Shown here: piece after piece, positions 1 through 58,848 of the stretch
How the letters are laid out: every line of letters starts with the position of its first letter
How positions within the stretch are numbered: position 1 is the stretch's first letter
Origin: Paraphysomonas bandaiensis
Taxonomy: Eukaryota; Protista; Chrysophyceae
Assembly (NCBI GenBank): GCA_965644295.1
Contig: CBFFRP010000331.1
Location: 1 to 58,848, forward strand
Length of the DNA: 58,848 bases
Reading direction: 5' to 3'
Notes under the pieces: generated by a model
The model's database searches: none
Told to the model about the DNA's origin: nothing
The model's input: the letters and a program-made list of their open reading frames with translations, nothing else
Made by a program: the position numbers and the translations under genes

Positions 1-60
1 AAGCCGCGTGAACTGTACTGAGGTCGTCATACTCAGTTCGAACCCCAGTAGGGCCATTTT
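1..60 (+). ncRNA. tRNA-like 3' fragment
   Basis: B-box/T-loop GTTCGAACCC at 36-45, acceptor-like 3' strand TAGGGCCA, then T-runs (Pol III terminator-like). The T-stem is imperfect and the 5' half lies outside the window. Confidence 0.3.
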
Positions 61-118
61 GCACAATTTTTTTTTGTTTTTTTAGCCATTTGATGGCCTT
101 TGATGCAGATAAACGTTT

Positions 119-820
119 TTAGCCATTTACTGACTTTTTCACAGCAACATAATCGCCTGCAGTGTTGTCAGCATGTTTGGCGAGTATTTCGAATGCGACA
201 CGTTCAAATATCTTATTCATTTTCTCACGTTTGTCTTCACGTTCATCTTCGCATTCTTCATCTTCGCATTCTTCATCTTCGCATTCTTCATCTTCGCATT
301 CTTCATCTTCGCATTCTTCATCTTCGCATTCTTCGTCTTCACTTTCTTCGTCTTCTCCTCCACATGACGGCGAAAACTCTAATGACAAGGTCCAAATTAT
401 ATAGCCCACATTATCAACAATGCATTTATAAGGTTTATTCTCTAAATCAAACAACCTAAAACGTATTTTTTTACCTCCAGAATACCTGACTTTAAACATA
501 TTATTACCTACTGGTTTTGCCTCTTCAATGAACGGGAATATTTTACATATAAGATATTGATCTTTTTCACCGTCATTAAAATTACTTTCTTCAGTTAATC
601 CATCAGCAACCAAACCCATTATTGGGGCGTCTTTATGGTCCAATTTTCTTTTTTTTATGGTGTCGTAGTTGATGTTAAAACCAATACACTCAACATTATA
701 ATATTTACATCCCATATATGGAATTGGAGGTAATGTCAATGTACAATCATGAGCATCTTCTGCAATAGCTGTCATAGATGTAAAATTATAAATAAATCGT
801 TTGTTAAAAGGAAAAGTCAT
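119..820 (-). CDS. Hypothetical protein (233 aa) of the virus-like element, with an acidic (EDEEC)n repeat
   Basis: Intronless ATG ORF with AT-rich codons. A 15-bp tandem repeat at about 244-350 encodes EDEEC. Confidence 0.7.
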   Translation of the reverse strand: MTFPFNKRFIYNFTSMTAIAEDAHDCTLTLPPIPYMGCKYYNVECIGFNINYDTIKKRKLDHKDAPIMGLVADGLTEESNFNDGEKDQYLICKIFPFIEEAKPVGNNMFKVRYSGGKKIRFRLFDLENKPYKCIVDNVGYIIWTLSLEFSPSCGGEDEESEDEECEDEECEDEECEDEECEDEECEDEECEDEREDKREKMNKIFERVAFEILAKHADNTAGDYVAVKKSVNG

Positions 821-854
821 TATATAATATGAATATATAATAATTTAAAATTAA

Positions 855-1082
855 TTAAAGCTTTTTTTTAATTCTCTTTTTTACAGATGTAGCCTTTTTG
901 TTTATCTTCTTGGCTACCTCCTTACGCTTGTTCTCTGCGTGTTTGGTTACGTCCTGTTTAGCTTTGTTTACTGATGCTCTCAAAGCTTTATTAATCATTT
1001 TGTTAACTTGTGCTTGATTCTTCGGCATATATAATAAGTGTATATATTTTTTTACAGGATAATAGGGAGTAAAATACGGCAT
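855..1082 (-). CDS. Small Lys-rich basic protein (possible DNA-binding or core protein); the true start may be the Met at 1028
   Basis: ORF with a strongly basic C-terminus, in the same orientation and AT-rich context as the neighbouring ORF. Confidence 0.5.
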   Translation of the reverse strand: MPYFTPYYPVKKYIHLLYMPKNQAQVNKMINKALRASVNKAKQDVTKHAENKRKEVAKKINKKATSVKKRIKKKL

Positions 1083-1586
1083 GTCTATATATAGTGTTAA
1101 ACAGGTCTGTTGTTCCGTCTATCTGTTGTAATTGTTCGGTGTTTAAGTCAGGGTTGGTTGATTGTTTGGTTAATAGGGTCGGTTGATTGTTTGGTATAAA
1201 GGGTTGGTTGATCGCTGGGGTTAATATGTATAGTATTATTTTATTTTGATTGCATTTTTTTTGACATTTTTGTTGAAAATATTTATTTCTGATATTTATT
1301 TTTTAGAAAAAAGTTTTTTTTAAAGAAAAATGTTGTAAAAAATGTAGTGTATACTGTTACAAAATTTGTGAAAATAAGATTTTTTTTGCATTTTTTATTG
1401 TGAAAGGTGACACGACATTTTTTATGCAAAAAAGTGTATAAAAAAATGTAATGTACAATATTGGAAGCACTTGTACGTGATAAAGAGTAATACCATAGGG
1501 GCAAGGGTTGGTGTAAGTTAATAGTTTGCATGGTCACGGTTAACACTGTACAGGGGGTGAAATCCCCCTCTCCTCTCTCTTTTTTT

Positions 1587-4500
1587 AAAGCTGCTTGTGC
1601 GTCGCCGCAAGCACCAAGGTGCAACCACTTCCGTTCTTTTTGTGTGATATGAAATTCGCCTTTATCGTGTGTCCGTGGACTCACCGGCGCTTTTGATCTG
1701 GGGGTCTCCCTTTGGGATGGGTCTCCATTGGTTTTGGAGGGGGCTCAGCATTCTGAATTAGGGTCCTGAGTGCACCTAGTTCCAGATGTGTGGGTTGGGA
1801 GTGGTGGGGATTGTTGGGAGGAGGAGTTGGGTTTGTAGTATGTGTTACTGTGCTCCTGTGGGGCCGCGGGTGTAGATAGAGTTGTCGAAGCCGTCGGCGT
1901 TGTGGAGGTCTGGGCAGTCCAGTGCTCTGTCGGGTAGGACCTGTGAGGTGTGCACGTGTGTCTGGAGTCGGATACGCTGTGGGGGGTCTTCGTTGGACCC
2001 CTAGTAGTCGAAGGACTCTCGGACGTTGTCTTGACTGACTGCGTTTCGGACGGGGTCTCGGGAGTAGCCTGGGCGGCCTTTTGGACATGGTGATATAGCG
2101 ACAACCGCGATCCTGTAACATAAGCTTCGCTGCAGTGTAAAGCGGTTGCAGGAGATTAATAACCACTGTTTCTAGGTTCCGTAGACTGTGAGCCGTCAGG
2201 TGGTTGTGTATGTCATCTCCGAAGACCGTTTCCAGTTGGGCTGCTGTGATGGTTCCAGTCCAGTATCTCTCGACCTGTGGGATGGAGGGATTCCAGGCTC
2301 TGCTGGAGAGTCTCCGTAGTGCAGATGTGATCCAGTTGGGTAAGGTCTGAGTTCTCTGTATTTCGTGTAGCACATTTTTATGCGATTGAAATGCAGTTTC
2401 CCTTATTTGGGTGATGGATTCATGTGTGCAGTCGAGGCACATATGTTTTAGGGAATCTAGTCGAAACCCGCAGTCAGAGCATGCGGCTTTGGTCAGGTCA
2501 AGCCCCTGTTTGGTTTTGGCCCGGTTCCTCCCTATGCAGAAAGATTTGTCCCATGTCAGTGCCGTGTTGAGAATTCTTTGGCGTAGATTTGAGCTGAGTT
2601 TGTCTTTGGATGCACTGCCATCCGCTTGAGCTAGTTTGCGCGGGAGGTGTACTCCGCTATTGGTCCAGTAGCCAGGCGCTCGATCAGGATTGTTTCCGTA
2701 GCGTTGATCTCTGGTTGAAGTGTAGTTCTCAAGTGTCCTTAGGTCGCAGAGATCTTGGAAATCAGTAAGGAGTGGGCTAGAGTAGTATGGCCGTCTTGTA
2801 CTGTGCAAACGCCAGTGCCATAATCCAGCGGTTAGTAAGCGTTCAATGGCACTGTCAATCGCAATTGTACAGACAGTGTAGTTATTTTTTCCAAGGATGC
2901 GATCGACTTCATGCCAGTCTTCACCCGCGACTGCGTCCGCAATATAGATGCCCTTGTCCTCAAACGTCCACTCCGTTTCATCTGTGGTACGTCGTTCGGG
3001 ATGGGACCTCACCCAGGTCACCTGTCGTTTGCAATCTCTACTGGCCGCGATGCTTTCGAGTAGTACCCCTTTTGCACGGTGACCGAGAGCTCTGCGTCTT
3101 GTGGAGAGTGCTTCCTCAGTACGGGTGCACACTGCCTGACAGTCTGTGTGGCTTCTTATGTGTTCGGGAATGCGTGTTGAGAGTATAAGCCCCATGGCTG
3201 TGCCTATGAGTTCATATGCGTATGAGTCCAAACCTGGCACATCACGAAAGGGTGTATCTAGTCGTAGTATTATGGTTGTACCATCTTCCCAGGCATTTTC
3301 TGGGGGTAAGTAGACGACCGCTGCACCTCCTCGGTGTGTCCATCGTGTTCGCGGATTGACATGAGTGAGGCGACGCGTGGAGAGCGCACTGGCTGTGTAT
3401 GATCCATCTGTGAAGATTGCCTTGAAAGTATCTGGTTGGACGCTATTAAGGCCGAGTTCTTGTTTTAGATTGGTCAGCATGTGTTCATCCTGTGGTTCGG
3501 GGGGCTCAGGTTGCTGAAGGGTAAGGCCCAATTCCGTTCCCCATTCCCTGAGGCTGAGAACATAGTGGTGGTATTGGGGCTGTGGCTCTGTTGTCTGAGT
3601 GAGTAGAAAATGTGCTGCTTGACCTGCTTCTCCCCCGAGGGTTATTGCGCGCTGTAGAGATCCCCATTTTTGCTCCTGCGCCGAGTCTGAGAAACGTTTC
3701 ATACCTAATCCGTTGTGCTTGAGTGAGAGGTAGATCAGTTCCGTGGGGTATCCAGGGCCTAGACTGAGGGCCTTTCTGTAGAGGGTTGCGCAAGCAGCGT
3801 CAATTTCTCTGTACCAGTGTAGCGGCCATGAAGCTTTGGTGGCTCTATAGAGCAAAGTCGGTATGATTTGGGTCTCGATAACCATGACTTTACAGCCGGC
3901 TGAGGCCTGTTTAATCCCTAGGTGTGTGGTCACGACTTTCAGGTATTTTAGACACCAATCATGGGAGGCCTTGTCTGTGATTGTGAGAGGAAGGTCTGCT
4001 CCGAGGTAATGTATCGACTCTAGTGATGTTTGGATAGGGACTGGGTGTGGACGCCACGACCAGTCGTAGAGAATGATGTAGCCAATGGGGTCGGAGGACT
4101 TGTTGGAATCTTGTAGGATCGGAAACACTGTGCAAACTACTTTGGGGATAGAGAGTTCCATTCCCGAAAGTACGCAGAACGCAGATATTTGTTGGGCAAT
4201 GAGTTGGGCAGCGTGTATGGATTTAGCTATTGTGTTAAGATCATCCGCGAAGGAGATCTTTATTTCGCCGGTAGTCGGAGTCGTGAGTTGAATAGTTGGT
4301 AACGTTGGACTCGTTGTTGACAGTTCAATGTCCAGCCACGTGAGAAGGATGTCGTAGAGTGCCACCCAGGCGCATGTGGATTCTGTGCCCCCTTGGGTGA
4401 TACCCCTTTCGGCTTCGAAACCCAGACTGAATAGTGCAATGAAGTGGCCGTCTGCGGACAGGAGGTCAAGGAGAGAACGTGGCTCTATGTTGTTTGCCAT

Positions 4501-4791
4501 GAATGGTGTCCAGGGAAATGTTAGACCGCCGGCATCTAAGTTGCCAAACCAGTCAACTACATCGTCCGGAACGCCCAGTCGTGCCCACGCGAGACGCATG
4601 AGGTTAGGCGCAATTGAGTCGAAGGCCTTCTTGAAGTCCCAGAGTGTACATATATGCTGGTCGCCTTTTCGTCTTGCTTCTTCTGCAGCCGCGAGTACCC
4701 TTAGTATCGCTGTGTCCGTCCCGTTCCTCCAGCGATAACCATGCTGGGACGGATGCAAAACTTTCTGTTCCTCCCATACGGTAATTGCCAA
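1587..4791 (-). mobile_element. 5'-truncated non-LTR retrotransposon; the distal 3' UTR is cut off by the virus-like element
   Basis: GC-richer block encoding RT-RNase H-CCHC. Its 3' UTR motif is shared with many dispersed copies. Confidence 0.9.
1681..4791 (-). CDS. Non-LTR retrotransposon ORF2 (partial): reverse transcriptase, RNase H and CCHC zinc finger
   Basis: RT motifs QHGYR, DFKKAFDSI, GITQGG, FADDL and YLG. RNase H motifs FTDGS, E, TDCQ, WVRSH and ADAVA. Zinc finger CSDC...HMCLDC. The frame is open for 1036 codons with no ATG start. Confidence 0.93.
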   Translation of the reverse strand: MAITVWEEQKVLHPSQHGYRWRNGTDTAILRVLAAAEEARRKGDQHICTLWDFKKAFDSIAPNLMRLAWARLGVPDDVVDWFGNLDAGGLTFPWTPFMANNIEPRSLLDLLSADGHFIALFSLGFEAERGITQGGTESTCAWVALYDILLTWLDIELSTTSPTLPTIQLTTPTTGEIKISFADDLNTIAKSIHAAQLIAQQISAFCVLSGMELSIPKVVCTVFPILQDSNKSSDPIGYIILYDWSWRPHPVPIQTSLESIHYLGADLPLTITDKASHDWCLKYLKVVTTHLGIKQASAGCKVMVIETQIIPTLLYRATKASWPLHWYREIDAACATLYRKALSLGPGYPTELIYLSLKHNGLGMKRFSDSAQEQKWGSLQRAITLGGEAGQAAHFLLTQTTEPQPQYHHYVLSLREWGTELGLTLQQPEPPEPQDEHMLTNLKQELGLNSVQPDTFKAIFTDGSYTASALSTRRLTHVNPRTRWTHRGGAAVVYLPPENAWEDGTTIILRLDTPFRDVPGLDSYAYELIGTAMGLILSTRIPEHIRSHTDCQAVCTRTEEALSTRRRALGHRAKGVLLESIAASRDCKRQVTWVRSHPERRTTDETEWTFEDKGIYIADAVAGEDWHEVDRILGKNNYTVCTIAIDSAIERLLTAGLWHWRLHSTRRPYYSSPLLTDFQDLCDLRTLENYTSTRDQRYGNNPDRAPGYWTNSGVHLPRKLAQADGSASKDKLSSNLRQRILNTALTWDKSFCIGRNRAKTKQGLDLTKAACSDCGFRLDSLKHMCLDCTHESITQIRETAFQSHKNVLHEIQRTQTLPNWITSALRRLSSRAWNPSIPQVERYWTGTITAAQLETVFGDDIHNHLTAHSLRNLETVVINLLQPLYTAAKLMLQDRGCRYITMSKRPPRLLPRPRPKRSQSRQRPRVLRLLGVQRRPPTAYPTPDTRAHLTGPTRQSTGLPRPPQRRRLRQLYLHPRPHRSTVTHTTNPTPPPNNPHHSQPTHLELGALRTLIQNAEPPPKPMETHPKGRPPDQKRR

Positions 4792-6117
4792 TTACATTAA
4801 TTGGTTTTTAAAGTGATACTATATCACAACACAAGCTTCTCAATATAAAGCATGTATGTCTGTATGAGTTATAATTATTTCATTAAGTACCACATGCCTT
4901 CGTAATTATCGATGGATGTGATGATCAACTCTATATAGTATAAAGTATAAAGAGTAACTGCGTGTATTTTCCTCACATAGAAGAAATTTGTAGTCTTCTT
5001 ACTACCGACGGGTAAAAAGGCATGATTCAAGATACTTCCTAATATGCATCGTGGTTGGTTCTCTACAGGCAAAGTGACCGTGGTATGTTGTTTTTGTCGA
5101 GTTTCGCATATTGATCAGCAATCAAAAGCTGTATTCAAGGTATTTGAATTATAATTTGAAGATGGAAAATATTTTTCCACCTCGAGTTAATATGATTGAA
5201 TTGTCTGCAATTCACACAAATTTTAGTGTAAACAACTAGTCAAAGTAATAAATGGTGTAATCAATATATAAACTATTAAAACAAACTTTCGAACATAATT
5301 TAATTCATAGAAGTAGCAGGGCTGCCTATCAACTAACTGCAATCATTAAAATTGGGAGAGTGTTGAAAATATTGGAAATGATGATGACAAGTGCTAGTTA
5401 TAATCAAGTTAATAACAATGAAAGGAAATGTCTTCTAAATCAACTGGGAGTTATATGTGTGTATCACAAACATATAGTATGATTAGAACAAAATTTCAAA
5501 CATGCGCAAAACACCAATAATATGGGATTTAACTAAATCCAATAGACTACAGACTACGCATATAAATAATATAGGGTTACTTTTTAGTAAATATTATTGT
5601 TATAAAATGTGGAAAAGTAAACTACTTTAAGGATATAATTCTCTATTCTCGCTTTCACATTGGACGGGAGATAGATCCTGATCTGGCTGATTTATTTTGC
5701 TCATAATAATATATATATATGGCAACGATGATTTTCTGATTTTTTTGTCGGCACGAGAAACTCCGCATATTTGTCTAGGATTTTTTCGGCATAAAAGCCT
5801 TTTGCTGATGACGATGGACAACATCATAATATATATCCTTTTCTACTTCTCAAATTGCTTACAAAGCTTAGCTTTAATTTCAGCTACAATGTTAAGATCT
5901 AGAAGCAGCATAATATATATATATTATATTAGGGATCTATTATTTAACCTACTAGTCAATTTTGTGTAATTTTCTAGTTACACCAAATTGGTGTAAAAAC
6001 CTAGTAATTATTTAATAATTTTTATTTTCAGTTTACAATGACTAGGGTGACATATGTATCCCCTGAGGACATAATTAAGATATACATGTTGAGAATAATA
6101 TTTCCCATTATATATTA

Positions 6118-6205
6118 AAAGTCTTATTATTAGCAATAGTCGATAAGAATCAGCACCAGCTTAGTAGCTAGATGAAAACTAGTCACATGCTAGATAGAAA
6201 TTAAA
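6118..6205 (-). repeat. Solo distal part of the retroelement 3' module
   Basis: Matches 9375-9460 and 57852-57930 (ttattagcaatag...gcacca..ttagtagctagatgaa..ctag). Confidence 0.7.
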
Positions 6206-6379
6206 TGCTGATATTCTTATTAGGTTCGTAAACTACGATAAGTAACAGAAAATGAGCAAACACTCAAACTGTTCAAGACAACACGACGCTACTCCAGCAA
6301 CACTTCGCACACGAAAACCCTAAAATATCCTATCTTTTACCACTGAACAAACCGCCCCAGTACACACGGAGTTGCATTT

Positions 6380-7328
6380 CTATTGCTCATGGGGCACAGG
6401 TCGATAAGTCTCCAAACAAGCATCCACACTGAAATCCTCAGGACTCTTATTGAAGGTGGTGATCATAGAAAATTCATTCTCTGTGCTATAGGAGGAGACA
6501 ATAAGCTTGGAGAGTCGCTCTGCATCCTGTCAGTACATGTAAAAGAATGTTCGCCACAATAATGTCGTAGCAAGGAAGTACCTGCTTTTCTATTTGCGGC
6601 AGGAAATCAGTGCGGGTTAAAGTGAGGCCTTTGGTGCTGTTCAAATCGGTGTAAAATGACATGCATAACCAAGGCTGGGCAGCTGTTGGGTCCCTGCGGA
6701 CAGGTACATACGAAAGTAAGGGTGTTAACCTCTAAGAGACAACTTCATACTTTTTGTATTCTATGGACAGGAAATGATAAACGAATAGGCAAAAACTTAG
6801 TTGAACATACCTTCTAAAAATGTTAAGAGAAATAAGCTGTCTTGAAACTGAGATAGCAGCCACATGTGCCCCCCTTCTTTAAAGACGGGATAGATAAACA
6901 TGGGGCTGAAAGTGCGAACTTGTTTAGAAGTTTGATAGAGTGCAATGAAATATGACCGTACCAAGATTTTGCACGCTCTAGAATCTGAAACGAGTCTGTA
7001 GACGAAATCACATCAGCACATACGTTATTCTTGTCTTTATGATAGGCAGTCCATATATGCGACACGGTTTCAGGTGTCTCCTGAAAAGTCGTATAATTAA
7101 AACTCTCTTCTTCCCGTATATCAACTACCTGTTCCAGTTTAGATATGTCTGTAATCTCATTGAGCTTTCTGCGAATAAAAGAAATAAAGTACACGCCTTG
7201 CAGCAGGAGAGATCATACGCTACACGAATAGTGTACCTGGGAGAAGGAAGGGAGAAAGAAAGACGTCGTCTTTGAGCTGCACCAGATACATGGACACATC
7301 TCTGCACAGCGCGATACGCGAATGCCAT
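6380..7328 (-). CDS. ATP11: Mitochondrial F1-ATPase assembly factor 1 (multi-exon)
   Basis: Transit-peptide-like N-terminus. Spliced segments read SPRKLNEI, IWTAYHK, PMFIYPVFKEGGHMWLLSQFQ, LTFLE and AQPWLCMSFYTDL. Stop codon at 6380-6382. Confidence 0.85.
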
Positions 7329-7666
7329 GTGAATTAAGCGGGTTTGAGCGGTAGAGAAGTGGTTTTATGGAGTCGATACAGAGCTCGCCGTGTTGCAATG
7401 GTCGTGGAACAGCCAAGTGCAAATTACACAATACAATAACTATACAGCATGGAATACAGAACTCATCAAGTCTACAGTTCACACTACACTGTACTGCCAA
7501 TGATGTCATCGTTTAACATGAAGGACTTATATGATTGGCGTTCATACTGCCAAGGACTAACTTTGCATTTTTGTTATATAAAAACATCATTCAGCTTCGA
7601 TGAGATGCGGGATGGTACGATCGAGCAGTACTTCTTAGCAGGATCTGGATAGTTCTGTTACTGGCT

Positions 7667-9073
7667 ATGCGCCATAGCGGACTCACAAGCGGCGGTATTG
7701 AATATTCTCCACTGCTTAACACGAAACAAAAGCAGCACCAGCCTGTCATTTTGAATGCAGACTTGATCCCAACGAGATGGTACGAGAATGCTACGCTCTT
7801 TGGGCCTATTGTAACTGTGGCTTCATTGCTACTTGGAGTGATATTTTATTGTGCGGATAACCAATGGAATATACAGACGAGTATATTTTATACCATATCC
7901 ACCCTACTCGGAGTGCTGTTTTATGTCCCAGCCAATAAGTCCACTCTCGGCGATATATTTTCTATTTTATACTACGTATATGGCGCATTCTTCTTTGCTG
8001 GTGTAGTTGGTACTTATGGTGGCTGGCTAGTGGCCAATGCGCCGGAGATAGCCGCAGAGGAACGTCGAAAGTTGATTGCCGATCACGCCGAGGACGTAGA
8101 CGGGGATGGAGTGGTGGGTGTGTGGGATCATGTCACACACTGGAAGAACGTTCTTCTTCACAAGCTTGGGTGGGAGCATCATCGCACCAAGTACTTAACC
8201 GTGGGTGCTGTGCTTGTGTGGATTGGCGTGGGTGTCTTGTATGGGATGTATTTTGAGCGGTGGGCCGTCAAGGACTCCTTTGTCTTTGCCCTCAGCACTG
8301 TATCAGCTGCAGGTCAGGTCCCACCTCCATGCATTGGGGATGACCCCACAACTTGTGATATTGGTACTCTGCGAGAATTTTTGCTGAGTGTGTATATGAT
8401 CATTGGTTGCCCTCTTTTCACCTTCGCCCTTGGCCAATTTGCCGGCTTGATGGTGGAACGAGCCATAAAACGACATGAAATTGCGATACTCCGATATCCT
8501 CTTACAAAGGAGGAGTTTCAATATGCTGCTGATCTATACGCAGACAACGATCCAAATGTTTTAAGCTTAGGAGAGTTCACGATTCTTGAACTTCTTAGAC
8601 TGGGCCGGATCACGACGGATGATTTGGATCAGATCAAAACGTTCTTTAGTGCAATAGATGAACACGAAGAAGGACATGTGAACAGACCTATGCTGGTTAA
8701 GCGAAATCTGATGAGACCGTATGGGTCGTTTGATGATGCAATGCTCGATGTTGTGAGCAATGAAGGGGATGATTTATTTCACATGCTCACAGAAAATGAC
8801 CGCTCGAATTCGCTCCCCCCTGAAATTACCGAAGATATGTACGAACAGGTAGAAGTAAGCTTTCTAGGAGATGAAGATGCATCCCGTGCATCTTGTTCTA
8901 GGACAGGTGATAGGGATAGAGAGTCAGATAGCAATACATCTCATCGCACCATTAAGAGGCTACGATTGGAAGAATACAATGAGATTGTTGTTCCTCTTGC
9001 ATTCACGACGATGCTTGATACCATTGACTCTCGTGAGGGCTATTACTGTGAAGTAGACGAAGATTTGGTATGA
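7667..9073 (+). CDS. Two-pore (TPK/K2P-like) channel-like protein with EF-hand-like motifs and atypical filters
   Basis: Two TM-pore-TM modules. EF-like loops DVDGDGVVG and DEHEEGHVN. Segment LSLGEFTILELLRLGR resembles the plant TPK C-terminus. Confidence 0.75.
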   Translation: MRHSGLTSGGIEYSPLLNTKQKQHQPVILNADLIPTRWYENATLFGPIVTVASLLLGVIFYCADNQWNIQTSIFYTISTLLGVLFYVPANKSTLGDIFSILYYVYGAFFFAGVVGTYGGWLVANAPEIAAEERRKLIADHAEDVDGDGVVGVWDHVTHWKNVLLHKLGWEHHRTKYLTVGAVLVWIGVGVLYGMYFERWAVKDSFVFALSTVSAAGQVPPPCIGDDPTTCDIGTLREFLLSVYMIIGCPLFTFALGQFAGLMVERAIKRHEIAILRYPLTKEEFQYAADLYADNDPNVLSLGEFTILELLRLGRITTDDLDQIKTFFSAIDEHEEGHVNRPMLVKRNLMRPYGSFDDAMLDVVSNEGDDLFHMLTENDRSNSLPPEITEDMYEQVEVSFLGDEDASRASCSRTGDRDRESDSNTSHRTIKRLRLEEYNEIVVPLAFTTMLDTIDSREGYYCEVDEDLV

Positions 9074-9374
9074 ATCCTATTCACTATTCTGATTGATATA
9101 GTGTGGCTACTTCTCACTGCTACATAGGATTATGCTACTTGCGCCGTGTGGTTTTGAAATGACACGAGCGCATGCAGCCAGCTAGGAATATTTTTTTCAT
9201 TTCGGATAAATTCAAGAAATGCATGTGTGGATTTTCGTATCATCTGGGTTGAATTAAACACGTTACTATTTATAGTTGAGAAATTCAAAAGTATATGATA
9301 ATAACATAAATCATAGCTAATTTTACTAATAGAATGGAGTGTATATGTCTGGTTGTGTAAGACTCTTATATATA

Positions 9375-9652
9375 TTGAATGTCTGATTATTTAGCAATAG
9401 GCGTTGAAAGCCTGCACCAATTAGTGGCTAGAAGAATGCTAGTCATACTAGTTAGACTACTACCCGTAACTAATCAATACAAACTCTTTTATCCTACTAT
9501 TTAACGCTACAGAAGCTGCTTGTGCGTCGCCGCAAGCACCAAGGTGCAACCACTTCCGTTCTTAGTGTGTGTTATGAGGCTCGCCATGATCGTGTGTCCT
9601 GGGACTCACCGGCGCGTGTGATCTGGAGGTCTCCTCTTGGGATTAGACTCCA
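9375..9652 (-). mobile_element. Short 3' fragment of the non-LTR element with an intact 3' module (reference empty target site at 9506-9519)
   Basis: Encodes PKRRPPDHTRR-stop, followed by a UTR similar to 1587-1700 that continues through the distal module. Confidence 0.85.
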
Positions 9653-9691
9653 CTCGCTATATATATGTAATGATAGATAGCCTTATGTACC

Positions 9692-10981
9692 TCACGGGGA
9701 CTGACTTATTAGCCTTATGGCAGTTAGGGGAAACAGTAATATGCCCTTCTGAGATTTGCGATCTGGTGGCCTTCCTTTAGGCATTGTTCCAAGTGGCTCG
9801 GAGGTATGTGGATGAAGGTCTTGCAAAAGGTTATGGCCTACTGTGAAGAAGCGTCGAAATCGGCTCTTTTGCTGTCTTAGCCAGCGGTAGAGAACACATG
9901 CAAGAGGGTGTATAGCTGTACAGGGGTGGGATGTGAGGGTCATCCGGTGTGTCCAGCTACAGGGAGTCGAGAGGGAGTGTGATGGTGCAAGAGAGGCAAC
10001 ATCTGATTGAGGAGAGTGAGACTGCGCAACAGAACAAGAGTCACTGAGGTCGAGTACTCTGATAGACCTATGCACGAGATGATCGTGATGATGATGATGG
10101 TCTGGAGGAGACACTCGGACGTCCTCAGCTGCCCTTGTTAGTGTCTGTGTTGGTGCAGGGGGGTACAGACTGAGGCATAGAGAGTGTGTGTAAGGAAGAT
10201 GACGGCAAGGTATCAGAGACGAAGGGAGAGACGATAGTTTGTCCGGGGGTTTTCTAGGAGGAGGTAGAGTGTACTGTGTGTGTGTATGACACTGCAGTGG
10301 TGTTATGAGTGTGTTGGACAGAGAGAGAGAGCTGGAGATGTGTCCAACAGTACAGGTAGACAGGTACATGGACATGGTGATGTGTCCAACAGTACAGGTA
10401 GACAGGTACATGGACATGGTGATGTGTCCAACAGTACAGGTATACACGGAATGGTATACATCCTGTAGGACACAGTAGTACAGTAGTCGAGTATACCGTA
10501 TGCGGAATACAGTGTCTATCCAATGAGATGGATGGGCTGTGGGGGTGATAGGTGAACAGGGTGAGGGGGTAGCCTGCTTGGTGCATAGACCACAGACAAA
10601 CCATGTTGGGTTGGGTTGAGTGGGCGGCAGAAGGCAGCCCTGTTGCACAGTTGAGAGGGATCGAGAGTATTCAGTGATTGTATAGGGGGTCCATGGGGGT
10701 CGTTTTCGTGAGCCTGCTCGCACGAGCCATGTTCTGAGAGGTTGTAGCCTTAGAAAGCGATGGGTGAGACGAAGTTGTCTGCTGAGGGGATAGCACGTAG
10801 GTGCGGTCAGCGCTGCATTGGTGCAGGCACGTGGTTTAACTGAAGTAGTTGAGTAGGGTGAAGGTTGCAAGGCCAGGCAGGGGGGCTTGGAGCGTGTACA
10901 ACATGGTGTGACAGGTAATTTGTCGGAAGCGTGGTGGTCAACAAAATGCAGCAGTAAGGGAGTGTAAAAGGCCCTGGGCAC
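9692..10981 (-). other. Retroelement-associated low-complexity ORF (Pro/Thr/His-rich) containing RKPPD and PKGRPPD
   Basis: 429-codon ORF without an ATG start. It shares the PKGRPPD motif with the LINE ORF2 end. No recognisable domain. Confidence 0.4.
10337..10441. repeat. 42-bp tandem repeat, about 2.5 copies
   Basis: gatgtgtccaacagtacaggtagacaggtacatggacatggt repeated. Confidence 0.9.
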
Positions 10982-11109
10982 ACTGATGCCTAACCCTAAT
11001 CGAATAGTAAGACTCTTATGTATCTATTGTTCAGTATATATGCTTAGTCTGTAGCCTATTGTGTTTAGTTAAATCCCATATTTTTGGGGGTTTGCGCATG
11101 TTTGAGTAT

Positions 11110-12600
11110 TGAAAGTCTTTTTATTTAGCAATAGGCGTTAAAAACTCATACCAATATAATGACTAGTTGAATGCTAGACATACTAGTTAGACCTCGTCGC
11201 CGCAAGCACCAAGGTGCGACCTCTTCCGTTCTTAATGTTGTTTGTGCATTTCGCCCTGCTCGTGTGTCTTAGGACTCACTGGCGCGTGTTGTCCGGGGGT
11301 CTCCCCTTGGGATAAGGTTCCGCCAGGCTGTGAAGTACAGGGTTTTGCATTAAGGTCCTGAGTGTACCGAGCTGAGAGGTTGATGGTGTGGTGGAATGTG
11401 GCGAGGCACCCTTCAGCGACGTTCTGCTCGAAAGCATTGCAGCAAATAGCGATTGTACAAGGAACGTAGCATGGGTACGATCACACCCCGAACGACGTAC
11501 CACTGATGAGTCTGAATGGACATATGAAGACAAAAGGAATTTACATTGCCGACGCAGTAGCAGGAGAGGACTGGCTTGAGGTAGATAGACTACTCGGACG
11601 ACAAAATTACACTGTCTGTAAAATAGTAGTGGACCAAGCCATTGAGCGAAAACTCACCGAGGGTTTATGGCACTGGCGCCTAACTGGGGAACGACGGCCG
11701 TATCGCACTAGCCCCCTGCTCACGGACTTCCGATCCCTCCGCTATCAACGGACGCTGGAGGCTTACACTACCCTCAGAGAGACCAACGCTACGGTCACAA
11801 TCCCGACCGGGCTCCTGGATATTGAAAAGACAGTGGAGCACTACTTCCGCGCAAACTGGCGCAAGCAGATGGTGGACCATCAAAGGACAAATTGAGTTCC
11901 CACCTGCGCCAGCGAGTACTCAATGCAGCACTGACATGGGACAAATCTTTCAGAATAGTAGGAAGAAACCGGACGAAAACCAAACACGGACTCGACCTGG
12001 CTAAAGTCGTATGTTCTGACTGCGGATTTAGACTAAACTCACTCAAGCATATGTGTCTAGACTGTACAAATGACTCCATAACGCAGATAAGGTGGGGTTC
12101 ATATGTGTGGTGGGCGGTGTTCCAGTCTCGGTTCATCTGTGGATTCCTAGTAGTCTTATAGCACCTTTGGGCGTTTCCATTTCTGTCTATGTTTTGGACG
12201 CGGTCGCGGTAGTAGCCTTGGGGAACCTTTCTGTAGGGTAACGTATCGTCTACTTCGATCTTGGATCATTAGCTTTGCTGCAGCGAAAAGCGGTACAAGT
12301 AATCTGATGACCGCTGATTCGAAGCTACGCAGTCCTTGGGATGTCAGTGAATTATGGATGTAATCTCCAAAAACCGTCTCGAGTTGTGCAGTTGTGATGG
12401 TACCCGACGTCTGGTAGAAAGTGATTCGTGTGTGCGTATGCAGACAGACAGCCTTACAGTCCCTGTTTATCGGTATGTGTGCAGGGAGACGCGCAGATAG
12501 TATAAGCGCCATTGCAGCTCCCATGAGTTCGTATGCATACGGGCCAAGTCCAGGAACGTCGCTGAAGGGTTTCTCTAATCGCAGTATTTATGTGGTACCG
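11110..12600. mobile_element. Scrambled, degenerate copy of the non-LTR element with an internal inversion
   Basis: Minus-strand 3' end (PKGRPPD, 11276-11400), a frameshifted plus-strand RNase H-to-CCHC segment (11420-12090), and minus-strand C-terminal and RNase H pieces (12156-12600). All are clearly homologous to ORF 1681-4791. Confidence 0.9.
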
Positions 12601-14065
12601 GTCTACCAGTCATGTTCCGATTATGTTAATGATACATATACAGAACTCCCAGTTGATTTAAAAGAGAATTTCGTATGGAGCACAGTGGTTATACAATGAC
12701 GATGTCGTGGATAGAATGTATTGTTATTGGAGGGTAACAGTGGTATTGGAGGAGAGTAACAGTGGCTTGTCTCTGCGTTGAACACCACACGTAGACAAGG
12801 TTGCATGGCTCAAGTAGCATGCAACACAACAGCGGCTGACGGTGGTAACGGTGAGATGGAGGTCATGGAAGATAAGGGTTGAAGGAGAAATAGTGGCATA
12901 GTGTTAGAGGAGAGAGTAGATTCAGTGAGGGTGTGTGATCTGGAGGGCGTATACATCAGAATACTGGAGTGGTAGGAAGGAGCGTATTAGGGCTGTGTAG
13001 TGGTGGGAGCCGTATGTTGGGAGTTCCTACTGCATGTACTCTGCAAAATATACGGTGTTTTGCAGTGATATAGGGTGCGTGTATAATATTGCTGAGTATC
13101 GGTGTCGGATATGCAGACTGCGGGGATTGCACTGGGGGAAGCCATGCTGTGGGGCAGAGCCACACTGCCAAGGCTGCATCCCTGCACTGGAGTGTGTGAA
13201 GGCTCAATTGTTTGATGGGCGGCCAAAGGCCTATATATGTAGCTGTATGGAAGTTGTGGTGCATTGGACAATTTGTAGTTGTAGTGTGGTCACTGTAAGG
13301 TGGATGTGGTCATGTGGACTGTGGTAGAACGTGAAAATAGAAGATTTCTTAAATGGTGCCTGCTGCTTCCTAGAGCTAGAGAATTATTCGTTTTCTCCAT
13401 CACATAACAAAGCTTACGTCGAGCTTCTCGTGACTATGCACGACTCTTTATAAGCCTAGCCTGGTATTGGTTGAGCCCCCTTTTCTTGTAATCCCATATG
13501 GCCAATGCAAGTATAGTGTAGATCTAGCTAAGGGTTGCTTGATGCCGATACACAAAACAATCTATACGTTACTAGCTCAGTCACTACCGCACGCCCTCGG
13601 AATCGGACAGAATTATAATATTATATAGTGTGTGTAATAGGTGAAAGTACATTATATTATTATAATACAAAATATATATGTATGTACTTAACATAGTGAA
13701 TGTCTATCAGGCCAATCCACAGCTTGTAACTATATATTGAGTGCAACGGGTCGTCCCTTGTAAGTGATAGGGAACAGGTTTTTCATATATTATGCTATGG
13801 GATATATTTTTACATATAGAGCTTAACTGATGCGTTTAACTAGAAGGGATATATATATGTCGTGGTCGTGTTACTGTAAGTATATATACATACGGCATGG
13901 CTTGAATGCAAGTGTAAGCCGTTGATTTTATACGTGACTTAGAGAACTAGTTTTTTTTTATACGTTTTAACTTAATTCTTTCTTTCCACGATGACACCAC
14001 ACGGGACACTTTGGGGATGGAAGTGTTTCTTCCTAGGGAGTGGACTACACTCAAAATGACTACAC

Positions 14066-14480
14066 TCAAGATCTCATAACTAGTCGATACGGAATTGGAG
14101 CTGTTCGATACCGAATTGGAGCTGTGGTTCGGCGTTGTGGGTGCGAGCGCAAGGGCAGGTAAACATTCGTAGAAGAGACCTTGGGGTTTAGAACCAAGTG
14201 CTCTTCGTGAGCCTTCTGCTGATCTAGTGTGACGGCTTGACAGTCTGTGCAGAGGCGGATTGTGTAGTGAGAGGAACCTGTCACTGTAAAGGCTGCCGTG
14301 GTGGCAAGGGTGTAGTCGCAGTATGCGTGTATTCCTGGGGTGTCCGAGTGTGGCGCTGTGAGTCTTAGTGTCTTAACTTTTGTGTTGGTCCATCGGCAAA
14401 TGTGCAGGGGTGAGGGCCGTGCTTTTGTAAGATCAGATCTATCTGTGAAGTCGTCGTGGGTCGTCGAGTAGTGTGAGCTC
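14066..14480 (-). pseudogene. Degenerate RNase H fragment of a more distant related retroelement
   Basis: TDCQAV and RSHPQRRT match TDCQAV and RSHPERRT of the intact ORF2. Confidence 0.55.
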
Positions 14481-15609
14481 TATATGATAAGCTTTATACT
14501 TTTATAGATACTAAGATCTCTACGTCGGCACCATCCAACTCGTCAGGAAATGATATCCGGTCTAGCAGAACTTCGTGATCTAAAATATGAGAAGAAATGA
14601 TGATCCTCCACCTGTTTCTGATCCTGAACCAACTAGTAATGTGCCTCCAGCGGCTGTTGCCGCGTCGTCTCCGAACATAGGTACTGAAACTACTGTAAGT
14701 AGTAGTGGTGAACATGCGTATATGCAATGTATCCAAAATCAGGCTATTCAGTTAGTTGGAGCGTTTACAGTCTCAAGAGAGGCAGACGTAGCTATAATAA
14801 ATAAATACTACTAATAACAACTACTATACTAGCGACTTTTAACTTCTCAGATAAAAATTATACAGTAAAATAATGACTCAATAATTAGATATGAAACCTG
14901 GTGAAATCACTTTTCCAGGTTTTGGTATTACCTCGACTTAACCCAAAAGCAATATGGCTATAGCTCTAATTTGCTCTTCACTAGCATTGACAATGGTTGA
15001 ATCTAACCCTTCTAGCATTACTCATAGGGTCGTTCTTACGGACTCTCGTTCTCTATATCAAGCGCCTCTTCATCCATAATAATCAACAATATAAATAAAT
15101 AACAATGAATATGTCTAGAACTACAATACTATCTACAAGCAACTTTCAGAGTACAGAAAATGCATCTTATTATCAATAATCAATATTGTACATATTATAC
15201 ATATGATTCCCAGGGCAGAGGAAGGCCTAGAGGAAATGACCTTCATCCATATACATTACTAATAGCTCAGCCTTATCACAACTGATTCATCATTAATGCA
15301 TAAGGGAAGATACATTCAGTATTCTCATTATTGTAGTTGAAACCTTGTATACGTACTTCCAAGTAGTGTTCAATAAGCAATAAGTACCTAATGAAATACA
15401 TAAAGTACAACTGTATTGCTGGATAATCTGGCACTACACGTCTATCAGCGTGGATATCAAACCCGGAATTCTCTTGTAATTTTTTCCAGCCTTAACCATT
15501 AATATATTTATATAATAGGAACATATACATCAATCATAATATATATCTTCATCATTGAACTTCATTATTGGTAATCCTGTCTTTCTTTGTCTTTTGAATG
15601 GATATATAC

Positions 15610-17134
15610 CAGGCTTGCGTAACAATTAATTGGCGACAGGTGTCCAACAATAACAACTGCAATTATTAATCAAGCATCCAATTAATTGCCTTTAATTCTA
15701 TTGAAAGATTTTAGAAACATCCCAAAGAAACATTAACATTTCCACGAAGAAAATTCAACATTTCAAGGTGTCTAGTAGGTGTCTAGGTGTCATTCGCTTA
15801 AAAAAATCCAGTCATAACAATCTTAGCTCTGCTAAAAACAACCTCACACAAACATTGGTCAGTTCTATACAAATACTTCATTCAACGATATCGTGTTGGA
15901 AGTTTGATGCGTGCTTTTTGGCGATTTTGGTTGCCTTTAAAAGTAGTAAACGAATGGCCTCGACTTCCTCCTCATCATCTTTCTCTTCATCAAGTTCAAC
16001 CTCGTGTGCAGGTACATCATTTACCAAAAAGCGTCGCACCTGTGCTTTTTCAGCGCGGTTCAGTTCTTCTTCCCCACCGCGCTGAGTTTTGACTACTGCT
16101 CTCTCCAAATCTGCCTTTTGAACAATTTCCGCGTCTGCACCCAGGTGAAATTTCATCCCAGGTACTGACGAATTAAATCATCATTTATTTGTTCATTCGA
16201 TGCCATCCTGTTGAATAAATAAGAATGATAAGTATGGCTATCCAATGCTTCTAGTCCATTACTGTTGTACACACACACTACGGATTCTCTGTATTAAGGC
16301 ATTCTTGCACACACACATACTTCTCTTCCTCTGATAGTGGCATCTCTATAAGAGACTGATTATCACTCTGTTGGCTCTTTACTAGTCTGATAGATTTATA
16401 CCACAACATTGGTGCACGAGAAATACAGGGAACTACCAGCCGTATTAGTCAGTGGGGAGGCTGTGAGCCACAGTTGAGCACTATGATTGGCTCAGGAAAG
16501 TACAAAAGTAGAGTAAGAGGAAAAGTTGTTGTTATGAGGACTCAGCGCGCCAAACAGGGTACAAGGCAAGCTGGGGGCAAGCTTTTGGGACATCTGGGCT
16601 TTGTTCTGGTCCACATTGGAGTGTAGAGTGAGGCTTGTTATGGCTAATTTAGTGCAACTTTGTGTTGGGCGGTATTTTGTTCCGAAGAGCAAAGAAAAGT
16701 GTAGGAGTACCTAACGGATACACTTATAACGTCATTTACACTACTATACTTGAATATTTCGAAGCAGTTGAATATGCTATCACATTACAATATTGTGCTA
16801 TGTATCTAGACGATTGTTATGGAGGTGCTCAGTTTGTTCTTTGCCAACGATCTTTGACATGATATTACTCTTGCATGCTGAGGTCTTAAAGTGTATACTA
16901 ACCCTAATTACGATTAATAAAATGATAACGTGACTGTGCACATACATCCATACTACTATGCTAGCATATAATGGGTGTGTACCTAAGATCAGTAGCTAGA
17001 TATCGTAAGATGCTATAATATATAATTTAGCCAGCCAATTAATTACAATTAATTGGCAATTAATTTGCAACAATTTCCAATAATAATAATTGACATTATC
17101 ACTTTTAAAGCCAAATAATTGTTACGCAAGCCTG
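15610..17134 (-). mobile_element. Non-autonomous hAT transposon
   Basis: Perfect 19-bp TIR CAGGCTTGCGTAACAATTA. 8-bp TSD atatatac/atatatat. Frameshifted C-terminal dimerisation-domain remnant (TNVC.RLF.SRAKIVMT...RMTPRHLEML.FLRGN) at about 15720-16156. Confidence 0.85.
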
Positions 17135-18516
17135 ATATATATGTATCAATGATTAGCATGAATTGTCATAGTCCTAATATATCATATATCTTACTGTGAA
17201 ATATGGCAATAATAATAATATTCAACCTATGTTGTACAAAGAGTATGAACAAACTTAAGCACATAAAATAGAGAGCTCACATAGTATAAAATAACCAGAT
17301 AGCTGGTTATTACGTTTTTTATGCTTCTTAACATTATTATTTTTTGACATTATTAACATAGATGCAGATACTTATAAATTATACTTTTACAGCAATAGAA
17401 CTCTTTAAAATCTTGGTAAAAAGAATGCTTAAAAGTTAAGGTGTTTATACTTTTTATATGTTGTGGCTTATCATGATTATTTACTTATTCAATACATACA
17501 TATTACTTAGGAAATACTTAAGATTTACTTAAGTTTTCTTTAAAATATCACCAGTGAAGATTGATCACATTTAGGAGACTGAAGCAACCTTCCATTATCC
17601 CGCCAAAACAATAGCAAGTGCGATTGGAATTGATTTTTCCAAATTACTGATCAACTCACTCGCATGTGATGGTATACTTAAATACCCATGAATCTGCACT
17701 CTCGCATCATTCAAGTCAACAAAAAATTGAAACCCCTGAAAACACTGGTCGTGGTATTTCTCAAAAGTAGGGTTGGAGTTCTGATTATCTGAAAATAAAT
17801 GTACTCCACGGAATTGTAGTTGAGATCAGGATTGAGAAGCATTGATCTGAGAATTTCCAGGTTCAAATCTTCTGCTGACAACTGATTGAATTTCGGATTA
17901 ACAGAAATATGGATTCAATTCTTCTGATGTCTGTTTCCAAGTTATTCTACTCAATTTCAACTCCCATTTCTTTTGCCCTTGTGATATCACTGGAAATACT
18001 CTCCGTGTTAGGGTAGACCACAATCGCGTCCATCAAGGTCCGTTTGGAAGCTTGTGGAAGTTTTTTCAATCCTTCAAGTTTATTATAAATCACAGCTTAT
18101 TAATCGATAATAATGAGACCTTTTTACGAGTAAGCGCATGCTTTGCTGTAAGTCCATATTAAAATATAGTCCCTGAGTCACTCAACTTCTCAGTTTATTA
18201 TTATGAGCATCTGGAGCCCACTCAAGCCCTGAGGAGGTTTTGAAAAGGTAGGATTTTCCAGTGGTTTTTGGTAGTTTTTCCAGTGGTTTATAAGAACACA
18301 AACCGCCCATTTTGCATTGGCATCCATCTTTCTCACCAAGAGGAGACTGTCGCACGGTCATCTCCAAGCGATATAAACAACAACTTCACAAGCAACAGTG
18401 TCACAAGACTCTCCTCTCTGCTTCCATGTTTCATGCAGGAGAAATTGTTCAATATTAATAAGTGGCGCAGTCAGTTCTTGTTGAAGGCCTGATCTCGCCT
18501 TTTCTACTATTGAAGT

Positions 18517-20704
18517 ATGTCTGTCTTTCAAGTTAGGTGGTTTAGGCAAAGCCTATTCGTGTGCTTTATTGTGGTTATTGTACTTGTTGGTGTTCAATTT
18601 TGGTCATTTCTTTCAAAAGATGAGCTAAAACCAGTCTCCGAAACGTGTAATTGGCGAGAAGGGGACCCACAATTATTTTTTCTGAAAACGATTTCAGGGG
18701 TCAACTATGATGGTGGACACTGGTTCCACGTAGCTGAAAACTTCATGGTGCAACATTCTATACTTAGAGCAGTAAAAGGAGAAGCCGTGTCACCAGAAGT
18801 GTATCTGGTGCCGGACAGAGGTGGTGCCACATCTACTGCACTTCACGGCACTTATTGTATATATATTTTTAGCGGCCTTTAACGACGAAATGAATGCCAT
18901 GACCAGATTCATGCTTGCACTAGGGCTGACATCTGGGGCTCCGTCATATCTGCATATTGGGCCGATATCGGTGGATATTAACAGTGTAAAGGCTGGTTCT
19001 GCTGTCCTTCTCAAGAAGAGTGATTTCCTGTTTCCGCCGGTAATTTAAGTGATGTAGCAACCTTTTTGAAATATGGAAGATTATATGTGTATATGGTGTC
19101 TTTTTATTGCAGGCAGTGTACTCAATGGCTGAGGAAATACCGGAGAGGTTTGTCGTCTCTCGGAGAGTGTACAATTCTCATGAGGAAAGGAGTGTATGCA
19201 TGAAGTACATGGGCACTGTTGGTGGCGAGTGGCCGACGCCACAGGTAGTATTACCCTGTTATTTAAAATGCATAATCTCGAATAAACGTTTTCCATAGAG
19301 AGGGCACTGGTTTCCCAACAAGGATGACGTGCAAAGTTTCAGGTGATGTCACAATCGATTTCATACCCTGTGTATCGTATATTGCACCTATTTAAAGACT
19401 TTAATAACGACGTTATGCATATTTTCTTATATCGAGTACCGAAACGATCATGTAACTGAATGTCACGTGTTGATAGGTCCAAAATAGCATCATTGTGTGC
19501 TATGAAATTTCCATCCAAGGTATTCTTCAAGCCGGTTTTGTGTTTTCTTGCTGACTTTTATTAGGCCTATATCAAAAACAAGCCGTACAAAATGGTGATA
19601 TATCAGCGTGACCTGTCAAGGTATTACTACTATACATTTGATTATTATATCACCTATAGAGCTATTGAAATGTATGCGGTATTCCTCCGTCGTATAGTAC
19701 CCTGTTAGTATCCTACATTGTAAAGAGTTCCCACATACAGACTGCACTTCTCTTGTCAATGGTATCGAGAAATGATATTTTGATGGATGTACTGATGTAT
19801 GCCGTTTGTCACACTTTACACTAAACCATTTGACCCTTAGGGTGATTGTAGACATTGATCGCGTGATAGCCACTATACGAGAAAAAATGCCTTCCAGTGA
19901 GGACTGGGAAATCAGTGTTCTGATTCACGACAACAACCGCTCGCCGTGTTCATTAGCGGCGGAACTGAATAATGCTGATGTGCTTGTAACGGCTCATGGC
20001 TTTCAGGTGAGCTTATGGAACAGTTCTGGAATTATTGTATATATGTGTACCAATGGCTGTGTGTGTTTTCAATATTTAATATCTTGCTCTGCCTCAAATT
20101 GATGCAGAGTATGCTCTTACTGTTTCTGCCTCGTCCTTCTCTTCTATTCGAAGTATATCCCTATAGATACTACAAGCCTGCTTATGGTCCACTTTCCTCT
20201 GAATATGGTATGAATGCACTTTTTACTCATCTGTCAGGAATAGCGTGCTGTGAAGTTGCTAAGTAAAGTGCGGAGACTTTTTCGTATTATATAGTATGTT
20301 CTTCCCTGTCCCCGTTGTGATTTTTTAATGCAGGTGTTCATCATGGTAGTGTAATGTCCACACCACAAAGCATGTGGAATCGATTAGTCCTTGCTGGCAT
20401 CACTACTGAGACCTGCATGACCACCAAAATATGTCGAGAGTTCGCTCGTAGCGATAATGTAGCGTAAGTCAATGTTCATATGATATCTAGCAAGGATATG
20501 CAGTGAAGTCATATTTAATGCCGCATTAGTTAGCAGTAGAAGTGTCAGCATTGTGTGACTTTGTCGTCATATCTTTTTTGTAGGCTGACAGAAAGAGGAA
20601 TACAAGAACTGATCGGGTCTATAGAAACACTGTTGCAGTCCTTCAAAGCCTCCCGTAGCCAAGCAGACACTTTATACCCTTTGTTAGATGCAGTAAAATC
20701 GTAA
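18517..20704 (+). CDS. Type II membrane glycosyltransferase family 61-like protein (multi-exon)
   Basis: N-terminal signal anchor. Motifs GGHWFH, YQRD and DVLVTAHGFQSMLLLFLPRPSLLFEVYPYRYYKPAY. Stop codon at 20702-20704. Confidence 0.7.
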
Positions 20705-21050
20705 CTACTGAAACAACATATAGCTGAGAATGATAATAATGAGTGGACTGTGTATGTATAGTGCGTTAAATGCATTTCATGAGCTAACCGTTATGGCATA
20801 TATTACGCAATCTACCATGAACTAAAACTAGCTAAAAGAATATATATATCTTATACACCGTGGCAGTTTTGACCGGACCTCTGGTGCTGAGTTTTGCTAG
20901 ATTGAGCAATTAAAAGATGTTTTTCGAATTATAACCGTTAGATTAAGAATAAAGTACTTGAAAACTGTTGTACTTGTACATGAATTAATGATATGATACG
21001 AATTATGTTAGAGAAACTGAAATGCTTTTACTGTATAAGATCGTGTCTAT

Positions 21051-22077
21051 CACGGCTGCGTATCAATTAATTGACGCAGGTTGTAGTCAATTAGATGAGT
21101 CAAGATTTTGCGGAACCCCGTCAGAATGTAGTAAAATTGGGTATGACAAGTATGGGTGATTTAGGAGGTTGTTATGGCTGAAGAATAAGATGAAGTGATG
21201 TAGGTTGCAGTATGAGATGAGATGTAGGTGGCAGGGCCAGTCAACAATATATTGCAATATATATATTGCTAGCAAAAATAAAAAATAATAATAATAATAA
21301 TATTTTCAAGACCAATAATAATGATTAATTATCCAATGAATAAGTCAATTGGGTGCCTTATGATGAGTTCGTCAAACAATGTACGAACATCGTGGAGGTC
21401 AAGCTCGTGTTCACTTCTGTAATTATTGTAAGGACACTACTTGAAACAAGTCTATAACAAAACCCGGTTTGACAACCAAAGTAACAGTGTATATCACACA
21501 AAGCACACAAATGTAAACGACAATGTATTATTATGTTTGACTGCTTTAACTGCAACCTTATGTCCAGTTAATGATTTGCCATGCGATGACAATTCCAATT
21601 CCTTCCGTAATTGCACGAGCTTGGCATGCTCCTTTTCACTTGGCATTAGACTTAACACGTCGGAACCAAACTCGCATGATCGCAAATGATTAGATAGAAG
21701 CAAGTAGCGGTCAATCATGGAAAAATGTGGAGCCCCTTTTCCAACAAAAGACAAGTCTCTACATCATCATATTGCAACCTCTTCGTTATTAGCACTTATT
21801 TTCTCAAAGAACACTCGTGCAATGACTTCTGGTGCTCATATTGCTGATTAATTAAATTAATTACTATGTGAGATAATCCTATGGATATTATGTATTTCAT
21901 CAATTGGAATTTTTCTATAAAATTGCCGTTTTTGACAAATCTTTAGCATAAAAAGGTGGTATTTTTATATCAGTTAATTGAAGCAAGCTAGAGTCGATTA
22001 TAATTGCAATTATGATTTAATATCCCAATTTTAATTGTTGCAATTTCAAAAACTAATTGAAATACTACGCAGCCCTG
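21051..22077 (-). mobile_element. Second non-autonomous hAT transposon
   Basis: Imperfect TIRs CACGGCTGCGTA / CAGGGCTGCGTA. 8-bp TSD gtgtctat/gtgtctgt. Transposase remnants FSMIDRYLLL and LDLHDVRTLFD. Confidence 0.75.
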
Positions 22078-22428
22078 GTGTCTGTCTAAGATCTGATAAT
22101 ATTGATAGGCAAGTGAAGAGTTTAAAAGAGTAGTGAATACCTATGAGTGCTGAGCGCTGTTGATTATAACTTTTATTTACTGATTATTAAGTGAGTAAAA
22201 AGTTCAGCTATTGAACTTAACCGTCCAAATGTCGAATCTAGAAATGTGCGTGCGTATATGCTGTAAAAAAGACTTTGGAAAAGTGTTCAGGAAGGGAAAC
22301 GAATGCCTTACTTACTTAATTCAAAATAGTAACCTGTCTGTTCTCCTACGCATAAGAGAAATAGATAGAACACTCAAATTCATGTTCTGTTTGCATCAGT
22401 GAATACCTCACTCATTGCAACCACGCAA

Positions 22429-23745
22429 TCAGCAAGCAGCCTCCAGCTGCGGCTTGATGATACCCTCAAGCTTAACGATGTCTACTGCGAAGTTGCGAAT
22501 TCCCTCTGCGAGTTTCTCTGTAGCCATGGCATCCTGGTTTAGCTGCCATCTACATAATTCACATATCATTTTAACGGTGGAAAATACAACTTCATGTCAC
22601 CTGAAGGACTTCTCGTCAACCGGCACCCTCTCACCAGAGTACAACTCGGCTGCTCTCTCTGGAGTGAGCACACGGTTAACAGTATCAGAGCAGCTTTTGA
22701 GTTCCTTTAACAGGGCAGGAGAGATAGTAAGCTTATCACACCCCGACAGACATAGGATCTCATCCTTGTTGCGGAACGACGCGCCTGTGGTCATTATCAA
22801 CGAGAACACGTACCAGCCAGCAGCTACTTACCCATAACGATGGTAGGGTAGGAAAACTTTTTGAAGTACCCATAGATGCTCTGCACGCTCAGTACACCAG
22901 GGTCCTCGGGTCCAGAGTAGGTCTCACCTACAAAACATTAATGACAGAGCGTAGAATCACATCAACACACCAGTCTTGGCTTTGTGCCAGTCCATTATTC
23001 TTCCAACGAATGGAGAGATCAGAGTGATACCGGCCTCAGCGCACGCAGCTGCCTGTACAAGAGAGAAGAGAAGGGTAAGGTTACATGTGATACCCTCCTT
23101 CTCGAGAATTTCTCCAGCACGGATACCCTCGTAGGTTGATGCAATCTTAAAAAAATATTATCCTTGCACGAAATGTTCACCATGTATTACCTTAATAAGG
23201 ATTCTAGATTTATCAATCCCGACCTCTTTGTACATCTCAATAATTCGACGTGCGCGATTCACGGTCTCCTCCGTGTCAAAGCTCAGCCTAGCATCTACCT
23301 GTGACGAAAATTATACACGATTGGACGTATACAACAACCGATTCTGACCTCAGTGGACACATATCCTGGTACTATTTTTGTAATCTCTGCACCAAAATTA
23401 ACAGCAAGTTTGTCCATGGCGATAGCGAGTTTCTCGTCGAATGTTTTGTCCGTATGCTGTGCAGCATACTCAATAGCACTGCGGACCAAGTGCTCGTACT
23501 GCGATAACTGCGCAGCTACATATATATTAACAAAGAACGGCGAAGAAGTGCGTCACGTCACCTTTGTAGATTAGAGACGGGTTGGTTGTCGCATCCTGGG
23601 GCTGATAGGTTTTAATGGCATCCACTTCACCAGTGTCGGCGACAACATTCGTCATCTGCCCCAGCTGAGAGAGCTGCGACTCTCCGTCAGTTCTAGCCTT
23701 CTTTGACGCAGGGCCATTGTCAGATGAAGCAACCATGGAAGACAT
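22429..23745 (-). CDS. TAL1: Transaldolase (multi-exon)
   Basis: Motifs [64 protein letters not shown] and [10 protein letters not shown]. Confidence 0.97.
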
Positions 23746-24246
23746 TTTGTGCGAGTAAGAGCTGTAAGGGTGAGTAGTAGTGTTACTTTATATCGTAATT
23801 GTGTTGTAGCCCACAATATGCATGCTACAATCTGTGCGTGTTATACGCTGTACTGCATGCATCCCGCATATCCAAACCTGGAGCATATTCTGCGTGTAGT
23901 ATGCCTGGTATATATATGTATATGTGTATGGTATTCTGCTCCACGTATAGTTTTTATGTAGACAAAGATTCCATTTTTGCGTTGAAGAAGGCCGGCGTAC
24001 ATACCGCATACGCTTATAAAACAACTGAAGTGTAGGCCAGTGACCGATATTCAACACGCTACCGGTACATCACCAGCAGCACGCACAAAGATATCTTCTT
24101 GGTGGGATGTTTACTAGTAGAGCTGAAGTTCAGAGTGGTGCGTGTTGGTGAGGGTGGGAGCTGAACCCTCTGAGAACTCATAGTTCCCTCTATCTATTTG
24201 TAAATCCAGTGGAATTCTTCGCATTGGTATTAGGAAGTGCACTGCT

Positions 24247-25179
24247 ATGATTGTACTCTATTTGCTCACTCTTCTCCATTCTGTTCTCAGAACTCAATCC
24301 ACTGAGGTGAACTATACAGGCTATGTTGTGGACTTGTACTGTTGGAACATGGCCAACCACCTTGCGATAGATGGTTCTTATCTGGGATCAGATCCTGGCA
24401 GCCACTCTGTTCACTGTATGCGGGATATCCAGGCATGTATAGATGGGGGTTATGCGGTACTGCAGAAAGTGAGCAATGGCGATTATGCTTATGACGTAAA
24501 GTATGTTCTGGATGCAGCTGGAAACTCTATGCTGTCCGATATACTGGACACCACATCAACTGCCTATGACTTCGTAGTAACTGTAACTGGCGTGGATAAT
24601 GGTGATGGCACGCTGTCTGTGTCGTCCATCGATGAAGCTTCAGTTAGCGATCTTCCAACTGACACTGCCGCACCGTCAATGGACTTCACACAGACCCCTA
24701 CTGCAATTGTAACTAATATACCCACAGCTTTGATAGATTTAGACGAGGTTAGCTATACAGGCTATGTTGTGGACTTGTACTGTTGGAACATGGCCAACCA
24801 CCGTGCGATAGATGGTTCTTATCTGGGATCAGATCCTGGCAGCCACTCTGTTCACTGTATGCGGGATATCCAGGCATGTATAGATGGGGGTTATGCGGTA
24901 CTGCAGAAAGTGAGCAATGGCGATTATGCTTATGACGTAAAGTATGTTCTGGATGCAGCTGGAAACTCTATGCTGTCCGATATACTGGACACCACATCAA
25001 CTGCCTATGACTTCGTAGTAACTGTAACTGGCGTGGATAATGGTGATGGCACGCTGTCTGTATCATCTATTGAAGAGAGTAGTGGATCAAAAAATGGGGC
25101 TTATAGCATGAAAACGACTCATTGGCTGTACGTTTTGATATGGACTACAGCTGCATTAGTGGTATTGGTGGCCCCGTAA
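24247..25179 (+). CDS. Secreted, probably GPI-anchored protein with two near-identical Cys/His-containing domains
   Basis: Signal peptide, two ~105-aa repeats (GYVVDLYC...HSVHCMRDIQAC...GY), a Thr/Pro linker and a hydrophobic C-terminal tail. Confidence 0.85.
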   Translation: MIVLYLLTLLHSVLRTQSTEVNYTGYVVDLYCWNMANHLAIDGSYLGSDPGSHSVHCMRDIQACIDGGYAVLQKVSNGDYAYDVKYVLDAAGNSMLSDILDTTSTAYDFVVTVTGVDNGDGTLSVSSIDEASVSDLPTDTAAPSMDFTQTPTAIVTNIPTALIDLDEVSYTGYVVDLYCWNMANHRAIDGSYLGSDPGSHSVHCMRDIQACIDGGYAVLQKVSNGDYAYDVKYVLDAAGNSMLSDILDTTSTAYDFVVTVTGVDNGDGTLSVSSIEESSGSKNGAYSMKTTHWLYVLIWTTAALVVLVAP

Positions 25180-25459
25180 TTGTACTATTTTGTTGTTAAC
25201 AAAGCAATTATTCGTACTGTGAATAGATGTGGCTATTATTGACATTGACTATATGTCAACTTATGGATGATAGTTTGACCAATATTAACTTGACAAATAC
25301 AGGCATTTGGTTACTGTTCATACAGTACGGTAGTTTATGTTGCATGGGTTGATATACTTCGCTTGCTTATATTGCCTTAAAATTCTAATATAATGTTCTG
25401 ACGTCGATTCTGATAATACCTATGGATATATAGCAAAACTCAGCACCATATAGTTAGTA

Positions 25460-25890
25460 GTGAACGTCTGATTATTAGCAATAGACGTGTAAGAGTCAGA
25501 GCTAATGTAGCAAAACAATTTAGCTAACCAGTACTTAACTCTGATATCCTATATTAAAGAAAGCTGCTTGTGCGTCACCGCATGCACCAAGGTGCAACCA
25601 CTATCGCTCTCTGTCCTTAAGGTGAACAAGCCCGGATGCTTGATTTCAGCAGGCAGCCCAATATCCCAGATGCCCTTGACGTGGGTCCCTATTTTTCGTC
25701 AGGGCCAAAAGACGTCTACTGCACAAGTGGCACTTGTTTGTGTCTTGTACCACACAAGCATTTGGCTATGAGTGGGCTGAACATTATCTGCTGACTATAT
25801 ATATTCGACTCCAATTAGTGTTCCGGAGAAATATCTCCGGCACTTATCCCCAGAACTTCACGAAAAGGTACGACCCCGATTTTTTCGAGG
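25460..25890 (-). mobile_element. SINE-like element: retroelement 3' module joined to non-LINE body B
   Basis: Module at 25460-25605. The body is shared with 26870-26990, 38425-38830, 50705-50990 and 51160-51440. Confidence 0.7.
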
Positions 25891-26869
25891 GACCACATTA
25901 TACACAATTATCAGTGCAATTCAAGCCGTTTTTAGAAACAATAACTGCACTTCTACCGAAATAATAGTCACACATATTTATTATTATTCAGAAGCTATTT
26001 TAGTTCCAACTTAACGATATTGAGCTTTTCTTGTTTTTTAACTATTAAAAGCTGTATTTATTAATTATGACCGTTTGTTACTAGTTACTGCTGTGACAAA
26101 CACTAATACATAGCGCTAAAAGCTAGAATATAAGCACATAGAGTTTTCATGTAGCGTTATATAGTAGAATATTAGCATATTAGATTATTTTAATTTAGTA
26201 TCTCCTAGTATACTCGTCTACTGCTAAAATAATAAGCCATTAAACAATAGATTTAGCAATAACTGGGGTAGAAAGGTAAAACGTATGAAAACAAGTTACC
26301 TTTCTGCCCCTACCCTTTTCTTAACACAACAGGATGCTCTACCCCTACGATTTTTGCCCTCGCTCAATAACAAACACCTTAACAATCACACTATATGATA
26401 GTCCCTTTCAATATACTATATATATTGCACCTTTTCATAGTATGTATATGTAGTATGGAAGCATTAAATATGTGTATATACGTATATACGTATATACATG
26501 TATACGACGTATGTCTCCTGTATATGGAACAGATCTTTAGGGCCCTTCAAGGTGGTGTTCACAGCAGCAGGTAGTCTGGAGGGAAGAGTAGCTCTAGCAC
26601 AGGGCCCTCCCACAGTCACGAAACGCTCTCACTGGCACAATTTTGAACACAAACGAATGAAACAGACTACAGACGTCTACAAAAGGTAACTCCAATATCT
26701 TCTCCATTGAGTGCACTCGTCCAGCATCAACCTTGCAATTCTCTCCCGAGCCAATACGACACCGTGTGCCTTCTCTGTTTGGATGAAAAACTCCTTACAG
26801 CAAGAAATAACTTAAAGCACACAAATGTACCTGACACTTCTTGGAGAACAGTGTCAGAACCTTGTTATC

Positions 26870-26990
26870 ATCTGTTTATTTGTCAAGGCCGAAAGACGAC
26901 TACACAAGTGACACTTGTTGGTGTCCCTTGCACCACACAAGCATTCAACTCTGTTGTGCAGAACATTATATGCTATCTACAAATGCGACT
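26870..26990 (-). repeat. Partial copy of body B
   Basis: ctacacaagtgacacttgtt...caccacacaagcatt...gaacattat matches the other copies. Confidence 0.65.
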
Positions 26991-27759
26991 AGAGGTAGAG
27001 CTGTTTGATTGCTTAAATGTCCTTATGCTAATGGTTGCCTCTAGATTAATGTATGTGACCACTGAACAGAGTTGCTAGACCATAACTACTCCCTCATGAC
27101 TAAACCAGCACTTTTTGCTTGTTGTCTACACCTTATAATTCTCCCCACTACCTCACATTCTGCGCTACAACCCCTTGGGTTACACATGTTCGAACTCAAT
27201 GTCAAACGATTTAACGCACGAATCACGGTTAAACTCTTGGATATGCCCAATGCGTTGTTTCAGCATAAGCAAGTTGTCATGTTTCGTTCAGACCTTGAGC
27301 CTTATATCCCGTAACAAGTACTCCCACTTGTATAGAGTGAAAAATATTGCAAAAGACATACTAGATATTCCAGTCGTACGCTCAATGCCCGTTTATGCTG
27401 TGAACGAGGTGTATCTCAATTCCAATCTTCGATCTGTCAGTGTATCGAATAGCATTTCAAACGCGCAGCAGTTTCTGCAATCCATTGGATCTTACTTCGT
27501 CTCGCCTGAGACTTAACAAAATGCATGCAGAGGTTTTCTTATTTCCTATAGTAGATAATTTAGTACCCCATTGTTTACAGAGATTGCCACTCCCATCAAG
27601 ATCTTGTGAGTTGTTTCTGTGTAACTGGCGCGGATAGCTATTATACTATTGAAGCACTTTCTCGTGAACCTTGAGGACATTTCGCACAGTTGGCACCCTC
27701 TTGACCATTGATGTGAAGTAACACTTAGATTTTACTTATGTTTTCTTAATAGTAATCAG

Positions 27760-27905
27760 GGAACAGCTATTTTATCCACCAGCAAGCTATAAGTAGTTTA
27801 ACACCACTAGGTAGTAGGTTTCAACAGTTTTTATACATCATGAAGATAAGCTACAATTTAACCTGTAGGGATAAGGGGTATCGTCCCTTGTCTAAATTTT
27901 AAAAT
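27760..27905 (-). repeat. Fragment of dispersed repeat family C
   Basis: Reverse complement aaaatttagacaagggacgata..cttatcccta.aggttaaattgtagcttatc matches 57202-57260. Confidence 0.75.
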
Positions 27906-28113
27906 ATCTCAAAATACATTCGGTAAACTACAGAAACTGGAACTTGAATATTCCCCGCAATACAAAATAGCGCTGCGATTGTAAGCAACTATGTAAGCAA
28001 TATGCGGTGCAACGAATCAATACACATATCCAATATCATCTCCAACACCTGGAAAAGAATTACTATAAACCTTGTCAATAAATATAGTACGCACAGAAAA
28101 AGGCCACTTAGAT

Positions 28114-31100
28114 TTACATCGAGTTGTGTACACTGCGTTTTCCCCACCGACTACTTGTCGACTGCGGCACCACAGATATATATTCGATGCTTATTCGACA
28201 AAATAGCGCTGCAAACTCAAAATCTGTCTGTCGTCGACCCATATTATCAAATATGCAAAACTTTCTGTAGCCAGTGGTGAGACACGGAATCGGAACAGCA
28301 CAATATCCAATGAAGTCATCCAGATTGAAATCTTTGTCCATTACACGTATGTACAGGTGGCTGACCACTGGATTGGGTAAATCAAAAGTGAATACCTTCA
28401 TCACATGTCAAAATATAATAATAAGCTAGAGTGCAATAGCCACTTAATAGATGTACCTCATTCCAGTAGGGGTTAAAGCCATTGTTGGAAATAACTTTAG
28501 TTTTTACTTCTTTGGAATATTGGGCATATGGATCTAAAACAGAGAGGACCACATAGGGATCAATAACCTAATAACCATAAACAACTTAGTCGTCTGGCGT
28601 ATATACACTACCCATCACCTCTCCCTTGCTAGCACCGCCTGGTTTGGGTAGCTGTTGGCCACTGATAACGTGAATTGTCAAGCGAATCGGTCCCGGGGTG
28701 ATATCCCACAACAGATGAGGCGGCTTGAGTACATATCCACTGTTCAAATTTTCCCTAAATTTACCGTCGTTAACGTGCATTTGTACGCAAGGGGTTTGGT
28801 AGTTCAGCGCGGCACACTGGAACCCTATAGCCCATGGGAAGATAGGATTGTAGTTGGAGGAGGTTACACGGGAACCACTGGGGTAAACGCGACTAAAGAA
28901 AGAGGCACCATGAGCAACAAGTCAAATAACCAGCACAATAGATGCGTAATAAAATACCATAGTCGTGTCTTAGATATGGCGATCCAGCGATTTCTTTCAT
29001 CCTCGTTCACGAATATTTGGCTCATGAAGCCTTCACTCAAACTGACAATGACATCACACTTCAGTTCAGCAATCTCGTCAGCAGATAATTGTTTGGCGTT
29101 GATACTATCCAAGTAAGTTATGGCTGAGAGATTGGGATGTGTACGAATGCATTTCGACTTCGTAGTCGTGAACTTAGTAGTAACAGACTCATACTCACTC
29201 TGGTCGTCTTGCAAAATCTGTTCTCCACACTCATCCCATTCGTCATAAGCACTGATATCTGCGATGTCGCTGTTGTCACGTTTTCCTTTGATAATAATCT
29301 TTCTGCGTAGATCATGTGGCGACGGCAGTGTATTATTTTTAATCTTATAGCCTGGCATTACAAGCTTTTCTCCAAACACGTCAATCAACATTGTAGCCAT
29401 TTTGTCCTGTACAGGGAGAGAACAGTGATTCTCAAGACTTAGTATTACCGGATAGGGCGAGGTTTTGAAAGCATGCTCATTGATAGCTTCGATGACATCT
29501 GACACAAACGCGATCTGTTAGACAATTTCGTTGCCTCATAGCATTGTACTACCAATAAAAAGGATCTTTGAAGTGATTGTGTGCCCGTGAAATATAATGG
29601 GCTCACCGTCATCCCCGTCCCAGCAATCCAGTTCAACGCACCTGCACCCTTTATGAAGGTCATCAATGTAACGGTTTACAGCCGACGCGCTTTGAAGTTG
29701 GTTCCCAGTAAGATACGTATTATGTGATGAAGCGATATAGAAGCTTGAGAGCGGATGCCTCATTTCGTCATCACAATATGGACCTTGTAATGTGAAGTCG
29801 TAAGCATCATTAAAGGGAGCATTCATGATAGTACAGAAACCACTGAAGGTCAGAACTGGCAATTGAGGGTAGAAGGCCTCTCCCATGCCAACTTTGAAAA
29901 GATGTAAAGCATCTTCTCGTAGTAGCTCATCATCTTGGCTTCGCTTCCTGCGTTATATTAACTTCCTAGTTATGCAAAGAATTTCGCAACACCTACCAGA
30001 ATGCCACAAAATCATCAACAGTCACAGAGTCATTCACAGTGAGTACACCATTGAACTGTGACATAAAGACAGCCGGATTTGAGGGAAATACTGTGATGAC
30101 AGGCTCCTTATACATTGTCAGCCCCGCCCATATATATATCATTTCAGACCTGAGATACATATGATTTAAGAAACCACATATAGTTATGTGGTCGCAATTC
30201 ATACCGTTGAGTAAGTTTCTTCATTAATTGACAGAACTCCTCGAAGTTAAGACTATTACTGCTGTCCTCATCCACAGAGGAGTACAGAGAATTGATTCGA
30301 GAACGAGGCATATGAATATTCATCGAGTCAACTAATGTCATTACCTCTCGCTTGCTCAGGGATCCGTTACCATCAGTATCAGCTTGATCCCACTTCACTT
30401 GCAGGAATCTCTCTTCAATATTGACACGTGAGTTAGCAATCTGGATAGTCATAACAACTTTCTGTAGCCCAAGGTACCACGTATCAAAGTCACTCTCCGA
30501 TTCAATGATCAAATCCACATGTTCATCATCACCATACATGAGTGAGAGTGACTGTTTGTTGCAATGAAGCACCTTGCTTCGGTGATACTTAAAATTAACA
30601 GTATGCTGACCTCTCTGAACGCGGGTAACTCTGCTCATATCAACTGAAAACAAATCATCACAGTCCAGTACACTACATACAGACAACAACCTTTCCTTGC
30701 CGGATTAGAGCTACGAAATAACCAAGACGATGAAGGCCACAACAAATACTTGCCGTCGGTTGATAATTTAACGAACTTCCTCTTGACACCGTGCCACCGA
30801 CTTACTCTCAACATATGCGTTCCTAGAAATAGTGCAATGTCTCAGATACTTACGATTACATTGATATGCATACAAAACCTTTGTACAGAGGTATCATGTC
30901 TGCATCTTGGCACTCCTCAAAGGATTGAACAGAAATACTTCGTTCCAGAGATAAACACTGACTTTGTGATCTATTGCTCCAGAATCTTGCACGAGGTTCA
31001 CCTCGGGCATGAGCCCTCATTTTAACAGTGCTAAGAGTATGTTCCATACTACCCAAAGCATGCTTCGAAGCACTCTCGACACATTTCGCTTGAGATGTAT

Positions 31101-34100
31101 TACGCTCACTTGAAAAAGATCCCGATGAAAGTAATGCGTCTCTACAAGTATTATTCTCAATAGTGCCTTCTGTACCAACAGATGACTTGCGAATGACACC
31201 AAGATCGTCAAACCCTAGACTTGATACTGGAGATGTACTGTGCATTCGGCACAAATCTGGTGAATTATCACGCGTGTTATCAATGTTTTCACGACCAGAC
31301 TTGACGCCGTTAGTACCAATTCCACCACTGGTATCTCGATTTGCGCAGTTTTCATGGTCTATATTTCGTGCTTCACCACACTCTTCTGCTACATCAAGAG
31401 TAAATTTCACATCGTAGGGGCTATCCTCAGCATTATCAACAAAATGGTCTACTATAGAGGTGCTCTGTGTAGCAGGTTCATCATATTCGACACGAGGGCT
31501 ACAATCGTACTTGTCAAAACCACCATCAAATTCAACTAAGTCAGTATCACTACAATCATGTCTTCTTCTTGGTCCTACAGAGGATATATTACAACAAGTA
31601 TCATCAACTTCATCACCCAAATCATCATGTTCATTGGCTTCACCACAACTGTCACAAGGAGCAAAACCCAAAATTTGACTGTCATATGTACCCACAACAC
31701 AAGATCCCTCCATAACATTATCATGAAAAGGGGATGAGGGCATGTGACGCTCACAATGACCAGCTATACCATCAGTAACAGTGCTAGAACCTTGAGGCCT
31801 TGATGGTGTTCGATCCAATGACAATGGATGTGGGCATTCAGAATCGCCACCATGACCAGAGTAAGAAGACATACGACCTCCATGATGTACAGATCTCAAA
31901 GGTTGAAACCTGGAGGGAGGTTGATCCAGTGGGACGGACAAAGATGGCGAATATACTGCTACCACTTCACTAAAACCATCAAAACGTTGGGACTTCATTG
32001 GGCTCTGGTTTGATGGGTTGGTGGAAGGTGGTAAAGAGAGCGCTGCAACGTCCCCAATGGAGCTAGGAGGTTGGAACTTTGATGGGCTCTGGTTTGATGG
32101 GTTGGACGACTGTAGTGAAGAGAGAGCTACATCATCACTAAAGGAGCTAGAAGGTTGGGGCCTTGATGGAATTTGATCCGATGGTAAAGAACGAGGTGCA
32201 TCATCTCTAAAGTCTCTTGATGATTGGGACCTTAAAGGACTCCGGTCCAATGGTAAGAACGAAGGAGGCAAAGAGAGTGTTGCACCATCTCTAACGGATC
32301 TCGAAGGTTGGGGCCTTGATGGACTATGGTCAAATGGGTAGGATGATGGTGATGGTAATACACTTTCACCTTCACTAACGGATCTCGAAGGTTGGGACCT
32401 TGATGGGCTCTGCTCCAATGGGTAAGACGAAGGTAGTGAGGAGAGAGCTGCACAGTTATCAATGTAGGTAGGAGGCTGGGACTTTGATAGGCTCTGACTT
32501 GATGGGTTGGAGAGAGATGCACCGTTATCAATGGAGGTAGGAGGTTGAGACTTTGATGGGCTCTGTTCCAATGGGTAGGACAAAGGAGGTAACGAGTGAG
32601 CTACACCATCACCAATGGAAATAGGAGGTTGGGACCTTGATGGGCTCTGGTTTGATGGGTTGTGGAAAGCTGCACAGTTATCAATGTAGGTAGGAGGCTG
32701 GGTTATTGATGGGCTCTGCTCTAATTGGTAGGGCGACAGAGGTAAAGAGTGAGCTGCATCGTCCCCAATGGAGCTAGGAGGCAGGGACCTTGATGGGCTC
32801 TGCTCTAATGAGTAGGACGACGGAGGTGAAGAGTGAGCTGCACCGTCATCAATGGAGCTAGGAGGCTTGGACCTTGATGGGCTCTGCTCCAATGGGTGGG
32901 ATGAAGGTAGTGAGGAGAGAGCTACACCATCACCAATGGAAATAGGAGGTTGGGACCTTGATGGGCTCTGGTTTGATGGGTTGTGGAAAGCTGCACAGTT
33001 ATCAATGTAGGTAGGAGGCTGGGTTATTGATGGGCTCTGCTCTAATTGGTAGGGCGACAGAGGTAAAGAGTGAGCTGCATCGTCCCCAATGGAGCTAGGA
33101 GGCAGGGACCTTGATGGGCTCTGCTCTAATGAGTAGGACGACGGAGGTGAAGAGTGAGCTGCACCGTCATCAATGGAGCTAGGAGGCTTGGACCTTGATG
33201 GGCTCTGCTCCAATGGGTGGGATGAAGGTAGTGAGGAGAGAGCTGCACCATCACCAATGGAGCTAGGAGGCTGGGACCTTGATGGGCTCTGGTTTGATGG
33301 GTTGTAGAAAGCTGCACAGTTATCAATGTAGGTAGGAGGCTGGGTTATTGATGGGCTCTGCTCTAATTGGTAGGGCGACAGAGGTAAAGAGTGAGCTGCA
33401 TCGTCCCCAATGGAGCTAGGAGGCAGGGACCTTGATGGGCTCTGCTCTAATGGGTAGGACGACGGAGGTGAAGAGTGAGCTGCACCGTCATCAATGGAGC
33501 TAGGAGGCTTGAACCTTGATGGGCTCTGCTCCAATGGGTAGGATGAAGGTAGTGAGGAGAAAGCTGCACCATCACCAATGGAGTTAGGAGGTTGGGACCT
33601 TGATGGGCTCTGGTTTGATGGGTTGTAGAAAGCTGCACCGCTATGAATGGAGGTAGGAGGTTGAGACTTTGATGGGCTCTGATTTGACGGGTTGTAGTAA
33701 GCTGCACCGATATCAATGGAGCTAGGAGGTTTGGACCTTTCAGGACTCTGCTCCAATGGGTAGGATGAAGGTAGTGAGGAGAAAGCTGCACCGTCATCAA
33801 TGGAGCTAGGAGGTTGGGACCTTGATGGGCTCTGGTTTGATGGGTTGTAGAAAGCTGCACCGCTATGAATGGAGGTAGAAGGTTGGGGCCTGGGTGGACT
33901 CTGATCCAATGGATTGGTGGAAGGTAGTGAAGAGAGATCTACATTGTCACCAATGGAGTTAGGAGGCTGGGACCTTTCAGGACTCTGATCCGATGGGTAG
34001 GACGACGGAGGTGAAGAGTGAGCTGCACCGTCATCAATGGAGCTAGGAGGCTGGGACCTTGATGGGCTCTGGTTTGATGGATTGTAGAAAGCTGCACCGT

Positions 34101-35919
34101 AATCAAGGGAGCTAGGAGGTTGAGACTTTGATGGGCTCTGATTCGACGGGTTGTAGTAAGCTGCACCGATATCAATGGAGCTAGGAGGTTTGGACCTTTC
34201 AGGACTCTGATCCGATGGGTAGGACGAAGGCAGTGAGGAGAAAGCTGCACTGTCACCAATGGAGCTAGGAGGTTGGGACCTTGATGGGCTCTGGTTTGAT
34301 GGGTTGTAGAAAGCTGCACCGCTATGAATGGAGGTAGAAGGTTGGGGCCTGGGTGGACTCTGATCCAATGGATTGGTGGAAGGTAGTGAAGAGAGATCTA
34401 CATTGTCACTAATGGAGTTAGGAGGTTTGGACCTTTCAGGACTCTGATCCGATGGGTAGGACGAAGGTAGTGAGGAGAAAGCTGCACCATCACCAATGGA
34501 GCTAGGAGGTTGGGACCTTGATGGGCTCTGGTTTGATGGGTTGTAGAAAGCTGCACCGCTATGAATGGAGGTAGAAGGTTGGGACCTGGATGGGCTCTGA
34601 TCCAATGGGTTGGTGGAAGGTAGGGAAGAGAGATCTACATTGTCACTAATGGAGTTAAGAGGTTTGGACCTTTCAGGACTCTGATCCGATGGGTAGGACG
34701 AAGGTAGTGAGGAGAAAGCTGCACCATCACCAATGGAGCTAGGAGGTTGGGACCTTGATGGGCTCTGGTTTGATGGGTTGTAGAAAGCTGCACCGCTATG
34801 AATGGAGGTAGAAGGTTGGGACCTGGATGGGCTCTGATCCAATGGATTGGTGGAAGGTAGTGAAGAGAGATCTACATTGTCACTAATGGAGTTAGGAGGT
34901 TTGGACCTTTCAGGACTCTGATCCGATGGGTAGGACGAAGGTAGTGAGGAGAAAGCTGCACCATCACCAATGGAGCTAGGAGGTTGGGACCTTGATGGGC
35001 TCTGGTTTGATGGGTTGTAGAAAGCTGCACCGCTATGAATGGAGGTAGAAGGTTGGGACCTGGATGGGCTCTGATCCAATGGATTGGTGGAAGGTAGTGA
35101 AGAGAGATCTACATTGTCACTAATGGAGTTAGGAGGTTTGGACCTTTCAGGACTCTGATCCGATGGGTAGGAAGATTCAGATGCACCACCATGATGACGA
35201 GAATAGGACGTATGTTGTCCACGCGGTCTATAGTGTCTTTCGTCAGAATCACAAAGACTATAAGAGGAATAGGGTTGGATAGAAGCACGAGTCATATTCT
35301 TATTAGCGGATGAATTGACAAGGTATGTATCACATTCCGGGTGGTGAAGGCGGGAATTAACAGGGTACTTGAAAATCGTACAAATACTACCAACATTAGT
35401 GGCACTAACTGGCAGTACAGATTTGTCCCTATGCCATGTAGGACTGTCATAAGCTGTTGTGGACTTGAAAAGACATGATTCTCCCTTTCCATAATGGGCC
35501 CGCCTCCCAGATGAAGGTCCACGGGCATTAAAATTAAAGTCGGAGTGATCACACGAGGAAGTTCTACCCCTAAATGTTGAAATATTGCGGTGAAAATTCG
35601 GAGATACGTCCGCTTTATATAGCTTGGTAGGGGTACACGGCAAGGAGCTACTTTTCGTGTCAGTATCCCCACTCCCATAACGGAAATCAGTCGAATTTGA
35701 CCCAACCCACTCATTCCCTTTCCTGCAATTTACGAGACGAAGTAGCTCTTGCTTCAAATGAAACGGAAGCTCCAACGTCTCATTTTCATAAATAAGAGCA
35801 TTGCGGAGGCCGTCGACTGTAACGAAATAGTTTTCTGCCAAATACGCATCATACACAGCAAAGTGGTCGGTCAAATCCAGGTTTCGAACAGCTTCTTGTA
35901 AGAGTAATTTGATATCCAT
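28114..35919 (-). CDS. PLC: Phosphoinositide-specific phospholipase C (PH, EF-hand, X, Y, C2) with a very long Ser/Pro-repeat N-terminal extension
   Basis: X-box [24 protein letters not shown] and FHGHT. Y-box SSNYNP, ALNYQT and GYVLKP. C2 [10 protein letters not shown]...DPYV. EF loops DTDGNGSLS and DEDSSNSLN. The ~5-kb first exon appears to splice in frame into the PH start (LYKG|THMLRV). Confidence 0.9.
31900..35170 (-). repeat. Coding hierarchical tandem repeat (28+23+28 aa = 237-bp higher-order unit)
   Basis: gacctttcaggactctgatccgatgggtagga recurs at 35141, 34904 and 34667 (237-bp spacing). Units carry a QSPSRSQP core. Confidence 0.95.
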
Positions 35920-36692
35920 GTTATTTCCCTAGTAGCATATTCTCTGTCCAGTGTCTGTTAATAAATTGAAATCAATACAGTACAGTAGCCTCTAATAAAC
36001 TTTAACGAGCGAATTTAATTGAGATCAAATGAATTGTCGAGAAGGGTTGACTCCATAGCATCGCTCACAGTTCATAACTATCGAATAAACAGCCAAATCC
36101 TTATGAATATAGGTGAATACTATTGGGATAGAGGTAACTTAACAGTGTCCTCTCGATGATGCGGAAGAGAATATGAATGGCATGAAATATTCCACAGATA
36201 TGGTGATGATTGATGTCGGCCATATATATCTTCAATCCACATGCTCTGCTCCTGTGTACACATTTGATGCCATTGGGGGTAATTTTGCAGATTGAAGAAG
36301 ATAGTCCTACGTAGTCTATACGTAATCGTCGTAAATGTAAAATCGTCCTGATTGGGATTACGACGAAAAAGTAAAAAGTTTGTGTAGAATGTGGTTAAAA
36401 AATTCAACGGATTTATAGAGGTATTTTTCTCTGTTGCGAGAGTGTTGCTGTGTAGCTTCTTGTATACAGCAGCATATACAGCGGTATATACCGGTATATG
36501 CTGTTCCGCTGCACAGAATCGCCGCTAGTATGTAGCGGTTGCAGTGTGGAGAACATGCCATGTTTGTGTGCGGTGCGTGTGTGAACAATAGCTGCAGTGC
36601 CTCTGTGCTATAGTGCAACACATTGCATAGCATCCATCTACTGAATCAAACAATTCCAAATATAGTCATCACTGCTCCTCCTATTGTACCCA

Positions 36693-37874
36693 ATGTTTTC
36701 TAAGCTCGCTACGATTTCCCTTACACTCCTTGCCAATCTCTCTCTGATTGCGGGTCAAAGCACAGTCACTGTATGTTGCATACCCTCTGCTTTTGCACGT
36801 CTCATATGTTCCCTCAGGTGCAATTGGAAGTATCGGGGTCGGCTTATGAGGTCAACTTCATGCCAGATTCAGAGCCAGTCACTGATGTTGCAAGAAATTT
36901 CTGCATCCGCCACGCTGACACTCTTGGCTATACCCCAGAGAACCCCCTCACTGACGCCAATCTTCCTGACTGCGTGAACCCCATCGCCACCTACTTGGAA
37001 CAGGCTGTGATCAGAAGCAAACAGGAGAAGGCCGCCCCACCAGCTGCAGCTCCATCTGGCCTCTTTGTGGTAAATTATTGAAGGTTGTAAGTTGTTTTGT
37101 TATAAGTGTTTTTGCAGACTCAGTTGACTGTTGGTGACAACACCTACGAGATTAGATTCAGACCCGAATCGGAGCCTGTCACTGATGTTGCGAGAAATTT
37201 CTGTATTCAGAATGCGGCAACTCTTGGCTATACCCCCGAGAACCCCCTCACTGACGCCAACCTCGGGGACTGCGTAAACCCTATCGCCAACTACCTGAGA
37301 CAGTCCTTCCTCCAGAACCAGCAGAAGAGAAATACGGCTGCTGAGGGTGATATCTTTAAGGTTTGTTCGATTGTTTAAACTGTGTATTGTTGATATATGC
37401 GATATTTTCTAGACCGAAATGACTGTTGGAGCCAATACGTATGCCGTTACCTTTAGGCCCAAGTCAGAACCTGTGACTGATGTCGCACGAAACTTTTGCA
37501 TTCGTCACGCCGACACACTAGGATATACTGCTGAAAACCCTCTTACTGATGATAATCTCGCTGGTTGCGTAAACCCCATCGCTACCTATTTACAACAGGC
37601 TGTTCTGCGCGACCAGCAGGAGCGTGGATCTCCCAACCCTCTCGCGGTGCGTCTGACTGTGGCTGGCAACACTTTTGAGGTCACGTTCCACCCGGAGTCC
37701 GAGCCTGTCGGGGCGGTTGCCCGAAACTTTTGCATTCGGAATGCCGATACCCTGGGTTATACTCCTGAGAACCCTTTGACTGACGACAATATCGCCGGCT
37801 GTGTTGACCCAGTCGCAAACTTCCTTCAGCAGCAAGCACTAAGTGCCGGAAGACAGATCGTTCAGACTGCTTAG
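36693..37874 (+). CDS. Secreted protein with four ~70-aa repeats (VARNFCIR...C.NPIA.YL)
   Basis: Signal peptide, three short GT-AG introns and four homologous domains with two Cys each. Confidence 0.85.
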
Positions 37875-38354
37875 ATGAACCTGCGGTTATGATTCGCTAC
37901 TTTAAACTGGTGGGGTACAAGTGTTTGTTCTGTAGGATAGAAATGCCTGCAGTATACTTCTTCTCTCTAGTACGCAACGAATAAACTGTTACTAGCGTCA
38001 CTATTTTTAGTGGTTAGTGATTTTACCAATAGCCTCATATGAATCAAGGTAATTAAATAATAAGCTTGGCTTGATAAATATGTAGTGGCTTGAAAGAAAA
38101 ATATTTGTTTTGTGGTGTGTGTTCTGAATTATCCCTATCCGAGCGTTTGACTAGTTTGAAACCTGTAGCAGCCACACGAGTTTTCCAACGTATTAAATTA
38201 TACACGCACACACAATATGACAACGAAAAAAAGTGTTTTCAATTTCTTTTCATCTATATTCTGTGACAAAAATATTGCTGTATCACTTTTCTTTAGTTAT
38301 AATATCTTGTGTATTTCTACTCCCATTTCTACTACTTCCAATCTTGCTACTAGT

Positions 38355-38830
38355 ATATCCTTCTATTTGACGCTACGGAGGCTGCTTGTGCGTCGCCGCA
38401 AGCACCAAGGTGTGACCACCTCCGCTCTCTGTCCTTATGGCGAATTAGCCCGGATGCTTGATTTTTCAGCAGGTAGCCCAAACCCCGGATGCCCTTGACG
38501 TGGGCCCATTCCCGGATGCCTGTTTATTCGTCATGGCTCAATGACGTCTACACAACAAGTGAAAATTACTTGTGTCCCTTGTACCACACAAGTATTTGGC
38601 TCTGAGTGGGTAGAACGTTATCTGCTGACTATATATATATATATGCAGCTCACGTTAGTTCCCCAGAAATTAATAATAATTGCGTTGTTTAAACATAACA
38701 ACGTTACTTTTAGTATCTACTATCCACCAACAAAACATGGTAAAATCACTTTACCAGATTTGGGCATCACATCGACTTTTATCTCCCAGAGCACCACGAA
38801 AAAGCGCGAGTCTGACTTTGCTGAGGAATG
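38355..38830 (-). mobile_element. SINE-like element (3' module plus body B)
   Basis: cgctacggaggctgcttgtgcgtcgccgcaagcaccaaggtg followed by the body shared with 25605-25890. Confidence 0.7.
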
Positions 38831-39389
38831 TTAGTATATACATGATAATATATTCGTATTATCTCATTAATTATTCATGAAAGAAGTAGACTTTTGAACT
38901 GCTGCTTTATTCAAGTAACGGTCAAAATTTAATACCGTAAAGCACTGCTTATAATTGCTTAACAATATAATAATATATATATTATATTAGTAAGCAACAT
39001 ATTATATATATATTAGATAGCGCTGTACACTTACTTGTAACAGGGAATAATGCTCATAACACGTCAATATAATGTTACAGTATTATATAGAAAGATGGTC
39101 CCCACATATTATTAATAACCCCCCTATCGTTTTAATTGAAATTATTTTTTAAAATTGTAATTTCCATTACTCTAGGTACACTCCAATACTGCCCTGATCC
39201 CAAATCAGGCCTAATATAGATATATATCTTTTAACCAAATAATGTTGTAAAATGACATGAATTATAACTAATGTGAAACGAAAGTATTAATAGAGGGTGT
39301 ACATCGGATCTGGTTGTAGTTTAATAGAAAGCGAGTAGACCAAGGAAAGACTACTAACTTCCCTGCTAAACAACAGCAGGAGGGTACAG

Positions 39390-40255
39390 TAGTTATACTT
39401 AACCGCGGGTATAATAAGGAGGTATATTATCCCGTCTCAAAATATATAACGAGGACGAAAAGCCCAAATTGCAAAATTTAAGCGCTTCGTACTCCTTATC
39501 CCTAAAGGATATATTATTATAGTAGATTATCCTCATGATAATATGTTGAAAACTTCATATATCTAGAATGTATTGCTATTTCTAGCTTACTTACTGTAGA
39601 AAAAAATAGATGCTCCCTGATTAACATCAAGAAAACTAAAGAAAAATCATAATATATATCCAGTTTTAATTCAATGGGATCTATACACAAGCTTATAGCG
39701 AATGGTAACTCAAAACAATAAATAACAAATTTTACTAATAACTACAACAAATCTACCCTTACCACAGAAGAATACTGAGGGAATAGCACCTGCAAGGTAT
39801 TAATTTGTATATAAGTTTGATGACTGTAAAAAAATGTACTCGCTCAAGGCTTCTTCTTGTTGTTGGCACCATCATCACGTTTATATACAACACGCTATAT
39901 ACCTCTACTAGTGCAATGATAGACTCGAAGAATAGTGTATGTACAATATGAGGCACACAAACCTGGTAAGCATGACGGGACCCCAAGAAACCTGAAAGGA
40001 CAGGGGGTGCAACTACTCCAAATCACCGTCAGCATCAGATATGGCATACGAACTCCTGCAGTGTTATTATTATTGAAGTTATTGTGAAGTCCTGGTTTCA
40101 GTGATAATAGAACGCTCGCACAAACATCATTATGATCTTCTACATCAGACGAAGGATAGAATACAACTTGGGGTGTTTAATGATCGGCATTGCAATGTTG
40201 GCTCATCATTGTGAAATAATCATATACTAATGACTGTCAATATCATCATAATTAA
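39390..40255. repeat. Dispersed repeat family C (degenerate TE remnant)
   Basis: Collinear similarity to 57150-57838, e.g. cattatgatcttctaca, catcatcac.tttatataca and atgactgtca. Confidence 0.75.
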
Positions 40256-40594
40256 GAGCGTCTGTTCCAACCGAGTATTGAAGTTGAATACTCTACATTC
40301 GCCCGGTGCTACCATGAGCGTTTCGTTGAACCCTAATCAGGTCAAAAAATCACTTCTTTCGAGATAAAATAGGATGACGTCGAAACCATTGTAACCATAA
40401 TTTATTATAATTGAAATAAATACTGCTATTTAAGGCTCTCGCGTATTAAAAATATTAAGATATGAATTCACTGCAGGGTACCACCATGAATAGCATGAAA
40501 AAGCGTACGTAATATATTAAAGTGGCGATTAACATGCCACTGTATACACAGCTATGTACACATTGTGGGATGAAGAATGGGCAAAATAATATGC

Positions 40595-41356
40595 TTAATG
40601 AGGAGTTCGCATCACTATCTCTCGGAAATTCAAAACTCCATGGGTGGAGGATGGGCCACAGTCAAAGAGGGTGTCTTCACTCTCCCCTGAGAGCACTTCC
40701 CAATCTACATCGCTGCAATCTTGGTGCTGATCAGACTCTATTCCTTGTACAGGGTCATCAGCACGTGATTTGCTACCATCGGCTGCGGCGGAGGAATCTT
40801 GGACCGATGGGTTCGATGTCTTGCTGTCACATAAACACCAGCTGCCCACAGGGGAGTCCACCTCAACCTCCATGTCGACATCCATGTCCTCTTGTTTATT
40901 CGAGGGTATCTCAGGCGGCGCAAGCCACCCCTCAATGCCGTTACATAGCTCCAAATCCGGTTGATGGTCTTCCACACGTTGTCCGTCAAATGCCATAGCA
41001 CTCAAAATATCGCAACAAGCGTCCCAACTCTTGTGAGAGTTCCATAGAATCTTGATCTTCTCCCTGTCGATCGTCGGATATAACCGAAGGAGATCATCTA
41101 GTGATCGTGTGTGTTTGCATTCTTCTCTGCTTTCAGTCATATCTTCCCTGCTATTCCCACAGGAAAATACATTCACTACCTTGTCTGCTTCATCCTCTTT
41201 ATGGGTCTCGTTATCAATGCTTTCATTTTTCTTACTGCTGGATGTGAAGCGAGGAAATTTCAGTTTCGTTGAAGAAACGATACTTCCCAGTCGCTTCTCT
41301 CCGCTAAACAATTTCAGACGATGATGATGATCTTCAATGGAGGAAAATGAAAACAT
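40595..41356 (-). CDS. CUE-like domain protein with an acidic disordered tail
   Basis: Intronless 253-aa ATG ORF. LDDLLRLYPTIDREKIKILW...CDILSAM resembles CUE. Confidence 0.65.
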   Translation of the reverse strand: MFSFSSIEDHHHRLKLFSGEKRLGSIVSSTKLKFPRFTSSSKKNESIDNETHKEDEADKVVNVFSCGNSREDMTESREECKHTRSLDDLLRLYPTIDREKIKILWNSHKSWDACCDILSAMAFDGQRVEDHQPDLELCNGIEGWLAPPEIPSNKQEDMDVDMEVEVDSPVGSWCLCDSKTSNPSVQDSSAAADGSKSRADDPVQGIESDQHQDCSDVDWEVLSGESEDTLFDCGPSSTHGVLNFREIVMRTPH

Positions 41357-42212
41357 ATTCAGTTCGATTGCGGTTAATTGAATAAAAATTCAACGAATTT
41401 TATTAAATTTTATCGAACTTTCTTCAGTTTGCTCCAATTTGCCTTTAGAGAGCGTGCTTATAATTCCTCACAGCTATAGAGGCTCAAGTGAGGTGTGGTT
41501 ACTCGGGGACTACCCGCATACTGACACTCCAAGCGGGATTGGTATATATCGACACTATGTCCACGGTCTAGTTGATATAACGTAATTGACTCTTTCCTAT
41601 GAAAGTATACGTATGAAGAAAATCTCCTCAAACCACATGCGAACAGAGGAGTAAAATTCCACCTACGTAATTTTCAATATAAAAAATCGTTCCCAGGAGC
41701 TTCTTTTCTTCCTTCCCTTTCGTTCTCATTCTTCTTTTATTCTTCAGCCCTACACTCGGTATACGGTATAAGGTATACGGTATAGGCGGTGGGACCAATG
41801 ATGACAATGATGTTCTATCCATGATCTGGTGATGGTGAGGATAATGAAACTACCACTGCATTTGTAGGTATGATAATACACTGTATTATCTTGTGACATA
41901 TTTTTTGTGTAGATTTGCGGGTATCTTGTACAGTGTGTAGTGTGTATATGTCTAGTATACCAGTGCCTTTGTTGTGTTGGTGTGTAGCAGGCATATCATT
42001 CACATCATAAGGCACTGCTGCTTATATAATTCATACAATCCCATTTAGTCGTCTCGCAATACGCAACATCTCTTGGCAAGCGTATCCATCGACTGTGTCC
42101 CTGCTATTGCAATACATAAGTCACTCCTGAAGATTTCTTATTCTGTCGTCCACACGTTCCAAACAATCAAATCAGATGACTGCACCGCACACTTGAATCA
42201 CTCAACTTCACA

Positions 42213-45200
42213 ATGTCGAAAAAGGAAAAGGCTCAAGTTCATTCCGGTACGGTCAAACACCCTTTTAAACTATACATGCGTCATTGTTTTTCAGGTTATC
42301 GAAGTGCAGTGTTTAGTACAGATACATCTGGCTGTATCGCCTTGGGGGGGATTTTAAGTAAGAAAAACTCTCATGGCTACTGGCAAAAGCGCTATTTTTA
42401 TTTCAATAATGAGTTTTTGATATATAAAAAAGACAAAGGTTCATCGGACATTAAAGGAGTAATAGATTTAGGAGAATTAGCTAAATACAATTCCTGTGGA
42501 CGAGGAGAGCTGTCTCTGGTGATGAAAGGAGGTGAGGTGTTGGACTTGAAGGGGTCAGACGAGTACGAAATCGCCCAATGGATTGCTGCTATAGAAGAAC
42601 GAATGCAATGGGTAGAAAAAGATTTAGAAATAATTAATGCCTCTCATGAGCTACCTGGAGACCCTCTGATCGCTCCCGATACGCTGTTAGTGTCTGGTTG
42701 GTTGATGAAGAAGAGTCCGCATCCCTATGGCGGTATGCAGGAACGGTTTGTAAGAGTGGAAGGGACCTATTTAAAGTATTTTAAGAATGAAGGGAGGGAC
42801 AAAGATGCCCTTGGGAGTGTCAGTTTGGAGACAGCGGACTGGGTGCGACCATATGACAGTTCTCCAGGTGAGTGGGAGCGTGGAGAAGTGGTGTGAATTG
42901 AGTTGGGGTACATATTTACTTCTGTTCAGCTATAGGCACACCTTTATAAGTATCTCGTTTTTTATACAATTTTCATTCAATGTATCTTTGTGAGCGTCCA
43001 CATAGTTAGCATTACGTATGTTGTGATATGTATCTTTATATGCAGCTTGCTATGTCGCTTGTCACTTTTGACCTTTATTGGTTGTTTCATTAGTATTTGC
43101 ATTTTTCTTTTTATCTATCATATTATTTATGTTGCATATGTGCGCTTACCTGATTTACTTATCTATTTTATTTTTCATTATGATTGTTTATAAAATGAAT
43201 CTTGTGTTAGCAATATTTGTTGACCTCGTATTGCTTTGTTATAGAGTGCAAGGTTTTTGAGGTACAAGCTCAGAAGAGAGTATTTACATTTCAAGCTGAG
43301 AGCGCCTCCGAAATGCATCGTTGGGTGAGTGGTATTGAGGAAGGAATTAAATGTGCAAAAAAACTACTAGAGCGACACGCTCTAGCAAAGGAGGTCGCCG
43401 CAACACCATTTAGAATACGTTTATTCGATGAAAAAGGGGCCACAGAGTTACGGTCTTTGATACGAGAAGACCTCGAAGAATTGTACCCCACAGATATTCC
43501 CCCTGCAGAAGGGGAAGAGTGGGTGAGAGTAGGTGATCATCTCGTTGCAGCCTGCCAAATTCTCGACTACTTGGATGACCTTCTCATGGAGGTGGCGAAA
43601 GTGACTGGTAGCAAGCCCAAGCCGATGAGGCTAGACGTGTTGGCAGTAGGTTTGCTGGAAATTAATTCCTTTCTAAGTCTTCGCCTAACTCCGGTAGTAA
43701 CGCCTGAGTTAATGGTACCGTCCCAGATCAATCTAGGTGATGTACATAACGTCATTGACTGGCTGACGAATTATCAAGCGCGGTTGAGTGATATTTACTG
43801 CCCTCCACTGGAGCCCGATGGCCCTGATCCCTGTAAGATTTTGCTGATTGCATATTATCGTCTTACTGTCTTTTAGTATCGTTCCCACTAATCGACAATA
43901 TTCCACAACTCTGTGAGTGGTGAGTTTGTCGTCATTTGCTTGCATTCCCGGGTTTATTTTTTATATATATCGCAGGTATGTACGTGGAGCCCCTGGTCTT
44001 GTTGGAGCTGCCACCCACCTCAAAGAACATGCTAAGAAGGTTATCGTTATACGCTAGACCTTCACACATTCATGTTATGACGTAGGTATGGGATACTTTG
44101 GAGGAAAATCCCGCCGAAACACTTGAGACACATCAGGATGGGACCTTCTACACACACGCCCCGACCGACACATGGGAGCTCTTCCACCATCACATCTCCT
44201 TGGCAACGTCGACCAAAGCCCCGTTACTGGAATTTATGGTGGCGGAAACTATTGTCGAAAATATTGAGTTCGTCATACAGTTGATGACATCATACGTAGA
44301 AGTAAGAACTTTTTAGTTTTGAATGTTGCTGGGCCTTACCTCGAAGTTGTAATAGGGCATGTATAAACCGAATCCAGACGCCAATTACAGGGAGATTGAA
44401 CTTGAACTAGTGTGCGGCCTGGTCAACGATCTTCAGCTTCATAAAAACGAGCTTGATGCTGTAACAAAGAAATTCACTTGGTTGGATGAAATAAAGCGCA
44501 GAGTAGGTGAGCATAGTGCATCACTCCACCAGAGTAAATGGCGCCTGACAAGTATTTGTTACAGATGCCCTTTTTGAAGTGGAAGCTGCTAACATAAAGT
44601 ATACAACACTGACTTGTCTTCGGCGCATTTCTGCACTTATCATGGAAGACATCGATGAGCCTCTACAGGAGATTTTCACACCTACATGGTTAGGCACTCC
44701 GCCCCCTACTGAACCTCCAGTAAACCCCTCGAGTCAAATCAGCGTCGCTATTGCAACTATTAATGATTACCTCAACGATCTTAAGCAGTTCGTTGTGTCC
44801 AACAGATACCCGGATGTAAGTTTGTTTACTGCATTTGTTTCATGACAGCTCACTGAACGATGTACAGCTAGTAGATCTGGTGATGGAGGCTCTCGTGATA
44901 CGGTACTTCAGATCGGTCATGAAAATTCAGGATTCACCCTCCCCCACTAAACCTCGAGAAAAGAAGGGCACCATGTTCGGGAAGGAGTTGAGTATCAAGG
45001 GCATGCTTGGACAAGGGCTACGGGCCACAGAGATCTCTGTCACTCTCATTGAGAATGATACGAATGCTATACACGACTTTTTCAAGCCCAAGTCTGACAA
45101 CGTGAAGGCCTACTGGACAGTTCTGGTAAATATTTTCTACCGATATAAGTTCTCTTTGTGATCCAAGGCACTGTTAGGACGACCTAGTGCAACTTCTCAT

Positions 45201-48200
45201 TATGGACCCAGAGGAAATGAGCCGGCTTCTTATGTCGCGTATAAGCCAATGTCCACCTGCCGCCCAGGTATTCAAATGGAGTGATGCGAGTGCGTTGAAT
45301 ATATTGACAACAATGTGTCTGTCAACAGGCCATAGTCGAGTGTAGTAAACGGTGTGCTGCTTTGAGGGATGATCTTGAGCGCGATGAAGTGGAGTCGATT
45401 TTCTTACCTCTGGAGCCTATGCTGAAAGTGCATGTGAGTAGGAGCGCGATCCTCTAGTGGTGGTTGACTTGATTTTTTCTCAGAATGAGCTCGAAGTTGA
45501 CAATGAATACCTAACTCTTTGTGGTCTCTATTGGTGAGTATTGTATCGTACTTTACATACGGGTTTTAACCCCATCCTAGCAATCTCGGTCTCACGCAGA
45601 AAAAGTCCACTCTATCTAGAAAGCTATTAAGCATGGCAACTGTCCCACTGGTGAGTGTATTTTGTGTGTATCCTGTGTGCATATTTCCGTTTCATTCAAC
45701 ATCATGAATTATCATTTTAGATACGCGGTGCATCAATGCAGGAGTCCTCGTCATCTCCTATGCCACAAGATAGACATCAGCAGTTTCAGAAGTCGGATGC
45801 TGGACGTACTTCCAATGTTGACGACGTACTTAGTGTTCTTAAGTCAGATGAAGATGTGAGGCGAGAATTAATTCGGGTAAGTGAGCCTTGTTTTCGTGGT
45901 GGTATCAGAAGCACAAAAGCTAACCAATTCTTAGGAAGAAGAGGAAGAATATGAGCAGCGTAGGATAGAAGAAGAAGAGGAGGCGTTGCAAGCGGAACGG
46001 GCGAATCTATACAAGGAGGGTTGGATGGAAAAGAAGAGCCCTGCGCGACATAGCACTTGGCAGCTGCGATGGTTTAAGCTTTCGACTCGGGCGCAACAAG
46101 GCGACGAAGGGCTCGTGTACACTCACACGCTTTTCTGGTACAAGAAAAAGGGGGCGTCTTCTCTCAAGTGCCATGATACTACATCGATATGGTAATGTTT
46201 ATAGGGCATTTATGACAATGATGTAACTTTGAATTCAGTGGTATGCAACTTTTGTCATCTCCTCGTTCTCTGGCATACCTCACAGGTATTTTATTTCGGC
46301 TATATTATGCGCATTTGCTCTGTATGACGCCATTCCAGATGACTTCAATATATATCTGGCTCATGACCCAGAAGGTATGCGTGGGGTGCCTATAAAAGAG
46401 GTAAGGAAATGTTGAGGAGATGAGTACGGTTCTAATGATTTAGCAGTGGGATGCCGAATCCAAAGATGGTGAAGCGGGACCATCTTCGCTTTTGACCCAG
46501 ACACATGGTCATTCGTTTAGTTTTCTGCTTCAGCTGGAGGGAGGCGACAAAGGAGTTACAGGTGGTGACAAGGATGTTATTCTTCGAGTGAAAACCGTAG
46601 ATGACCTCATTGATTGGATGAATTGTCTTTCGACGGTGGGTTGCATCATACAACATGCCCCATTTTTACCGCTGATATAGGCCGCTAAGTTGGAGTATGA
46701 TGTCGTGAGTGGCGTCTGGATGAAGGGAGAACGCAAAAAGAAAATTAATCCAAAAGCTTTTCTCAAGGCTACATCACTACCAAAAGATGCACGCAAGAAG
46801 GCTGTGAGTCTAAGTTTTCTGTATTAAAGCTGTATTCATTTTGTATTTTAGGCATTAGCGAGGAGTGTATCTGCCGTATCCACGAACCATTCCTCAGCCA
46901 CAGCTGCAGCTAGAGCCCCGAGTGCACTCTCCACTCTCGACTCCTTCGGTGATGAGCTGATGGAGGAAGAGGATGATGAAGACGAGGAAGATCTAGATGA
47001 AGAAGACGGTGGCGAAGAGGTAGAGGAGGATGGTGCGACCGAGAGAACTGTGCTACATCTGGAAGGCACCTTGGAAAAACAGAGCCCAAAAAATAATTTA
47101 GTGTGGCAACCACGATACTTCAAGCTGGTGACTCGAGGGCCAGGTGAGCAGTTGTAATGAATCTCATGTGTAGAGATCAAATGTTGCTGTTAGCTGGCGG
47201 GACGGAGTACGTCTTAACATGGTACAAAAAGAGGGGAGCTTCCGCCATAAAGTCGTTTAATGCAGGCGCAATTACAACTATGGTGCTGCTCAGATCGCCG
47301 AAACCTGTTGTTTACAATCCTGGTGAATTCTGTACCCATTCATGATTAGTTTAAGTAAACTTGATGCAGATGATTTTAAGCTTCACATGTCACGAGAAGA
47401 CCGAACATTATCGGGGGTGGTTGTTAAAGAGGTATTGGTTTTGTCGTTCATTCAATATTCTGTGACATTATATCCGAAACAGAAAGGGTCTGACACTACG
47501 TCGTCGAGCTACATCTTCATGCTTAGTTTGGACAACTCAGAAGTAAAGGGCGGAGCCAAGAAGAGTGGTACAGAAAAGGATAAAGATGTCCTATTGAGGA
47601 TAGATAGCGCAGAGAAGCTTATCAACTGGATGAATTGTCTTGCGGAGGCGGCATCTCTTGAATATGATAGTCTTAGTGGATGCTGGGTTAAGGGTAACCG
47701 GATCAAGAAGACGAACCCCAAAGCATTTTTGAAGTCATCTACAATGCCTCTCCCAGAAAGTCACGACGCAAGTCGTCATGTGAGTGTACTTCTACATTTG
47801 TAAATTTCTGCCTGACTGCTTACTAGACCTTACCTCGGAGTGCCTCTGCCACGGCGACTGCTGGTAGTACAGTGCCTAGTATGCCGTCTATAGAGGATGA
47901 AGATGATTACGCTGAGGAAGATAATGAATATAGTGGCCTTGATACTTTCAACTCGATTGCGATGTCCGGTGAATCCCAGCAGCAATTTGACAGGACCTCG
48001 GACTTGTACATGGAAGGCTTGATGGAAAAGCAGAGTCCAAAGAATAATTTAGTGTGGCAGTTGCGGTTTTTCAAGTTAGTTGAATCAGGTTTGTGTTGAG
48101 AATATGATAGATATATCAGTTTGAGTACTCTAATTTAGTGGATGGAAAGAACTACATATTTTCGTGGCATAAAAAACAGAATGATGCAGCTCTGAAGTCC

Positions 48201-49474
48201 TTCAGTGCGGGTGCAATTACTATGATGATGTTGCTTCGGTCACCAAAACCTGTCGTGTACAACCCAGGTAAATCCTGTATAGAACTGAAACAACGATATC
48301 ATCGATTTTACAGATGATTTCAAATTGCATACACTATCGGAAGACCGAACATTATCGGGGGTGGTTGTTAAAGAGGTATTGGTTTGTCGTTCATTCAATA
48401 TTCTGTGACATTATATCCGAAACAGAAAGGGTCTGACACTACGTCGTCGAGCTACATCTTCATGCTTAGTTTGGACAACTCAGAAGTAAAGGGCGGGACC
48501 AAGAAGAGTGGTACAGACAAGGATAAAGATGTCCTATTGAGGATAGATAGCGCAGAGAAGCTTATCAACTGGATGAATTGTCTTGCGGAGGCGGCATCTC
48601 TTGAATATGATAGTCTTAGTGGATGCTGGATTAAGGGTAACCGGATCAAGAAGACGAACCCCAAAGCATTTTTGAAGTCATCTACGATGCCTCTCCCAGA
48701 AAGTCACGACGCAAGTCGTCATGTGAGTGTACTTCTACATTTGTAAATTTCTGCCTGACTGCTTACTAGACCTTACCTCGGAGTGCCTCTGCCACGGCGA
48801 CTGCTGGTAGTACAGTGCCTAGTATGCCGTCTATAGAGGATGAAGATGATTACGCTGAAGAGGAAGATAATGAGGGTGATGACAAGAGCTACCAGGTTGA
48901 TGAGGAAAGTCATCAGTCAGTGAACTCGGGAGAGTGGAATTCAGATGGAGATATTGCCCCTCCTCCACCACCTCCGTCGTCCCCCCCTCCATCGTCCCCT
49001 CCTTCAACGCAGTCTCCGAAACAGATGTTGAGTACAAAGCCTGTGGAAACAACTTCTGGTGAGTGAGTACTTTTTTTTATACTGATCAGCTGATTTTTGT
49101 ATTTCGTGGCATTTGATGCAGAAAATGTCACAGACCGGTTGAGTGACGGGAGCAGAGATCTCCACAGCTTCAACAGTGGTAACCCCAGACGAAGTAGCAA
49201 TGAGTCCGTGGACGATTCGCTGCGCAATGGCAGTAGCGCTGTAGGGTCCGATAACGGTATCGAGTGTGCCGACGGGGAGGAGGCATCTGGCATTGATGTA
49301 GGTGGAATAGTGCTGTCGGGTTCGGAGAACAACAGTGACATTTACCCAATGCACGAACGTGAAAGCGATATATACTCTCTGGCCAGCGAAGGAATCCCAG
49401 ATGATGATGAGGACGATGAATTGCGTGGGGATGGGTCAAAACCCGTAGGGTGTACGTCTTGTGCAGTCATGTAA
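42213..49474 (+). CDS. Large multi-exon protein: two PH domains, a Sec6/EXOC3-like helical region, three further PH domains and a C-terminal CaaX
   Basis: PH signatures (G.LSKK...WQKRYF...W; GWLMKKSP; GWMEKKSP; G.LEKQSP; G.MEKQSP). FYTHAPTDTWELFHHHI resembles Sec6. The protein ends GCTSCAVM-stop. Confidence 0.75.
47395..48860 (+). repeat. Recent intragenic duplication (47395-47915 vs 48339-48859), including introns
   Basis: Near-identical sequence at a 944-bp offset. Confidence 0.95.
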
Positions 49475-50704
49475 CACATCTGCTCATTCTTTTGTTGTTG
49501 GAGTACATTTGAAAGTGTTCACATGATATTGACATCATTTCTGTAATGTGATATATTGGTGACCGTATCTTGCTGTATCTACTTCGAATGCTGCTAGCTG
49601 GTACCTATTTATTGATAAACAATTTGTATTTCGTTTCATATGTTGAAATCGGCTTGAAATAATGAAGTACTACAAAGTAAGCGTGTGGTTTACCTGCTCA
49701 CTGCCTCCAAAGTTGGGCCTAACTACAAGAAGTTTTCAAGTAGTTATTTTTAATAATCAACAAGCTGTACTAAACTGCTGAGCAGTATTGAAGTATTAAA
49801 TGTCTTGTTACTAGCCAAAACTACTGAGCTATATCGTAGTAGTAATCTATTCTAGTGCTTACATTAAGTAGACTACGGGTGTTTGAGCATCACCACTAGA
49901 TACTTTGATAGTCTTATCATTGTATGTACTGGTGATGTAGTAGATAGGAATAGCACTTAAGCTTTCTTGCAACACTCAACACTTAACTGTAACTTATATT
50001 TATGAGATAAAAGGTAGATAGTAGTCTTGGTTAGATGGTTAGATCAGAAGAGAGATGAGTATTAAGTATTAAGATTCGATATGGGGCTGATATGATCTTG
50101 GACTATACATATATAGGGACGTAACGGACGATCACGGTAATCCCTACAGTACTATGCAGTATATATAGGTATTTTGTGGGGTAAAATTGGAGCAGATAGC
50201 AGAATATTTGATTCTATATGAAATTTCTGGAAATAGAAAACTGGCAACTTGGGTGGTTATATCTAAATATCTATATAATATATTACGATATAGGCATAAA
50301 ATGTACTTTATAAAATAAGCCAAACTCCAAAGAATCCTGCTTACCCCTATTTCTCTATTTCTCTAATTTTTATTTGATCTTTTTATAATGAAGTACATAT
50401 ATATAATAATAAAGTATCACGATTTCAATAATATCCACAATGTTGAGTTTCGTTTATTTCTGAAAGCAACTAAAAACTTTTTTAGAGTTTTTACACCTTC
50501 TTTGTACACCTTTACCCCCATCATTTCTGTGGACTCATACATATACATAGTATTTGATGAAGATTGTCTTTTGATAGAACGAAGAGGGCTATACGTACCT
50601 ACTTGAGCGGTAGAGTCATGTTCATGTAATCATCGCTATATATTTCGCAGTGAGCAAGCAGAATGTTGATATACCTGACATCTGCTGACTACAGGATTTT
50701 CGAG

Positions 50705-50990
50705 CCCTTAAGGAGAACAACCCGGATGCTTGACTCAAGCAGCTGGCAGCGCCCAATACCCCGTAAGCCCTTGAGATGGGCCCGTTTCCGGACACCTTTA
50801 TTTTCGTCAAGACCCAATAATACCTACACAAGTGACACTTAGAGTGTTCCTTCTTGTACCACACAAACATTTTTTGGTTATATGAGTGGATAGAACAATA
50901 TCCGCTGACTATATATATATATATATATATATATATTATGCGGCTGACCTTAGTTTCCATTGTAGAGTCCGACTTTGTTGAGAGGTAGAT
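50705..50990 (-). repeat. Body B copy lacking the 3' module, with an expanded (TA)n
   Basis: cccggatgcttga...cccttga..tgggccc...ctacacaagtgacactt...gctgactatatata. Confidence 0.7.
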
Positions 50991-51159
50991 AGATTAATAA
51001 TTATAAGTCTTTCTTGAAAGAAAGTACGTTGTGTGCAACAAAGCAAGGTGTAGGTGTAGGTGTACACGGTTATAAATATATTTGTCCCTACTTAATTTAT
51101 TTAACCGAAGTTCCTACTAAAAACCAAAAGGTGCCATTTGATCCTACTAAATTTTCCCT

Positions 51160-51590
51160 TAACCACAAGTCGACCTCGCACCTTTTCGGGGTATTCTGGT
51201 AGATAAGTACCGGAGATATTTCTCCTGGAAACTAACTTGAGCCGCATATATGTAGTCAGCAGATATTGCTCCACCCACTCATAGACTAATGCTTGTGTGG
51301 CACAACAAGAAGGGCACTAATCAGTGTCACTTGTGTAGACGTCTTTAGGCTTTGACGAATAAGCAGGCATCCGGGGTATTGGGCTGCCTACTGAAGTCAA
51401 GCATCCGAACTAGTTCACCTTTTAAGGAGAGAGGGCACAAGTGGTTGCACCTTGGAGCTTCAGTGACGCACAAGCAGCTTTCGTAGCGCTAAATAGTAGG
51501 TATCAGAGTTAAGCACTATAAATTGTTTTGCTACAACATTAGTTGTGACTCTGAAACGCCTACAATTGCTAACAATCAGACATTCACTAC
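51160..51590 (+). mobile_element. SINE-like element (body B plus 3' module), opposite orientation
   Basis: gtggttgcaccttgg...gacgcacaagcagctttcgtagcgctaaatagtagg. Confidence 0.7.
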
Positions 51591-51869
51591 ACTACTAACT
51601 TTTTATGACATTCCTAGTGCCTACTAATAAATTAAGAATTGTTTTCGATTTTGCTAAAACACTTCAAATACGGCTCAGCTGCCATTTTTAGTTTAATACG
51701 AACACCTGCGAAATTTAGTAGGTTTAATAATGACACCGCCCGTACATTTACAGCAAGGTTAACTTCAGCTAAATGTTCAATTGTAACATCATCACTACTA
51801 CGTTTAAACTTAAGATTTTTTTTATAAGATTGAACCGCTGCTTCTTTGCTTACTCGGTGCAACTAAGAG

Positions 51870-52375
51870 ACCTCACTCACCCCAGACATCTACCTCTTCC
51901 ACAAGTTCCCCTGTACAAAAGTGGAAACGCCACGATGTAGCCTCCGCCCGCTGCTTCTCTTCCCCAAGCCCAACCTACTGCCCGCGCCATCTCCAGACAC
52001 GACGGCGCCCCAATCCACCCCCTCGCCCATGTTTCTCAGCCTAGGTACACGCGACTCACTAATTCAGAATACTGTGCCTCCACAAAGTCCTGTAGAGCTC
52101 TACCCCAAGGGACGCCCCCCTGACTAACCCCATCTGCACTTCCAGGACTAACGTCCACAGAGATCTTCTCCCTGACATACAAGAACGGAAGTTGTCGCAT
52201 CTTGGCGCTTGCGGCGACACACAAGCAGCTTCCGTAGCGTTTTATTGTAGGATGCGAGAATTTGTACTAATTAGTTGCAGGTAGAGGTCTATCTAACTTG
52301 ACTAGTTTTCATCTAGCTACATATCTGGTGCTGACTCTTTACGCCCATTGCTAATAATAAGGCTTTCATATTCCA
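51870..52375 (+). mobile_element. 3' fragment of a related non-LTR element
   Basis: Encodes LGTRDSLIQN...YPKGRPPD-stop, followed by the complete 3' module. Confidence 0.85.
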
Positions 52376-52654
52376 TATATACACACGTATTAACTTTGTA
52401 ATGTGTGATTCGTTTTAGTGGCCAATGCTAGCTATTAGACAGAAAGGGTGTAATGTCTACACTCGTTATCTACACATATTTAATAGTGCATTGGAACACA
52501 TCATGGAGTAATGTCGTTGAATTCATAGCAAGCAAATACCGATGTCATTTATGGTGACAATCAGCATGACATACTGAGTACCTACACATGATCCAAACAG
52601 TACTTTCTAGCAGGATTGAACTAAACTACTCCTACGGAGCTAACAATATCAGCC

Positions 52655-54198
52655 CTATTTCGATTTCTGCAGCTCCGCAAGCTGCTCCGAAAGTCTCTTG
52701 TTTTCCTCCCGGAGCCGTTCTATTTCGAGCTCAGCAGGAGTCTTTAGCCCTCCATCGCTTGCGAGTGGAGAAAAGACAACGGAGAAATCTTTGTTACCGT
52801 GCCTACAAAATATATTAATTGCTACTGTATCCATATTAGAATTAGATAATACTTTCTCTTACCCCATCTCCATGATGCGCCCATAAAGTCCGTGTACAGT
52901 CTTACCCACGGGGACGATATTTGACCCTGCCACATTTGCAGCATCCAATGCGAGACCAAGATCTTTATACATAAGAGCTGAAACAACAGTGTGAGACAGA
53001 CGAATATGAGTAAGGTATCATGTATATATGACGGACCCGTGGCGAAGCCTCCAGTGTAATCACGAGAGGACGGTACGTTATCGAATACTCCAGGACAGGG
53101 GTTATTGGTGTCACTTGCCCAACACCTGGCTGTAGATGTGTTGAGAATGCCAGCAAGAACTTTTGGATCCATGCCAAGTCGTTTGCCCTGAACACAATTC
53201 ACAATAAAAAGTTGAAATGCAACAATATGAAATTGCCGTGTACCAGATTCATGGCCTCAGCAGTCCCAACCATAGATATAGCAAGACCCAGATTGTTACA
53301 AAGCTTGGTTACACCTACAAAAGAAAATAACAGAGAGTCATCTGCTATTATTTATTATGATATTGCACACACCTCCAGTACCAGGACCTCCAACGTTAAC
53401 CATGTTCTTTCCCATCGCGCTCAAGAATTTCTGTTGAAAAACTTCATGATGAGGTTCGCTTATAGGGTACACGTACCTTGGACTCTTCGAAAGCAGCAGG
53501 AGAACCTCCTACCATAAAAGTTAAAGTTCCTGCTGCGGCCCCAGCAACGCCTCCTGACACAGGAGCGTCCACCATCCTATGCCCAGCGTTAATAGCCTCC
53601 TGGTGAAGTTCTCTAGAGACGACAGGGTCGATGGTAGAGCAGTCGATTACTAGGGACCCAGGTTTGGCATTCGCGAACACACCCTCTCCACCACGAAGTA
53701 CTCCAGCCACATGCTGAGTTGCGGGAAGCATGGTGATGATTGTCGAGCATGAAGTTGCAAGTTCTTGCACATTGTTGGCTGGTCGAGCACCCTTTCCCTT
53801 CAACTTCATCATGTTGTCCTCCACCACATCGTATACCATCACATCCGGATAAACCTTCAGGAGGTTCTCGGCCATACTGGCTCCCATCTATGCAAGAAAC
53901 ATAATGAAAAGAGTAAAGAAGGCGACAAGTCATAAGGTAGTACTGCTCCTGGCGCCTACACAACTTATACACATCCACCACAGCAATATATACGATAGAC
54001 AGCACCACACTAATAGCCGAGCCAGCTAAATTAATGCATAGTTCACAACATCATTATCAGTGAAATATACACTACAGTACAAACAGTCGACTCGATTAGT
54101 ACCATGCCAAGCCCGATGAAACCAACGGTTGAGAGGGAGCGTGCATTAGCGTGCAATGAACGAGAAGGGACTTGTAAGATTCTTCGAAAGTGCAGCAT
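52655..54198 (-). CDS. HIBADH: Mitochondrial 3-hydroxyisobutyrate dehydrogenase (multi-exon)
   Basis: Motifs [53 protein letters not shown] and KDFS. Confidence 0.96.
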
Positions 54199-54697
54199 TG
54201 GGTGGGTTGGGTCTGTGATTGACAAGCGGGCTGGATAGGAAGATGGAAGGAGATCGTGTTTGGTTAGCGGGGCTCTAGAATCAAATGCCACATACATGCA
54301 ACCCAACTACACTGCAGCTGTATGCTGCTGCTGTATGCTGTCGAGGTGTAGTGCACGTACCCATGCCAGCATACGCATAGATAGAAGATACATGGGTGGG
54401 AATAGGTTGCTGTGTACCTATAGTACTACGACACAGCACTGTATACCGGAATACGGAATACGTGTATATATAACGAGGATTTCTACACACAGATTCGCAG
54501 ATTCGTCATCACACATACATATGGGTGGTTGGAGTGAGGAATACAGTGTCATACCGCTGCATACATATACTTATATACATACCCGCACAGCACTCATATG
54601 CGTGTATGTATATATACACACTGCACTGTACCTCCTGGACTGTGTTTCATAAGCACATCCTCCTAAACACCTTTAAAACTCCCTTCTACTTCTCACA

Positions 54698-56221
54698 ATG
54701 AACCGCATTGTGTTCTTCTTCACTTCTTATTTCGCTCTTACTGCAAGTAGCTCCTCTAAGTGTCCCATCCAAAACTCCACGAACATCGTCTATAGCACAG
54801 TTAATGGGGTCGGACCAGCCTCACAGATATGGGTGGAAGATTTCTTATGGTGGTGGAAATCACATGATCCCTCTATTGAGTATATGGCCATGACCTCTCA
54901 AGATTTTCAGTATTGTGATTTGGCAAGTTATGATAACTTGAGAATATATGTGAACCCTGGAGGCAATACGTATGACCAATTGACTGCAATTGGCCCAGTG
55001 GGGGCGGAGAGTATCAAGAAGTTTGTGACGAGAGACCAGAGCAACCCCAGTGCATATGTGGGATTCTGTGCAGGGGGGTATTTGGCCTCCAGTGACTACA
55101 TATGGGAGAGTGTGTATGAAGGTCCTGACTATTACAACTATAAAACCAACCCCCCACTTGGGTTGTTTCCGTTTACTGTCGAGGGATCTATTATTGATAT
55201 CGGAGACGAGCAATACGGCGACCAGATGGGTGATTTTTACCGTGTGGTGAATGTTTCCAATGGTCACAACATGCTGTATTATGGAGGGTCCACATTTGGG
55301 TATAACGGCGCAAGCGACCCCACGGACCCTTCCAACCCTCTTTACGATCCTGATGTGGAAGTTCTCATATACTACTCGGATTTCTACGGGCATTACTCGT
55401 CCAATATTCCGGCCGCTTGGAGGTACCACAATCTCTTGCTCACCTCTGTGCACCCTGAGGCCGATAACTGTACTGTATATGACTGCCCCAGAGAAGGTTC
55501 TATGTCAACGGAGACTATTCTCCAGAATCGCGCTTGGTTAGCTGAGTATATGAACCAGGCCGCACGCACGGAATACCGTATTCCTCCTGTACCTGTACCT
55601 CCTGTATTTGACACCACTCCACCTCACAGTTCAACTCCTCGGCCTGCCTGCTATGAGACTTTCCTCCACCCTAACACTGAGCTTCTATTTTGTGATGATT
55701 TTGACTCTATTAAGGGTACTGTTCCATTTGGTCTTTCCCCTCAATTCCAACGCAATCAAACGGATTATAACTTTGCCAGGCCCTGGAACGTCTCGTATAT
55801 TTCGTCTTGGAACGGTGGAACTCAGTACACCGCGGCCCAGCTTGGAGACGGGTATGCTGTGTCCGTCCCTCTTGCCAGTGTGCAGCACACAGCAAGCATT
55901 ACCACCAAAGCATTCGATATATCCTCCTGTGCTGGAGACGCGGGTGTATCTTTCTATATGACCGGACAGACCCTTTCCAGTGGCTATCTCTCTGTGGAAT
56001 ATGGTCTGTCTTCTGCCCCTGAGGGTCTCTCTCGGGACGATAGTGGTTGGGTTGTGTTACAAGCGTCTCCCCTCTATCCTGCTCTGCATAGCTGGCAACG
56101 CGTTTTCATACCATTTGTCGTTGGAAACGTTAAATCTTTTGCACAGATCAGGTTCACGTGCGCCGCTGGGGCTGCAGCCAGCAATTTCTGTGCCATTGAC
56201 ACACTGGCAGTCACATGTTGA
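54698..56221 (+). CDS. Secreted BPL_N / class I glutamine amidotransferase-like protein with a C-terminal beta-rich domain
   Basis: Signal peptide. Motifs NPGG, YVGFCAGGYLAS, YYGG and SVHPE. Intronless, 507 aa. Confidence 0.8.
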   Translation: MNRIVFFFTSYFALTASSSSKCPIQNSTNIVYSTVNGVGPASQIWVEDFLWWWKSHDPSIEYMAMTSQDFQYCDLASYDNLRIYVNPGGNTYDQLTAIGPVGAESIKKFVTRDQSNPSAYVGFCAGGYLASSDYIWESVYEGPDYYNYKTNPPLGLFPFTVEGSIIDIGDEQYGDQMGDFYRVVNVSNGHNMLYYGGSTFGYNGASDPTDPSNPLYDPDVEVLIYYSDFYGHYSSNIPAAWRYHNLLLTSVHPEADNCTVYDCPREGSMSTETILQNRAWLAEYMNQAARTEYRIPPVPVPPVFDTTPPHSSTPRPACYETFLHPNTELLFCDDFDSIKGTVPFGLSPQFQRNQTDYNFARPWNVSYISSWNGGTQYTAAQLGDGYAVSVPLASVQHTASITTKAFDISSCAGDAGVSFYMTGQTLSSGYLSVEYGLSSAPEGLSRDDSGWVVLQASPLYPALHSWQRVFIPFVVGNVKSFAQIRFTCAAGAAASNFCAIDTLAVTC

Positions 56222-56899
56222 GAAAAGAGTGGCTTGCCAATGTAAGAGAAGAGAACAGATTAATTTGGTCTCGTTTTTTGTTGTTTGAAGAAGAGGATAA
56301 TACATCAATCCTTACAGCGTCATTTTTGTTTGATGTTTAATATTACTCTAAAATGACTTCTGCGCGGTATTCGTTACTGTCTACACTAAAGAGCTCAGCG
56401 TAGACATAATGGATTATAATAATATTTATAACCACTTCAACAATATCCGTATTATTTTATTTATCTAGGTGTCAGAGATGAGAATCTTAGTGACACAGTT
56501 ACTTACAAAGTCATAGTCCAGTCAATGATTCCCCCAGGAATGCACTGCTGGACACACAACTATTACTACTTGTCGGCTACACTGCTATTACGCTATTACT
56601 ACTTACTACCTTATAGATTGCCCCCAGCATGCCTGTAGTTGTGAAGATCTTTTTATTTGCAATGGGCGTTTAAGAGTCAGGACTAATTTATGCCTGTACG
56701 TACTTCACACAGAATGGACTGCTATAATAACTCAATCAATGTTTCTTCATAATCAAACCGATACAATACAATATAAAATATATTGTAATACAGTCCATTT
56801 TACTTAGCCCTGGAGAATACTACATGTAAAATGTCTTAGTATAGCTGTACAAATTAGCATATATATACACACTGAGTTTTAATAAAATCGAATTCGCAC

Positions 56900-57838
56900 A
56901 TAAAAATAGCCCGAGTTTGAAAATTTGGACAAGAGCCGATACTCCTTATCCCTAGAGGATAAATTGTAGCTTATCCTCACGATGTTGAAAACCTAATATC
57001 TCGATTGCATAGCTACCTGTAGCTTGCTTGTTGTAAGAATAAAGAGGTATTCCCTAATTAGCTGTCTAAGAAAGAGCACATTGTTTCAAATTAATGATAT
57101 ATTATATGTATACGGTATACGGTATACGGTGTGCTTTTCGGGAATAACAATATAGTTATATTTAACCACGGGCAATAAGGAGGCTATATCGTCCTGCGCT
57201 CAAAATTTAGACAAGGGACGATACTTCTTATCCCTAGGTTAAATTGTAGCTTATCCTCATGATGTTGAAAAGTTAATATTACATGTATAGTAGCATGCTT
57301 GCTGTATTAAGAAATAGATGTTCCTTGATTAACATTAATAACACAAATGAGAACTCATATAGTTTCAAATCAATGATATGTATACTGTAAGTGTGATGAT
57401 AAATGTAAACAGTTGAAGGTGAGAGAGAGGCTTCTTATTGCCTTAATTAGTATCATCATCACATTTATATACAGCAGGCTTTACCTCTGCAAGTGCACCT
57501 GATCGAAAGATGTGTGTATGATATGAGACACACAATATCCTGAGAAGCACGATATGGCTGCAACCCTGAAACAACTGGGTGCCACTGCTCCTTACTACCT
57601 ATATAGCATCATATATGGTACTTAAACTCTCCTGTAATATTCTTGAAGTTGTTTCGAATTCCCGGATATGAAGACAGATCACTTGCACTGACCTCATTAT
57701 GATCTTCTACAGCAGTCGAAGAATGGAATATAACTTGGAGTTAGATGATCTGCTCTTGATATTAGGCTTATGATTGTGTTTTTTCTATAATTGTGTACTA
57801 TAATGAAATCACGTACATATGACTGTCATTATCATAAT
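56900..57838. repeat. Dispersed repeat family C with a local duplication (56920-57100 vs 57200-57380)
   Basis: cttatcccta..g..aaattgtagcttatcctca.gatgttgaaaa occurs twice. The region is homologous to 39390-40255. Confidence 0.75.
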
Positions 57839-57851
57839 GAAGATAGATATA

Positions 57852-57989
57852 TTGAAAGTCTTATTATTATCAATATGCGTTAAAAACCTGCACCAACTTA
57901 GTAGCTAGATGAATGCTAGACAAACTAGTTAGACCTCTACCTGTAACTAATCAGTACACACTTTTTTTATCCTACTATTTAATGCTACA
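57852..57989 (-). repeat. Distal half of the retroelement 3' module, interrupted after GCTAC(A)
   Basis: Collinear with 9375-9511 up to cctactatttaatgctac. Confidence 0.85.
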
Positions 57990-58848
57990 CACACAGAGAG
58001 GCCGAGGGACGAGGGATCGCTCTAAGCCGCTTAGGCATTCTTCCTGAGCCAGAAAGGCTCTCGTATCGTAATAAAACTTCGTTTTATTACTCTTTCCTTT
58101 TCACTCAATCTTTCTTCCTTTTCACTCTATCTTTAAATATAATTATTATGGCCTATATAATTATATTAATAATACTATACTTTAAATAAAAATTAATTAC
58201 TTTATATAATATTAAATAATTATCTTATAATAATATTAATAATACTATACTTTAAATAAATATTAATAATACTATACTTTAAATAAAAATTAATTACTTT
58301 ATATAATATTAAATAATTATCTTATAATAAAATTAAAATATGATTTTGGCTTTCTGGCATTTTGGCTTTCTGGCATTTTGGCTTTTATGAAAATTAGAAA
58401 AAGTTATAAAATAAAATTTATTATATAGTTTATGTTATAAAAAGCCAGTGCCATAATGCCAGTTGTGGTGATGATGATGATGGTGGTGTTGTAACAGTGA
58501 TGATGATCGTGATGATGATGGTGTAGTGATGATGTAAAATTTATTATATAGTTTATGTTATAAAAATCCAGTGCCATAATGCCAGTTTCTATTCAAAATA
58601 ATTTATCAAAAATATTTATTCTATTCAAAATATTTTTTCAAAATAATTTATCAAAAATATTTATTCTATTCAAAATATTTTTTCAAAATAATTTATCAAA
58701 AATATTTATTCTATTCAAAATATTTTTTCAAAATAATTTATTCTATTCAAAATAATTTTTACGTTATTACCAATTAAAAAATTATTAAAAAGCAAAATGG
58801 TTTAAAGAGATAATACACAGATTATAAAACGCTTTAGGCGTTTTAAAT
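57990..58848. mobile_element. Left end (TIR-like region) of a second AT-rich virus-like element, truncated by the window end
   Basis: Begins (AC)n-AGAGAG, followed by a short GC-rich hairpin-forming tip and then extremely AT-rich nested tandem repeats. No ORF lies inside the window. Confidence 0.5.

Follow-up and report, generated by a model that had tools for sequence, protein, structure and literature searches.

Two AT-rich elements interrupt a LINE 3' tail at the same base in Paraphysomonas bandaiensis: candidate sequence-directed integration of an endogenous DNA virus

The window analysed here is the whole 58,848-nucleotide stretch of the P. bandaiensis contig CBFFRP010000331.1. At each end the contig runs into an AT-rich element, and both elements break a very common retrotransposon tail at one and the same base. 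The window contains the following features:

1-1586, minus strand: end of a multicopy endogenous DNA virus of the Polinton-like virus (PLV)/virophage type, based on GC (32.7%) and depth; cut by the window start
119-820, minus strand: 233-aa ORF with a predicted single jelly-roll penton (minor capsid) domain, based on an AlphaFold model and structural matches
1482-1492, minus strand: 11-mer TATTACTCTTT, 88 nt inside the left AGAGAG; found again 90 nt inside the right AGAGAG
1580-1586, plus strand: T7 tract at the tip of the left element, based on run depths; likely element sequence, not target duplication
1587-4784, minus strand: long non-LTR retrotransposon fragment with an RT region (ORF 1681-4599); 3' tail cut at 1587, 5' side cut at 4784
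9367-9652, minus strand: intact 5'-truncated LINE tail copy, flanked on both sides by TATATATAT; empty target site at 9506-9519
11105-11371, minus strand: tail copy with a ~65 bp internal deletion that removes the site, from sequence comparison
25455-25873, minus strand: related tail family with the common ~66 bp core, without CGCTAC directly at the site
38356-38663, minus strand: related tail copy with an intact site at 38372
51176-51590, plus strand: related tail copy, oppositely oriented, with an intact site at 51474-51487
52181-52368, plus strand: oppositely oriented tail copy with an intact site at 52225-52238
57844-57989, minus strand: last 146 bp at the 3' end of the LINE tail, interrupted at the target site; 85.7% identity to 9367-9511
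57990-58848, plus strand: end of a second AT-rich element (GC 22.1%), with CACAC-AGAGAGG, hairpins and tandem repeats

The GC content of the two terminal segments contrasts with 42.8% in the DNA between them. The interrupted module, which the initial annotation had taken for the 3' module of a retrotransposon, forms the 3' tail of a LINE (non-LTR retrotransposon). The ORF at 1681-4599 matched RVT_1 with an E-value of 0.0045, a match too weak to pass Pfam's cut-off, and gave a tblastn E-value of 3e-154; among its long relatives of 2,000-4,000 aa, PF03372 and PF00078 were each present in 6 of 8. The hallmarks of an APE-type non-LTR element found here are the RT, an APE in full-length relatives and a 5'-truncated copy with the TATATATAT duplication. 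At the loose end at 4784 the reading frame continues, as judged by eye, and this LINE allele, with its join at 4782-4784, was not seen among the contigs listed for sequencing runs X1, X3 and X18. Tail copies make up 4.8% of the host segment, and the ~66 bp core, which occurs in two or more tail families of the window, is very abundant. An Rfam scan of the window returned no family, the tail core included, and the core is therefore not a known RNA. The tail motif had no matches in viral contigs and none in prokaryote genomes; two matches in metagenome contigs were dropped as unrelated GC-rich DNA with at most 26 matching letters. The idea that the target is a special hairpin was likewise rejected, as the site folds no better than shuffled sequences (z -0.83 to 0.88).

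Intact sites read GCTACAGAAGCTGC at 9506, GCTACGGAGGCTGC at 38372 and, on the minus strand, GCTACGAAAGCTGC at 51474-51487 and GCTACGGAAGCTGC at 52225-52238. At the left junction CTCTCT (1575-1580) runs into T residues up to 1586, and the tail restarts at 1587 (AAAGCTGC). At the right junction the tail stops at 57988/57989 (GCTAC/A) and is followed by CACAC (57990-57994) and by AGAGAG from 57995. All coordinates given for sites and junctions in the initial annotation were confirmed. Relative to the site GCTAC-R|RAA-GCTGC, the downstream half is retained at the left junction and the upstream half at the right junction. The retained halves abut with an overlap of 0 (+/-1 base) and a loss of 0, which bears out the proposal that they are complementary parts of one target site. 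Both window junctions (2/2) place the insertion at one base, and of the eight tail copies in the window that cover the site four are damaged there, two by the elements and two by deletions. The spacers at the junctions do not match the target sequence, and each element shows one end only. For the chance of coincidence we let one end fall in any tail copy and required the second to lie no more than 1 or 7 bases to either side of the matching position. Per contig bounded by two such ends it is 1.8e-5 or 8.9e-5, respectively, a post hoc figure for two junctions that is uncorrected for the number of such contigs in the scan. That there are only two junctions, picked post hoc, counts against targeting. 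We inspected by eye whether, on a circular contig, both flanks could be a single LINE insertion, and rejected this, there being no common duplication at 4784 and 57844.

The left element is a multicopy endogenous virus. Contigs over 1529-1578 had depths of 207 and 350 in run X3, compared with 41.8 for unique DNA (~13-fold), and the run depths were greater in the subterminal region than in the penton gene. The traits of PLVs and virophages found in this element are a predicted penton, a GC content below that of the host and several copies. Its terminus, read inward on the minus strand, is A7-GAGAGAGG. The bin depths of run X18 fit a contig or contigs of depth ~1464 (~15x unique DNA) that would end exactly at 1586. 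The T-tract seems to be common to most copies and would therefore belong to the virus end rather than to a target duplication. One copy of the left end in X3 carries the same T-tract followed by unrelated, non-tail DNA (1/1 flank off target). Targeting is therefore not exclusive, and this copy contradicts strict site-specific integration as first proposed. The bins of run X5 fit one contig passing through the T-tract to 1592, a span that includes just 6 tail letters against a bridging rule of 31 letters. No contig crossing the junction to 1592 was seen in X3 or X18, where such short junction contigs may be missing.

The 233-aa ORF is predicted to encode a viral penton protein, with a penton-like domain at residues 1-155 followed by an acidic repeat tail. 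It had no sequence match in Pfam or the PDB. A first model, built from 4 sequences, could not separate pentons from nucleoplasmin cores (Z 7.6-7.0); the 28-sequence model settled this ambiguity toward the penton, and the nucleoplasmin-core fold was rejected. Low-complexity matches P0002 and P0006 were excluded from the alignments, and fragment P0005 was included only in A2. The AlphaFold model has a pLDDT of 74.4. The best 7 of the 50 structural matches listed are viral capsid entries with Z-scores of 9.7-6.9, the next match scoring 6.0. The top match has a Z-score of 9.7 (rmsd 3.7, 136 residues aligned), and the mavirus penton superposes with a Z-score of 8.0 (rmsd 3.6, 131 aligned). Foldseek returned no match in the PDB at E<=0.001. 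The atlas clusters for the ORF were all viral (V18-19 at 0.90 and 0.94), and penton-based searches confirmed no locus in viral contigs or genomes.

The visible end of the right element would likely be a viral terminal repeat. Its first 111 nt fold with a z of -2.33, and there is no recognisable gene among its ORFs. Of the two virus-like inserts in the initial annotation, only the left one is upheld as such, by its copy number and predicted penton. Both ends have AGAGAGG, and the local alignment score of their first 250 nt was reached in 13/500 resamples. The 11-mer at 88 and 90 nt was matched by 2/3000 Markov resamples; it is altered in a second tip variant found in the sequencing runs. A blastn comparison found no match between the ends, which are thus no inverted-repeat copies of one another, and we rejected the idea that they form one inverted-repeat pair; the far ends of the two elements lie outside the window. 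The terminus motifs of both elements had no matches in viral contigs.

Polintons/Mavericks have termini with short 5'-AG repeats. AGAGAG is present at both ends here, but the left end appears to extend beyond it through the T-tract, and the 5-6-nt spacer originally described outside AGAGAG seems on the left to be element sequence. The doubt already expressed that AG termini and a 6-bp duplication could explain the junctions was probably justified, as the classical picture does not seem to fit. A point against targeting is that, if each element had its own 5-6 bp duplication, the sites would be ~6 bp apart, not coincident; the far ends are outside the window.

Target-specific transposons of multicopy repeats include Pokey (rDNA), Dada (snRNA/tRNA genes), Tx1 and R2. 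These share the safe-harbour logic of a conserved site in a multicopy repeat, but are transposons without capsid genes, whereas the present case is a candidate capsid-encoding virus with a retrotransposon tail as its harbour. PLVs with a tyrosine recombinase are described, in the available part of one report, as common and mostly without target site duplications (TSDs) (PMC12220804), and their integration as circles has been proposed in the accessible portions of three (PMC12220804; PMC4642659; PMC10120064). Such PLVs from cryptophytes and other protists are, like the left element, AT-rich, multicopy and endogenous with a single jelly-roll minor capsid protein; those portions name no host target sequence for them, whereas here one LINE-tail base was hit twice. 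Cryptons integrate by a tyrosine recombinase through a circular form and occur in stramenopiles, but they lack capsid genes, and many have 4-6 bp terminal direct repeats according to the available text (PMC3212892), none of which were seen here. By titles and abstract openings, a scope outside which the supplementary TSD/flank tables of PMC12220804 and PMC8547959 fall, we found no literature on target-specific Polintons or virophages.

Whether a family of capsid-encoding endogenous DNA viruses has evolved sequence-directed integration at one base of a conserved 3' core in the host's most abundant LINE tails is, in our judgement, evenly poised. The explanation we favour, with slightly less than even confidence, is a PLV family with a preference for this core that likely uses a tyrosine recombinase encoded outside the visible sequence; there is no integrase gene, whether tyrosine recombinase or rve, and no pPolB gene in the visible 1.6 kb of the left and 0.9 kb of the right element. 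Under this proposal the right-end element would be a virus related to the left-end family, and the T-tract would be the true tip of the left element. The viral genome would circularize and recombine into GCTAC-R|RAA-GCTGC, integration by a tyrosine recombinase likely leaving no target duplication. Both elements would lie at the same base likely because the family prefers that core as a target, a preference that may be strong but not absolute, and the abundant ~66 bp core would supply many neutral landing sites.

An unlikely but serious alternative is that these PLV or virophage insertions are ordinary ones with no sequence specificity, and that two of them nearly coincide in a tail making up ~5% of the sequence, helped by selection for neutral sites. 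The off-target left-end copy in X3 fits this alternative, and with ~250,000 windows scanned rare coincidences arise; yet few windows are bounded in this way, the chance of a base-level match is 2e-5 to 9e-5 per doubly bounded contig, and two more tail copies carry damage at this site. The available text on Cafeteria mavirus-like elements reports that 18/29 sites are near repeats, without sequence specificity (PMC8547959), and this lack of sequence-specific integration counts against targeting. Those elements are also AT-rich virophage insertions, and the mavirus penton is among the structural matches here, but their TSDs are mostly 3-5 bp and their nesting is of Ngaro inside the virophage, as far as that text describes (PMC8547959). 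The PLVs and virophages of the stramenopile Halocafeteria seosinensis are often in LINE-rich, MULE-rich or repeat-rich loci, but in the accessible part of that report the co-occurrence is regional and with TSDs, with no fixed insertion base (10.64898/2026.07.28.741278).

Alternatively, a viral homing-type nuclease or a retroelement nuclease could make the site a hotspot of double-strand breaks, at which linear viral genomes are captured by end joining. The deletions at or across the site in two other tail copies and the absence of duplications at the junctions are consistent with such breaks, and PLVs commonly carry HNH and GIY nucleases. End joining often loses bases. Here both elements seem to have complete, precise ends and the target halves lose 0 bases, and we consider capture at breaks improbable.

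We likewise see little likelihood that the retrotransposon did the targeting, with a broken LINE RNA reverse-transcribed from the virus-end T7 on the left and a 5'-truncated tail joined to another virus end on the right. A cut preference resembling TTTTTT|AA is typical of L1-type APE nucleases. The left junction has this form with the 3' side of the LINE facing it, the relatives encode an APE (PF03372), and the LINE allele at 4784, not being among the contigs listed for the three runs, may be recent. This scheme, however, requires two different accidents at one base. The window's single clean LINE insertion has a TA-repeat target and a full tail, and the best-supported loose ends of tail copies among those listed are at 9482/9490 and 9555/9562 rather than at the site. 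It is very improbable that one or both junctions are chimeras in which the assembly joined a collapsed viral repeat to the high-copy tail: repeats do lie on both sides and the join at 4782-4784 shares the absence noted above, but the junctions have no common sequence for an assembler to join on, the X5 bins fit a contig across the left junction, and chimeric joining would not favour complementary halves.

Should targeting fail, the finding would reduce to an ordinary PLV remnant whose penton family is undescribed. Endogenous virophages have so far been reported without sequence-specific integration, in the available part of the Cafeteria study (PMC8547959). If the preference for the LINE-tail core is true, a defined attachment site would render the proposed circle-and-recombine route of PLVs directly testable, and the finding might point to a sequence-specific eukaryotic integrase. 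It would also describe a eukaryotic DNA virus with a prophage-like safe-harbour strategy, in which a retrotransposon serves as the attachment site.

Two AT-rich elements, each showing one end only, adjoin minus-strand copies of the 3' part (the tail) of a non-LTR retrotransposon (LINE). The features concerned are as follows.

1-1586: left element, with seven Ts at its probable tip (the T-tract, 1580-1586)
119-820, minus strand: 233-aa ORF for a penton-like protein
1587-4784, minus strand: LINE fragment
1681-4599, minus strand: LINE ORF
9367-9652, minus strand: intact tail copy
57844-57989, minus strand: tail copy at the right junction
57990-58848: right element

At the left junction the tail starts again at 1587 with AAAGCTGC, and at the right junction it breaks off at GCTAC(A), 57988/57989. 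The initial annotation had proposed that the junctions are complementary halves of one target site, and the two halves indeed abut with an overlap of 0. Four window copies carry the undamaged site GCTAC-RRAR-GCTGC, as it had also described.

Its assignment of the module to a retrotransposon 3' end was likewise borne out. ORF 1681-4599 is a piece of a long non-LTR retrotransposon: all eight longer relatives found have 2,000-4,000 aa, with the APE family PF03372 in six and a reverse transcriptase in six, and the best relative aligned across 2125-4782 (E 3e-154). The 3' tail of this LINE extends on through 1587. The intact copy at 9367-9652 is bordered on both sides by TATATATAT, as expected for a 5'-truncated insertion into a TA repeat. 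This tail has a core of ~66 bp in common with another tail family present in the window, and loose ends in run contigs hint at a third family with the core. Tail copies make up 4.8% of the host segment, and adding up contig depths across 9353-9686 gives thousands of times the unique-DNA value, a total that does not translate into copy number. A second, degraded LINE copy lies in pieces of both orientations at 11421-12686.

ORF 119-820 had no Pfam or PDB sequence match outside its acidic tail; its metagenome relatives have about 146-265 aa. Its structure was predicted from a 28-sequence alignment (pLDDT 74.4), and viral capsid entries were the best seven of the 50 matches listed.

Viral structural matches of the predicted penton-like protein
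PBCV-1 chain a6, Z 9.7
EhV-201, Z 8.7
Aviadenovirus, Z 8.6
PBCV-1 (second entry), Z 8.4
Mavirus penton, Z 8.0
Sputnik, Z 7.6
Iridovirus, Z 6.9

The next match listed had a Z of 6.0. Among the seven, the mavirus entry alone bears the title penton; the matched chains of PBCV-1, EhV-201, aviadenovirus, Sputnik and iridovirus we take to be pentons. In an earlier, shallower model the viral matches tied with nucleoplasmin cores. Its neighbours in the atlas belong to viral clusters, in one of which 19% carry V18-19. As judged from the predicted fold and these neighbours, the left element is viral. The acidic tail is encoded by a 15-bp tandem repeat (242-355); one relative (P0004) has a similar tail and most others lack it.

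The left end was compared with contigs from four of the 24 listed sequencing runs (X1, X3, X5 and X18), on window 1-10000 and 1250-1592. It occurs in multiple copies: across 1529-1578, two X3 contigs have depths of 207 and 350 vs 41.8 for unique DNA, and contigs across the penton gene reach 114-200. A second tip variant diverges from the window sequence after 1546 (X3, X18, X5). Its depth is like that of the window tip (615 vs 557 in X3), and its end is a GC hairpin whose loop is GAA; by eye, GAA-type hairpins on the end-ward strand also occur in the window tip and right element. The courses of contigs at the left junction were deduced by arithmetic on the last three depth bins. By this reckoning, contigs in X18 that together reach a depth of about 1464 (unique DNA, 93) stop exactly at 1586, which suggests that the T-tract is common to most left-end copies and belongs to the element's tip rather than being a target duplication. 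The earlier description of it as a spacer outside AGAGAG is thus not upheld.

The right element (22% GC) contains tandem repeats and hairpins, and an ORF survey of 57990-58848 recognised no gene. Of the two virus-like inserts originally proposed, the description is borne out for the left. The AGAGAG noted at both inserts was confirmed as a shared AGAGAGG. An 11-mer is also common to both ends, 88 vs 90 nt from the tip (reached in 2 of 3000 resamples), although the second tip variant has it in changed form; overall local alignment of the ends is weak (13 of 500 resamples). Sequence comparison showed that the right element does not repeat the left end in inverted form. It probably represents one end of a related element or the opposite end of an asymmetric one.

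The LINE fragment terminates at 4782-4784 with a 3-nt microhomology, and full-depth contigs in X1, X3 and X18 pass from 4782 into different unique DNA. Hence block 1-4784 either arose by insertion or rearrangement and is missing from those contigs, or is a misjoin; it may be a polymorphic insertion. Both junctions described by the initial annotation are unaffected, but the 56 kb between them depends on this join.

The middle 56.4 kb (42.8% GC) is eukaryotic host DNA with ordinary genes (Pfam matches of PH-domain, phospholipase C and 6-phosphogluconate dehydrogenase type). The sequencing runs in which this DNA occurs are either marine or from organisms given as codes. A 1.5-kb element at 15602-17142, with 33-bp inverted ends (94%) and ATATAT at start and end, is likely a non-autonomous DNA transposon inserted in a TA repeat. 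A 1687-aa ORF (30856-35919, minus strand) holds a 3.2-kb Ser/Pro-rich higher-order tandem array (units of 84 and 69 bp), with phospholipase C-like exons downstream. Recent duplications lie inside host genes at 24304-25076 (332 bp, 97.6%) and 47250-48873 (686 bp, 90.7%).

Retroviral-type (rve) integrases duplicate their target, so 5-6 bases should be common to the two half-junctions of one site; here there is no overlap. Polinton-like viruses (PLVs) of the tyrosine recombinase type mostly lack target duplications, and recombination in circular form has been proposed for them (PMC12220804, PMC4642659). Together these points favour recombinase-type insertion, and we tentatively prefer a putative tyrosine recombinase with a preference for the LINE-tail core. 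Coincidental insertion in a repeat-rich genome seems unlikely. Two unrelated insertions would agree this closely with a probability of 1.8e-5 (+/-1 base) to 8.9e-5 (+/-7 bases), calculated post hoc; the right-junction locus is itself repeat-rich, being adjoined by another dispersed family (members at 56905-57778, 39458-40213 and 27728-27904; 70-90% alike). In X3, one unique-depth contig appears from the bins to run on through the T-tract and a further two As before entering unrelated DNA (loose end 1588), and would be a left-end copy outside the tail. Both window junctions fall at one base, but strict site specificity is contradicted by this copy. Filtering or simplification may have removed short contigs lying between repeats of high depth, so the other flanks of the dozen or so left-end copies count neither way. 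In the off-target flank, GCTA lies seven bases away from the A-run on the opposite strand, matching the GCTA-to-AGAGAG distance at the right junction; this post hoc likeness may be chance. Capture at a break hotspot is rather improbable. Four of the eight window copies covering the site are damaged there, two by the elements and two by deletions of 6 bp (around 25563) and about 65 bp (around 11195); the deletions speak for a hotspot, and the exact abutment of the tail halves speaks against capture by end joining. Equally doubtful is LINE priming on the viral T-tract, which adjoins the tail at 1587; the right junction lies at the same site. Misassembly is very improbable, as an X5 contig (depth 10.8, independent library) that may represent the same locus passes 1592 like the window by the bin arithmetic, with 6 tail letters, below the bridging rule.

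Under the preferred reading, a PLV-type element would insert at the tail core via a putative tyrosine recombinase, without target duplication. Cafeteria virophages are reported to integrate without sequence specificity (PMC8547959), in contrast to the two ends at one base of a LINE tail here. In Halocafeteria, loci rich in LINEs often harbour PLVs and virophages, with no fixed site given in the sections seen (bioRxiv 10.64898/2026.07.28.741278), whereas here there is one site in a LINE tail. In chrysophytes, retrotransposons are recorded near virus insertions (PMC10120064). A literature search of incomplete coverage, confined to main texts, turned up no paper describing PLVs that target the tail of a retrotransposon. 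The left element adds a new member to a known kind of element, and targeting of the tail, if it holds, would be a new variation.
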